Source: Girardia tigrina
Lineage: Eukaryota
Direction: 5' to 3'
Length of the DNA stretch: 64,000 bases
NCBI GenBank assembly: GCA_001938485.1
Contig: MQRK01170342.1
Location: 1-64,000 of the forward strand
The translations under genes were made by a program, and so were the position numbers. The notes under the pieces were generated by a model, which did no database searches, was not told the origin of the DNA, and saw only the letters and a list, made by a program, of their open reading frames with translations. Below are positions 1-64,000 of the stretch, in pieces (positions within the stretch are counted from its first letter, which is position 1; each line of letters starts with the position of its first letter).

Positions 1-204
1 TTCTAGAGCACTTTGGCTTGAATCAGCTTCCACATCGGCTTTCAAGGCATCATTATCCACTTTAATTTCAGGTCGACCACGCGGCTGATTGGACAGGTCA
101 AAATCCCCAGACCGAAATCACTTGAACCAGTGAGCTACTGTCGTTTGCGTAACGGCTTGAGTAGGATACACACTGTTGATATTTCCAACTGCCTGACGTG
201 TTGT
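1..204 (-). mobile_element. Mariner transposase N-terminal remnant
   Basis: Minus strand: NINSVYPTQAVTQTTVAHWFK*FRSGDFDLSNQPRGRPEIKVDNDALKADVEADSSQS (mariner HTH region), with an in-frame stop. Confidence 0.85.
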
Positions 205-876
205 NNNNNNNNNNNNNNNNNNNNNNNNNNNNNNNNNNNNNNNNNNNNNNNNNNNNNNNNNNNNNNNNNNNNNNNNNNNNNNNNNNNNNNNNNNNNNNNN
301 NNNNNNNNNNNNNNNNNNNNNNNNNNNNNNNNNNNNNNNNNNTATATCTGTCAAGAAATACCTTATTTATTTTCATACGATAGTTCAAAGTTAAGTTATA
401 CGCGATTGAAATGTAAGGTGTGAAGTTTGACCCGTTTCATATCGAACAACCTAATAGTAGAAAATATTGGTATTATTTTTACATGATTTTCTACCCGAAG
501 CCATGATTTTGATATAAATTACAATCAAAATCAATCAAATTATTCGGTGAAAATATTTTAAGTTGGACAGAATTTTTCGGTAATCTACCGTGATTCTACA
601 GGGACACAGCACTGAAACACTTAAAATGCTATCTTTACCTGACCGGTAATTTTGTTACACCAAACGGTTCGATCAGACAACTAATTTAAGTTTTGGATTT
701 GAAATATCGATCATGAATCGAGTAATTAGTTGAAAATGGCAATCGATTTTGAATCGAACTCGGGAAATATACACATTCATGTCGATTATGAAACCCCAGT
801 TCAAATGAGACTCTTAAATAATATGTAAAAAATATATTTTTTAAATCACACTTTTATTCGAACTATCAAAAACTTA

Positions 877-1316
877 GTACACAATGGCCGCAGTTGGGTG
901 CATCGAATCTCGTCCGATCTCCGAAGTTAAGCAGCCAACGGCCGCCTTAGTACTTATTTGGGTGACCGATAGAGAAATCACGGGGCCATTGACTACAGGT
1001 CAGGTCAGGCAAGCTGTCTGCTCCAGGTACCATGTAAACCTGTAATACCTGTCCCATGGTAGAATAGTTGGTGACTAAACCGGCTGCCTCACCCAGAGCA
1101 ACCTGGGTGAAGAGGTGTGTGGATAACTAGCAGGATGAAAAACAAAACCTAGCAAAGGGTGGATAAGCTCTTTGGAGCCAACGGCCATCCATACATGGAG
1201 AGGAGATATGCACCACCAGGTTCCTCGCCTACTGAGACACTCAAAAATTTGCAAACCCAAGCCAAATGCTTGCGCATAATTGAGTGCACCCATGGCCCAA
1301 AAGCTACGGTACCAAA
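877..1316 (+). mobile_element. 5S rRNA-derived SINE (SINE3-type), copy 1
   Basis: 5S-like head 877-994 (ATCTCGTCCGATCTCCGAAGTTAAGCAG, TTAGTACTT..TGGGTGACC; helix I caatggcc/ggccattg), ~320 nt body, A-rich end, TSD AAAAACTTA at 868-876 and 1317-1325; second copy at 19.7 kb. Confidence 0.85.
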
Positions 1317-1424
1317 AAAAACTTAAATAAAATAAATATCACTTTTTTAAGTGAACACATTTTTTACATGTATAAAAAAGAATAAAATATTTTTTTACAC
1401 AAGAAACTAATATGAATTCATATA

Positions 1425-1724
1425 TATGAGGCGCATTTCAAATATAATAGTCACTTTGGCCAAAAACGACCTAAATGGTTCCTTTACACTCTTTACAATT
1501 GAAATACTTGAGGTAACTCATAAATTATACAACATGCTTTCATGTTCTAGTAGTGATCCTGCTATTATTATAGTATCAGAAACTATATGACCTCTATCAC
1601 CTAAATTTATATCATGATTATAAGATCAACTGCTAGTGTTTAAAAACATAACAGGAGTGGTTTATTGCACATTACGATCTTTATAAAGATGCCACCTTAA
1701 GTAAATCAAGTAAATGCGCCCCTG
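1425..1724. mobile_element. Possible Tc1/mariner-type MITE
   Basis: Imperfect terminal IR GAGGCGCATTT / AAATGCGCCCCTG next to a TA run. Confidence 0.35.
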
Positions 1725-2794
1725 TGTTTAGTTATAAACAAAATAAATTCCTGTTGTTTTCCTGTACATGATAAAAATTATTTTATTCTTTGTTTAGTCC
1801 ATACAAAAAAAATGTGAACTGAAACTTTTTAATACTTATTTTATTCATAATTTATTGATAATTTTTAAATGTTCTATATTTTGTAAATTGTATGATGTTT
1901 CAAAGTGGTGACTCTCTACTCCGATGGAGAATAACTTGTTTTAATACTTTTTTAATTTTTGAAGCAAAAGAAAAAAAAACAATTTTCAAAATCCAACAAT
2001 GAAAATAAATAACGAAATATTTATTATCTTAGTTGTGCTAATTGAATGTAACAATTTTAAATTCAAAACAAGAGTCAAAAATAACCAACGGGTTGTGGTC
2101 AAAAAAGGTGTCCAAATTCTTTTTCAGGCTCAAAGTAAAAACAATGATAATATCTTAATTGAGTCGTTTATTTTGAAAGTGACCTAAGATCATTTATACT
2201 TAATTGAGATATTTAAATTTTTAGTCCACTTCCAAGGTAACCGAATCATTTATTGAACTAAATCTGAAATTTTGTATTCTCAAAATTATAGAATTTACTC
2301 TGAATATGAGGAACGTAAAATGCTTTATTGATAAATAAATTGAGATCGTAAGTGTAACAGGAACGGGTCAATTGATTAAACGGAGAAATGAACTTTCTGA
2401 TTTCAAAAGTTTTGATAGTTAAATTGATAAAATTTATGAGACAAATTTTCCAAAATTATTTAATAAGAAATGTCTTAGAAATGCAAGATCAAACTTTTGT
2501 CATTTCAACATTTAATCTCGTTGGTTTATATCATTTGGTTTATATCTAGATAAAGGTATTGTTGAAAAATTTTTAAAAGAATAAATAATATTTTCATTTT
2601 TAATACATTTTTTTCAATTTTTTAAATAGTGAAACTTCATAAAATCTTACAAAAAATGTTTTAAAAACCCTTACTTATGTAGTGAAGGTTCTTTCAGAAA
2701 TTTATTGTTTAAATAAATAACAACATCAAAAAGGATCATCGGTATTTTTGTTTACAAATTTTATCAAAAAAAACGTAAAGTATTTCATTTTTAG

Positions 2795-2930
2795 AATTTT
2801 ACAGCGCAACAGTTAAAATTAGATTTTTCAATATTACAAATGGTTTTACAAGTGTACAGTAGCAGCCTCCTGATTTCTGGGGCCAACAACGTCGACGTAA
2901 CATCCTGGATATTATTGGCTCATAAAGGAG
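2795..2930 (+). CDS. POMGNT1: POMGNT1-like exon A (stem domain)
   Basis: ttttag|...|gtaata; NFTAQQLKL...TSWILLAHKG resembles POMGNT1 DEGSFHLK...DTWAFVGRKG; 136 nt, phase 0->1. Confidence 0.75.
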
Positions 2931-4062
2931 GTAATAAATTAAGTTTTATTTATATTTATTTTTACATCAAGATTAATGGACATATGATTGTTTCATACCT
3001 TATTTTGTCAAATATTGACATATTAATTAGGCAAATATATTAAAAAATATTTTATTGTTTCATTGTTATAAATTATTTTATTTTTTCAATGATTAAATCA
3101 TATTTGCTTAATAATTTAAAATTATTTTAAATATATAAGTGTAAATGTTAAGAGAACGTCCACATTGATAATAATTATTATTGGACACACAAATTGCATC
3201 ATTCTTGGGACAATCCATAGTTGAGCTTTCAGTCATTGAAATTGAAAAGATTAGATTAATAATTTTATCTGATTATCCGAATTAATTTTTTAAGTCTGAA
3301 AATATTTACCATAATGCTTTCGGTTAAAAGAAATACATAGTTATTATTTAATATAGTAATTCGACTCATTTATTTAGAAATTTAAAATAAAATTGATCGT
3401 ATCATTCAAAATTTACAATGATTTAAAACTACAAATATATTTAAACATTAAATTTAAATTTAAATCAAATTAGTTTCTGATTATAAGTGTAAAAGAGATA
3501 ACTGAACCAATTAAAGTTCAATGAACTCTTTTAACGTCTAATAGGGGTAAATAAGATTATAAGAAATAAATTTTAATATAACGAACTATATAATAAAATA
3601 TAATATCAACAAGCAGATATACATACAGAAAGAATAATGACTTTGAATATCAACAAGTTCTACGTAACTTTATTGTAACGTCGGATGATCGGTATTACAG
3701 CTGAAATTGTTCAATCCAACTGGAGAGATATTGTTGATTTTGATGAATTTGTATTGTTAATATTGAAGAAATGCCGATGGCAGTGGGATGAGATTTGATG
3801 AATCGAGATCGGAAATATAGGTTTTTTGAATTGTATATATCACAAGAAATGTATTAAAATCCACTATTTGATGTTTTTATATTTCCATGGTAAACATCCT
3901 TTGGAAACTGAGATAAATGGGAAAATTGATTAACCAACAGAAAAAAATTCCGAACGAAATTTTTTACAAATTTCATTCATTAATCGATAATTATTAATTA
4001 ATTATTTATATATATATACATATTAAACAAAATTAACACCATTTTAATTTTAAATTTTTATT

Positions 4063-4102
4063 CGAAAACATGTTTCGCCACTTTTGTGGCATCTTCAGTT
4101 CT
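4063..4102 (-). ncRNA. Minimal hammerhead ribozyme motif
   Basis: gaa-CUGAAGA-u-gccac aaaa guggc-GAAAC-AU-GUU-uuc: 3-bp stem I, 5-bp stem II, palindromic stem III. Confidence 0.75.
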
Positions 4103-4360
4103 GTATTTAATTAGAACTCTAATTAGAACTATTTAATTTGGAACTCAAAGGAGGGTATTTGATAATGATTTTCGGGTTTTGATTAGTAACTTTGATCACA
4201 ATTATGAAAGGACAATTACTGAAGTACTCTTGATAAAGTTTCTTAAACCTAGTCTAAATGTGCAAAGTGATTCGTCTAATCATATTAGAGTATTTTGACG
4301 TAACACACTGTGACGTAATGGTCATCTTTCTATATAAACAATAACATTCTAATTAAATAC

Positions 4361-4400
4361 AGAACTGAAGATGCCACAAAAGTGGAGAAACATGTTTTCG
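4361..4400 (+). ncRNA. Minimal hammerhead ribozyme motif (stem II closing pair mutated)
   Basis: Same motif as 4063-4102 but gugga instead of guggc before GAAA. Confidence 0.6.
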
Positions 4401-4989
4401 AAAAAAAATTTAAAATTAAAATGGTGTTATTTTTGTTTAATGACTAAATTACCATTTGATTTAAAGAAATTAAATATATACATATATATATTTAATTTTA
4501 AAATATATCCGTGACTTTAGGTCACTACATTAAATATTAAAATATTAAATAATCATCTGGGTAGGAGAGACACATTTCCATATACAACATTCAAGCACAT
4601 CAAACATTCTTCATAGCAAAAATTAGCGTTGCAAGTAAAGGATATGGGGAAACACTTGCCCCATACCTGGTAAATAAGGAAATTTCTAATTTACTTCCTG
4701 TTCTTTAATTAATCATAAATATAATAGTTTTATATTATAATATTATATTTTATTCTTTCACTCCTTTTTTGAACAAAGTTTTGCTTTTTGATGAATTTTA
4801 ATTTATGTGTTTTTTGTTATATATTTATATAATATAAATAAATTAAAATTGCAAACAAACGTATACGATGATTTGATGATGTAAGAATGTTCAGTTATAG
4901 CTGTCTAGGTTAGAGTTAGTACAACTGTGGAAAGCATTTTTAAGCTCTTTATATAAATACAAAAAACTAGTAAATGACCTTGAAAAATT

Positions 4990-5580
4990 TTTAATTCAAA
5001 GATTTGGTGCAGAACCAGTTAAGAAAGAAAAGAGATACAACTTCCCAAATGGATCCCATAAAAGACCTGATATTCAAGTCTTCTACAGAGACAATCGGGT
5101 TTGGATCATCGAAGTTAAATGCTCTTTTAATACCGAAAGAACTTTTGAAGCAAAACATCAAGAACCCAGCTCTCAGTATCTTGACGTCAAAGCCAACCTT
5201 GAAAATTAATTTTTCTAAACAGTAACCATCTTCCTTTTTGTCGTAGATACCCTTGGTCGATGGCACAAATGTAACAACAAACAGTTAAAAAAATAGATTG
5301 GTAAAAAGAAGATGTACCTCAATATCCAACCAGAGTGACCGAGCGAAATATTTAACTATGCACCAAACACTATCAAGACTTCATGCGTCACGTCACTATA
5401 GATGAAATAAATCGCGATTGCCCTGCTCAACACAGAAGTAGTCAAAAAGCTCTAACTATCCCTACCTTCAATATCGCATAGTTCCTCATTGTGAGCAAAT
5501 GAGGATAGATTTAGCTTGGTATTAGATATCTTTTTGATGACTCTTGTCGTGACTTAGTGACAACCAACAGGTGCGATTAA
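4990..5580 (+). mobile_element. 3' remnant of an RLE-type non-LTR retrotransposon (R2/R4/NeSL group)
   Basis: + frame HKRPDIQVFYRDNRVWIIEVKCSF...QYLDVKANL...FVVDTLGRWHKCNNKQL is the PD-(D/E)xK restriction-like endonuclease signature, with stops. Confidence 0.8.
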
Positions 5581-7316
5581 ATTAAATTAACATTTTTCCT
5601 CATTTGCTATTTAAATAAATACTCAAAAATTTCTTCCGCAAAAATAAAACTGTTATTTTACTGAATCTTACTTCTTAACTTTAGATAAAGATTTAATATT
5701 TGGAAATAATTGACATTTTCAAAAATAATTTAAAAAATTTTATTTAAATTAATTTGTTTCATAATATTTATAAAACAATACAAATTAATAAAAAATGATT
5801 ATTTAATAATAATAATAAAATACAATTAATTTAAATAATATTAGTGAATAAGGACAATTTTTATTTAATTAAAGATTTTAAGTATTGGTGCGGGTTTGTT
5901 TTGCTCATTTGGAATGTTTATTAATGTATATTAGTGTCTTTTTATCTTTCTTTTTAATCTTTTCTTTTTAATCTTTTTATCTGTCTTTTCTCAAATCATA
6001 AAAATTATTTCTCACTCTTAGATTTATAATTTTCTTGAAGTAACTTGTTTTATGAAGATTATTAAATAATCAGTTTCTAAAACACTTTCATTTTATGTCA
6101 AACGGCCAACAACATTTCTAAGGCAGTCAGATTCTACTTGAGTGCATACAAGGGCGTCTTCTTAATTCCTACATTTACTTTAGTCCGCAGAATCTCACTA
6201 TTTTTAATTAAAATGTATTTTTCGATAAGTAAAAATTAAATAAACAAATTTTGTAAAGCATAATATTTATTAATTAATAATAAATTGAAAACTATTAATC
6301 TTAGAACTTCTAGTTGTACTTTAATGTTTATTAAATAAAATGCAAAAATATTATCGTATAATACTTGAACAAATTCTTTTGTATTATTAAACCAAGTTAT
6401 TTACATAGTAACTTTAATTTATCGAAAATGGCGCCTCTAATTTCCTTAAAAATAATCTCTCCTCGGAGAATTTAAACTTGAATATTGGTTGTAGTTAAAT
6501 TAAAAATCTTTTTAAAATCTTTACATAAAATCAACGTTTCTTAATCTAGGATCACATCTGACCTTTAAAGGGTACTTATAATGGTATGTCTCTAGCTATT
6601 TTGGATATAAATTCAAGTAAATGAAAGCATAAAAATAGATGTTAATATCTGACGTGGAAAAACATTTATCATTACTGTGAGGGATAATTGTGAATGTTGT
6701 AAGTTTGTTGTTCGTATGCTTTTTTGATTTGTAACTCTCCTACTAAGATGGGATTGATATGCTTATTGATTGATTATTTGAATCTAATGAAATTAATTTA
6801 ATGAGATTAATTTTAAGTATTAATTAATTAAAAGTTTTATAATAAATTTTAATAATATTTTTAGGAAACAATTTTAACTTATTGAATTTAATATATTTTA
6901 AAAAACTAATGTTTATTTAAAAATTACTTAATGCATTTTTGTCCAATAAAAGTTTGAGAAATTAAAAGTGAATATTATTCTTATCTCATTAATTAATTTA
7001 AAGATTTGAATATAGCTACAAAAACATATTAATCAAGAACGATGCTTCCCGCAGAAATTGTGATGTTGCTTATAAAATTATTTATTCTTATTAATGACAT
7101 TTATGGACCACTAAATAAAAGTGAAGGGCAGTGATTTATAATTTTGCCAAAAAATTTTGAAACATCTTTAATACTCAATTTTTTTTAAAAACTTTTATCA
7201 ATAATTTTTCAAAAATATTTAATAAGTATAATTAAGACTCAAAAATTACACACACATATATATATGTATGATTTTTGAGTCTTATTAATGCTTATTAAAT
7301 ATGTTTAATATATATA

Positions 7317-7494
7317 CAGTGAAAACCGCTTATAGTGGCCACCACATGTGCGCACTGTATTTGCTGCAACTTTTAATAAATGCTCTGGCGCTGACTTTGA
7401 CTTAAAAAAAAAAAGAACTTGGGATATAATGGCCAGCCGGTTATATTGACCGAATCTGACTGGACAAATGTGCCACTATAAGCGACTTTCACTG
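7317..7494. mobile_element. pogo/Tigger-like MITE
   Basis: TIR CAGTGAAAACCGCTTATAGTGGC / GCCACTATAAGCGACTTTCACTG with TA flanks. Confidence 0.85.
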
Positions 7495-7539
7495 TATATA
7501 TATATATATATATCAATATTATTAAGTTATTATCAACGA

Positions 7540-7720
7540 CTGAAAGGTCAATTTTTCCATTTTTTTATTAGCTTGCTTTCTATACATGCATCCATGGAAT
7601 TCAGAAACCTATTTTAGAAGACTCTTTACTCAATCAATTTTCTCCCATCTTTGCGCACTTACTCATTCTCGGTGACAATAAATGATTATGTGAAAATTCG
7701 ATGAAACTGGTAAATCGAAG
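7540..7720 (+). repeat. Dispersed repeat family X, copy 1 (others at 17.5 and 42.6 kb)
   Basis: Shared ATCCATGGAATT.AGAAACCTATTTT...CTCAATCAATTTTCT...ACTTACTCATT. Confidence 0.85.
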
Positions 7721-7904
7721 AAACTTTTCCCTTCTACAAAAGATAACAAAAAATTCTGCAGGCCAAGTAGAGTTCTGTCCACATAAAGAACCGTTATAAT
7801 TTTTTTTATTTACTTGTTTTTAAATAGAAAATTATGTGCAATAAATATATTTTTTATTAAATTAATTTACTGTTATTTATATTTATATATTCTTTTAATT
7901 GAAG

Positions 7905-7997
7905 TTGGAAAAATATCAGAGTTGTATCAAGGAAGAAATCCAAAGTACTCGAACCAATGTCTACAAATGTCCAAATCAGTCAGTTTATCTGAAGAAA
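7905..7997 (+). CDS. POMGNT1: POMGNT1-like exon B
   Basis: gaag|...|gtgaga; VGKISELYQGRNPKYSNQCLQMSKSVSLSEE resembles GPVFGEKHSKSP...DVPLSSAEE; 93 nt, phase 1->1. Confidence 0.75.
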
Positions 7998-9379
7998 GTG
8001 AGACAATTATGGTTTTAATTAACTAAATTTTGTAAAACAAGACGTTTCAGCAAATGTATTTTTTCACCCTCAAATATTTTAATATTTAGAATAATGTTTA
8101 CTAAAATTTCTTTTATTTTTCGTAAGTGCCAATCTATAATGCATAAACGTTAATGCATAATTTTCGTTACTTATAATAATTATGCATTAAAAAAACTATG
8201 ACAATTTGTAATAATTACAAAATATTGAACACCATTTTTCAAAATTTAATGTAATTCATGAGTGATCAAAGTACGAGTTGGGAATTTTCCAATTTGATTA
8301 ATCTGTTCAACGGATTTCGTTGAGTAAAACAATACAAAACAGTACAAATATCATCTACAAGTATATTCATTATCAAGATCAGAACAGAGACCGAAACGTG
8401 TCGGAGACATCTTGGTGAGCATAACATGAATTGTATTTTATTGGAATTATTTTTGATAGAATTGATGATTTAAAATGTTAGAAGAAAATCAAAGAAAATG
8501 ATTTTTAAAGTTTGGAAAATTGATTAAAAAAATATTTGGAGAGAGTAACTTAATGTCTTATTGATAAAATCAATGGATCCGAAAATTTATATTCAAGCTT
8601 CAACTATTTAAAACTCAACTTTTTTAAACCCTAATGATATATAAACTTCAAAAACAAGGGTTATTTTAGTGTGAAGATGATGGACAATCCACTGAAATCA
8701 ATTACAATAAATTTTGAAAAATGATATTCAATATTTTTTATAAATAAAAAAGAAAAGATAATCTTAAATTAATAAAATAAAACACAAATATTATAAAGCT
8801 TTTAAGACAGTTAATGTTTAAAATTACAAGGAAATTCTTTCAAGGGGACAAATTAACTACCAATTTATTATGTTTACCCCATTGACAAAGATAAATAAAA
8901 ATTTGTTTTAAGTAAATATTCTTTTCATTTTGTTTTAACTGAATTTCTAATTGTAAATAATTTTACTCAGAGAATTTTAAACAAATCTTTAGTAAAAGGA
9001 TATACATAAAGTTGTATCCTGTTTCTAGGAACATTTAATGTTTTCAGTAATATAATAGGAAATACCTAAAAAGATACAATTGTTTCATAATCTTACATTT
9101 TGTTTTTACAATAAAATTTCGTAAGTAAATAGTTAATTTGTAGACAAATTTAACATTTAATTAAAAATAAAAAAACTATTTCTATAAATAAAATTTTATT
9201 TATTATATTTTCAAATTTAAATTATTAATAGTTAATAATTTAATCAAACATGATTAATTACAAATCGGTTTATGAAAAAAAGGTTTTCCAAATTAATTAA
9301 CCGTAAATTAAATTCTAATTAATATAATATTTATGCTAGTGTTTATTTGTCTTGAAAGAAAAACGTTAAATAGATTTTA

Positions 9380-10010
9380 CAGGGTGGTCCTGAATTATAG
9401 CAACTCAATATATTGTTGATCAAGCCAAAACGTGTTATGATACTAACAAAAATTGATTAAATGAACAAAATTTATTGGTCATAAAACAAAAATAACTTTT
9501 AACCTCCAAAGTAAGAACCATCAACAATAATACATGATTTAAGATGTTTGGGGATTGCGTTGACCGTGCGGACCAAGTAGTGGGCATCGAGCTCTTTACA
9601 CGCCTTTTTAAGAGATTTCTTCAAAGCGTTGATATTTAAGTGCTGTTTTGAACAGACTTTAGCTTCCAGAACGGACTACACAGAATAATCAAGGTAATAT
9701 AAATCCGAGAGCTTGATGAAGATTTTGAGAACATAATAAAATCAGGCTGGTTTTGCTGGCACCAAATGTGCACTTTTGAAGCCTTCTGATCGGGTACGCA
9801 ATCTTGTTGATATGTCTACATGCGTGTTCCAAAATGAGAATTAGCCCAACAAAGAATTTGATTCTTCAAAACATTTAGATATACATCTCCGTTAATCTTT
9901 ATATCCATATCAACGAAGATCAATTGTATCTTTCCATCTGAAGTTATAGTAGCAAAGACGATGACCGACTGCGGATGAGAAACACGTTGAATTGTTGTTG
10001 TTTAGTATTT
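9380..10010 (-). mobile_element. maT/DD37D-like Tc1/mariner 3' remnant
   Basis: TA-CAGGGTGGTCC end; minus strand HPQSVIVFATITSDGK..KINGDVYL..YQQD..SSSSDL..LDYSV*SVLEAKVC. Confidence 0.82.
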
Positions 10011-10582
10011 ATTTGTTGTAAACTCGATTAATTTGTCGATTCAAATATTCTTCTAGTATAAATGATCTTCTTGTCTGAGAAAAAGATTTTCAAATGTTAA
10101 CAAATAATTGTTCGAACAAATTTTCATTTAAAACTATTTTTAGATTTTTTTTCAAAATTCTACTTTTATAATTTTATCTAAAATTTTTTTTAATTTAAAA
10201 ATATATTCGTCAGCACAAATCTTTATATGAAGAAAATATTCATGAGCAAAAATAAAATAAAGTAATCTCAAACATTTGAAAATTAAGTAAACAATCTTTA
10301 AACAGTGATTAGAAAATCACTATTGAAATTAATCTATAATGATCCTTGCTCTGATTGGTCAACTAATCAGAGTGAGTCTATTGAATCAATCATTCGATAA
10401 GTCTCGCATTTGATACTAATACATATACGAAAATCATGATCAATCCGATTAATTGATTTTTGACGAGTAATCAACGATAATTGTTCATTTAAAAAATAAT
10501 AAATAAATTCCAAAACAATATGACGTCATTATTTATTTTTTTGTAATCTTTTTATGTTTCAATTTATTTTCATATATATCAG

Positions 10583-10716
10583 TTGCCATTTGTCCCAATT
10601 GGCCCGATTCAGAACGAAACCGAGCAAGAAGACGCCTTTGTCGTTTAGTAGAAGGTTACAGTTCTCTCTGTTCCTGCCATTCCATAGATAACATTCCTCA
10701 TTTCAAAACAAATATC
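10583..10716 (+). CDS. POMGNT1: POMGNT1-like exon C
   Basis: atcag|...|gtaatt; ICPNWPDSERNRARRRLCRLVEGYSSLCSC resembles [28 protein letters not shown]; 134 nt, phase 1->0. Confidence 0.93.
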
Positions 10717-13059
10717 GTAATTTTATTTATATTTTTTGCAGAAAAATTATAAAAATTTGATTTATATGGTAAAAATAGCTAATAGAAGAATTTGAAAAGT
10801 ATTGCGTATTTTTAAAATTAAAATAGTTTGGTTAATATTTATAAAAATACATATCGGTTCAAATAATCCTAATCTTCAATATAACAAATAATAAAAATTA
10901 AGATATTATTAGTAATAATAATGTTATCATAATAAAAAGGACTTCAATCAATCTTTCCTTCAAATTCTAGAACTAAGATATCGTACAAGCTGAAAACTTC
11001 TTCGAATACATTTTGATAACGAATTTTCTAATTATCACTTTTGGAAAATAGTTAAAATATATGTAAATTAAATAGTAAATATAAAACGATTTTATAATAT
11101 AATATTTTATAATAAAATATTAAATCTAAATAGTTTGTGGATTAAAATTAGTGTTCCAAGATTTCAAACAAATTTTAACATGTTTTAGTAACGTTATCGA
11201 AGTTTCATGAGTGAATAGCTTGGTAAATATAATATTATAAATTCTGGTTTTATCATGAAACAAAAGATTAAATTTTTAGAAATCACTTTATGTTAATTAA
11301 AAAATATTAATTTGTTTATGAATTTTTAATAACAATAGCAATCATTCATGATTATTAATAGGGAGTGACGATGTTTCGTTGCACGATGCATCAAATAGGA
11401 TACATCGACCACATTTAAAGATGTAAGATACGAAGGTCGCTCCATAATTATTAATATCATATGTCTACGTTACCTTTTAAAGTACGAAAAATAGAGAAAA
11501 AAATCGTTTTTTGTCTAATTAAAATTGACATCTGAATGGTTTGTTCGGAAGAATTAAAGGTAACGTCTAGTAATTTTCAGTGAATTACAGTTTTAGCACA
11601 ATATCCTCTGTATATATGTCACTAGCAAATCAATAGCAACAATTTGTCTAATTATCATCCTCTCACAAATGCTTAATATAGTGCTATTGTACTAAATGCA
11701 CCGTTTTCAACTTCCCGGTAGTTTGTTGATATCTTCCTCGTCAAGCGGACGCTTGCTTCGAATGTGTATATTGTTGGATGCCCAGTACCACTAATGAAGA
11801 ATAATTGTAATCCTTCACCGAGGATACAATTGATTTCTTTAAAAATTTCTGATGTTGACAGTCTTCTCTTTCAAATGTAAAAAAACATTTTCGGAAACTT
11901 TATGGAACAAACTTCAATTTCAGTACAAATACTTACTAGTAAAACGAGATACATTCATGAGAACAATTACACATCTTCAATATCTTATAATTTACAATCC
12001 TTAGATATTTTTAAAATAGATATATTAATATAATAATAATAGAACTATTGAAGAGTGCGTTGTGGGACTCTCCTAGATTTAATTCCATAGCTTTATACTG
12101 GATATATATATATATACATATATAAATCATAAAAATGATTCTTACGATTTTATCAAAAAATAACTTTCCCAATATATTGAAACGTATTATAAAGAAATAA
12201 CAATATAATTTTTGAATAATTAGAAAATACACCTGAAAATCATTTTCTATTAAACAACGTTTTATCCCAGGGGTTCGTAATCTTTCGTTTAATCCAGATT
12301 GTATTTTTTTCGAAAACATTTCTTTAATTATAAGAGATAATAATAATTTTTAATAATACTATTAAATTTCCTTGACGTGGATTCAGACAGACAATCAGAT
12401 ATTACAGGGATTTCGTCCGTTAAAAATAATTTTCTTAATTCCAAATATTATTCTATTGTATTATGAGAAGGACAACTAAGACAGTTATTTGAAATAAAAT
12501 AATTTTATTAAAATTTATTTATTCGGGTTTCTTTCATTTAGTCTTTTTAATAAGAGTATTAGTTGGGTGTTTATAGGGTAATTATACCACTACCCAACCC
12601 AATAATGGGAAAATCTGGGTATGATCTATAATCTTGGGTAATGATCTTTAATTTTATGAAACATTTGAATAAAAATAGTGATAAAATAGGCCAAAATCGA
12701 TGGTTCGTTGATATTTTTTGATAAAAATCTATTTTCTTGGGTATCGATCTATGGTTTTCTTAAATTTTAAAAATTCATTATATTTACAAATAAAATGAGT
12801 GAAAAAATTTATTGAAAAGAAATTGAAAATATTTTTTTTGAAATGTGAAAAACTATATTTCCAGTTTGTAAGTTACAATCTTTTTCAATTTTAAAACGAT
12901 ATTTGGCTATTCGGAATTTAATTTATTTAAATATTTACTACAAAACGTTTTCAAATTTTAAAATAATATTTTGCTAATCAAAATTTCGCTAATTATTATA
13001 CTCACAAAATGTGTGTAAAAATTAATAAATAACGAATTTCTGTGAATTTGATAAAATAT

Positions 13060-13587
13060 TTAAGTTTTTTTTAAATGAATCAATTGCTGATTTTGTTTTG
13101 CATGTATAATTCCAGCTGTATTGAAAGCTCGTGTTATTTTACTTATCGACATGCGCCTATTTTTCAAGCATATACGGCGAATAATTCTTTCAGAACGTTT
13201 TGGTAATTTTGAAGGTCGTCCACTACGTTTTTTTATCTCTTCATATGTACCTAATGTCTTGAACTTATGTACAAATTTTTGAATGCCCCGCTTTGAAACA
13301 ATAATACCATGTCTAACCTTCATAATTTCTTGTATCCGACCCGTTGAATGACCCTCGTTCATTAATTCTGCAATAATAATCCTAAACATTATATCTATAT
13401 TTCGAGTTGTCATTGAATCTAAAAGATAGACATTTAATTAATTCATCTTAAAAAAAGATGGTCTTGATATTTCAATTTTAAATTTACTAAAATTATTTAA
13501 ATTAAAGCATTTAAACAAATTAAAAAATTTAATAAATAGCATAAATCAAAATTGCAATGGGTGCGAACAGACTTTTGGAACGCACTA
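13060..13587 (-). mobile_element. Tc1-like 5' remnant
   Basis: Tc1-type TIR (AGTGCGTTCCAAAAGT on minus strand); ORF 13060-13413 with KRSGRPSKL...RIIRR HTH linker, truncated. Confidence 0.85.
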
Positions 13588-14439
13588 TAATATATATATA
13601 TATATAATATTCGTAAAATTTGACAACAGATAAGCAAGAAATTTAGCTCATTATGACCGTCTATCAAAATGATAACATTTAATAATTTTTTAGTATAAAA
13701 AATATAAAAGGGTAAAACTATTCCTCAGAGTTTACCCGAATGTCCCTCTTGGTTCATGAGAGTTGACTTCAGTGATATTGTATTTTAGGTCAATTATTGT
13801 ATTCATATTTAAATTTCATCAGTGTATAATTAAAGACCACTAATGTTGAATTTTATTAAATTTATTCATCAGCATCAATAATTCTTTAATTTCGAATTCA
13901 AAATAAAATCTTAAAAGTGAAACCTTAAAGATACATAATTTTTCATATAACTATGTATATGTTGTTCAGAAATTATTCTCGGCAAGTTTCAGTGCAACAA
14001 CTTATTAAATTAGTGTATTAATTTTATTAAAATATTGTATGTACATTATGTAGTAATTATTTTGTAAGTATTCATATTTACCAGGATTTTAATATTTGCG
14101 GTTTCTTAGAGAACAATGTGTACCAAACTTCGTCCCATGAAAGAAAAACGTTAATAATAATACACGAATAATATAAATTGATAATAAAACACAAATGTCC
14201 AGATATATGTTTTTTTTAATTTAGATTATATAAGAATATGGCTAAATGATTAAAATTGTCATAAAACAAAAGTTTAATTAAGTTTTTAAAAAATAACCCC
14301 TCGAGAAACATAGTCAGCCTAAATGTAGAACAATTTCTAACATAAGTCAAAGTTAAAATATGTACCTCATCTTTGACTTTTGGTTAAACATTTAAAACAT
14401 TGAAGATTACCTCATTTTTCAAGTGATGTATTAAGTTAA

Positions 14440-14916
14440 AACTAAACTTAACTTTTTGAACAATTATAAAGTACGAGTTCCTACGTGGAACCCCAGCATT
14501 AGAAACAATGCGAAGCATAAATATTGTATTCGGATACAATTCTACTACGCAACAGACTGTCGCAACTTAGTTCAGAAAATTTGTGAAAAGTAAGTTATAT
14601 ACAATAATGAGTCACGGAGCCACCTAGAATTGCAAATAGGCAATTACGAACTGAAAGTTACGGTGGATTCGGATCCATCACAAAGTGCGCATGATTTATC
14701 GCTTAAGTTTGCTGTTAAAAGGCAAACCATATTGAATCACTAGGCTCAAATTGGTAAAGTGAAAAATTTGATAAGTGGATTGCACATAATAACCGTTGAT
14801 TGAAAAGCAGAAACAAAAACGTTTGGATACTGTCTTGATACTTGAAATTATTAAAACAAGTTGAATTGTTTATGAAAATCCGAATAAAGAAGCCTTTTTT
14901 TCGGGTTAGTAGGGGT
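14440..14916 (+). mobile_element. Decayed mariner 5' half, interrupted by a MULE
   Basis: SINIVFG..TVAT*FRKF...ELKVTVDSDPSQSAHDLS..TILNH*AQIGKVK..DKWIAH. Confidence 0.75.
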
Positions 14917-14924
14917 GTCAATTG

Positions 14925-17237
14925 AGTACGAGGATAAAACTGCCTAGGTCAAAACTGCCCGATCAAAACTGCGTAGGTCTAATTGTGCCTAGTTCAAAAC
15001 TGCATTGTTTATAATTTTTTTGTTAAAATATATCAAGAAATATCAAAATTTGAGTTCAACAGATTTGATTATTTAATTTGTCACAAAATATATTTATACA
15101 TTACAAAAATAAATAAAAATCACAAACAATCGAAATCATTTACCAATTTTTATTTAATATGACAATTATAAGCTATAAATAAAGACAATTTTCAAATAAC
15201 CAAAAAATAAACACTTTATATAAAAGTTTTAATATAAAAATTTTATTTTATGAGTATTACAAACATGCAATTGCTCGTAGAAATGCAAGTCTGTCAGTCT
15301 GTTGATGTGATCATATCACACGCTGAACTCTTTTACGAACATTTATATAACGATTTTCAGAAATATTTTGAACTCCAGTAGTTCCTTGAAGGAAAGACGA
15401 ATGTTGGAGAACACTAAGGAGTTTTAAACCTTCAATAAACAGCCACATAGAAGGATGATGACATGTTAAAAGAGAATGAATTCCGTTGTGCGATCCTTCA
15501 CATACATTGTTAGTTCTTGCTATTCCTTCTGCCACAGAGTCTCTTTGATTCCATAAGTCATATCCAAATATTCGAGGTCCATAGTTATCTCCCCTTCCAC
15601 GTAATCTTCTGCCATGTATACATGTATGTTCAAAGTATGTAACAACTTGATCAATATATTCATTCTGTGGAATTACATACATCAAAATTACAAATTTTTC
15701 AACAATGCTGATAGGAACATGAGATACTGCAGATAAGTATCTAATATAACATCTTATATCATTATTTTACTCATACTCTACTTTCCATCAAACTTCCTGG
15801 ACTTTTCTCAATACACTCTGAGTGCGATGGTAGTAGCATCATTTAACTGTAGCTTCTGGATAGTGCTGTCGAAATGCCGAAATTGCTGCAGTTTAAAAAT
15901 CTAAGAGAATGTGTGCTGGATTTCCCGTGGGCACAAGGCTTTTGATCTTCATTATAAGTCTATCGTAAGTTCGATTTCATTTATCGGGTAATAGGCAGTA
16001 TAACGCAGCTGAGTTTATTCCCTCTACACACTGAAAGTGTAAAGTATAGACTTGAAAGAATATAGAAGGGACAATCTTAAAAGTTCCATCAGAAAGATAG
16101 ATCCTTGCTTTGCTCAATCCCTCAAGAAGTTGTCTTTCACCGAAAATAATTATTCTATCTTCCCCAAGACCTGAATCTGATTGTACAAAATTTTGAAAAT
16201 AAATTGGCATATTGAAGTTTTTGTCAGTAGGTGGTGGAGGTAGAATAAATCCTCCAATAACTTCAAATTTATGTCTGTGTCTACGTAGAATGCGCATAAG
16301 ACTCTTTTTCAGCAATGCCATCAATACAGATTCGGACAGCGTAGTGGAAGTACATGATATTGTCAATAAAGGATTCGTATTGCTTTCTTCAACTCTATGT
16401 TTCATATCTGTTACAGGATTTTTAGCGAAAACCTTTGCAATATATCATCCATTGTTATGCGTGGGTTCTCGATTTGTAACGGCAATTTCATCTCGTGTGA
16501 AAACAGTTGCATAACATTTAAACTTCATAAATCTGGAACATCTCCAAACGATATCTCCATTAGACAATATGTGTTTCCCCCAGAAATCATATCCACGATA
16601 TAACAATACTTCAATTCCCTTCTACGAAATACCAAACTTTGCTGTAAAGTCCATGTTTATTTTTTCAGTAATTGTTATGGAGTATGCACAGGATTTGGAC
16701 AAAATCTAAAATAAATATAAGTTTTTCTAAATTTTGAACCTTTTTTATAAATTAATTTATGTACAAAAACAAAATGAACTTCTTTTTTTATGTTTTCTGT
16801 TTGAGGTGTGCAAAGTAATCTTCTTCTATACTTGCTTGGTTGTTATGTAAGTGGCATCACATAACTGTAAGATTTATTGATGTTAATTAAAATGTATGGA
16901 TATAATAGGGTTTCACTCTGCACATTTAAGCATGGTACGAAATGCTTTTTAGAAGTGCTTCTGTAATAATCCTTTCACTGCAAGTATCGAAATTCGAGTT
17001 CAATATTTTGAATTCACTTTCCAAATTGAGAGTTCTTTTTTTTTATTTGAAATTGCATTTTTCTGTTTTCAATTTAATAAAATTGAATTTGAATTGATTT
17101 TTCTAATTATTTGAGATTTTAATTATTAGATTGATGCATTTTTCTTATAAAAAAATTATTTTAAAATAATATCTATCTATATACAAAGCAGTTTTAACCT
17201 AAGCTTAATTAGACCTAGGCAGTTTTGACCTAGAATC
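14925..17237 (-). mobile_element. Mutator-like (MULE) transposon with both ends, pseudogenized
   Basis: TIRs built of ~15-bp units (GGTCAAAACTGCC); flanking direct repeat GTCAATTG at 14917-14924 and 17238-17245; motifs SDGTFK, YCLLPDK, ILLDF*TAAISAF, CYYH..QS, RTNNVCEG. Confidence 0.92.
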
Positions 17238-17489
17238 GTCAATTGCCAAGAATTGATCGTGGCAGTGTGTAAAGGTATGATTGGTGTGAATTAGAGTCGA
17301 ATGGTTCACTTTTATTGGCTAACCTATCAGAGCGAGCGACAAGTAATCAGTGAAATTTTAAATTTAACTTATTCCTTTTTTTCTTTCTTTGATTTTCAAT
17401 GCTATGATAATTTTTTTTATTTCATGAATTTCCTTTCAAGATTTTTGTGAATCATATTTTTAAATAACTGAAATTTTGAGTCTTGAGAT

Positions 17490-17835
17490 TACTGATTTTT
17501 CCATTCTTTATATATGCTTACTTTCTAGGTATGTATCCATGGAATTTAAAAACCTATTTTTGAAGGGTTTTTACTCAATCAATTTTCTCCCAACTTTGCA
17601 AACTTACTCATTTTCGGTGACATTAAATGATTATGGGAAAATTTGATCAAAAATTGGAAAAACGGAAAATTTTGAGTTCCAGAACAATATTAATTGTAAA
17701 AGGCCTACTTATGAATTATAAGTATTTTATATTAATTTTTTATTGTTTTTTTATTAAAAAAGTTGGTAAAGTATAATAGTGGCTGTCTGCATAAAGAATG
17801 GACATAAAACTTTTAATTTTTTGATTTACTAGTTT
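17490..17835 (+). repeat. Dispersed repeat family X, copy 2
   Basis: Aligns with 7540-7720 and 42630-42950. Confidence 0.85.
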
Positions 17836-18446
17836 ACTTTGATTTAAATTTGAAATCAAATTTCTTGATTATTAAATGATATTTTGTCACTTAAATTTTG
17901 ATATAATCATTTATCACATATCCTAAAGTTTTGAATTTAATTTCGAATTATGTTTATTGAAATTATTTGATTTTTTGAACTTCTTAGAAATAAACTTATA
18001 AAACAATTCAATTTTCGAATAAATTTGTTTGCGTTTGAAATTTGTATAAAATTTTCGATAAACTAATTAAAATGAAAATTAATTGTCTTAATTTGAAAAT
18101 AAAAACAACTCAAATGGATGGGAGCCGAACAAAAGTACAATTATTTAAAGAAATGACCCAGTAATCTGGGTAAAGTATAACAGCCTCAAATCTTAAAATC
18201 TTTTATTAAAATAAGTAAAACATTTTGTCATTAATATCCAATAAAATCCTGAAAAATGAAATAGTTATTAAAAAAAATTCCGATTAATTAACATTTAATA
18301 ACCTTGCACATTAGATTATAATTGCTGATGATAGAAAATGAAATTTAAAACCATGTACTACATATATAATAATTATAATTATTATTTTTTTCATATATAA
18401 TTAAAAATTTATCAACTATTTTGATTAATATATTTCTGTATTCTAG

Positions 18447-18511
18447 AACTTGACATATATTCATATTCCAATTGCGGTAGTCAGTGTCAATGATCCTCAT
18501 TATTTATTGAG
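18447..18511 (+). CDS. POMGNT1: POMGNT1-like exon D (start of catalytic domain)
   Basis: ttctag|...|gtaaaa; HIPIAVVSVNDPHYLLR resembles NVPVAVIAGNRPNYLYR; 65 nt, phase 0->2. Confidence 0.88.
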
Positions 18512-19714
18512 GTAAAATTAAATTTATTAATTTATTTAAAAATACATTAAATTAAAATTTTATAAAATTAAATAAATTGTATGATAAATTAAAAAATATA
18601 TTACTAAAAATTAAACCGGTAGTTACAAATCGACGAGACACTTCTTTGAGAAGAAAGCTTTTCTCATGTGGGTTTATTTTTCTTTTTTATTTTATATTTT
18701 ATTAGATTTTATGAGTTTAAAAAGAATCGAATAATTAATTGCAATTTTATTACTATTTTTATTATTATTTATTAATTTTTCTTTATAAAAAAGCTTGATT
18801 AATTGCTTAATAATAATTTTAACATGAAAATATTCTTTTTTTTAATATTTTAGAATTTTTTTACATATTTTAATTATTTTTAAACAGAAGTTTTGGTTAA
18901 GCGTCCTATTAAATTTTTTTTGATTTTTTAATAATGATTAATCGAAAAAATTTTCTTCATTTTGAAATATTTGAATAGAGTTAATAATTTTACATTTTTT
19001 ATTTAACTTTGAAATTTATTTATTTAGCTTTACTAAAGCTATTTATTAAAAATTTTTAAATTTTATAATTTCATAGTTTTTGGTGTTTTAATAATTAAAA
19101 TATTGAATGAGCGTAGAGTAAGCGTGATAGCATGGTTGCGGCGATGTCACGCTGGTGGGGCTTGGAAGGTTCTCAGTTAAATGAAGACAATGGTATTACC
19201 GATGGTAGAAGTTAATAAAAATAATGTCGTGACATGTACACTCGAAATCTGACAAATAGCATCGATCAATATCGAACCACTGTCACATCCTTTCCTTTGA
19301 CCTTCAGTGAAAGAGAATCATATTTGTAGACAGCATTATGATGAGTTAATTAGAGATTTTATAAACCAATCTATTCTTTTTGTAAAACGATTAAAAAAGC
19401 AGTTGATGCTGGTTCTTTAGTTTATACTGTAAAAAACTAATTTTACTGAATATCAGTTCAATAATCAAATGCAGCGTCTGATAATCTGTCTCACAGAGCG
19501 GTGGATAACGGAATACAAAGTAGGGTGACAATGACTCCATGATTAATCTTGCACTGTACCAATCAGTAACTTGAAAAAAGAAATTACTGTCATCATTTCA
19601 GATTATCTAAATAATCTCTCTCGTCGATTTTCACTTTCTCAAAGTGATCAAGAATTAAGTTAAAAGTCTATTCAGAAATTTTTATTTTGTTTAAGACAGT
19701 TATCACTTTTTAAC

Positions 19715-20126
19715 TTCAATATAGTCGTTAGCAGTGATTGGGTACGCCAGATCCCATGATTCCCGAAGTTAAGCATCTGACAACTGAGCAGGTACTTATT
19801 TGGGTGACTGATACGGAATTCGCAGTACTATTGAATTTTCAGGTCATATCAGGCAAGCAGGCTTCTAATATGTACCATGTAAACCTTTACTACTTGTCTC
19901 ATGGTCCAACATTTGGTGAATAAATCGACTCCCTCTCCCAGAGAAATCTGGGTGAAGAGTGAAAAATAGAGTAAGATGAAAAATAGTGAAGGATGAAAAA
20001 CAAAACCTGGCAAAGGGCGGATGAGCTCTTTGGAGCTAACGGCTATTCATATCCGGAGAGGAGATATGTGCCACCATGTAACATGCTTACTGACACACTC
20101 AAAAATATGCAAAACCAATATGCATG
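19715..20126 (+). mobile_element. 5S rRNA-derived SINE, copy 2 (diverged, 3'-truncated)
   Basis: CCGAAGTTAAGCA..GTACTTATTTGGGTGAC head; body shared with 995-1270 (GGATGAAAAACAAAACCT.GCAAAGGG.GGAT.AGCTCTTTGGAGC). Confidence 0.82.
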
Positions 20127-23019
20127 AACTCATAAAAGTTTAAAAGTTCGATGTTTTATGACAGTGGAAAGGAATGAGAGCTTCAAATATTGAAAATATT
20201 TTCTCCCAATTAAAGAGCTTTTCATGAAGTTTTTTCAAAAATTTTCAAGAAATATTTTCAAGAATTGTTCAATCTGCCCTGAAAAGAAAATTGACATCAC
20301 TTTTGTAATATTTATCGAAAATCGAACTATTAGAGAGGAAAAGGTATAAAGTCTCGATTTCCCACGACAGAGTCCCTAATCAGATACAATAACCAACGGG
20401 TTTCATGGAATTTTCTTTCAAATTGAATCTCTCAATGACTCCATCCACTCATTTTCAAGGCCTTGTTTAATCACCTTTCTCAATGATTCAAACGAATTCG
20501 AATCGGGCAACAGATCAGTCGTTATTTTACCGAATAAGACCTCAGATCACTTAATAGATTCTAAATAGATATATATGATGCTGATAAAGTCCGAGAAACA
20601 CCAATATTACCGAAAGATTTCTAGCAACGTTTATTCAAGAATTACCTCAATTCATTCATATATGTCATGAAGCGATAAAATTTTATTCTGATGTTATTAA
20701 AATTGATTCCGGCAACTATGTTTTACATACCTACAAATCAGCTGAATATTGTAAGACTAATATATACACTGAAGCTCTTTCTGACGCAGAAGAATGTACA
20801 AAATTGAAGTCTGATTGGGTCAAAGGATATTCTGCAGCTTTATAACACCTGGGTACAAAATCATGTCGTTTTTGTTCCTCCCCACGACCCATACCGGGGT
20901 GCCACGGCCGCTCTCTTATATACAGTCGTCATATAATAATCTTCTGATGATGAAAACTGCTGAGAAAGTCCATACACAGAGCGCTAAGTAGTTCTGGGAA
21001 TCATGATTCCAGCATGATCAGAAAAAAAAACACGTGCTAAGGGTCCATCAGTTCTTGACTATGCTCACGAGATAGATCAAGTGCACTAAAATATGATGTT
21101 GTATGAGCAAAACTTGTATGAGCAAAATCTTTGGATTCGGATTGTAAGGCTACAGAAGAGTAAACTAGACGACATCTTTGGCTAGAAAATGTGTTTTGAC
21201 GAATGAGTTTTTCTCGATAGATTTGATGAGGTATCTGTAAAGTGATCTTCTGATAAATATTTGAGAGCATTCATAACAGTCTCAAAAATTTAATAAATCG
21301 AATGAAGACATCATAATTTTAAATCTATCGAATTTTAGAGCTTCGATTTATTCTTCTCATATAGAAATGCTTTAAGAATATTGGCTGTTTTTGGAGAGAT
21401 TGAGAAATAGGTGCACAATTCCATACATGTTATTGAGAGAAGATATATATATATATACATATGCTTTAACGAGAGCGACGATTGAGATTGTGGCTGGTTC
21501 AATGCATGTAAATGGCTTGATGATGAATATCCCAAATTCGCTTTTTGAATGTTTCCAAAAAAATATTTCCAATACTAACACCATCGTAACGTTTTCTATA
21601 TTCTCCTATCAATACTAGTTTTTTTAGTTCCATTGTTATGATGTTAATTCCTTTGGCAGATCAATCTTCTAATTGGAAAAATTGAAGAAAGCTTTTCGTT
21701 TATTTAGTAAATTTTTAGTAAGGAAAATATTTTGAAAATATATCGTGGGGGATCGATCCCCCATATCCCCGTTAGCGACCAATATTTCTGTAAAAGAAAA
21801 TAAAATAAAAATAAATAAAATAGAAAACCAATTTCGTTCAAGTAAATTCTTTTTCTTTTATGTATTTCCATTATGAAAATAAACTCGTTTAATAAAACAT
21901 CAAACTATACTTTTATTGTAAATATAAAAGAAAAAATGTTATTTTTAAATGAAGCGTACTTTGATTTTATTACGTTTCTCTCAGATTACAAAAGATCTCA
22001 TATGACAGACATTTGAAAATAAAATTTACCTTGTTTAAACTAAAAGGAAAAAAAATAAAAAGTAATAATGGAAAGTATAAATAAAAGGAAATAGTTAAAA
22101 TGCTTTAAATAAGGTCTTTTATTTTATGTTTTAATGTATTTTAATTAATAAAAATTTCAATCAATAAATTATATTTTAATTTATATTATTTAAATTTTTT
22201 GAAGCGATAATTATTTTTTTTGATTTTTTCTTTAAAATACTTTTTTGTTTTTGTTAATAAAATGTTTTAACAAAAAATATTTGCTTATTTGACTACATAA
22301 AATAAAATAATAAATTGCATTTCCCATAATGTACATCTGCAACATAATATTTTGCGATGCTTACGTAATTCGATTATCAACCTCTAAGACTCATTGTTCT
22401 AACAGTCTCTATGTTTTCCAGAGACTTACTGTACACAGCAGATATTTGGTTTTCCTCGTGCTGCGCACATTTTTGAAATAATTGGTACCACATTGTCTTA
22501 TTTTTTTAACTTGCATTTTAGACTAAGTTTCTCTCACAAAAATTTAATTAAGTTAAAAAATTTTTACAAGCAAAAATCGTCAATTCGCGTTAATACAATT
22601 TCTTCAAATTTTCATATTGTCAACAAATTTCAAAATAGTCAGCAATATTTCAGATTCTGAACAAATATCAAGATTTTCAATAATAATTTAACCCTAAACA
22701 TGAAAATTTATTTAAGTGAGAAAAATTGAAATGACCGATCGGCTAGGTTGGTGCCTGGCCCGCACCCGAGCCTGTAGCCTGAAAGGAAATTTAAGCCCAT
22801 ACACATGCCCGTGTCCGTTTTTGGGTGCTCGTCTCAAAGACGGACCCAAGATAAATAATTGCTTTAACATCTCCCATTATGCATATATAACAGACCAGTA
22901 AATATATTTATACTTATATATACTTATAAATAATAATATTATTCTATAAACATAGACCTAAATGGATGGGAGGGGTTTGGATAGATGGGTTTGGATGAAA
23001 CAGAAAGGTTATATATATT

Positions 23020-23419
23020 CAACACGTTTGAAGGTGTTTGCATCTGTGTGGAGTTTGAGCGATCGTGTAAAGACCCGAAAGATGGTAAACTATGTTTGTG
23101 CTGGTTGAAGTCAGAGGAAACTCTGATGGAGGACCGCCGCGGTTCTGACTTGTAAATCGATCGTCGGACATGAGTTTAATGAAGAAAGACTAATCGAACC
23201 ATCTAGTAGCTGATTGCTTCTGAAGTTTCCCTCAGGATAGCTGGCGTTTGTTTCCGTAGTTGAACCTGGTAAAGCGAATGATTAGAAGTATTGGGGGTGA
23301 AATGCTCTCAACTTTTTCTCAAACTTTAAATGGGTTCGAAGTGCGCCTCGCTTTAATCTTTTTGTTAGAGGTGTACATAGAATACAAATGCCTAGTGGAT
23401 CATTTTGGTAACCAAAACT
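23020..23419 (+). pseudogene. 28S rRNA fragment
   Basis: LSU cores GACCCGAAAGATGG, GAAAGACTAATCGAACCATCTAGTAGCTG, GAAGTTTCCCTCAGGATAGCTGG, GGTAAAGCGAATGATTAGA, TCTCAAACTTTAAATGGGT; isolated, with substitutions at conserved sites. Confidence 0.93.
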
Positions 23420-23804
23420 TAATAAATTTATTAATCTCACCTTTCATATTCCATTAGTTTCTTTCTTCCACAATCTCCATAAATATTAAATACGTTTCAT
23501 CATCTGATTCCTAAACAAATTTTATACATCATCGTCAACAATTTTAATATTTGATTTGAATACTTTATAAAATTGTTTTAAAATGTAAAAATTTATATGA
23601 AAATTATAATTAATTAAAACATTAATGAATAATAATGTCAAAAGCGTTTATATAATTAAGAACAATAAATGGGTAACCTATATTAAATCACTGAACATTT
23701 TTAGAATTCAAAGTGCATGTAAATAATATTTAATTATTTAAAAAAACTACATTTCCAAAATTATTAAACTACATTTATTAAAGACAATTTATTCATAAAA
23801 AAAT

Positions 23805-23881
23805 AATAAAGAAAACATGCCATTTTAATAATTTTTTAATTATTATTTATAAAATTATTAAAATGGCATGTTTTCTTTATT
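23805..23881. repeat. Perfect 31-bp inverted repeat with 15-bp spacer
   Basis: AATAAAGAAAACATGCCATTTTAATAATTTT at 23805-23835 and its reverse complement at 23851-23881. Confidence 0.9.
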
Positions 23882-24059
23882 TTTTGCAATATATTAAAAT
23901 ATATTAAAAAACATCCTATATAATTTTTACCAAAACGTTTGGAATTTGAAATTTTACTAACAAAGATCCAAAGATGTCTCAAGCAAAGGAAAAAATGAAA
24001 TCAAACCAGCAAACTCTTGTGTTGACATGATTTATAGACCCTCTATCAAAGAAGTGTCA

Positions 24060-24900
24060 CATTGACTTGTCTGCTGCAGAGAAATGTGTGTTAACCCTAG
24101 TGCTCAGTCGACACATTCTGTCTCTCCATATCTTCGAGTACCCTGTTATTTCATAAGGTTTACCCACCATAAATAGTGGAGATGTCCGCGGTCATCTTCG
24201 CCAAACGGCTATCGCTATGACAGACGGTTTGTTGGAAAACAACTGTGGTGACTGGGCCACAATTACTCTTGAAGAATGTAAAAACACTGTGGCACAGCAC
24301 AAACATTTAACTATTAATTTGATCTTCTCTCGCGAACCATCACGCATATATGGTATAATGCGACACCAAATTCGAACGGAGGGGTTCCAATCTCAATAGT
24401 TTTTTCTCAGAAGCGGTGAAAAGAGGACTTTCAATCAGACACTACCGGGGCCGTAGCAACATTTGCCATGAAATGATCTGGCAGTCGTGGATGAAGTCTG
24501 GCAGTTGCATCGCCGTACAGTTGTATGACAAGGTGGAAGCGCCCCGTTGTCGCGGGGATGTAACNCCGCCGCATCAAGTGGAGGTTGACAGTATGCCATA
24601 TCACATCAACCATGTGCGACATGCATCCCCATCGAAGGTCCAGCCTGAGCCAGGACGGAGAGGAGCGAATCAACTAAGTGGAATGACCAGCGGATGGTAA
24701 TGTTGTTCAAATCGAATAATCATAGCCCGAGTGTGCAGACGAACAAAGTGGAGGGCTGTCTGGAAAGCGGCCCCGTCGAAAAATTTGTCAAACCGGTTCA
24801 ATTTGAGGATTTCGCGAGCTCAGGCATTTCAGGACATTAGAGTGACAGAGTGGCCCCTGCTCAAATAGTGTTTGCTTATGTGCTTTGAGAGCAGGGGACA
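24060..24900 (+). mobile_element. Decayed Gypsy integrase C-terminus with PPT-like tract
   Basis: GC-rich block; IWYNATP, WMKSGSC and VEVDSMPYHINHVR resemble Gypsy WYNVTP, WVKP..C and VEVDGxPRHVxDLR; GAGAGCAGGGGA at the end. Confidence 0.65.
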
Positions 24901-25053
24901 TATAGAATTACTACAATAAAACACAGTTGTTTAAATACTCGTGTCAGAATGTGCGAAAATTCTTTTAGAAGATAAATATCAGTCTCGAGATTTTCTCTTA
25001 CTCCTTTGCTTCATAAAATTAAAGAGATTAAAAACAACTAAAGAATATATTTA

Positions 25054-25270
25054 CCGTATTTTCACGTATATAAGCCGCATAATTTTTTCATCGCCAGGGA
25101 AATTTGGAGTATGTAAAAACGCATTTTATCCGCTATTTATCATCCTGAAATGTTAGTTGTTATCATGTAAATTATTTTTAGGATACACCGCCTATTTTTA
25201 TACCCTGTCAGTAGCGTGGGGCGTAGATAAAATCACACATGACTCGCGGGTTATATGCGCGAAAATACGG
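25054..25270. mobile_element. Tc2/pogo-like MITE
   Basis: TIR CCGTATTTTCACGTATATAAGCCGC / GCGGGTTATATGCGCGAAAATACGG with TA TSD. Confidence 0.85.
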
Positions 25271-25698
25271 TAAATTTTAACAAAATAATTAATAATTAAA
25301 AATATAATATTATAATATATTTTAATATATTTTAATATAATATATTTTAATATTATTAATAATTAAAAACGAATTTAATAACGAAATGATATTTATTGTA
25401 TATTTCGATTTATTTCGAACAAATTATTAATGATTTCTGTTTTGAATATAAACTATTATATTGTCTGTTTATTTTTCTCAAAAATCAAATAAATAATTTA
25501 TTGTCAGAAAAAAAGTAATGAGCCGAAGTAATTCCAATTACTTAATGAGGAATCTGAAAATGGGGCCTGCACGACCTGCTGCAAAATTGTGGCTCTCACA
25601 GGTTAGTTTTTAAATCAACCTTGAGACCGCTCCAAACAATGACCCTTGTGTTTATTAATTTTAAAATTAGCATTATTCGTTCTATGGAATATTACATA

Positions 25699-25735
<37 letters not shown>

Positions 25736-26173
25736 NNNNNNNNNNNNNNNNNNNNNNNNNNNNNNNNNNNNNNNNNNNNNNNNNNNNNNNNNNNNNNNNN
25801 NNNNNNNNNNNNNNNNNNNNNNNNNNNNNNNNNNNNNNNNNNNNNNNNNNNNNNNNNNNNNNNNNNNNNNNNNNNNNNNNNNNNNNNNNNNNNNNNNNNN
25901 NNNNNNNNNNNNNNNNNNNNNNNNNNNNNNNNNNNNNNNNNNNNNNNNNNNNNNNNNNNNNNNNNNNNNNNNNNNNNNNNNNNNNNNNNNNNNNNNNNNN
26001 NNNNNNNNNNNNNNNNNNNNNNNNNNNNNNNNNNNNNNNNNNNNNNNNNNNNNNNNNNNNNNNNNNNNNNNNNNNNNNNNNNNNNNNNNNNNNNNNNNNN
26101 NNNNNNNNNNNNNNNNNNNNNNNNNNNNNNNNNNNNNNNNNNNNNNNNNNNNNNNNNNNNNNNNNNNNNGAAA

Positions 26174-26215
26174 ATTGCTGATGATGATGTATGTAAACAT
26201 CGAAACATGTCCAAT
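26174..26215 (+). ncRNA. Minimal hammerhead ribozyme in a Penelope-like terminus
   Basis: auug-CUGAUGA-u-gaugu auguaa acauc-GAAAC-AU-GUC-caau: complete core with GUC site. Confidence 0.88.
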
Positions 26216-26253
26216 AGTTGTATAAAAAAAGCTTTAATCAAATTATATTTTCG

Positions 26254-26291
<38 letters not shown>

Positions 26292-27269
26292 TACAAAATG
26301 AAAACCAAAAAGTCTGATTGTATATTTATAACATAATTTTTTAATTCTTAAATTAGATTAAATTTATCAAACATTTTTGCATCACTTCATAAATTGATTA
26401 AATATATATAACTCAGGCAGTCCCAATTCGATTCCTTACGTAGGTTATTTATCCGCTTAACTTGAGTAACAAAATAATTTGATATATTTTATTCAAAATT
26501 TTTCTAGATTTAACATTTCATTATTTATTATAAATATATTTATAAATTTTTAATAAGTTATTTATAATTTTATTTACACTCAGAAAGAAAAATAATAAGT
26601 ATTTTATTAATAATGACTATTTGGTGATTTTCTAATTTCTAATTTATTAATTATGTTGAATCAGTCGAAAGCTATGAGACCTTGAGAGGGTCATTTGAAT
26701 ATTGATGTTTAGACCGTCGTAGCTTCAAAGTAATGCTTGACAAGACTTTTTACCGACAATTTGTACATTTCTGGCAGAGAATCTGAAATTATTTATAATT
26801 TTGTTATAAAACTCTTCCTATACTTAATAAAAAATGTCTGTGCTTTTAAATTTCTTGAAAAAATAAAATAAACTGGATTATCTCAAAGGATTTGGTAATT
26901 GAAGAAAAACACATTGAAAACCCTAATCTCAACTCCTAAAACATTTTCCTAATAAAGTTTTCTTTTCGTCTAAATAATCGTTTGGGGCTTATTCATGTTA
27001 ACTTGTTACCTCACATATCAACCTATAAAGAATTCATATAAGCTTGGATTCCATTCATTATCTCCAATTTTTTAAAAAAGATTGTTGAATCCCTGAATAA
27101 TTGGAAGGTTTTTGTGAAAAGCTTACTTATGGATTCTGACTATTAAACTTTTTGTTTGTTAATTAAACAAATATAATAATAATATTTTTAATCGAATCAC
27201 TCAAAAAGAAATATAAAAATAACTGCTAAGTAAGCTGTAAAAAACTATATTGTTGGCTGCTTTATTATA

Positions 27270-27410
27270 TTTGTGAGGAATATTTTAAATTTGGTATGTT
27301 GAAATTGGTTTGTTGAATTTTGTATGTTGAGTTTAGTATTTGGAAATGTGTTTCTCCCACCCAGATGGAAAATTGATATTTTGGATGTTCACGATAAATA
27401 ATTGTTCGAG
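27270..27410 (-). repeat. Dispersed repeat family Y (also ~4553, 51.3-51.6 kb, 58.0-58.3 kb)
   Basis: Reverse complement shares TTTCCATCTGGGTGG.AGA...TCAACATAC...AATTTAAAATATTCCTCACA with the other copies. Confidence 0.75.
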
Positions 27411-27726
27411 TATAATTTATATTTTAAAGTACAGCATAAGATATTTAAAAACTTAAAAAATATTAAATCGTTTCAAATTTTCATATTAAAATTTAAATAA
27501 AGTAACTAGCTTTAACTAAGTTTTGAATTAAATAAATGTTCTTTCCTTACACAAAATCTTTTTTAAATAAAATGTATATAAAATTATTACTAAAATTACA
27601 AAATTTAAACTTTAAAAATAAAATCTGAAAATAATGAAAAATTTGTTCGAATAATTATTTATTAACAAACATTAACTATGTTGATTAAAACAGCGAAATT
27701 TATGAAATACAATATATAATCATTAA

Positions 27727-28373
27727 CCGTTAATCTCATACTACTGTTTTGTCAGTTATCCTTCGCCTACCGGCCTGAGAGGCCGGTATCAATTTATACG
27801 ATATTTAAATTAGTTAAATTTAATAAAATTATCAATAATAATATTTTTCATTAAAAATTAAATTTATTACTTATATTTTATCTATAAAAATATGTTAATT
27901 AACTAACAAAATAAACTTAATATAAATAAACTTAAATAATAAATAAAACAATAATTAAAATGATAAATAAAATAAGTTGTTGATTTTAAATATTTTAAAT
28001 ATTGATTTTAATTGTTGATTAATAAATATATATACCGGTATATAAAATAACGACACTTAAAAATTTCAAAAACTGACACAGACACTTTCAGCGAAGAACA
28101 AACGACAACTGATTCTCGACGGCCGCAGCGGCCGTTAAAGAGAGGATGTCGGATTTTTTTATAAACGCGTGTAAGNNNNNNNNNNNNNNNNNNNNNNNNN
28201 NNNNNNNNNNNNNNNNNNNNNNNNNNNNNNNNNNNNNNNNNNNNNNNNNNNNNNNNNNNNNNNNNNNNNNNNNNNNNNNNNNNNNNNNNNNNNNNNNNNN
28301 NNNATATATATATATATATATAGATAGATAAAAGTGGACACGGCCGCTCCGGCCGGTAGTATAAGGTTAACGG
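27727..28373. mobile_element. Non-autonomous piggyBac-like element
   Basis: TTAA flanks; IR CCGTTAATCTCATACTAC / GTAGTATAAGGTTAACGG; internal CGGCC..GGCCG palindromes; spans a gap. Confidence 0.72.
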
Positions 28374-28464
28374 TTAAGTACGGACAATATAATCATTCAA
28401 TAAATATTATAATTGTTTAATTTCAAGATTATCATTTAAAGATTTTTGAATAGTTCTATTTTAG

Positions 28465-28540
28465 GGTTATTTCAAGTTTGACCAACGTTAAAGGAATTCA
28501 TCCGAAAAATATAATTATATTTATTGATCAGAATTATGAA
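28465..28540 (+). CDS. POMGNT1: POMGNT1-like exon E
   Basis: ttttag|...|gtaagt; VISSLTNVKGIHPKNIIIFIDQNYE resembles [25 protein letters not shown]; 76 nt, phase 2->0. Confidence 0.92.
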
Positions 28541-29599
28541 GTAAGTCTCAAAATGTTTAAAGTTATATGATTGGTAATACTAATAATAGTAAAAATAATA
28601 ATAATAATAATAATTTAATACTGTCAATCAGACCATAACACTTTGTTAATATTATGGTTTATTTCATTTTCAAAAATATTACACCATTTATAAAATCGTA
28701 AAATTTAATTTTCAAACTAATTAAGGAACGCTTTTTAATTTTTATATACATTAATTTTAAATACTTTTAATTTAATTTAATACATTAATTTAACAAACTT
28801 TTCAATTAATACAGAAATCAACAAAAAATAAGATTAATTACTCTAATTAATTAAAAAAATTTTATCTATCAACAAATATAAATTGTGATTCTTAATTTAT
28901 AGGGTTGTAAAGAAATTCTTGTTCGATTTTAAAGCATGTAATAAAAAAAACATGATTATTTTAGGAATCATCATTTATAAAACATTCAAAATAGTTGTAA
29001 TGGTGAAATGCACGTTTTTGAATACCATATGTCAAGACCATTTAGGATTAGGCCCGAATCTAGAAATAAAAGCTTCCTAAATTTCTATGAAATTCCAAAT
29101 TTCTTCTTTCCAAATTATGTATTTTATGGATGATAATTAGTTTAAATTTGAGTAGAAAAAAAGAGAAATATGACGATGTTGCAATATAGAGAATCCAATG
29201 TGCTGCAGATTATCTAGTGTTTCATGAGCTAAATGTAGACTAAAGTTGCCTTACATGTATTGAAAAGGCTGGTAAAAACTTTGCACTTGATATCGCCGCT
29301 TCTTCTGAATCGCTTCATTGAGGTAATCAAGCTGTTTACTATAAAAGTCATCAGTGATGTTAGCCCTCGAAGTGGTACTTTAATTAACACATGGCTTGGT
29401 ATTTCAGAAACACTGGTAACTGGTACTTTCAAGGGGTGAAAACTCGGCAGAAGAATTTTTTTCAACTCTCCAGAATCCGTGAGGAAGATATCACGACAAA
29501 ACGCCATGGACAAAATGCAGAGAACAAAAGTGCCCAATTTAATAATTTAATTACTAAATTATTACTAACGAAGATTACTTATTAATAATATTTAACATC

Positions 29600-30071
29600 A
29601 ATATAAGCAGAAAAACAAGTTATAATCCACAATCAAATGGGAAAATCAAGAGATTCTATAAAGAACTAAATGAAGCACTAAGAACAGTATCAAACGATTC
29701 AAACCTGTTAGAAAAGTTACTAAAACATTATTGGTGTTGAGGTATAAATCACATGAGACCCAGAAATCTTCACTGACAAAACTGACGGGAATACAAATAA
29801 CATCAAAAATAATGGACAAACAATATAATACAAACCGAAAAACAAAGGATAACAATTTAGAAAATTGCAAAGCTTACGTCATGATTTCAAATACCATGAA
29901 CTTTAAAAACAAGTAGAAAGATCCATATGATATCAAAATGCTAAGCAACAACTGCGCACTATTAAATGTAGACGGTTAAAATACATTTGTTAATTGTAGT
30001 AGACTAAAATTAATAGAGAAATAATAGTTCCAATAACTCCCGTAAGGCAGGTGTAATGACCAATAACTCTG
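29600..30071 (+). mobile_element. Decayed Gypsy integrase C-terminus and start of 3' LTR
   Basis: RFYKELNEALRT; NK*KDPYDI...VDG*NTFVNCSRLK resembles the GPY/F module; AAGGCAGG then TGTAATG at ~30051. Confidence 0.6.
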
Positions 30072-30264
30072 NNNNNNNNNNNNNNNNNNNNNNNNNNNNN
30101 NNNNNNNNNNNNNNNNNNNNNNNNNNNNNNNNNNNNNNNNNNNNNNNNNNNNNNNNNNNNNNNNNNNNNNNNNNNNNNNNNNNNNNNNNNNNNNNNNNNN
30201 NNNNNNNNNNNNNNNNNNNNNNNNNNNNNNNNNNNNNNNNNNNNNNNNNNNNNNNNNNNNNTAT

Positions 30265-30311
<47 letters not shown>

Positions 30312-31199
30312 CTTTATTTTATCTATTTATTTTTCATGACACCAAAAAGATCTCTCTGGACCAGTACCAATTGTGAAGCGATTCATTAATCCGCTATCTC
30401 GAAATGGTAGGTCCCGGTAATATCGAACATAAATAACACATATAAATTAAAATATAATACAATAATAATTACCTGGCAATAGAAATAATAAAAAAAAGTA
30501 AAAATTTTAAATTTAAATATTAATATTTACAAAAGTTACTAATATTATTTTAATCATTTTCTGACTATAGGATTAATTTTTTTTCTTGCCCATTATCTCG
30601 ACTAAATTCTCGCTTGCTCCCAGAACAATTATTATCAGATATCACTTGAACATAATGATCCGCTATTATATGAATAAATATTTCCCAAAAGAAAAGTAAA
30701 ATTCAAAGAAAATATATATTTTCAAATTTATCAAATAAATCAATCAATATCATTCATATACAATCACTAGTTGAAGGTAGAAATTCATTAGCTCCGTATT
30801 ACTACAGACATTTCTCAAACAAGTTACCTAAACTTTACGTTTGAAGTATTAAATAATTTATTATACCTTTAATCTTTTCATAATCATTGACCTTCTTACT
30901 TCATCGGTCATTGTTACTTTTACTCTTCTTTTTATTTTTCCGTTATTAAAATGATTGTCAAATATAATTATTTTACCTTAACGAATTTTTTTCTTTTTTT
31001 TATAATATTTATTAAAAGGTAGCCTCGACGACATAAATCATTATCCATTTAGGTTACCTTTTACAATAAATACAGGTATAAACAAATATTATACAAACAA
31101 ATAATTCCTGTAACAATACTTATAATTAGTTAAAAATATATTAGATAAATCATATATTAAATTTCATTCACCATGGATATTCGCAACAGAGGTCATTAA

Positions 31200-31291
31200 C
31201 ACATTGAATGCTGAGTACGAGATATCTCGTACTTCAATATTCATTAGTTAGACGCTAAGTACGAGATATTTCGTACTCAGCATTCAATGTG
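31200..31291. mobile_element. 92-bp piggyBac-type MITE
   Basis: TTAA|CACATTGAATGCTGAGTACGAGATATCTCGTAC...GTACGAGATATTTCGTACTCAGCATTCAATGTG|TTAA; a second right end CAGCAGTCAATGTG|TTAA at ~31373-31390. Confidence 0.88.
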
Positions 31292-31564
31292 TTAAATGCT
31301 AAAAAGGCGCGGCAGTAAACTTTTTTGTCCCACGCGTAGCGCGCGTAGCAGACGTTCGGTGCATGATGTCAACAGCAGTCAATGTGTTAACATATTAGTA
31401 ACGGAGAAGACTTTCTTTACGCACTTGTATTTAACAATAAATTATAAAATTCAATTTATCAATTTATCAATTCAAGACTTATCACAAAAAAGAAAACAAA
31501 AAAAATCATGTTTTTTTTATATTTTCTTAATTTATTTTGTCTTTATTATTTATTTTCATTTAAG

Positions 31565-31696
31565 GAATCCAAACTAATTGTTGATCTTTTTAAACTAAAA
31601 CTAATTCGAGTTCGTCTTCAAAGTAACATTGATACATTATCAAAGGATTCTTACAAATTCAGAACTGCCATTGCAAATGCTTTTCGGCGCTTTAAT
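31565..31696 (+). CDS. POMGNT1: POMGNT1-like exon F
   Basis: tttaag|...|gtgagt; ESKLIVDLFKLK...YKFRTAIANAFRRFN resembles EPMDVVALFGLR...HYKASLTATFNLFP; 132 nt, phase 0->0. Confidence 0.88.
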
Positions 31697-32219
31697 GTGA
31701 GTTGTGTTATTTAATGCATTAGTCTACTTTTTTGTTTTATAAATACTAAATAAATTATTCCATCAAACGTATGAGTAAAAGTAGAAATGTATCAATAAAA
31801 TGGCCTTTGCATAATTAGATAAATTACTTTATTCTTATGAGACAGAGCATTGAAAACTAAATATATATTTAAGATACATTTGGCGTTTAAAAAGCATGTC
31901 TTAACAATACGAGATTCCTTTGTTTTTTTTAAATCGCAAATAAATGTTGTTTTGTCTTCAATTCGAGCAATACTTTATTGTCAAAGACATAATAGTTAAT
32001 TTCACGGCGAATTTTATATCTTTTACGATGAGAAATTTTTAAAAATATAATAATAAATAATTAAATAATTAAATTAAATAATAATTAAATAATTAATTAA
32101 ATAATTAAATAATATAATTTCATTTTATAATATATTTCGGATTTTATGATTACGGAAATATTTAAACAAAATAAAATTTTCATGAAAATTTGTTTTATAC
32201 ATTTTATTGGCTAATAAAT

Positions 32220-32430
32220 GTGTTTGGAACATCTCCAACATTATCGATATTGAAAGACGACATCGATTTTCAAGTTTTTAATAATCCAAAAATATACTAA
32301 TACTCTTTATTTAGACAAATTTAATCGAAATTAAATTCATTTATTATTTGTTTTAATTTTTTATAAACGATTTGTTTCATAAATCTCAAACCGGTATAAT
32401 AAAATAAATATAGTATTGATAATTCATTTT
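32220..32430 (+). repeat. Left arm of a ~210-bp inverted repeat pair
   Basis: Reverse complement of 35883-36095 (AAAGACGACATCGATTTT, CTCAAACCGGTATAAT). Confidence 0.85.
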
Positions 32431-33984
32431 ACCTTTTTTTATTTCACACGAATAAATAATTTAATTTTCTTTCAATAAACTTCCGAAATTTCTCAATTGT
32501 AACAAAACTTTATTTTACTTCTTGACTTTTTAAAATTTAAAATTCTACTTCTAATTCAACTATGATTTAAAAAATTTTTAAAACATTGCACCCGGGCCCA
32601 TCCAGAGGTGCACCCCCACAAGATCCGTCGAAAGGTGAAAACGTTGACGACTGTTTAATAGATTTAATTTTGTCTGGAATGTCTAACAAAATGTCTGTGC
32701 TCAATTCTGTCAGGTAGCTCGAGTTTCACATGCCTCACGAACCGATTTGTCTTTTCAATTTCCAGAACTGACGATTTTCTCAGAAACTTTCTCTAAAATT
32801 TCAACCCATTGTGAACCTTTCGTCATTCAATAGTCAAGTGATTGTGATGAGGAATCCATCGAGATTGTTCTGCACAAACAGTGCCGCTCTCTGACTACCA
32901 CAGCCGGATATCAATCGATATAATTCACTCATGAAATCAGCTGTCTCAATACAGATAATATTGATCTGTTTGACGATCGATCGATAATTACTTATTGTTA
33001 TTTGCAGATTTGAGAAATTTCGTTCATTAATTTGCAAATTAATTAAAATAAATTAAATTTTGATTAGAAAACAGTTTTATTCAAAAACGATTCGAAACAA
33101 ACATTTTCTAAAATTTTTTAACACATGCAAAATTAAATGCTACAATCATATTTGAATAAACGTTCCCAATTATGCGTTATTATATTAGTGTTCATTTGCA
33201 CTCTTTCACATTCATTATTTATTATTTTATCTTGTATGATGCTTATCACTACCAGTCTTGTAGTTTCATTAAAACAAATTGCATTAGTTATACACTGGAA
33301 GTTAATAATTCCTTTTGATCATTTGCCAGTATAAATAGTGAGCATCAACAGCACCTAGGAATTTTAATTCTTCAAAAGTTTATCAAAAAAAGTAATCACC
33401 ATATAGCCTGCAATCTTTGTATGTTTCAAAACAGAATAACAACTTGAAAAGTATACTTATTGCAACAGAAAGTTCATTACTAATAACAATCAATTACTAA
33501 TAAACAATCGTTATTTACTATCCTTTTCTTGATTTAGAATTTGTTTTGAAGGTCAAATATCCTTTTAGAATGACATAAAAATAAATGAGCCCACATTAGC
33601 CATCTCTGAATATATCAGTGGTATTTTTTTATGTGTCATGACAAAATGAAAGCATGTAGATACATCAAGCTCTATGTCCGCTTAAAAACACATCAACTTC
33701 AGTAATAACAATGATCCCTTGAACATTAAAAAAGTCCATCGGCGAAGTCCAGCTTACTTCAGGTACGGAATTCAATGTCCTTTTATGGGATCTCTGAATT
33801 GCACATTAATGATGATTCTGTAGAGATTTATAAGTACATCTCTATCTTGAAGGAGTAAGTTTAACTTAAGGCAGAAACATTTTTGACAATCGAGGTGAAT
33901 TTTACAATAAGAAAATAATTCTTTCATACATTTATTATTTATATTTTCTTTTCAAATAAAATCAATCAACAAATACATTTAGAA

Positions 33985-35040
33985 GTGGCTATAGCAAAAC
34001 AACAACTGGACAACAACCGAGGAGAGACGTGTGAAAGTTATGATCACTTTCTTTTCTCACATTGAACGGAAAAGCACTAGCTGGACCCACCCTGCGACAA
34101 AGAAGGGGGATCTTCTTGATTACTTCCTAGTGTATGCAAACAAACAAGATCTTCAATGCATTGCTCGCAATGTACTCTGGATATTCAACGATCCCGCAGA
34201 TTTAGCAGAATACAGGGAAAGTCTAAACGAAAGAGGGCTTCTCGACAATGATGAGGAATTTAAACACCTGATCAAAGGAAACATATCTGAGCGACTGAAA
34301 GAGGCAATCGAATATGAGAAAGAATGTCCGAAAATGCTTCAGCCGCGCATCAAAATATTAGCTTGCACATTCCCTTGTTGCTTTAAAGAATTTATTGAGC
34401 AGAAGGAACTTCCAAGACACATTAAGAATGTACATCTGGCCACGACGCCGACGACACAGAGAGGTGGTGGTTCATTCATATGTCCCATGGAGAACTGCCA
34501 CAAAACTTACAAAACTAATGGATGGCTACAACGACATTTATTAATTGATCGTCGAATCCAAGGTAATGGTACTACGAACATCCAAGTAGTGCAAAGAGAA
34601 GAAACAGAAAGACGTACTGGACCTTTGAACTTGAACGTGGAACATGATATACCAGTGTCTGTCGGTGTAACTGAGGAAGACTGTCCAAGAGTAATCCCTA
34701 AAGTGGTTCTGAATTTTCGGCTAGATAATATAACGGATAAGGGCTAGATAATATTGCCCATTTCCCCGTTGCACTAAGTGCGCTTATACAGCCAGAAGTC
34801 TTCAGAATCACGGAACGAAGGAACATTACTGGTCTTTTCTTAGAGGGAAGTCGAAGCGTGCCCGTGTATTGAAAGCTCGCACTCTTGCATCTGAAACCGT
34901 GTGAGAGGATCAGAAAACTTTGTATTTGTCAAATGATTTCTACCCGATACAGAGTCTATAATTCACTACCCTGTGCGCCAATGCTGAGTATTATTTGTAA
35001 TGTACAGTTATTCGTAACAGTCGGGGGAGGCTTATATGTA
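33985..35040 (+). mobile_element. Internally deleted RTE-like LINE: APE C-terminus fused to C2H2 zinc fingers
   Basis: ORF 34031-34747: TFFSH..KSTSWTHPATKK.DLLDYFLV (RTE APE motif), then CTFPCC..RHIKNVH and CPMENC..LQRH; a third finger CPFPRC..NHGTKEH follows a frameshift at a GGCTAGATAATAT duplication. Confidence 0.75.
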
Positions 35041-35882
35041 TTATAAAACAATAAGTCTTTTAGAGCACAAACCTGATTAAGCTACATTTCATATAGAAAA
35101 ATAAGATTTTGTAGAACATTGATGATATCAGAGCAATCATTGTAGCGCGGTCGCAAAAAACCAGATAATTCGGTCCATTTCTAGATTTAAAAATGTGATT
35201 GACTGATGAAATATAAATACGATTTCAACGCAATATATTCATCCATAACATAAACTAGTGCAAGAAGTACACAAAATATAAACAAATAAAAAAATTACCT
35301 GTTTCAAATTTTCAACAAAAGTTATTTTCAATAAAATCGTTTTGCCTTTATCCAATACGTGAAATAGCAAAAGAAACATTGCACTTATTACCATAAAACT
35401 TGATACAATTATCATAAATCCACTGACAACAGCTTAAGACCAAAAGATTGAGTGAATTTTCAATTAGTTTCAGTGACAGTTTTCTATTTCGATTATTGAC
35501 ACTTTTAGGTGAGTTTTCCATTTCGTCAAACGGCTCGTTCGAGGACGAAGCTCAGTTCTCCACACACCAAATTAGCCGAATCTCCAAAAAATTGACAAAT
35601 TGCAAAGTATGTGTACCAAACTTGTTTTTACCATGATACCACGTATTAACTATATCAAGGAAGTTACAGTTGATACCCCATCATATTAATTTATAATAAA
35701 TGTTAAGAAATTTTAGAAAATAGTTTAAAAAGTTTTGAAATTATAGTTAAATTAAGAGTAGATTTTTAAATTTAAAAAATTCAAGAAGTAAAATAAAGCT
35801 TATATTAAGCATGTTAAATTCCAGAAGTTTATTAAAAGAATATGAAATTATTTAATTGTGGGAAATTAAATGAATTATAAAT

Positions 35883-36095
35883 AAATGAATTATCAATACT
35901 ATATTTATTTTTATTATACCGGTTTGAGATCTATGAAACAAATAGTTTCTCAAAATCAAAAAAACATAAATAAATTTAATATCGAATGAATTTGTTTAAA
36001 TAAAGAGTATTAGTGCATTTATTTGGATTAATAAAAACTTGAAAAATCGATGTCGTCTTTTAATCACGATAATGTGGAAGATGTTCCAAATGCAT
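35883..36095 (-). repeat. Right arm of a ~210-bp inverted repeat pair
   Basis: Reverse complement of 32220-32430. Confidence 0.85.
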
Positions 36096-37356
36096 CTGAC
36101 AGTAAATAAAACTTACTTTTAAAAATTCTTTTATTCTTTTCTCAATTTTTTTTCAAGTTCAAAACGTTATTTTTAACAGCATTTATTAATATAACTTTTT
36201 AATTATCAAAATATAAATAAAAAATAACAAAAAATAATCAAATCTTCTTAATTTTTATTTTATTTATATTTTCAATTTGAAATTACAGAAATAAAGAAGA
36301 GCTATTGATATGTTTTTTTTGTAAAAAAAATGAAAATATAATATATTCTTTTCTCATTTCTTTTATATTTCTTTTGTTAGCTTAATCAATTAAAACAAAT
36401 TACAAAGTGCAAAATTGTGGAAAAATATGGAATTTCACTTTGATTGAGATATATTGTAAATTCCCCAATTAGACGTCTGGGAGTCAAAGCAGATGACGAA
36501 AATTTCCATTCAATTTTTTTAAAAAAAGTTGTTTCATTTTCTTCAGACTTACCAAAATTTAAAATGTTCAATTAAACAACAATAAAACAAATTGCGACAG
36601 TTTTTTTAATCTTAATTATAGAATAAAATTATATGTCATATTTGTCTGTTAATTATAAAGTTATATAAACACGCAATAAATTTTATTTTTTGTTTACATA
36701 AAAATTTATAAGATTTCTTTAATTAATTTTATTATTATTATTATTAATTAAATATTTTATTTTATAATTTATACAATAAATTTCTATTATTAATTTTAAA
36801 TTATAATAAAAAAATAAAATAAAATATTTAATTAATTTATTATTATTATTAAATAAATATTTTATTTTATTTTTATTATAATTTGAAATTATTAACAGAA
36901 ATTAATTGTTTATAATTCGAAAATAATCTTCTATTGAGAATTTAATAATTAATGTTTTTTTTTCAAAATTGATTATATATTTATTTCAATATTAAATTTC
37001 AATTGGGATCTTAAAAATATAATTTAGATTAAATAAAATAAACCCAATTAAATTTGAAGTTCTTGTTAATTATTTTTCCCAGCATCATCCATCAAAGGAG
37101 AAATTGTTTTCTTTTAATTCCCAAAATGATACCCGGTTCAATGAAGCCAAAAAAAAGAAACTATTAATTTTTTAAAATTTTAATTCACTTAATAAAAATC
37201 ATTTTTTTCTTACGATAAATATTCATTTTTGTTAAAAAAATTTTTTCATAATTCTTTATTATTTGTTTGATTTTTACCGTTTTTATTTTACAGATATTTT
37301 AAATGTTTTTATTGAAATTAAGATTTTTGTATGTCTTCCCTTTTTATTTTTTTATA

Positions 37357-38636
37357 TATGGTTGGTCGAAAAATAATGACGGTTTGTGAGCTTTATACTT
37401 TGTTTATCTACTTTGATATGTATATAAGTTTAAATGCATTAGTGTTAGATATTATTTGTAATCTTATGCCCAGCTGTATATTCCTATAGCCATTATTAAC
37501 ATATTGCTGTTATTTTTTAGAATATTTACGGTGCTAAATTAATAATAGAAAAAATTAAAATTCGAGCAATTTTCTTGTACGTATTTAAACTGAGTCGTAA
37601 AGCAGCAGAAACGGCTCGCAATATCAATAAAGCGTTTGGCAAGGGAACAACTTCTGAGTGCAAAGTGCAACGATGGTTCCGAAAATTTTCTGATGGAGAT
37701 GAAAACCTTGAAGATGAAGAAGGTCGTGGTCGTCCAGTTACTGTGAACAACAACAATTTGAGGACAATGGTGGAAACAGATCCCCGTACAACAATCAGAG
37801 AACTTGCAGATGGGTTGGGCATTAGTCATTCAACAATCCTGGATCCTTTAGAACAACTTTGAAAAATCAAGAAACTTGATAAATGGGTTCCACATAATTT
37901 GAATGAAAATCAAAAGAACCTGCGCTATGAAATTTGTTATGCCAATCATCTTCGCAATAAAAACGATACATTTTTTTATCGTATTGTTACCTGTGATGAG
38001 AAATGGATCCTGTATGATAACCGACGTCGATCTGCACAGTGGTTGGACAAAGATGAAGTACCGAAACACTTTCCAAAACCGAAACTAACACCCCGTAAGG
38101 TTATGGTGACAGTTTGGTGGTGTGATGCTGGAATCATCCACTATAGTTTCTTGGATCCAGGTGAAACAATCACAGCGGAGAGGTACTGTCATGAAATTGA
38201 TGAAATGCATAAAAAATTGAAAACCCTTTGTCCGGGATTGGTCAATCGAATAAGTCCCATCCTTCTTCATGATAACGCTAGACCTTATATTTCAAAAGTG
38301 ACTTTTCAAAAGCTTAATGAGTTGAGCTATCCTCCACCACATATGGTTCATCCATCATATTCACCAGACGGACTTCTACTTTTACAGGCATTTGTTCAAC
38401 TTCCTACGTGAAAACAATTTCAAAAACGAAGATGATGCTCAAAATGCCTTCCAAGAATTCGTCGCTTCGAGAACCAATGCATTTTATGCTGATGGAATAA
38501 AACAACTTGTTTCTCGTTGGCAAAAATGTATTGATGCCAACAGTTCATACTTTGATTAATAAACTTTTGTTTCTGTGAATTGACACGTCTTTGAAGTTTG
38601 TGTCCCAAAACCGCCATTATTTTTCGACCAACCTAA
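37357..38636 (+). mobile_element. Full-length mariner (cecropia/Hsmar1-like), transposase pseudogene
   Basis: 1280 bp, TA flanks, TIR GGTTGGTCGAAAAATAATG.CGG; WVPHNL, TCDEKW, HDNARP, YSPD motifs; stop at 37860-37862 and a frameshift after YSPD. Confidence 0.95.
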
Positions 38637-39104
38637 TATTTTTTTTTATAATTTAGTTTAAATTAATATGTTGACCAAAGGTAATTTTTATGTTTTGAAA
38701 TTTTGATATAAAACATAAATTATTATTATTTTAGTAATTTTTAAAAATAAAATTACTCAAAGTTCTTAAAAGATAAAATGTTTAAATTTATCTATAATAT
38801 TTATATTTTTATATTTTTATTATATATAAAAGTGATTGAATAACATTCTGCAACAATGTTAAAGAGAGGCTCGTTTGAAAATTTATCAATATTATTTCAC
38901 CATTTTAAATATGTAAAACTGCCCAATATCTACACATATCCGATCTACAGACTTAATTTACGTGTTTAGCAAATATTAAAATGAACCCCTCCTCTAACGA
39001 GTTTGCTCAAAAATCCGTTTACAGAGATGCTGACCTTATTTTGTTATGCTAGAGATTAAAAAATCATTATTGTCATTTTAAAAGAATAAAACACATTTTA
39101 CATG

Positions 39105-39335
39105 ATATTGAGTGCATAAGTTCCTGCGACTTTATTTGTTGCAAAGAAAACACACAAACTTCTTGTTTAAACTGATTTGAGTTATATTCAGCTAAAGACG
39201 AACTTTCACTTTCATAACCTTCCTTAAAATGGAGTGTAAGATAAATAAAATCATTTAATCAACAAAAGCCACCAGAATGATTTGTTGCGTTTATGGAGAA
39301 AAGGAAATCAGTGAACAAACAGGATAAAATGGCTT
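39105..39335 (+). mobile_element. Mariner 5' fragment
   Basis: TATTGAGTGCATAAGTTC TIR-like start; KATRMICCVYGEKEISEQT resembles a mariner N-terminus. Confidence 0.6.
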
Positions 39336-40329
39336 TTATGATCTCATAGAACGATTCTGTTTTCCATATGATTCAGTGACGATATCAGAAAACTTTCACA
39401 CATCTCGAATTAGACATCTTTCCTGGTTGTTACAATTTCCTTCGCAGATGCAAATTCAAAATGTGGTGAATAAATACGTTTATTTAATAACCCTTGTTAT
39501 TCAGCATATTGTTTACAAAAAATAAGATCTTACGTTATAAATTACCATATATTTTTCCTAGATCTACGGATAAATTGTCACTCATTTATATATTATTTTT
39601 AGAACAGTATCAGTCTATTCGCAACTTTTAGAGTTAAAATCATTCTTATGACATCGAGAAGGAATATTTCTGAATAATTACTTTAATTTTTCATTGAACA
39701 TTTTCGTTTTTATACTATTATAATTTAGATTATGTTTGAAACTTCTAGAAAATCATTTTTATATAGAATACTCCGTCTACTTCATGGCTTTGACATGGTA
39801 TGATAAACTTATTCAGCTCCTGGAATCTCATTTTAAGTTTTACCATTCCAAACCGGTCGATAATTTGCCTTACTTCTTCATAAGAATTTTCATTGCAAAA
39901 AATAACTCTTGAAATAACTAGACATTTATAGTTTTGATTCTGAGTTCATGATAGAAGAATGTCTGTTTTTCTGTTTGTTCCTTATTAACTCAAAAACTAT
40001 CAAAACAACTGCAACTAAACTTTGGAAAATTGTTGTAATTATCTTCGAGATGGTTTCTGTTTAAAAAAAATTAATAAAAATTAATTTTGCAATATTTTTC
40101 CAATTATTTGGACAGTTTGCCAACCCTAGGGATATATTACAGCGGTGATATGGATACGCAACTGGGATGAAAAAATTATGGACTTTATTTTGGTATCAGT
40201 CTCGTTGCCATTGGATTGAAAATCATTTATCGATTTTTTTTATTTTTTTGCATATCGAGTTAAATTTAAAAAGCACTATTGTCAAGGGAATGACCTCCGT
40301 CCCCGTTGATTATCAATTTGGATTTCTTT

Positions 40330-40630
40330 TTACTCGCTGAGAGAAAACAATTTCAAAGGTATATGGTTTTCACCTATGTGACACTCCATTTATCGCCGTA
40401 TCCCAGAATTCGTCCGTTTTCAGTTCCACCAGAGATTTTCACCACGGTTTCGAATTTCAAGGATCAATTCAGATTAATAGGAGTGGATTGTCTTTAAATA
40501 CTCGTAAATAAAATAATATTTGGGGTATGTACGTTGCTTGACCAAGAGTGGAAACCAGAAAATGATTATATGTTTATGTACCGCGTAGAAAATGCAAAAA
40601 CATTGTATGGACAACAACTTTGCAATTAAA
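40330..40630 (+). mobile_element. Helitron PIF1-helicase C-terminal remnant
   Basis: Frameshifted RIRPFSV..TT..KDQFRLIGVD / GMYVA*PRV..LYVY..KCKNIVW resembles RxQFPV..KSQGQ..GQLYVAxSRV..TKNIVY. Confidence 0.65.
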
Positions 40631-40921
40631 AGTTTGATTTCACTCTATTTTGCTGAAAATGATCCTAAATTAATATTACCAAAGAAAAGATTAGAAGTTG
40701 AACGACAAAACTGAAGAGTATTTTACATTAATATCAATCAAGAACATTTAAAGACATGAGTTGCGATGTATTTTTGGCCTTAAAACATGTCTTATCTTAC
40801 TGCCTTAATCATCGGATACCTCTGTTAGTTTAATAATCAAGATAATCTTTGATCAATGATATAATGTTAACACAATATATTAATTTGACTTTTTTACGAA
40901 TTTATTCCTTATTTATTTCAG

Positions 40922-41053
40922 TTTGCTCAATATGCAATAATCATGGAAGATAATGTTGACTCTTCTGTTGATCTTTTACATTATTTCAATCAAACCATTC
41001 AATTTGTTAAGAACCAGTCGAAAATCTTTACAGTTTCTGCATCCAGCAATCAA
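40922..41053 (+). CDS. POMGNT1: POMGNT1-like exon G (DxD-motif exon)
   Basis: tttcag|...|gtaaat; AQYAIIMEDNVDSSVDLLHYFNQTIQFVKNQSKIFTVSASSNQ resembles [43 protein letters not shown]; 132 nt. Confidence 0.92.
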
Positions 41054-41427
41054 GTAAATTAACCTCTTTAATATAATATTTTGGATTTTCTGGCATTAAG
41101 AAAATTATTTTACAATTATTATAATGATAATGATAATATTTCATGATAATTGGTGGCGTGTAGACGAACCTATATGAATTCATTATAGTATTTTAAGAAT
41201 TTGAATAATTTAATTTAATTCGGGGGATTATGATGAATCATTTAAAACAAACTAATATCATGAAAGAAAAGGAAAAATATTTTCCAGGCAAATTAATTTA
41301 TTTTCAAATTTCACTAAAAATAAAAACTCTTATCATCTATAAAAACATAAAAATTATAACTGAGTTTTTTGAATTTTTATTTATTTTATTATTTTTTTAA
41401 AATTATTTTTAAAAAAATAATTTTTAA

Positions 41428-41620
41428 CACATTGTTGACCGGTCACGAGTTACCATATGTTTGCACTTGCATTAGCTATTTCATTATATGAAACACAGGG
41501 GGTTTACTGAAAAAACATCGCAGAAATTGTTAAAACATTTTTTGCACGTGCTGTGAGTCAATACTTAAATCGGGACATAAATGAATTCCTTAGATGTGTC
41601 GCACATAATATATTGTATTA
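41428..41620. mobile_element. piggyBac-like end
   Basis: TTAA|CACATTGTTGACCGGTCACGAG start, like the 31200 element; no partner end found. Confidence 0.45.
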
Positions 41621-41804
41621 AAAATATTTTAAAATAATTTTGTGATATGTGAAACAATTTTAATTAAATATATATTAAAATTCATGTTGTTTTGTAATAT
41701 TTTTTCAAATATATAAATTTTGTAAGTTTTGTGATGTTTTTAGATAATTTAATAATATAATTTCGTGATTTTTTTCCATTTTTTTATTAGCTTACCTTCT
41801 ATGT

Positions 41805-41837
<33 letters not shown>

Positions 41838-42598
41838 NNNNNNNNNNNNNNNNNNNNNNNNNNNNNNNNNNNNNNNNNNNNNNNNNNNNNNNNNNNNNNN
41901 NNNNNNNNNNNNNNNNNNNNNNNNNNNNNNNNNNNNNNNNNNNNNNNNNNNNNNNNNNNNNNNNNNNNNNNNNNNNNNNNNNNNNNNNNNNNNNNNNNNN
42001 NNNNNNNNNNNNNNNNNNNNNNNNNNNNNNNNNNNNNNNNNNNNNNNNNNNNNNNNNNNNNNNNNNNNNNNNNNNNNNNNNNNNNNNNNNNNNNNNNNNN
42101 NNNNNNNNNNNNNNNNNNNNNNNNNNNNNNNNNNNNNNNNNNNNNNNNNNNNNNNNNNNNNNNNNNNNNNNNNNNNNNNNNNNNNNNNNNNNNNNNNNNN
42201 NNNNNNNNNNNNNNNNNNNNNNNNNNNNNNNNNNNNNNNNNNNNNNNNNNNNNNNNNNNNNNNNNNNNNNNNNNNNNNNNNNNNNNNNNNNNNNNNNNNN
42301 NNNNNNNNNNNNNNNNNNNNNNNNNNNNNNNNNNNNNNNNNNNNNNNNNNNNNNNNNNNNNNNNNNNNNNNNNNNNNNNNNNNNNNNNNNNNNNNNNNNN
42401 NNNNNNNNNNNNNNNNNNNNNNNNNNNNNNNNNNNNNNNNNNNNNNNNNNNNNNNNNNNNNNNNNNNNNNNNNNNNNNNNNNNNNNNNNNNNNNNNNNNN
42501 NNNNNNNNNNNNNNNNNNNNNNNNNNNNNNNNNNNNNNNNNNNNNNNNNNNNNNNNNNNNNNNNNNNNNNNNNNNNNNNNNNNNNNNNNNNNNNNNNN

Positions 42599-42629
<31 letters not shown>

Positions 42630-42634
<5 letters not shown>

Positions 42635-42950
42635 ATGGAATTTAGAAACCTATTTTTGAAGGCTTTTTCCTCAATCGATTTTCTTCAAACTTTTCACACT
42701 TACTCATTTTCGATGACAATAAATGTTTATGTGAAAATTTGATCGAAAAAAATTTTTAAGATTCCAAAATAAAAAAAACGGAAAATTCAGAGTTCCCGAG
42801 CAATATTAATTGCCAGATATCTACTTATAAATTATAAGTAGTTTATATTAATTTTTAATGTGTTTTTTTAATTAAAAGGTTTGAAATATTAAAAAACTTT
42901 GTATGCATAAAGAATTGATTTAAAAAATTAAATTTTTTGAGTTGCTAGTT
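42630..42950 (+). repeat. Dispersed repeat family X, copy 3
   Basis: Aligns with 17535-17835. Confidence 0.85.
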
Positions 42951-44224
42951 TATAATGTTTTTAACGATGTTTTTCCGGATTCTTAATCAGGTCAATATAG
43001 AATACTACAAAGAGCTGTGTTCATCGTGTTTAAATGTGTCCCTTTTATTATAAAAAAGTTTATTGGAGGTTATTTATATTAATTTATTCCCACATTTAAT
43101 TGCGAAATAATCTTTGGTGATATGAGATAGATTCAGGTAAAATTGTCTGCCAACAGTGTGTTAAGACGTCATTTTCGACATATGAAGAGAAACCTAAAGC
43201 ATGCAATTTTTGTAGAATGGTCTCTCCTAGCTCAAGGATAACATGTTCTTTTATGTGTCATATTATAAGTCATGTACATTTGTAGGGGTGAAAAAGAATA
43301 CAAATAGAAATAGAAACAAGTATTTCATTTTTTTTAATAAAATTAATTAATTCATAAGAATCCAATATTTTTATCACGTAGAAATTTAGAAAAAAGAATC
43401 TAATTTAAATATTTATTTATTATTATTGACATCAAAGACTGTGCCGAGAAATCACTTCTTATTCATTCACTTAAACAATATATTAATAAACAACATAAAT
43501 CGTAATGTTTCCAGACCTCAGAAACCTAATTTTATAATTTGGCATTATTTAGAAATACGATTTATCAAAAATAATATGATATTTAGACATTTTTATAATA
43601 TTTCCTTTAAAATAATAATGAACAGAAAATAATTAAACAAAAATTTTCTATTTTTTCAAATTTTTTAAAATGCTATCATGATTTTATTATTTATTACTAA
43701 TATACTTTTAGAATTGCGTATTCTTTTATTTTATATATGTAAATAGCATTTATACCACTTGCATTATCACTGCGTTCATAAACTATGAATCATACTTCAA
43801 CACCAAAATTTTATTAATGACAATAATTCACATTATTAAAAAAAATTCTTATTAATTCATTTATTTTGCCAAAATCAATCTAATAATTTTTTCTTCCAAT
43901 TCAATTTGTAAAATTTAAAACTTTAATTAATAAAATTAATTTTTAAATTATAGCTTAAAATTTTTATAAAATTTTATCCTAAAACTAATTAATTTAAATT
44001 TACAATGAACCTTTTATTTAAAAAACTATTTCTTAAAATAATATAAAGTTATATGCAATTATAATTTATTTGAAAATTCTTATTTTAAAACTTTTATTAA
44101 AATATATCAATTTTTATGACTGTAAACATTTATTTATTTTGCATAAGTTTTTTAAACTAATTCCGAATTCTTTTAGTCTTTTTTTCTACTAACTCTATAC
44201 ATTTTTCAGCTGTCATTGTCCCTT

Positions 44225-44345
44225 CCACTCGAATGAGACCTAGATTCCAAAATTTACCGTTTGAATACACATTTAAGTTTAGATATCGACGATTTCCTGT
44301 TGAGGTCCATTCGTCAAATGAAAGACAAAACCAGTCATTTTGTTT
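44225..44345 (+). mobile_element. Helitron helicase fragment
   Basis: PRFQNLPFEYTFKFRYRRFPVEV...QNQSF resembles PRIP..PFxFKRxQFPV..SQGQ. Confidence 0.5.
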
Positions 44346-46005
44346 AATAATGCTTTCCAGTTGGAAAGTTATTTTGTCTACTGTATATAAAAACCTATAT
44401 CTATCGTTTGTGTCTTATTTATAAAAATAGAATATATTACATTCTCAAAGTCAAATTTAAAAGAAACAATAGCGTAAGTTTTAGACTCAAAACTTTCCAA
44501 ACTGGAAAAATAAAAAAATCAATCAAAACTTTTTAAAGTCAAATCGTCAATGGAGAGGTACGACGAAACTGCCGCTTGATATTTCTATTATATTTCAGAA
44601 TATTAAACTCTGAAAATAATTATTAAAATAATATTAATAAATTATCGTCTGATTTGCTTTTCCCGAGAGTTATAAATAACAGAATTCTTCAAACTGCATT
44701 ATTTTACAATATTATATTTTTATTTGTAAAGGGTTCTCTTTCTTCATAATCCGTCTGAAGAGTTAGTTATATGATTTTGTATTTATTCGATATGAGTTAT
44801 TGTTATAGTTATTATTGCTTTATTTTTATTTTAGTACGCTTTTAGTGACATTATTTTATTCATATAATTGTATAAGTAATTAAGATTAAATAAAAATAAA
44901 TCGATAAAAGATGAAATATCATTACAAAACGATTATAAAATTCCTATTATTTCAGATATTAGTTTTATATTATTTATATTTTTAAAGTCATTGGAAACCT
45001 TCTAAACGTATTTTTTCCGTTACTTTTATACAAAATAAAATGTTCTTAACGTAGGTTATTTATACACGTTAATATTTTAAAATGATGATTTTTTAATACG
45101 TTTGATAAATATGTTAATATAAAAATAAAACAAATTCATTTGTACAAATACTTTTTTTATGAAATAATCTAAATATATTTCACTTAATGAAATAGGAAAT
45201 GATAATTTATTCAATAATATCGTTCTCTATCATTTCTTCTGTCAAATGATTTTTTTGTGGGTTGTCTTAAAATATTATTTTGTTAAACTTTTGTTTGAGA
45301 ATCATATAATAAAAAATCGAATACGAAAAGAACGTTTATCGTACTTTATTACCATTTTAAAAACGTTGAAGAAATGATCGAATAAAAAGTATTTGGAATA
45401 CTTTTGTATAAGTGAATTTACAGAACAGGATTGACTAATTCGTTCGTTCTATAAATTCACTCACGGTGGGCGTAAATTTAATTGAATAAATATTTTCTTG
45501 ATCGATTTTGTCTTTTGCAAATAACATAGAATAAAAAAATAACGTGTGAAAATATTATGAAATTCAACAATAACTATATAACTGAAGGAGGAAAAAGTAT
45601 TTCAAAACAAATAACAAATCACAGTAAAAAGAGCGAGTCCGAAAAACCGAAATTACTTTAGGTGTATCAGTCACAGTTGTGATCGAGATAAACCATCTAC
45701 AAGTATTTGACTTCCGATAATGATGTCTGTCATTTCCAATTCCAGAATCATAAAATATCATTTCAATGTATCGGTCTGGGCTGTAAACAACAAATCGCTT
45801 GGTATGGCAGGCATATCATTTGCGTTGTTTTGCCTTCTTTTTCTTTCTCTTTGTAAAGTTCGAAAAAAAGTCGATCTTGTTTGAAGGTTCATTAAAACTG
45901 AATCAGGCAAATCTAATGAAACAGATGATTGATCTGGAGATGGAGTCATGGTAAAATTTGACATCAAAAATTTCATTTCACCAACTGCCTTTCTTGATAA
46001 GCTGA

Positions 46006-47700
46006 TGTAATAGTCCACTGGCTAAATTAATATTTATTTTTTTTACTTTCAACCTAACGATGTGTATTTTATTTTTACATGTGTGTTCCTTGCTTCATGT
46101 ACTTTCGTTCATTTGTTTTGTTTTTATTTTTGGCATTACTTTNNNNNNNNNNNNNNNNNNNNNNNNNNNNNNNNNNNNNNNNNNNNNNNNNNGGACGCGC
46201 AACAAAACAAAGGACACGTAGTTTAGGGGTCTAATGATGCATGACAGATTCTAGGTCCAACATAAAACGCAACAAGCGATGCATGAAAAAATTCTTTTTC
46301 TTTAAAATATTTTTGATTTAAATTTGTAATATTTATAACATAATATGAATAACATCATCTCGTTATTCATAAAAATAATAAAGAAAAATTATTTGACAAA
46401 ATACTATAAAAAAATAAAAAAAACAAAAATAAAATAAATAGATAAATATTGTCATTATATACAACCCCAACATTCGTGGGGGGGTCATTTAGTTATGACC
46501 TCATAACTGTTAATAACAAGAGTCAATGATCGCAATAATGTCATTAGATGTTCCTTCTCTTCCCGGTCCGTCGTCGAGTTCCTTGGCGATTGTGACGAGG
46601 TCGATACGAACATCCCTTGCTTTGTGATTTCCTTGATCTCTGTTCCGTTGGAAACGTTGATAGTCGTAGGAGAATATATTGTCATCACACCAAGAACTCG
46701 AGGGTAACTCCAACTGTGGCCTAAAGCAATGTGGAGCTCGCATATGAACAAAGGTCGAGTTATTTTGGGGTAAAGTTGCTGGTGCTGGTAGGGTATTTAT
46801 AGAGTTATTTAAAAAAGCTTGGAACCCTTCTCTGTTTTCTTCTTCCATTAGAAAAACTTCTAATTCGGTTGGGTTAATAAACCCTTCGTCAACTGGTACT
46901 AACAAATCAAGATCCGTAGGGTTAATCAGATCCAAGTCAATGGGTACTAATAGGTCAAGATCCTCCTCTTCAGTAAAGTAAGAGTCGGAATCGTTGACTA
47001 AATTTTTGACGGTAGGGGAAGTATGCTTGTAATAGTCCACTGGCTAAATTAATATTTATTTTTTTTTTACTTTCAACCTAACGATGTGTATTTTATTTTT
47101 ACATGTGTGTTCCTTGCTTCATGTACTTTCGTTCATTTGTTTTGTTTTTATTTTTGGCATTACTTTGTTTTTATGTATTTTTTATTTTTTTTTACAAAAT
47201 GGTGAAGTCAGAAAGTAAAAGAGGGAGTCCCAGTAAAGAAATTAATAAGAAGGTCACAATGGAAGACGAAAAGGAAATTATATTATAATCATATTTTGCT
47301 ATGGTTAATTAAAATTTAAAATTCATATTGATTTACAAAATCAATAAAATTTTAAATAAACATAGTAAAATTTTTGGCCTAACCAACGAAGAATACGGAA
47401 CTAATTCTACTTAATTTATTATTTGGACAGTTTGTTTTTTGAACTAATTTTGACATTCGTACGGTACTTTATTCTCTATTTTGTTGATTTGTTATAGCAA
47501 TAATATTAAAAAGGTTTAATCTGTATTTGTCTGATTTTATTTTGTTTTCGGTTTAAATTACAAAAGAATACAACTAGGTTCACTAAGAGACATATTTTGG
47601 TCAACTTAGTTTATTCGCTTCTGGATTAATACTCTAAAAAGCTATAAAAAATATAAAAACAATCAAGTTGACTAATACCAGTGCATTGGTTGTTTTTATA
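46006..47700 (+). mobile_element. Young LTR retrotransposon, interior partly in a gap
   Basis: TSD GCTGA (46001-46005, 47701-47705); TGTAA...TTATA ends; 46006-46142 near-identical to 47028-47166; purine tract GGTAGGGGAAG just before 47028. Confidence 0.75.
46510..47040 (-). CDS. Antisense 176-codon ORF in the LTR element, unknown product
   Basis: Stop-free in AT-rich context; acidic repeat DLDLLVP[IV]D...INPT twice; GTG start or needs splicing. Confidence 0.4.
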   Translation of the reverse strand: MDYYKHTSPTVKNLVNDSDSYFTEEEDLDLLVPIDLDLINPTDLDLLVPVDEGFINPTELEVFLMEEENREGFQAFLNNSINTLPAPATLPQNNSTFVHMRAPHCFRPQLELPSSSWCDDNIFSYDYQRFQRNRDQGNHKARDVRIDLVTIAKELDDGPGREGTSNDIIAIIDSCY

Positions 47701-48329
47701 GCTGATATCAACGTTTCCTTCGTGTGTATGTTCACATTCTGGTTCTCGCACTATCAAATTATCTTCGGTATGGATCCCTGCTTTGCCGTTCATTTTTAGG
47801 TAAAACCGACAAAGCCAAGATATTTTTTTCAGAAGCATTTGTTCTTTCCTTAACGTACTCGAAGTGTCGAAAAATAATTGTAGGTTTATTCTTTTCAGTT
47901 ACGCCGAACGTGAAATTCATCCTCTAAGAATATGTGTTATTTATAGGGGCTGAAATTAAGAAATATTTTAGCAAATCGACTTTATACTGTTTCTAACAAA
48001 CATTAGAAATAAAATTTTAATAAAATTATCTTGAAAAGATGCCTTAATAATTTTTTTTATCACGTGATATAAATTAAAAAATAATTTTTTTTAAAAAAAA
48101 TCACATTATAATAGAAAATAAAAAAAAGTATTCACCTAAATATTTTTTAGAGATTTATATTATACAATGATATAATAAATTCAGGTTATTAATAATTTCT
48201 TTTTGTTTCATTTTTCATTTCATTTTGTTTCATTTTGTTTTCATTTTTAAATAACAAAAAATTTTAATTTGAGATTATAAAGGATGTGAAAATATTTTGC
48301 TTGATTGTATTGCGCTTAATAGTCGGAGC

Positions 48330-48800
48330 ACAAACCGATCTTGTTCATAAATATACATGTAATGGGTGTAACGCCACATACATTGGAGAGAAATCTCGTC
48401 ATCTCTGCAAACGGATCAAAGAGCACAGTCGATTGGATAATGGGTGCAATATTGCCGAACATAATTTAAAATGTAAAAAGAAAATCGGAGAAAAAGATTT
48501 TCAAATTCTGTGTAATCGATTTAAAAACTACTGGGAGAGAGTAACGTGTGAGGCCTTATTAATAAGATCCATGGATCCAAAAATTAATATTCAAGCTACA
48601 CACTCAACTTCTCTGTTAAACATTTTCAAATAGAGCCTTTATTACATTATTGATTGCATAATCACCTTTCCCATATATAAGCTACAAAAAGTCAGTGTTA
48701 ATTTAGTCTGAAGATGGCGGGTAATCCACCGAAATTAATTACGAAAATAAATTGTGAAAAATGGCGTTCACTTTTTAATAATGAATATCAATTACCATTA
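48330..48800 (+). mobile_element. Penelope-like 3' end (GIY-YIG endonuclease + terminus)
   Basis: VHKYTCNGCNATYIGEKSRHLCKRIKEH...EALLIRSMDPKIN followed by a hammerhead motif. Confidence 0.92.
48705..48742 (+). ncRNA. Minimal hammerhead motif (imperfect)
   Basis: gu-CUGAAGA-u-ggcgg guaau ccacc-GAAAU-UA-AUU-ac; one stem II mismatch. Confidence 0.6.
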
Positions 48801-49084
48801 TTTTTTAAATTCCTTATATATTGACAAAATACTTGGGATTTTTAAAATGATGGGATCAACAGGTATTTTTCCAAAAAATATAATTTTGAAACTCTCAGTC
48901 ATGACATTTTTTGTGAAAAAAAACGAAATTACCAAGTTACACATATTTAATCCAAATAAATACCAAAAAAAGAGAATCTTTTAGAAAACATTTTACATAA
49001 TAAATAAAAATCTTCTGAAGATAATGATCAAAGTTGACTACAAATATTTTTTTATAAATACTGAAATAAATTAGACATTAAAAT

Positions 49085-49730
49085 TAAGAAGTGTAATAAA
49101 CTCCACGGGAAAGCACAAAGGGGAACACTACATTTAATGCACATATGACACGTTTTCTAACCGAACGCCTTTCGATTTGCATACTTTACACTCCAATTTA
49201 GATTTCCTTGAGGATTCTTTGAAATAAATGAGCGAGAATGTAGTTAAAAAATCAATGGTGGTGGATGATTTTAAGGTCTTCGGAATCTTTTTTTTATTAG
49301 TATTTGTCTAAACAGTGCTTTATCAAAATGAGTTTGAAATTTGAAAAATCCATTGGTTGTTTTTGATTTGATTGACAAACTTCTTAACTGTTGAAAAAGT
49401 CATTTCTAGGAGGAGAAAAGATTTTTATACATTCTTGGGTTCAGAGTTTGTAAAAGACATTTTTATATCGGTTTCATCAACAGTTCTTGTGTTTGCTGTA
49501 TAATTCAAAATATATGATGGCTTTCTAATAAAATTTGCTGTAGAAAAATTTATCTTTTTCACTCTTTAGCAATGTTGTTCCGTTAATTGATATTAGTATA
49601 TGAACTTCTTCTTTAGTCGCTCAATGTTAATGAAAGATTGAAAACGATTTTCTATATCATTTTATTTCTTTTCCAGAAAAAAATCATGTATGCTTTTCTG
49701 TTCTTCTTTGCCGTTCTAAATGTACCTGTT
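49085..49730 (-). mobile_element. piggyBac transposase C-terminal remnant
   Basis: KPSYILNY...VDETDIKMS and the cysteine-rich tail CKVCKSKGVR..C..CIKCSVPLC. Confidence 0.75.
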
Positions 49731-50059
49731 TTATTTTTTATGAGTTCAAATGAGGCTGATTAAGTTCTATTACAATTTAGTTTCTCATGCTGAGTTCAAA
49801 TATCAATAGAAATCTCTGCGTCTTTACCGGAGAAGATTATAAATCGAAAAATCTTATAAATTTACTTTTGTTCTTTACAATTTAAACGATGAATTTATTT
49901 TTCAAAGTGTATTTAAAATAAACGGGCCTTATATATTTATATTTCCAACGCAATTTAGAAGCGCTATTGGTGGATATATACATATACTTACCTGGTTAAA
50001 TATAATTAAAAAACGTTTCTAATAAAGAGATGATTAAACGAAATTAAATAACAATTACT

Positions 50060-50950
50060 AAACGATTATTATTGTAATTCATCCTTATCCGACAAATGCA
50101 TTTCGCGTGTCAGGAGGTTTCATCACCGTACGATTCATCACACTTATTTTTATAATGAAATAGATAATGCAACAAAACCCCCCTGAAGTTCTTCCTACTT
50201 TATCTACGGAATCAATTTTGAACTACATAAATGCAGATAGTAGAAATTGGATTTCGATTTTAGAGAAATAAATTTAATTGATGGTCTCAAACGTGCAAAC
50301 ATTTGGATGGCTAATGAAATTTTCAAAAGATTTCCTGCTTTACTTTTCCAGATACATTCTATTTATTTTAAATTTAGAAATGAGATAAATCCTTTAGCTT
50401 TAAAATAAAATACTGATAAATATTTAATACGTTTTGGCAGAACTAAAGAAATAATTTCAGAAGCTGAACAAGAAAACATGCTTTTGGATTTTTTAATAGG
50501 CTGCTATGGACGCTTTTCATGAAAAAAATCAAATAATAATATCAATGGTTGTAATTTTTATCTCTGTCAGTCTTCTGTAATAAGAGAGCAAGAACTTGTA
50601 TTGCATTCTTTTAGAGAATCAAAGCATGAAGTGCTAAATAAAATAAGATATCATTTGTTTTTAGCTAATGTTTCAGTTGATGAGGTTTCGAAATCTTTTT
50701 TATGAATAACTGCTTTTTTAATTTAAGGCTTTTCAAAGCAAAGCTTTTTTTAAGGGAAGATTATTACCATATCGTGAAGAAATCTTTATACCTGTTTATT
50801 TTATCACAATGTTTTGAATCAACATGAATCAACAATTTACGATATAAGTGAGTACAACCAATATTTTCCAAGTACAACCAATATTCCCATACCAGTCATC
50901 AAACGATGTTTTTTAACTATCCATCAATATATACGTTTTTTAAGTATTCA
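50060..50950 (+). mobile_element. Decayed MULE transposase
   Basis: WMANEIFKRFPALLFQIHSI; MLLDF..AAMDAF..INGCNFYLCQS..IR..FLANVSVDEV. Confidence 0.7.
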
Positions 50951-51261
50951 TAATATCTAGAAGTTTATAGAATGAAATTAATGCAAACTGTAAGTTTTAC
51001 AGCCTGAAGTATTAAGTGAAAGAAAATTTAAGAAGGTTAATGAATCGTCACAGAACCAAATTTATAGCATAAAAATTCAAAATTAAAAATATATTCTAAA
51101 TTATTAACGAATTAAAATTTATTTGTAATAAATTTTTAATAAAAAAAGGAAAATATTTACATTTTACAATTAAAATTGCTAAAATATTATCAATAATAAT
51201 TAAATTGTTTTTATCAATAAATAAACTTCCTTTTAGTTTAAACATGAATTATATTAATAAC

Positions 51262-51640
51262 TAGTAATTCGAACAATTTTTCTAAGTCATTTTTTAAAAT
51301 ATTTAACCTCTAAAAATATTAATTAAAAAATAATAATTTTAACCATTTCTCAATAAATCCCAAAATAATAAAAATGTCATCAAATTATTAAAAATCCATT
51401 TAATTTAATTTTTACCAAAAATTATTAAACTTAATTTTAATTGTTAAATTAAAAAAATATGAACTTATAAAATGATTATTTTAATTATGTTCGAATAGTC
51501 AATCCTTTAAATTTAAATTATAAAAATACCAATTTCCATCTAGATGCGAGAATCTCCATTCTAAATTCAACATACTCAATTCAACATACAGCATCAATAC
51601 ATTCACACATTCAGACAATTTAAAATATTCCTCACAATAT
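51262..51640 (+). repeat. Dispersed repeat family Y, long copy
   Basis: Collinear with 57968-58310 over ~350 bp. Confidence 0.9.
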
Positions 51641-52106
51641 CCATGCTTTATGCTTGCAAATTCTAACAAGCCCACTGTTATTAATAAATAATTAAATCTT
51701 CTGCAGAAAGGTAAAATTTCATACAAAAAAAATTTACAACTCCATTTTACAATTAAATAGTTACTAATAACATAATTTTATTAAAAAGCATGTAAGGAAA
51801 AAACCAAAGTTTTTTAAATCATTTTTAGCTTTTTAAGTTGATAACTTTTCGCATTGATTTAATTCTTTAAAATTTTAAATTAAACAAAATCTATAAATTA
51901 TTTTGCAAATGAAAATTATAACAGACTCCTCATATTTTCCATTACAAAATGGGGGAATCCACCATGTCATTTATATGCAACTTCACAAATCAATTATAAA
52001 ATTGTATTTATCAAGTCCGATTAACTACTTTTTCTTTTAACGTATAATATATAACTTCTGTGAGCTTTACATGTGTTACAGTGACTTTCAAATTGGTTTC
52101 TTGCCA

Positions 52107-52475
52107 ATTTCCTACATTAACTATTGAAGTGCTGGTCTCCGGATTGAGCTGTAGAAACCAGCACCTCTTCAATGTGCGGGAAATCGTCGCTCTGCGGGAC
52201 GGCTCAGTCGGTCTAGAGCCGACCAGAATTTGATTGGACCCGGTCGGTTTTTGTCGGAATACCCCTAAATAACGGTTTCTCGTCCAAATTGCCGCGGTTT
52301 CCTGGACCGCGTTCCCGGCTATTAACACGCCGATATCGCTCTGTTAGTCGACACGCGGCTCGAGTGTGTGGTCGGTGAGGTTGTGGGGATCCGTCATGCG
52401 TCGCCAAATTGTGTGAGGCGATGGCGCATGCGATCGGACCGATTGAGGCAGCTGCCGCACTGTGCGGTTCGAATA
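52107..52475 (+). other. GC-rich, multi-hairpin island (candidate structured RNA)
   Basis: Consecutive hairpins with G-U pairs on the + strand; no family recognised. Confidence 0.55.
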
Positions 52476-52692
52476 GTTATTATAAGTTATAATTTATAAC
52501 TTCCAAAAGACAAAAAATATCGATTTAACACATATATTTCTTCGAAAAACACCATTTAAATTTGTATACTTTTTATTATTTTAATAAGTGTGATTAAACA
52601 AACGTATTGTTTTTTTTAATTTTCACGAGCCCCATATCTATAGTGTATATGAAGTATTTACAAAGATCTCAAGAAGAACTTTTAATAGTTAA

Positions 52693-54435
52693 GGCTTGTA
52701 TTTAATTGATAAGGTATTTTAAATTATTTGATCAGTATTTTTTTCTTTAAAAATCAGTAATTTAAATAAATTAAAAGTATTTTATTTAATTGATCAGTAT
52801 ATATTGATCAATTCACGATTGATCAGTATAGAAAATAACCGATCTGTAATAGAATATGTCAATATGTATTTTATTGATTTGATTAGTAATATAATTAATT
52901 TGATTGATAATAAAATTGATTAACGGGTATTATGTCATCGCCGAATCTGTGATAATATTTTTTATAGTAAATTGAATTGGGAAGGCATCTTTATGGTATC
53001 AGCATCTGCACAAATGAAGCGAAACCAGACTCTGCATTTATTTTCCAAGCTTTGGTAGAATCAACTGACAAAAATTTTGAAAAATTAAGGTAGACACATT
53101 AATATCTGATGGTTTCGATGCAATTCGTAATGCTTTCAAAGAACTGTTTGGCGAAAATGTGTTGCTAATCATGTGCTGGGTTCATATGCGTCGCAATATG
53201 GTGAAGAATATTCATTTAGCCAATGAGGAATTTAATAAAGATATTATTGAAGATATCACTACACTTTAATTGGCAGCAAAGAAGTGTTTGAGAAAGCAAA
53301 AGATTGTTTATCCAAAAGTGGCTTGCGAAAAAACAAAAGTAATTGATCAAATACATGAATTAAATGTGGTATTTATCAACGCATCAAAACTGGTACGAAT
53401 GAGCAGCTCATAACACGCCATCTCAAACAATGCGTTAGAATCGCACAATCTGGTTATAAAAAAGAAAAAACTTTCAGAGAAGGAATGCCATTATTTCAGT
53501 TTTTGGAACAATATATGGATATAGTGTCAAAATTGTCAAAACAATACGCAAACATGATAAACAATTGAATCAACTATTGAACTCCAAAATGGACTGAAGG
53601 TTATCAGTGGGCAAAAAGCAATAAAAAAGTTACTTCAACAATACTTGAAAATTCAACTGATTATTATTGCCCAGCAGGTGACGAAACCAACTCAAGTGAA
53701 GAACAAATATAAAATATCAAAGAAATACGATGGACTACATTTGACCAATTTAAGAAGAGAGCTTTTGCCTCGTTGATTGTTACTCTACCAAACAGCGAAG
53801 TGAATTGACGGAAAATGTACTGTCGAAGTTTTCTCAAGCGATACACGTGCAAACATTTAATTGGATTATCAATAAGATTAAAATATATGAAACCACCGCG
53901 CACTGCAAAAGATATTCCAATTGGTGAAAAACGTAAAAGAGGCAGACCACTAAAAGCAACAAAAGCATTATTAATTGACTAATTGTTTAATTTTTGTTGT
54001 CATTTGTTTTCTTATTTCAAAATACAAAATATTATGGATTCTTTAGGATTTAACAGAATTATGGGACGCTTCTTTAACTATATAGATTTAGGAAAAAATT
54101 AAATATAGTTTTGCTTTTTTTATGTAATATTCTTCAATTAATAAATGAAAATTCAATATAAAAAATTAATTATTTCTTTTATTTTCCTAATTTTAACAGT
54201 TCCTTTTCAATTAAATAATTATCAATTAAAAATAATATACTAATCAATTTTTTTATTAATTACTAATCAAAAATAAATAATACTAATCAAATAATTAAAA
54301 AATACTAATCAAATAATTAAAAAATACTAATCAAATAATTAAAAAATACTAATCAAATAATTAAAAAATACTAATCAAATAATTAAAAATACTGATCAAA
54401 TAATTTAAAAATACTGATCATTTAATATAAAACGT
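52693..54435 (+). mobile_element. MULE with SWIM finger and AT-hook, internally deleted
   Basis: Flanking ATAGTTAA (52685-52692, 54436-54443); TIRs of TGATCAGTA units; ISDGFDAIRNAF..MCWVHMRR, NNALESHN, C..FLKRYTCKH, KRKRGRP. Confidence 0.9.
54237..54420. repeat. ~22-bp tandem repeat inside the MULE right TIR
   Basis: TACTAATCAAATAATTAAAAAA, about 6-7 copies. Confidence 0.9.
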
Positions 54436-55233
54436 ATAGTTAAACTATCACTTGAAAAATAATTATAAACTATAAGTATTGGTATTTATTAAATCAACGA
54501 AATTTATTGTCAATTAGTAAATAACAAGTTCAAAAATATTCTAACTGGTTGCATAATGTTGAAATTATAATAAATTTATTTTTTTAACTTAAATAATTAA
54601 ATTAAAATATAATAATAACACATTTTAAGTACGTTTTAATCATTCTGTCAGCCCTTCATTTCTGATCGCGTAATAACATATTATACTTATTTGGCTGTTG
54701 ACTTGTACTTTGCAGTATATCGTTGCCTTTATTCATTAAAGTAATAATAATATTTCACCATTTTGCAATAGGAAACCTATTTGTACAATTTATTGTAATG
54801 TTTAAAAATTTTATTTAGTATCTTGAATCCAATTTTAAAATTATTACGTTACTATTTGAGAATAGATAAAATTTTGCTGAAAAATATAATTCAATATTCT
54901 CATTATATTTTAGAATAATATTTATATTATATTTTGCGGCTTTTGCTTTGATATTATTATTTTTTTCAAAAATGTAATTAGAAAGACGTTTTCAATTGAA
55001 AATTAATTGTTACTTTTTTAAATTATTTTTTACACATTTATATTCATTCTCAATTTCCGAGTTTTCTTTACTATACTTTTCCTATAATTATTATTTTTTA
55101 ACTAAGATTTTGATTACAAATATTCTGGAAAAAATCATATAATTTATAATCATAACAATAATATTAAAGTAATAATTAATATTAATTGTAAGAGAATTCC
55201 ATAACTAATATTAAAGAAGACTTAATACAATAA

Positions 55234-55269
<36 letters not shown>

Positions 55270-55270
<1 letters not shown>

Positions 55271-55850
55271 TGTAAGAAATTTAAAAAATAATGGCAAATT
55301 TTTATTATAATCAAGAACACCATTAAAATCAAATTTTATTGTCGCAATATATTTCGGTGGATTTTCCACTATCTTCAGTCTGAATTAACAACAATTTCGC
55401 TGTCTTATATATAGAAAATTGATGATTGTGCAAAATCTTGCGTAATAACTAATTAAATATTTTCAATAAATTGGAAGAGAGACTTGTTTGTACATTAATG
55501 GACGGATTAAGTGATTTAATCAATAATGCCTCACAAGTGACTCTTTCCCAATAATTTTTAAAATTACTGCACAATATTTTAAAATTAGTTGTTTTCACCT
55601 CTGATTCGCTCATCAACATCAAATCTTCATTTTTTGTTTAATGATAATTGGTATAAACAGGTAGATGGTGTTGCCATGGGTTCCCCTTTGGCACCAACAC
55701 TTGCATCCATTTTTCTGTCTAACATTGAAAATAAAATTCATTTGTTTACGGATGTTAGACCTTTAGCTTATAAACTATATTTTGATGATATTTTTCTTGT
55801 TTTCAAAGAGCGTGAAAATATGTTGCCGTTTTTATCTTATATGAATTATA
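55270..55850. mobile_element. Penelope-like element with inverted 3' piece
   Basis: Minus 55270-55587: NFKILCSNFKNYWERVTCEALLIKSLNPSIN..F* plus terminus; plus 55589-55850: RT core YKQVDGVAMGSPLAP..YFDDIF. Confidence 0.92.
55342..55382 (-). ncRNA. Minimal hammerhead motif (degenerate stem I)
   Basis: CUGAAGA-u-agugg aaaau ccacc-GAAAU-AU-AUU. Confidence 0.55.
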
Positions 55851-55929
55851 TATGTGATTATATATATATATATGTATGATTTATATATATATATATATAT
55901 TATTGAGTCTTGTGAACGCAAGTTTAGTA

Positions 55930-56806
55930 TTTCGAAAATATAATTTGATTAAAGCTTTTTTTTATACAACTATTGGACATGTTTCGATGTTTATATACAT
56001 NNNNNNNNNNNNNNNNNNNNNNNNNNNNNNNNNNNNNNNNNNNNNNNNNNNNNNNNNNNNNNNNNNNNNNNNNNNNNNNNNNNNNNNNNNNNNNNNNNNN
56101 NNNNNNNNNNNNNNNNNNNNNNNNNNNNNNNNNNNNNNNNNNNNNNNNNNNNNNNNNNNNNNNNNNNNNNNNNNNNNNNNNNNNNNNNNNNNNNNNNNNN
56201 NNNNNNNNNNNNNNNNNNNNNNNNNNNNNNNNNNNNNNNNNNNNNNNNNNNNNNNNNNNNNNNNNNNNNNNNNNNNNNNNNNNNNNNNNNNNNNNNNNNN
56301 NNNNNNNNNNNNNNNNNNNNNNNNNNNNNNNNNNNNNNNNNNNNNNNNNNNNNNNNNNNNNNNNNNNNNNNNNNNNNNNNNNNNNNNNNNNNNNNNNNNN
56401 NNNNNNNNNNNNNNNNNNNNNNNNNNNNNNNNNNNNNNNNNNNNNNNNNNNNNNNNNNNNNNNNNNNNNNNNNNNNNNNNNNNNNNNNNNNNNNNNNNNN
56501 NNNNNNNNNNNNNNNNNNNNNNNNNNNNNNNNNNNNNNNNNNNNNNNNNNNNNNNNNNNNNNNNNNNNNNNNNNNNNNNNNNNNNNNNNNNNNNNNNNNN
56601 NNNNNNNNNNNNNNNNNNNNNNNNNNNNNNNNNNNNNNNNNNNNNNNNNNNNNNNNNNNNNNNNNNNNNNNNNNNNNNNNNNNNNNNNNNTTATTAAAAT
56701 TGTGAAAAATTGTATTATTCAAACAATTCAATAGAAAATTGCTGATGATGATGTATATAAACATCGAAACATGTCCAATAGTTGTATAAAAAAAGCTTTA
56801 ATCAAA

Positions 56807-56810
<4 letters not shown>
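55930..56810. mobile_element. Penelope-like insertion with inverted termini around a gap
   Basis: 55930-56000 is the reverse complement of ~56750-56810 and of the 26170-26255 terminus; near (TA)n. Confidence 0.85.
56738..56779 (+). ncRNA. Minimal hammerhead ribozyme
   Basis: auug-CUGAUGA-u-gaugu auauaa acauc-GAAAC-AU-GUC-caau. Confidence 0.88.
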
Positions 56811-56843
<33 letters not shown>

Positions 56844-56864
56844 TATATATATGATTTTATATCC

Positions 56865-57340
56865 ATCTGGAATATTCTATTTGATATGCTTGAGAGATTT
56901 CATGAATTACTTGTGATTATGTCATGATTGTGTTTGGAAAACTTTGTTAGATTTAAAGGTTGATTTCAACTTTTTCGAAGATAAATTGAAGATGTTGAGT
57001 GAACTAATGCATGTTTTACAACCACCAAAGGTTGCAGTTGAGACTCTTTGTTGTTCAGATGCAAATTTACCGACCGCCGACATCATTTTAAAGTTCATAG
57101 GGGAGGAATTATCTAAACAAAATAATTGGTTAAGTAATAAACTGAAAGATAGTTTGGTTCAACACATTGATGAAAGACAAACAATATTCTCAGATTTACT
57201 TGCTTTCCTCCATAATTTAGACAGTTATATATATATGACAACAATGAATATTTTCAAATCTTCTATAAAAATCTAGAACAACTTTAACAAAACATATTAT
57301 TGAATTGCTGGAACTTTCATCTTCTGATTTTGAAAATAGT
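56865..57340 (+). mobile_element. hAT transposase fragment
   Basis: WN..LFDMLERFHEL..TLLDL..LQPPKVAVETLCCSDANLPTAD..F. Confidence 0.78.
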
Positions 57341-57967
57341 TCTTCTTGATTGTGAAATATGAGATCATTCATAAATCCTAGGGATATTTGAGCTTATTCA
57401 GAAGGCGCTTGGCTTTTGTTAAGTGGTTCACCTTGTTTTTTTCTGACATAAGCTGTCCTCTCGCATAAAGTCTAATTTGTAATGGAGGTTCTGATAAACC
57501 ATACGTTGGATGGTAGTATTATCAACATGCAGCCCTCGTCAACTTCCACGATCAACTTCAATGGCAATTTTGACTCAGCTTATAAAATTTGGCGTACTTA
57601 TACTGTCAGAACGTCGACAATGTCATTTCCTCTAAAAAATTCCGTCGCATCACCCTTTGCATCTCTTGTTTCTATCAGAACTTTGAATACAAATAATTGT
57701 GCAACTTTCAAGAATGCAATAGTTTCTAAATCGCTGTGTTCTGCAGCTAAGAAGACAATAATTGCATGCATCTTCATTTCTATTGTTACAATAAATACTG
57801 CCGTATCTACGTTCAACATAAAAAAACTATTGTACTTATTAACAACATATAGACAAGTCTCATTTGACTTTTTATTACAATCACATTTAGAGTCATTATG
57901 ACTCTCAGAAAGTCTTTCATCGTTTGACATCGTTCTAATTGGTTTTCTTATTTCTATTTTTAATCAT

Positions 57968-58310
57968 GACTATTCGAACAATTTTTCTAAAATAATTAAT
58001 TAAAAATAATAATTTTAACTATTTCTCAATAAATCCAAAAATAATAAAAATGTCATTAAATTATTAAAAATCCATTTAATTTAAATTTTACTAAAAAATA
58101 TTAAACTTAATTTTACTTGTTAAATTAAGAATATGAACTTATAAAATGATTATTTTAATTGTGTTCGAATAGTCAATCACTTTAAATTTAATAAAAAAAT
58201 ACCAATTTCCATCTGGGTGGAGAATCACCATTCTAAATTCAATATACTTAAATCAACATACAACATCCATACATTTACACATTCAGACAATTTAAGATAT
58301 TCCTCACAGC
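57968..58310 (+). repeat. Dispersed repeat family Y with a 13-bp internal IR
   Basis: GACTATTCGAACA (57968-57980) / TGTTCGAATAGTC (58162-58174); collinear with 51262-51640. Confidence 0.88.
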
Positions 58311-59634
58311 ACTGGAGCATATATTGCATGTTCTCAAATAACTGCTGAACCATTATTATTTAACATTAAATGATTCTTGATCTAAGATTGTTTAATTAAA
58401 ATTAAAATTAAATTAACAAATGAAATAATTATTTTAATTAAATAATTAAGTTAGAAAAGTATTGTAATTGTAATAATTAAAATTGTTAGAGACGTAAATT
58501 TAATATTTTAATTTTATTTACACTTACAATACTTATATAAGTATTGACGATTTTTCGTTATTTCTATTAACAGAATACTCTAGTTTGGGTATTTCGACAT
58601 TTTCAGGGTAAAAACAGAGACTAATTTAAAAAGTTGAAAAATTATTAAAACAATTAAAGAAAAAATACTTATAAGTGATTGGGTTGAGCATAGTTTGTGA
58701 GTGCAAAATCCTCGCAGTATCTAGTGCAAGACAAATTTGAGAATAATGTTGGTTTTGTGTTATGTATGGATATGTGATTTTTGAGTTAGTCCTCTCCAAC
58801 CTCGATGTCTGATAAATATTTGTTTTAGTTTTGCATGTTTTGTTAAATACATTTAAATAACTAATATTTTAAAATATCAAATATTTGTTATTAATTTTGA
58901 CGAATAATAAAACTTTGATTATTTTTTTTCTAATTAATTTATCGATTTCAAACGACGAGATTGAAAACTATTTTATAAAAAAGAAAATTGAATATTTCAG
59001 AGGGAACTACTGAGAATTGTTGTAATGAGGATTTTGTTTGTGTTATTAATAAATGTATTCAAATAAATAATTATGTTGTTAGTATTTACTATTTTTATGG
59101 TATGGCTTTGTTAATATAAAAAATTTTATAAACCAAAAATTAAAAAAAAACAATAATATTTATTCCAAATGAATTATTTTGATAAATCATTAAAAAATTG
59201 TTATATTTAAATTTTATTTTGTATCATTTCTTTGCAAGTGAGAAATATAAGAAATTGAAAAATAATTTAATTTGTGTAATATAATAAATAAAAAACCAAA
59301 TAAAATTTAGAAAATCTACAAAGTTCTTCAATTTACACATCAAAAAAAAATTAATAAAATATATATATTTATAAATTATAAATTACAGAGATTTTTTTAT
59401 AATTAAAGTTATATTGTATAAATGTTTTTTTTAAATCTATTGTATTTTTTCTTTTTTGGCGGTTCCGTAGAAAACTTGAGGTATAAATGAAGTAACAGAT
59501 AGTGGGGATGAAAATTAAACAAAGTGCGTCTTTTGAATTTAAAAGTAACACTCTTGAAAGCTTTTAACGTATGTTTATAGTAATATCAACAACTACGATT
59601 AAAGAAGCATGGAAACTATTTTAAAATAAAGTAA

Positions 59635-59750
59635 CGGTACGGGGACACTTAATTCCAAAGACACTTGATCCCGAAGACACTTGATCCCGGGTACATTTGA
59701 TCATAATTTCATTTAATCCTGAAGACACTTGATCCCGATGACATTTAATA
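59635..59750. mobile_element. Orphan MULE-type TIR
   Basis: About 6 degenerate ~16-bp GACACTTGATCCCGA units, the same layout as the 14925 TIR. Confidence 0.55.
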
Positions 59751-60034
59751 ATAACAAAAATAACAAGTCTCCAATAAATATTATTAATAATTAAACATTA
59801 GCTTTCATTTCATTTTTGAACATTATGCGTATGAATTCGTAATTTTATAAAAGCATAAATAACAACATTGTTATACATTTTGTCTAAATATTATCTCTGA
59901 CGATTTCTGTAAGTGATGTGAGAGTATCAGAAAAGCATATTTCAAAAGATCTCAGTTACATACCTTTAAGAATTCTTAGAGTAAAAATAATATTGTTGAG
60001 CACATGTGATATTAAAATTGATAATCTCAAGTTA

Positions 60035-60605
60035 TTGGGTTTGCCAAAAAGTCATTGCGTTTTTTACTAAAATATTTATTATCAAAAAATGACATGGATG
60101 CACAAATATTTTTACACTATATACTGTACATTATTTTCAATCACTTTCCTCCACCTTTCCGGTAGCTTCATTATTCCTGATTCATAAAAACCTTTGCCTT
60201 TGTCAGTAAAAAAGCCGTCTAGGAACGATTTGATGTCATCATCACTGGCGAACGTTTTTCTGTTTAAGAAATTCTGCAGTGATCTAAATAAGTGAAAATC
60301 CGATGGGGCCAAGTCTGGAGAATACGGTGGGTGCGGCAAAACCTCCAAACCCAGTGATAAGAGTTTCTGGCGAGTGGTCAAACTTGTATGCNNNNNNNNN
60401 NNNNNNNNNNNNNNNNNNNNNNNTTTTCGATTTGCCAATTCAGGACGTTCCTGTTGAATTGAATGAGCCAATTTCTCCAGCTGACCACAATATCTGTCTG
60501 AATTGATGGTTTCATTCCTCGGAAGGAGTTCAAAAAACACAATTCCTTTAAAATCCCACCAGACGGAAAGAATAACCTTCTTTTGGTGAATTTCTCCTTT
60601 TGGGA
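60035..60605 (-). mobile_element. Mariner (mellifera-like) 3' remnant
   Basis: TA|TTGGGTTTGCCAAAAAG TIR; KKVILSVWWDFKG..HPPYSPDLAPSDFHLFRSLQ..GIMKLPERW. Confidence 0.92.
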
Positions 60606-60963
60606 TACAAAGAACTTTTACTGATTATATCGATGTCGCTTTCATTAATATAAATCATCTCAAATCAATATTTTTAATTGATGAATATCAAATATGACAT
60701 TATGGTTTTCGTACTAAATAATCAGTAAAATGATTGATGTATCTATTTAGTTTTGTGATAGACTAAAAATTGTTTATTTTGAAGTTTCTGAAGATAAATA
60801 CTTGAATTTTTCCTAAAGGCTTTACTTGCTTTACTTTACAGTTAATATTGAAAAATTGACTTTTACTCTTCTTAAAGTTTATTAAAAAGTATTAAAACGT
60901 TTATTTTTAAATTTATTTTTTATCAAAAATGTGCAGTTTGTTGATTTTTCTATTATTTTTTAG

Positions 60964-61089
60964 TATTATTGTTCCAAATCCTTTCAAAAAGAAACTTATT
61001 TGAGCGAATATATTCCGGACACCACATTTATGATAAGTCGAGTATTGTGGCAAAACGAATTAAGCCTTTATTGGCCGGACAATCTAGGG
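60964..61089 (+). CDS. POMGNT1: POMGNT1-like exon H
   Basis: ttttag|...|gtatta; TYLSEYIPDTTFMISRVLWQNELSLYWP resembles [28 protein letters not shown]; 126 nt. Confidence 0.88.
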
Positions 61090-61909
61090 GTATTATCATT
61101 ATTTATTTTTTAAATATTTTTTTATTATAAAATAAATTAAAAAATTAATTTGATTCGTTATGTTTTGAAAAAAAACTATTTTTTGAAATCAAAGAAAATT
61201 TAAAAAATAAATAATTTTTGTATTTTATTGGTTAAATAAAATTACTTTTTTATTTGATTTTTATAATTTAAATAAAATTATGAAAATCAAAATTTCTTAT
61301 AATATTATTTTACAAATTCCAGTTTAATTGAATTTACTAAATATTTCAATATTTCCTTGGTAAGAATAATTAATAATAAATTTGTTTTTATTTTTCCTAG
61401 AAATTTTGTAGAAATAAAATTTCCTCAGTATGAAATAAAAAACAATAAGTGCTAATTAATCATAACAAAATTATTTTTTTAATAAAAAAAGTATTACTCC
61501 ATAAACGCAATGAAATTTAAAGTCAATTAGTTCTCCTGGAGAAAACAGAAATTCTAAACAATAATAATTAGAAGACGGAAACTGCAAAATGAAGTCCCAT
61601 TTTTGTAAAAAAGAAAATAGTTATTATTATTATTATTATTAATGATAAATTTAAAATTTATTATTTTATAAAAATTATTAACAATAAACTTAAGTGTCAT
61701 ATTTGTTATAAATTGACTCTATAAAGTTTTTAAATGAAAATAATAAATATTTTATGTTTATTTTATTATTTTATTTTGCAAAAAAGTATCTTCTTATAAA
61801 TATTTATGTAAAAAAATAATTAATGAATTATACAAAAAATTTTATTTTTATCAATAAATTTTATAATTTTATTTTTAATATTTTTAATTTCATGTGCATG
61901 TTAAGTACT

Positions 61910-61911
<2 letters not shown>

Positions 61912-61967
<56 letters not shown>

Positions 61968-61990
61968 TTAGTATTATTATTATTATTATT
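61912..61990. repeat. (AAT)n microsatellite followed by (ATT)n
   Basis: Direct read. Confidence 0.95.
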
Positions 61991-63419
61991 AAATTAAACA
62001 AATAATTACATCTTCATATATCACTGATGTCAATACATTTTTTTAATAATATTTTTCTGTAAAAATGTCAAAGGAAAACAGAAAAATAATTTATTTCGTC
62101 TATCCAAAATCGTCAGGCAGGAGAGCGTTAAAATTTTTAAAGGAATTATTTTCCCAATGAAAATTTGATTTCCACATAATTGCTTCTATCTATTTTAATG
62201 ATCCACAATGAAATATTCTGAATTTGCATAATCATATTTTGCAAAATTTACTGACTCATTATCCGGTTTTGGAATTGGTTTATTCGGATTATAGAATTAA
62301 ATTCGACAGATTTGAATATTTAATCAATTTGTAATGGTTATTAATATTTTTATAAAAAAATATTATTAATAATATTTATATTATTAATTTAAAATAACAT
62401 TTTTTTGCTTTATAAAATATATTAAAATTAAAAAAAAGATTAAACGATTAATTAAAAAAAGAAATTAATCGAAAATTATAATTACATTAAATTTTAATTA
62501 AGAAATAATTTTTATTAATTTATTTTTTAAAATTTTATTACTGAATATTATTATTACAGTCTTTAGTTGGTTTAGGTTAGTTAGAAATAAAAATTAAAAA
62601 CATATATTTATTAATTATAATAATTGAATTAATTTTATTTTAATGTTTTACCTAAATATGAACGTTACCTAAATAAAAGTAAAAAGTGTACACTGAATCT
62701 CTCTCAAACATAATTAAGAAAGAAGGTGAGTCGATTGTGCCATGAACAAAAACAATTAAAAAAATACATATTAATATGACCACCAGGTTATTGAAAAAGG
62801 TCTCTCAGAGTAATTGCAATAACTTTTAAACTCTCAAAGAACGTCATAATACTGTGAAATTCGATATCTGAAATTATCGCTCTGACGAAATAATAAAAAT
62901 TTTAATATATTTGATAAAATAAAACAATTGCTGAAACTAAAACCTATATTAATTTACTTAATAACTCAAAAAAACTAAAATTTGATATTGCATTTTTTAC
63001 CTTAGGTACTTATTAAACACACCATGTAATATTAAAAAAAGTAAGAGATTTTAATAGAATCGGTAATTTTGTGGCTAATTAGTAATGATAACTCGTGCCG
63101 TTCTCACAAAAAGTCACTTATTGGAGGTCTTAGCCATATATTTATATTCAATAGTGTTTTTTTATGATTTGCGTGTTGGAATTAAATTGTTTGTAGACGA
63201 ATTACTTTATGGTCTGGGAAACGTACGAACTCGAGAGATTTAAATAACGATTTTTAGATCTTCAGCCGATAAGACGAGTTACCATTAATCTCATATAACG
63301 TCTTTTTCTTTTCTGAAGCATCCTTCCTTTCATTAAACTATATATTAATAAATTTAATTGAAAAAGTTATCAAGAAATTGATTTCCTTAAAATCGTTGTT
63401 ATTTCAATTCAAAGCATTT

Positions 63420-63849
63420 AAAAATTAAAAAAACTGCCTTTCAAAGGGCTAGACGAGTGAAGTGGATTCAAACATATGGATTGAGTTTGACAAAGTCCGG
63501 ATTGCAACCCTTTGCAATCTTTGGATGGATTTGAAAAAAACAAGGTCTGAGCTCACTGCCTTAGAACAATTTCAGAATCGAAAACCACCATTACTAATGT
63601 AAGGCATAATGAAATAACACTACAATACTGCGACATTTTGTTATGCTCAATGCCAATGAGACTGAAGTCTGTCATCCACAACAGGGGATTCCCCACAAAA
63701 TATTGACTTGCATGCAATGCAGACATATTCCTGTTCTTATATTTTTGATATTCCACCTTTATTGTTACTGCATTCAGTATTTTTTTCATTCATTATTATG
63801 GAAATACATGTTTTCCCCATTGTGTCAATTAATTAAGTTTCCCCCACTG
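63420..63849 (+). mobile_element. Tc1-like 3' remnant
   Basis: SPDCNP..LWMDLK..CSMPMRLKSVI..GFPTKY*; right end CCCCCACTG|TA. Confidence 0.8.
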
Positions 63850-63947
63850 TATTTTGGATTAAGAAATCGTCATTTATTATTTAGTAGGAAGAAATATTAG
63901 AGAATTGAATTTTTACAAATAAAAGTTTCTTATTTTTATATTTTAAG

Positions 63948-64000
63948 GATAAGTCATGGAAAAAATGGTTCCAAGACTTCATGATCAAATCCGGCCGGTA
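63948..64000 (+). CDS. POMGNT1: POMGNT1-like exon I (runs to window end)
   Basis: ttttaag|gat; DKSWKKWFQDFMIKSGR resembles LWDWDMWMRMPEQRRGR. Confidence 0.8.

What the first reader, a model, noticed from the sequence alone, without database searches (positions are those of the whole stretch)
18447..64000. POMGNT1-like gene that looks like a maintained pseudo-glycosyltransferase
Seen: the spliced frame is open with clean splice sites and no stops, while the surrounding TEs are full of stops. Known: GT13 enzymes (POMGNT1, MGAT1) use the NRP arginine and the EED/EDD motif for UDP-GlcNAc/Mn2+, conserve SAWND and PGLGW, and carry the catalytic Asp in WDxW. Here these read NDP, EDN, SASSN, PDTTF and WKKW, yet the Cys-rich linker (RRRLC..VEGY..LCSC) is well conserved. 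Inference: a catalytically dead paralog kept as a lectin, scaffold or regulator, or an enzyme with changed chemistry.
Basis: partly seen in the sequence, partly recalled or inferred. Interest (0 to 1): 0.8.

Follow-up and report, generated by a model that had tools for sequence, protein, structure and literature searches.

The report
Dead-site POMGNT1 gene in flatworm-like genome
This is the only relative in this genome of POMGNT1, a sugar-adding enzyme of the dystroglycan pathway; all its recognisable catalytic motifs have been replaced while six exons stay open and spliceable, so it was probably kept for a non-enzymatic job, but expression and a complete gene are unproven.

Summary
Six plus-strand exons (window 10583 to contig 64118) are the six best matches, in order, to a profile built from 25 real POMGNT1 proteins. 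All six are open, have AG/GT splice sites and agree in phase.

In ungapped, well-anchored alignments NRP reads NDP, EED reads EDN, SAWND reads SASSN, PGLGW reads PDTTF and WDWDMW reads SWKKWF. An invariant His is also replaced by Tyr. These residues are invariant in 64 to 110 POMGNT1s from sponge to vertebrates.

It is not a paralogue beside a normal copy. The assembly holds no other POMGNT1-type locus, and the other GT13 genes are canonical MGAT1-type. POMT1/2, which make POMGNT1's substrate, were not detected.

The substitution pattern and open frames argue that selection kept the reading frame while the active site was replaced.

The gene model is incomplete:
- no stem (lectin) domain was found;
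- one internal exon is missing (an assembly gap may hide it);
- there is no recognisable C-terminal third.

No RNA or orthologue evidence could be obtained.

Verdict: probably a pseudo-glycosyltransferase derived from POMGNT1 (about 0.5), with a late-stage relic as the main rival (about 0.3). The scan holds no note of this outside this stretch.

The parts
10583..10716 (+). Exon E1: Cys-rich linker (..CPNWPDSERNRARRRLCRLVEGYSSLCSC..). It begins with 2 nt of a split codon, so an upstream exon is implied.
   Evidence: PDB POMGNT1 5GGF E 1.9e-6. POMGNT1 profile positions 139-172, E 2e-8. Single copy in the genome. Acceptor tatcag|, donor |gtaatt.
18447..18511 (+). Exon E2: start of the GT-A domain, IPIAVVSVNDPHYLL(R). 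NRP reads NDP.
   Evidence: 56% identical to Cryptotermes POMGNT1 VPVAVIASNRPHYLYR. Shuffle z 8.6. Profile 183-201. Arg is present in 109/110 homologues.
28465..28540 (+). Exon E3: (R)VISSLTNVKGIHPKNIIIFIDQNYE. Its phase fits E2 (AG+G gives Arg).
   Evidence: The best PDB hit is POMGNT1 chain 224-254, E 0.16. Profile 199-233, E 7e-5. Donor |gtaagt.
28541..40921 (.). Interval where coding sequence for profile positions 234-265 (..FGLRGIQHTP..QHYKASL..) is expected but was not found. It contains the assembly gap 30072-30261 and TE remains.
   Evidence: No hit by tblastn with real POMGNT1s, by profile search on either strand, or by splice-constrained enumeration.
40922..41053 (+). Exon E5: FAQYAIIMEDNVDSSVDLL..FTVSASSNQ. 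The DxD motif EED/EDD reads EDN and SAWND reads SASSN. The invariant Cys is Thr.
   Evidence: Pfam GNT-I 195-231, E 1.4e-4. PDB POMGNT1 and rabbit GnT-I alignments. Profile 266-312, E 1.6e-9.
60964..61089 (+). Exon E6: ..YLSEYIPDTTFMISRVLWQNELSLYWPDNLG. PGLGW reads PDTTF. The donor |gtatta is weak.
   Evidence: Profile 323-352, E 0.13, anchored by Y, E, P, EL and WP. Shuffle z 3.4 against own-genome MGAT1 exons. No PDB hit on its own.
63948..64000 (+). Exon E7 (start): DKSWKKWFQDFMIKSGR.. It continues in the contig to 64118 (L013:48-218), ..YCLYPLVSRVFYFGRQ..QLNP, and is then followed by TAA (or by a CC|gtaaga donor). The catalytic-base Asp is Lys, and the His of YHFG is Tyr.
   Evidence: Ungapped alignment to rabbit GnT-I FWDDWMRR..SRTMTFG. 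Pfam GNT-I 278-308. Profile 358-388, E 0.0015.

Best explanation
The locus is this (probably flatworm) genome's single descendant of POMGNT1. The enzyme's job, adding GlcNAc to O-mannose, became obsolete. That fits with POMT1/2, which make O-mannose, not being detectable in the assembly. The donor, metal and catalytic-base residues were then replaced. The Cys-rich linker and the structural skeleton of the first GT-A subdomain stayed under purifying selection. The product would be a non-catalytic Golgi-lumen protein. My inference is that it acts as a scaffold or chaperone for other glycosylation proteins, in the way POMGnT1 assists fukutin or COSMC assists T-synthase. Shown here: the homology, the motif replacements, the open frames, the single-copy status and the non-uniform retention of invariant residues. 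Inferred: that it is expressed today, where it sits in the cell, its partner, and its N- and C-termini.
For: Six colinear open exons with intact splice sites and consistent phases. Motif replacements sit in ungapped, well-anchored alignments. The replaced residues are invariant in 64-110 POMGNT1s from Placozoa, Porifera and Cnidaria to vertebrates. The third DxD Asp binds Mn2+ (PMC11065688), and Trp290/Asp291 of MGAT1 are the GlcNAc contact and the catalytic base (PMC7948508). At 43 invariant codons at least 28 nucleotide changes occurred. If those changes were neutral, about 11 stop codons would be expected in the 231 codons, P(none) about 2e-5. Invariant columns inside the five motifs are kept in 4 of 14 cases, against 21 of 29 outside them (Fisher p 0.009). 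The non-motif invariants are kept more often than the mid-conserved columns predict (p 0.005). Exon GC is 0.34-0.40 at all three codon positions against 0.28 in introns, like the intact MGAT1 genes. No other POMGNT1-type locus exists in the genome. PMT/POMT was not detected, while GT49, LicD and DAG1 exons were found by the same method. POMGnT1 has a documented non-catalytic helper role (PMC8478517), and COSMC is a precedent for a dead GT-A kept as a chaperone (PMC7185993).
Against: No orthologue from another flatworm could be retrieved, so there is no dN/dS. The gene model is incomplete: no stem domain, one internal exon missing and no C-terminal subdomain. Only intact exons are detectable by my method, so the no-stop statistic carries survivorship bias. 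Retention relative to canonical homologues is roughly similar (0.43-0.59) across most conservation classes, which looks partly like general relaxation. Overall identity to the consensus is 40% against at least 59% in 57 canonical homologues. The E6 donor is weak.
Confidence: 0.5

Rival explanations
1. It is a unitary pseudogene in late decay. POMGNT1 lost its purpose when O-mannosylation was lost. The 5' (stem) and 3' (C-terminal) parts and one internal exon have already gone, and the six middle exons are simply the ones that still look intact.
For: Stem domain, profile positions 234-265 and positions 389-527 are undetectable. Downstream of E7, by eye only, there are POMGNT1-like remnants (..CFLEEDFRHFIRMEYG then a stop; SDRFFWAFRGNQ then a stop) in conflicting frames. 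Divergence is far beyond any canonical homologue. There is no expression evidence. PMT was not detected.
Against: There are zero stops in 231 codons where about 11 are expected at the divergence seen at invariant codons. All 12 splice dinucleotides are intact and the phases are consistent. Non-motif invariant residues are retained significantly better than motif residues and than mid-conserved columns, which uniform decay does not predict. Exon GC3 has not relaxed to the intron level. The 3' remnants have no statistical support (negative bit scores).
Confidence: 0.3
2. A canonical POMGNT1 exists but is missing from this fragmented assembly (255,254 contigs). The locus would then be a diverged duplicate.
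For: The assembly is highly fragmented and gapped. POMGNT1 exons are tiny, so some could escape six-frame searches.
Against: The 44-residue linker exon is highly conserved and easily detected, yet the exon itself, a vertebrate POMGNT1 fragment and a 20-sequence profile all find only this locus. The same searches readily find all the MGAT1-type exons.
Confidence: 0.08
3. It is still an enzyme with altered chemistry, for example metal-independent or using another donor or acceptor.
For: Glu of the DxD motif and Trp of the WD pair are kept. Some GT-A families work without DxD by using basic residues (PMC7185993), and two Lys residues appear at the former base position.
Against: The catalytic base, the metal-binding Asp, the NRP Arg and the SAWND and PGLGW loops are all replaced together, and the C-terminal subdomain is absent. 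An inverting GT-A still needs a base.
Confidence: 0.05

Closest known systems
POMGNT1 (GT13; human structures 5GGF/5GGG/5GGI)
   Same: It has the Cys-rich linker RRRxCxxVEGYxSxCSC. Its exons are colinear with chain positions 163-192, 224-254 and 295-336. It is 40% identical to the family consensus over 178 columns. The tiny-exon gene structure is also shared.
   Different: NRP, EED, SAWND, PGLGW, WDWDMW and the His of YHFG are all altered. No stem/ILEI domain and no C-terminal subdomain were found. Divergence is far greater than in the sponge or placozoan orthologues.
MGAT1 / GnT-I (GT13)
   Same: It has the same GT-A core. E5 and E7 align without gaps to rabbit GnT-I around EDD and WDDW.
   Different: The genome has its own canonical MGAT1-type genes with large exons and intact EDD, SAWND/SAFND, PGLGW and WDD/WDE motifs. 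The window gene carries the POMGNT1-specific linker and lacks the catalytic residues.
COSMC (C1GALT1C1, GT31 pseudo-glycosyltransferase)
   Same: It is a GT-A homologue that has lost both the DxD motif and the catalytic-base motif yet is kept as a gene (PMC7185993).
   Different: COSMC is a paralogue that acts as chaperone for its active sister, T-synthase. Here there is no active sister of the same subfamily and no known partner.
CERCAM/CEECAM1 (inactive GLT25D homologue)
   Same: It is an animal GT-A protein that resembles an active enzyme but is inactive in assays (PMC3244457, abstract as listed).
   Different: It belongs to a different family (GT25), and its inactivity has been shown experimentally. 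Nothing here has been assayed.
Caenorhabditis state of the dystroglycan pathway
   Same: It is an animal lineage lacking POMT1/2 in which the downstream O-mannose enzymes lost their usual role (PMC8478517).
   Different: In Caenorhabditis the 'POMGnT1' match is only a FAM3-like stem-type domain protein. Here the opposite part survives: linker plus a dead GT-A core.

Membership tests
POMGNT1 lineage of GT13 | POMGNT1-specific Cys-rich linker between the stem and catalytic domains | tested here: met
   E1 matches human POMGNT1 at E 1.9e-6 and POMGNT1 fragments in the 1.8-billion-protein library. All Cys residues are kept.
POMGNT1 lineage of GT13 | GNT-I (PF03071) catalytic domain above Pfam's gathering score | tested here: inconclusive
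Exon by exon, E5 scores 21.3 bits and E7 12.2 bits against a cut-off of 25.4. A POMGNT1-specific profile gives six colinear hits.
POMGNT1 lineage of GT13 | ILEI/PANDER-like carbohydrate-binding stem domain | tested here: not met
   There is no PF15711 hit in the whole genome and no hit to profile positions 1-138 on the contig or in the genome. Tiny or diverged exons, or exons on another contig, cannot be excluded.
Active GT13 glycosyltransferase | DxD motif (EED/EDD) with a metal-binding third Asp | tested here: not met
   It reads E-D-N. Asp is present in 97/97 homologues. The role of this Asp is taken from PMC11065688.
Active GT13 glycosyltransferase | Catalytic-base Asp after the conserved Trp (MGAT1 W290-D291; POMGNT1 WDWDMW) | tested here: not met
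   Trp is kept and Asp is replaced by Lys. Asp is present in 64/64 homologues. The role of this Asp is taken from PMC7948508.
Active GT13 glycosyltransferase | Invariant NRP Arg, SAWND loop and PGLGW loop | tested here: not met
   They read NDP, SASSN and PDTTF. The canonical residues occur in 109/110, 94/95 and 84-85/86 homologues respectively.
Active GT13 glycosyltransferase | C-terminal subdomain (about 140 residues after YHFG) | tested here: not met
   No profile match to positions 389-527 on either strand of the whole contig.
Pseudo-glycosyltransferase (maintained dead GT, COSMC-like) | Homologue of an active GT with the catalytic motifs lost | tested here: met
Pseudo-glycosyltransferase (maintained dead GT, COSMC-like) | Purifying selection or expression of the dead copy | tested here: inconclusive
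   Indirect support only. No RNA and no orthologues for dN/dS.
Pseudo-glycosyltransferase (maintained dead GT, COSMC-like) | A defined non-catalytic function or partner | not testable with these tools
   This needs interaction or knock-down experiments.

The most novel reading that the evidence does not exclude
After flatworms lost POMT-dependent O-mannosylation, they kept a truncated, catalytically dead POMGNT1 (linker plus first GT-A subdomain) as a dedicated non-enzymatic Golgi factor. It might, for example, organise the strikingly expanded LicD/fukutin-like transferases of this genome. That would be the first pseudo-glycosyltransferase of family GT13, and a natural separation of POMGnT1's scaffold role from its enzyme role.
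Probability: 0.15. Interest if true: 0.75.

Novelty: new variant of a known kind. Interest (0 to 1): 0.5.

Why it matters
POMGnT1 is a human muscular-dystrophy gene with two proposed roles: making core M1 glycans, and acting non-catalytically as a helper for fukutin. A lineage that kept the protein while destroying its active site, and that apparently lacks the O-mannose substrate altogether, would be a natural experiment. It would isolate the non-catalytic role and add GT13 to the short list of glycosyltransferase families with pseudoenzymes. If the locus turns out to be a decaying relic, it still documents how the dystroglycan O-mannose pathway was dismantled in flatworms. I found no paper on this. 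A search for POMGNT1 plus planarian returned no papers, and two flatworm glycogenome papers mention neither POMT nor POMGNT.

Tried and rejected
- **RNA evidence.** The look-up of sequencing runs listed no RNA holder, only runs sharing at most 0.07 of the words.
- **Word search with exon E7.** No candidates.
- **Exhaustive phmmer with the linker exon.** It returned only vertebrate-type POMGNT1 fragments and two spurious Cys-rich proteins, with no flatworm relative.
- **Stem domain.** Not found with Pfam ILEI, a vertebrate fragment, a 20-sequence profile, or local tblastn and hmmsearch. A tblastn hit at 6653 has no acceptor site and is preceded by a stop, so I rejected it.
- **Missing exon for profile positions 234-265.** I tried HMMs built from the genome's own MGAT1 paralogues, tblastn, splice-constrained enumeration and a minus-strand search. 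None gave a credible hit. The candidate at 29239-29322 lies in TE-like sequence and was rejected.
- **C-terminal remnants.** The 'FIRME' and 'SDRFFWAFRGNQ' stretches I saw by eye have no statistical support. I keep them only as a remark.
- **Short exons alone against PDB.** No hits.
- **Structure papers.** The POMGnT1 and GnT-I structure papers are not held.
- **Organism name.** It could not be established. There are only other agents' 'flatworm' notes and a Platyhelminthes-dominated nearest Atlas cluster for the MGAT1-like exon.
- **Joined model.** All searches were exon by exon, by reference.
- **Assembly gaps.** They were not filled.
Full report
**Setting**

The window is positions 1-64000 of a 74,872-base contig. 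The assembly is 1.43 Gb in 255,254 contigs with about 27% G+C. Other agents' notes call the genome a flatworm (unverified). The nearest ESM-Atlas cluster of one of its MGAT1-like exons is dominated by Platyhelminthes, which agrees modestly with that.

**Is the observation there?**

A six-frame motif scan puts all the quoted strings on the + strand:
- RRRLC/VEGY/LCSC at 10627-10680;
- SASSN at 41036;
- PDTTF at 61015;
- WKKW at 63957.

Reading the DNA gives these exons:

| Exon | Coordinates |
|---|---|
| E1 | 10583-10716 |
| E2 | 18447-18511 |
| E3 | 28465-28540 |
| E5 | 40922-41053 |
| E6 | 60964-61089 |
| E7 | 63948 to contig 64118 |

- Every acceptor is a pyrimidine-rich ...ag.
- The donors are gtaatt, gtaaaa, gtaagt, gtaaat and gtatta.
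- E7 ends either at an in-frame TAA or at a CC|gtaaga donor.
- Phases agree at every junction I could check: E1 to E2, E2 to E3 (AG+G gives Arg), E5 to E6, and E6 to E7.

**Getting real references**

The exons are too short for the length-limited word search. The one exhaustive search, run with the linker exon, returned only POMGNT1 fragments.

I walked from one such fragment (P0006, from a frog) to longer ones. That gave more than 200 POMGNT1 sequences from Trichoplax, a sponge, Nematostella, molluscs, arthropods, a sea urchin and vertebrates.

I built a local profile from 25 of them (527 positions) and searched it against all 2629 open + strand segments of the contig.
- The six exons came out as the six best hits, in colinear order.
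- Their E-values run from 1.6e-9 to 0.13.
- The minus strand, used as a control, gives nothing better than E 1.8.

Independent support comes from several other searches:
- PDB hits to human POMGNT1 for E1, E3 and E5, and to rabbit GnT-I for E5 and E7.
- Pfam GNT-I matches for E5 and E7 at colinear model positions.
- tblastn with individual POMGNT1 proteins.
- Shuffle tests.

**The motifs**

The alignments are ungapped and anchored by many identical invariant residues. The table compares the window with 64-110 homologues.

| Canonical motif | Window reads | Key residue in homologues |
|---|---|---|
| iiasNRPnyLyr | VVSVNDPHYLLR | Arg 109/110 |
| ileeDLd | IMEDNVD | third-position Asp 97/97 |
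| CisawndQ | TVSASSNQ | Cys 95/95; W, N, D 94/95 |
| mPGLGWll | IPDTTFMI | 84-85/86 |
| dWDMWmr | SWKKWFQ | Asp 64/64 |
| tyHFG | VFYFG | His 64/64 |

The literature I could read gives roles for some of these residues:
- The third residue of the DxD motif binds Mn2+ (PMC11065688).
- In MGAT1, Glu211 and Trp290 contact GlcNAc and Asp291 is the catalytic base (PMC7948508).

In the window, the Glu and the Trp are kept, while the metal-binding Asp and the base are gone. Equating PGLGW with the generic glycine-rich donor loop of GT-A enzymes is my own inference. A working inverting, Mn-dependent GT13 enzyme is very unlikely.

**Paralogue or orthologue?**

Three genome-wide searches find only this locus as POMGNT1-type: the linker exon, a vertebrate POMGNT1 fragment and a 20-sequence POMGNT1 alignment.

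The other GNT-I loci (contigs C242755, C252273, C211351, C227046 and others) differ in three ways:
- They have large exons.
- They carry canonical EDD, SAWND/SAFND, PGLGW and WDD/WDE motifs.
- They score 172-174 bits to rabbit GnT-I against 45-50 bits to POMGNT1.

They are therefore MGAT1-type, and the window gene is the lineage's only POMGNT1 descendant.

**Pathway context**

The same six-frame family search gives these results for the pathway:
- The PMT domain of POMT1/2 is not found. The best E-value is 7.8, and PMT_4TMC reaches only E 0.13.
- Small exons of a GT49 (LARGE/B4GAT1-type) gene are found.
- DAG1-like exons are found.
- There are 58 LicD-type hits.

Absence from a fragmented assembly is not proof. 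Still, it offers a rationale: without POMT there is no O-mannose for POMGNT1 to extend. Caenorhabditis is a published precedent for an animal without POMT1/2 (PMC8478517).

**Maintained or decaying?**

*Evidence for maintenance*

1. At 43 columns that are at least 98% invariant, the window differs at 18, which needs at least 28 nucleotide changes.
   - If these changes accumulated neutrally, the divergence is at least 0.286 per site.
   - That implies about 198 substitutions in the 231 codons, and 5.5% of single changes would create a stop.
   - About 11 stops are therefore expected and none is seen, giving P about 2e-5.
   - All 12 splice dinucleotides are also intact.
2. Retention is not uniform.
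   - Invariant columns inside the five a-priori motifs are kept in 4 of 14 cases, against 21 of 29 outside them (Fisher p 0.009).
   - The non-motif invariants are kept more often than the retention of mid-conserved columns (0.47) predicts (p 0.005).
   - All the linker cysteines, the prolines and most tryptophans are kept.
3. Exon G+C is 0.395/0.335/0.343 at the three codon positions, against 0.278 in introns. This resembles the intact MGAT1 genes.

*Evidence against maintenance*

1. Only intact exons can be found by my method.
2. The protein is an extreme outlier.
   - It is 40% identical to the consensus, against at least 59% in 57 canonical homologues.
   - It keeps 25 of 43 invariant columns, against 36-43 of 43 in the canonical ones.
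   - Retention relative to canonical sequences is broadly similar (0.43-0.59) across most conservation classes.
3. The model is incomplete.
   - No stem domain was found.
   - No coding sequence for profile positions 234-265 was found between E3 and E5. The 190-N gap at 30072-30261 could hide it, and I did not fill it.
   - Nothing is recognisable for profile positions 389-527.
   - Downstream of E7 I saw, by eye only, POMGNT1-like strings in mutually inconsistent frames with stops. These are not statistically supported.
4. No RNA evidence could be obtained. No RNA run holds the stretch.

**Assembly gaps**

All six gaps lie inside introns. Profile positions are contiguous across the introns that hold the gaps at 25736-26169, 28176-28303, 41838-42598, 46143-46192 and 56001-56690. 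No coding exon is therefore missing there, and order and orientation across these gaps agree with the protein. Only the E3-E5 interval is open to doubt.

**Conclusion**

The motif observation is right and is now backed by profile alignments.

The best reading (about 0.5) is a POMGNT1-derived pseudo-glycosyltransferase. Its reading frame and structural skeleton were kept under selection while the active site was dismantled, in a genome that seems to lack POMT. Its present function is unknown, and I favour a scaffold or chaperone role by analogy with POMGnT1-fukutin and COSMC (PMC8478517, PMC7185993).

The main rival (about 0.3) is a relic now decaying from both ends.

That step and structure prediction are left for later work.

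I found no published description of a dead GT13 or POMGNT1, and nothing on POMGNT1 in planarians. Two flatworm glycogenome papers mention neither POMT nor POMGNT.

Noticed in passing
window 880-994 (+); similar element near 19738-20140: Rfam 5S_rRNA match (52.4 bits, full length) that heads a SINE-like repeat. A second diverged copy in the E2-E3 intron gives very similar translated ORFs.
   Followed up: partly
window 37521-38408 (+): Mos1/mariner-type transposase remnant (HTH_48 at E 2e-16, Transposase_1 at E 5e-27) inside the E3-E5 intron. Another mariner-like ORF lies on the minus strand at 60112-60540.
   Followed up: partly
L013:3086-5390 (contig 66986-69290, + strand): An integrase-like ORF is followed by two intronless partial host-type ORFs in tandem. 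One is a Sec1-family fragment (Pfam E 1e-32, model positions 69-388 of 575) and the other is a PRMT C-terminal subdomain (E 7e-27). They look like host gene fragments carried by a retroelement, as another agent noted elsewhere in this genome.
   Followed up: no
whole genome G000: There are at least 58 LicD-family (fukutin/FKRP-type) hits, many in 100-400-residue open frames. This is a large expansion.
   Followed up: no
whole genome G000: No PMT-domain (POMT1/2) match better than E 7.8. Exons of GT49, DAG1 and LicD genes were detected by the same method. The genome may have lost classical O-mannosylation.
   Followed up: partly
G000:C37680:2026-2637 (L004/L020): One of the MGAT1-type loci matches GNT-I strongly (E 1e-55) but contains five stop codons. 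It is a likely MGAT1 pseudogene alongside at least three intact-looking MGAT1-type loci.
   Followed up: no
window 33995-34744 (+): A 250-residue open frame with weak C2H2 zinc-finger matches, inside the E3-E5 intron. Its origin is unknown.
   Followed up: no
window 55589-55876 (+) and 53081-53266 (+): A reverse-transcriptase fragment (RVT_1, E 8e-7) and a weak IS66-type DDE match (E 5e-5), both in the E5-E6 intron.
   Followed up: no
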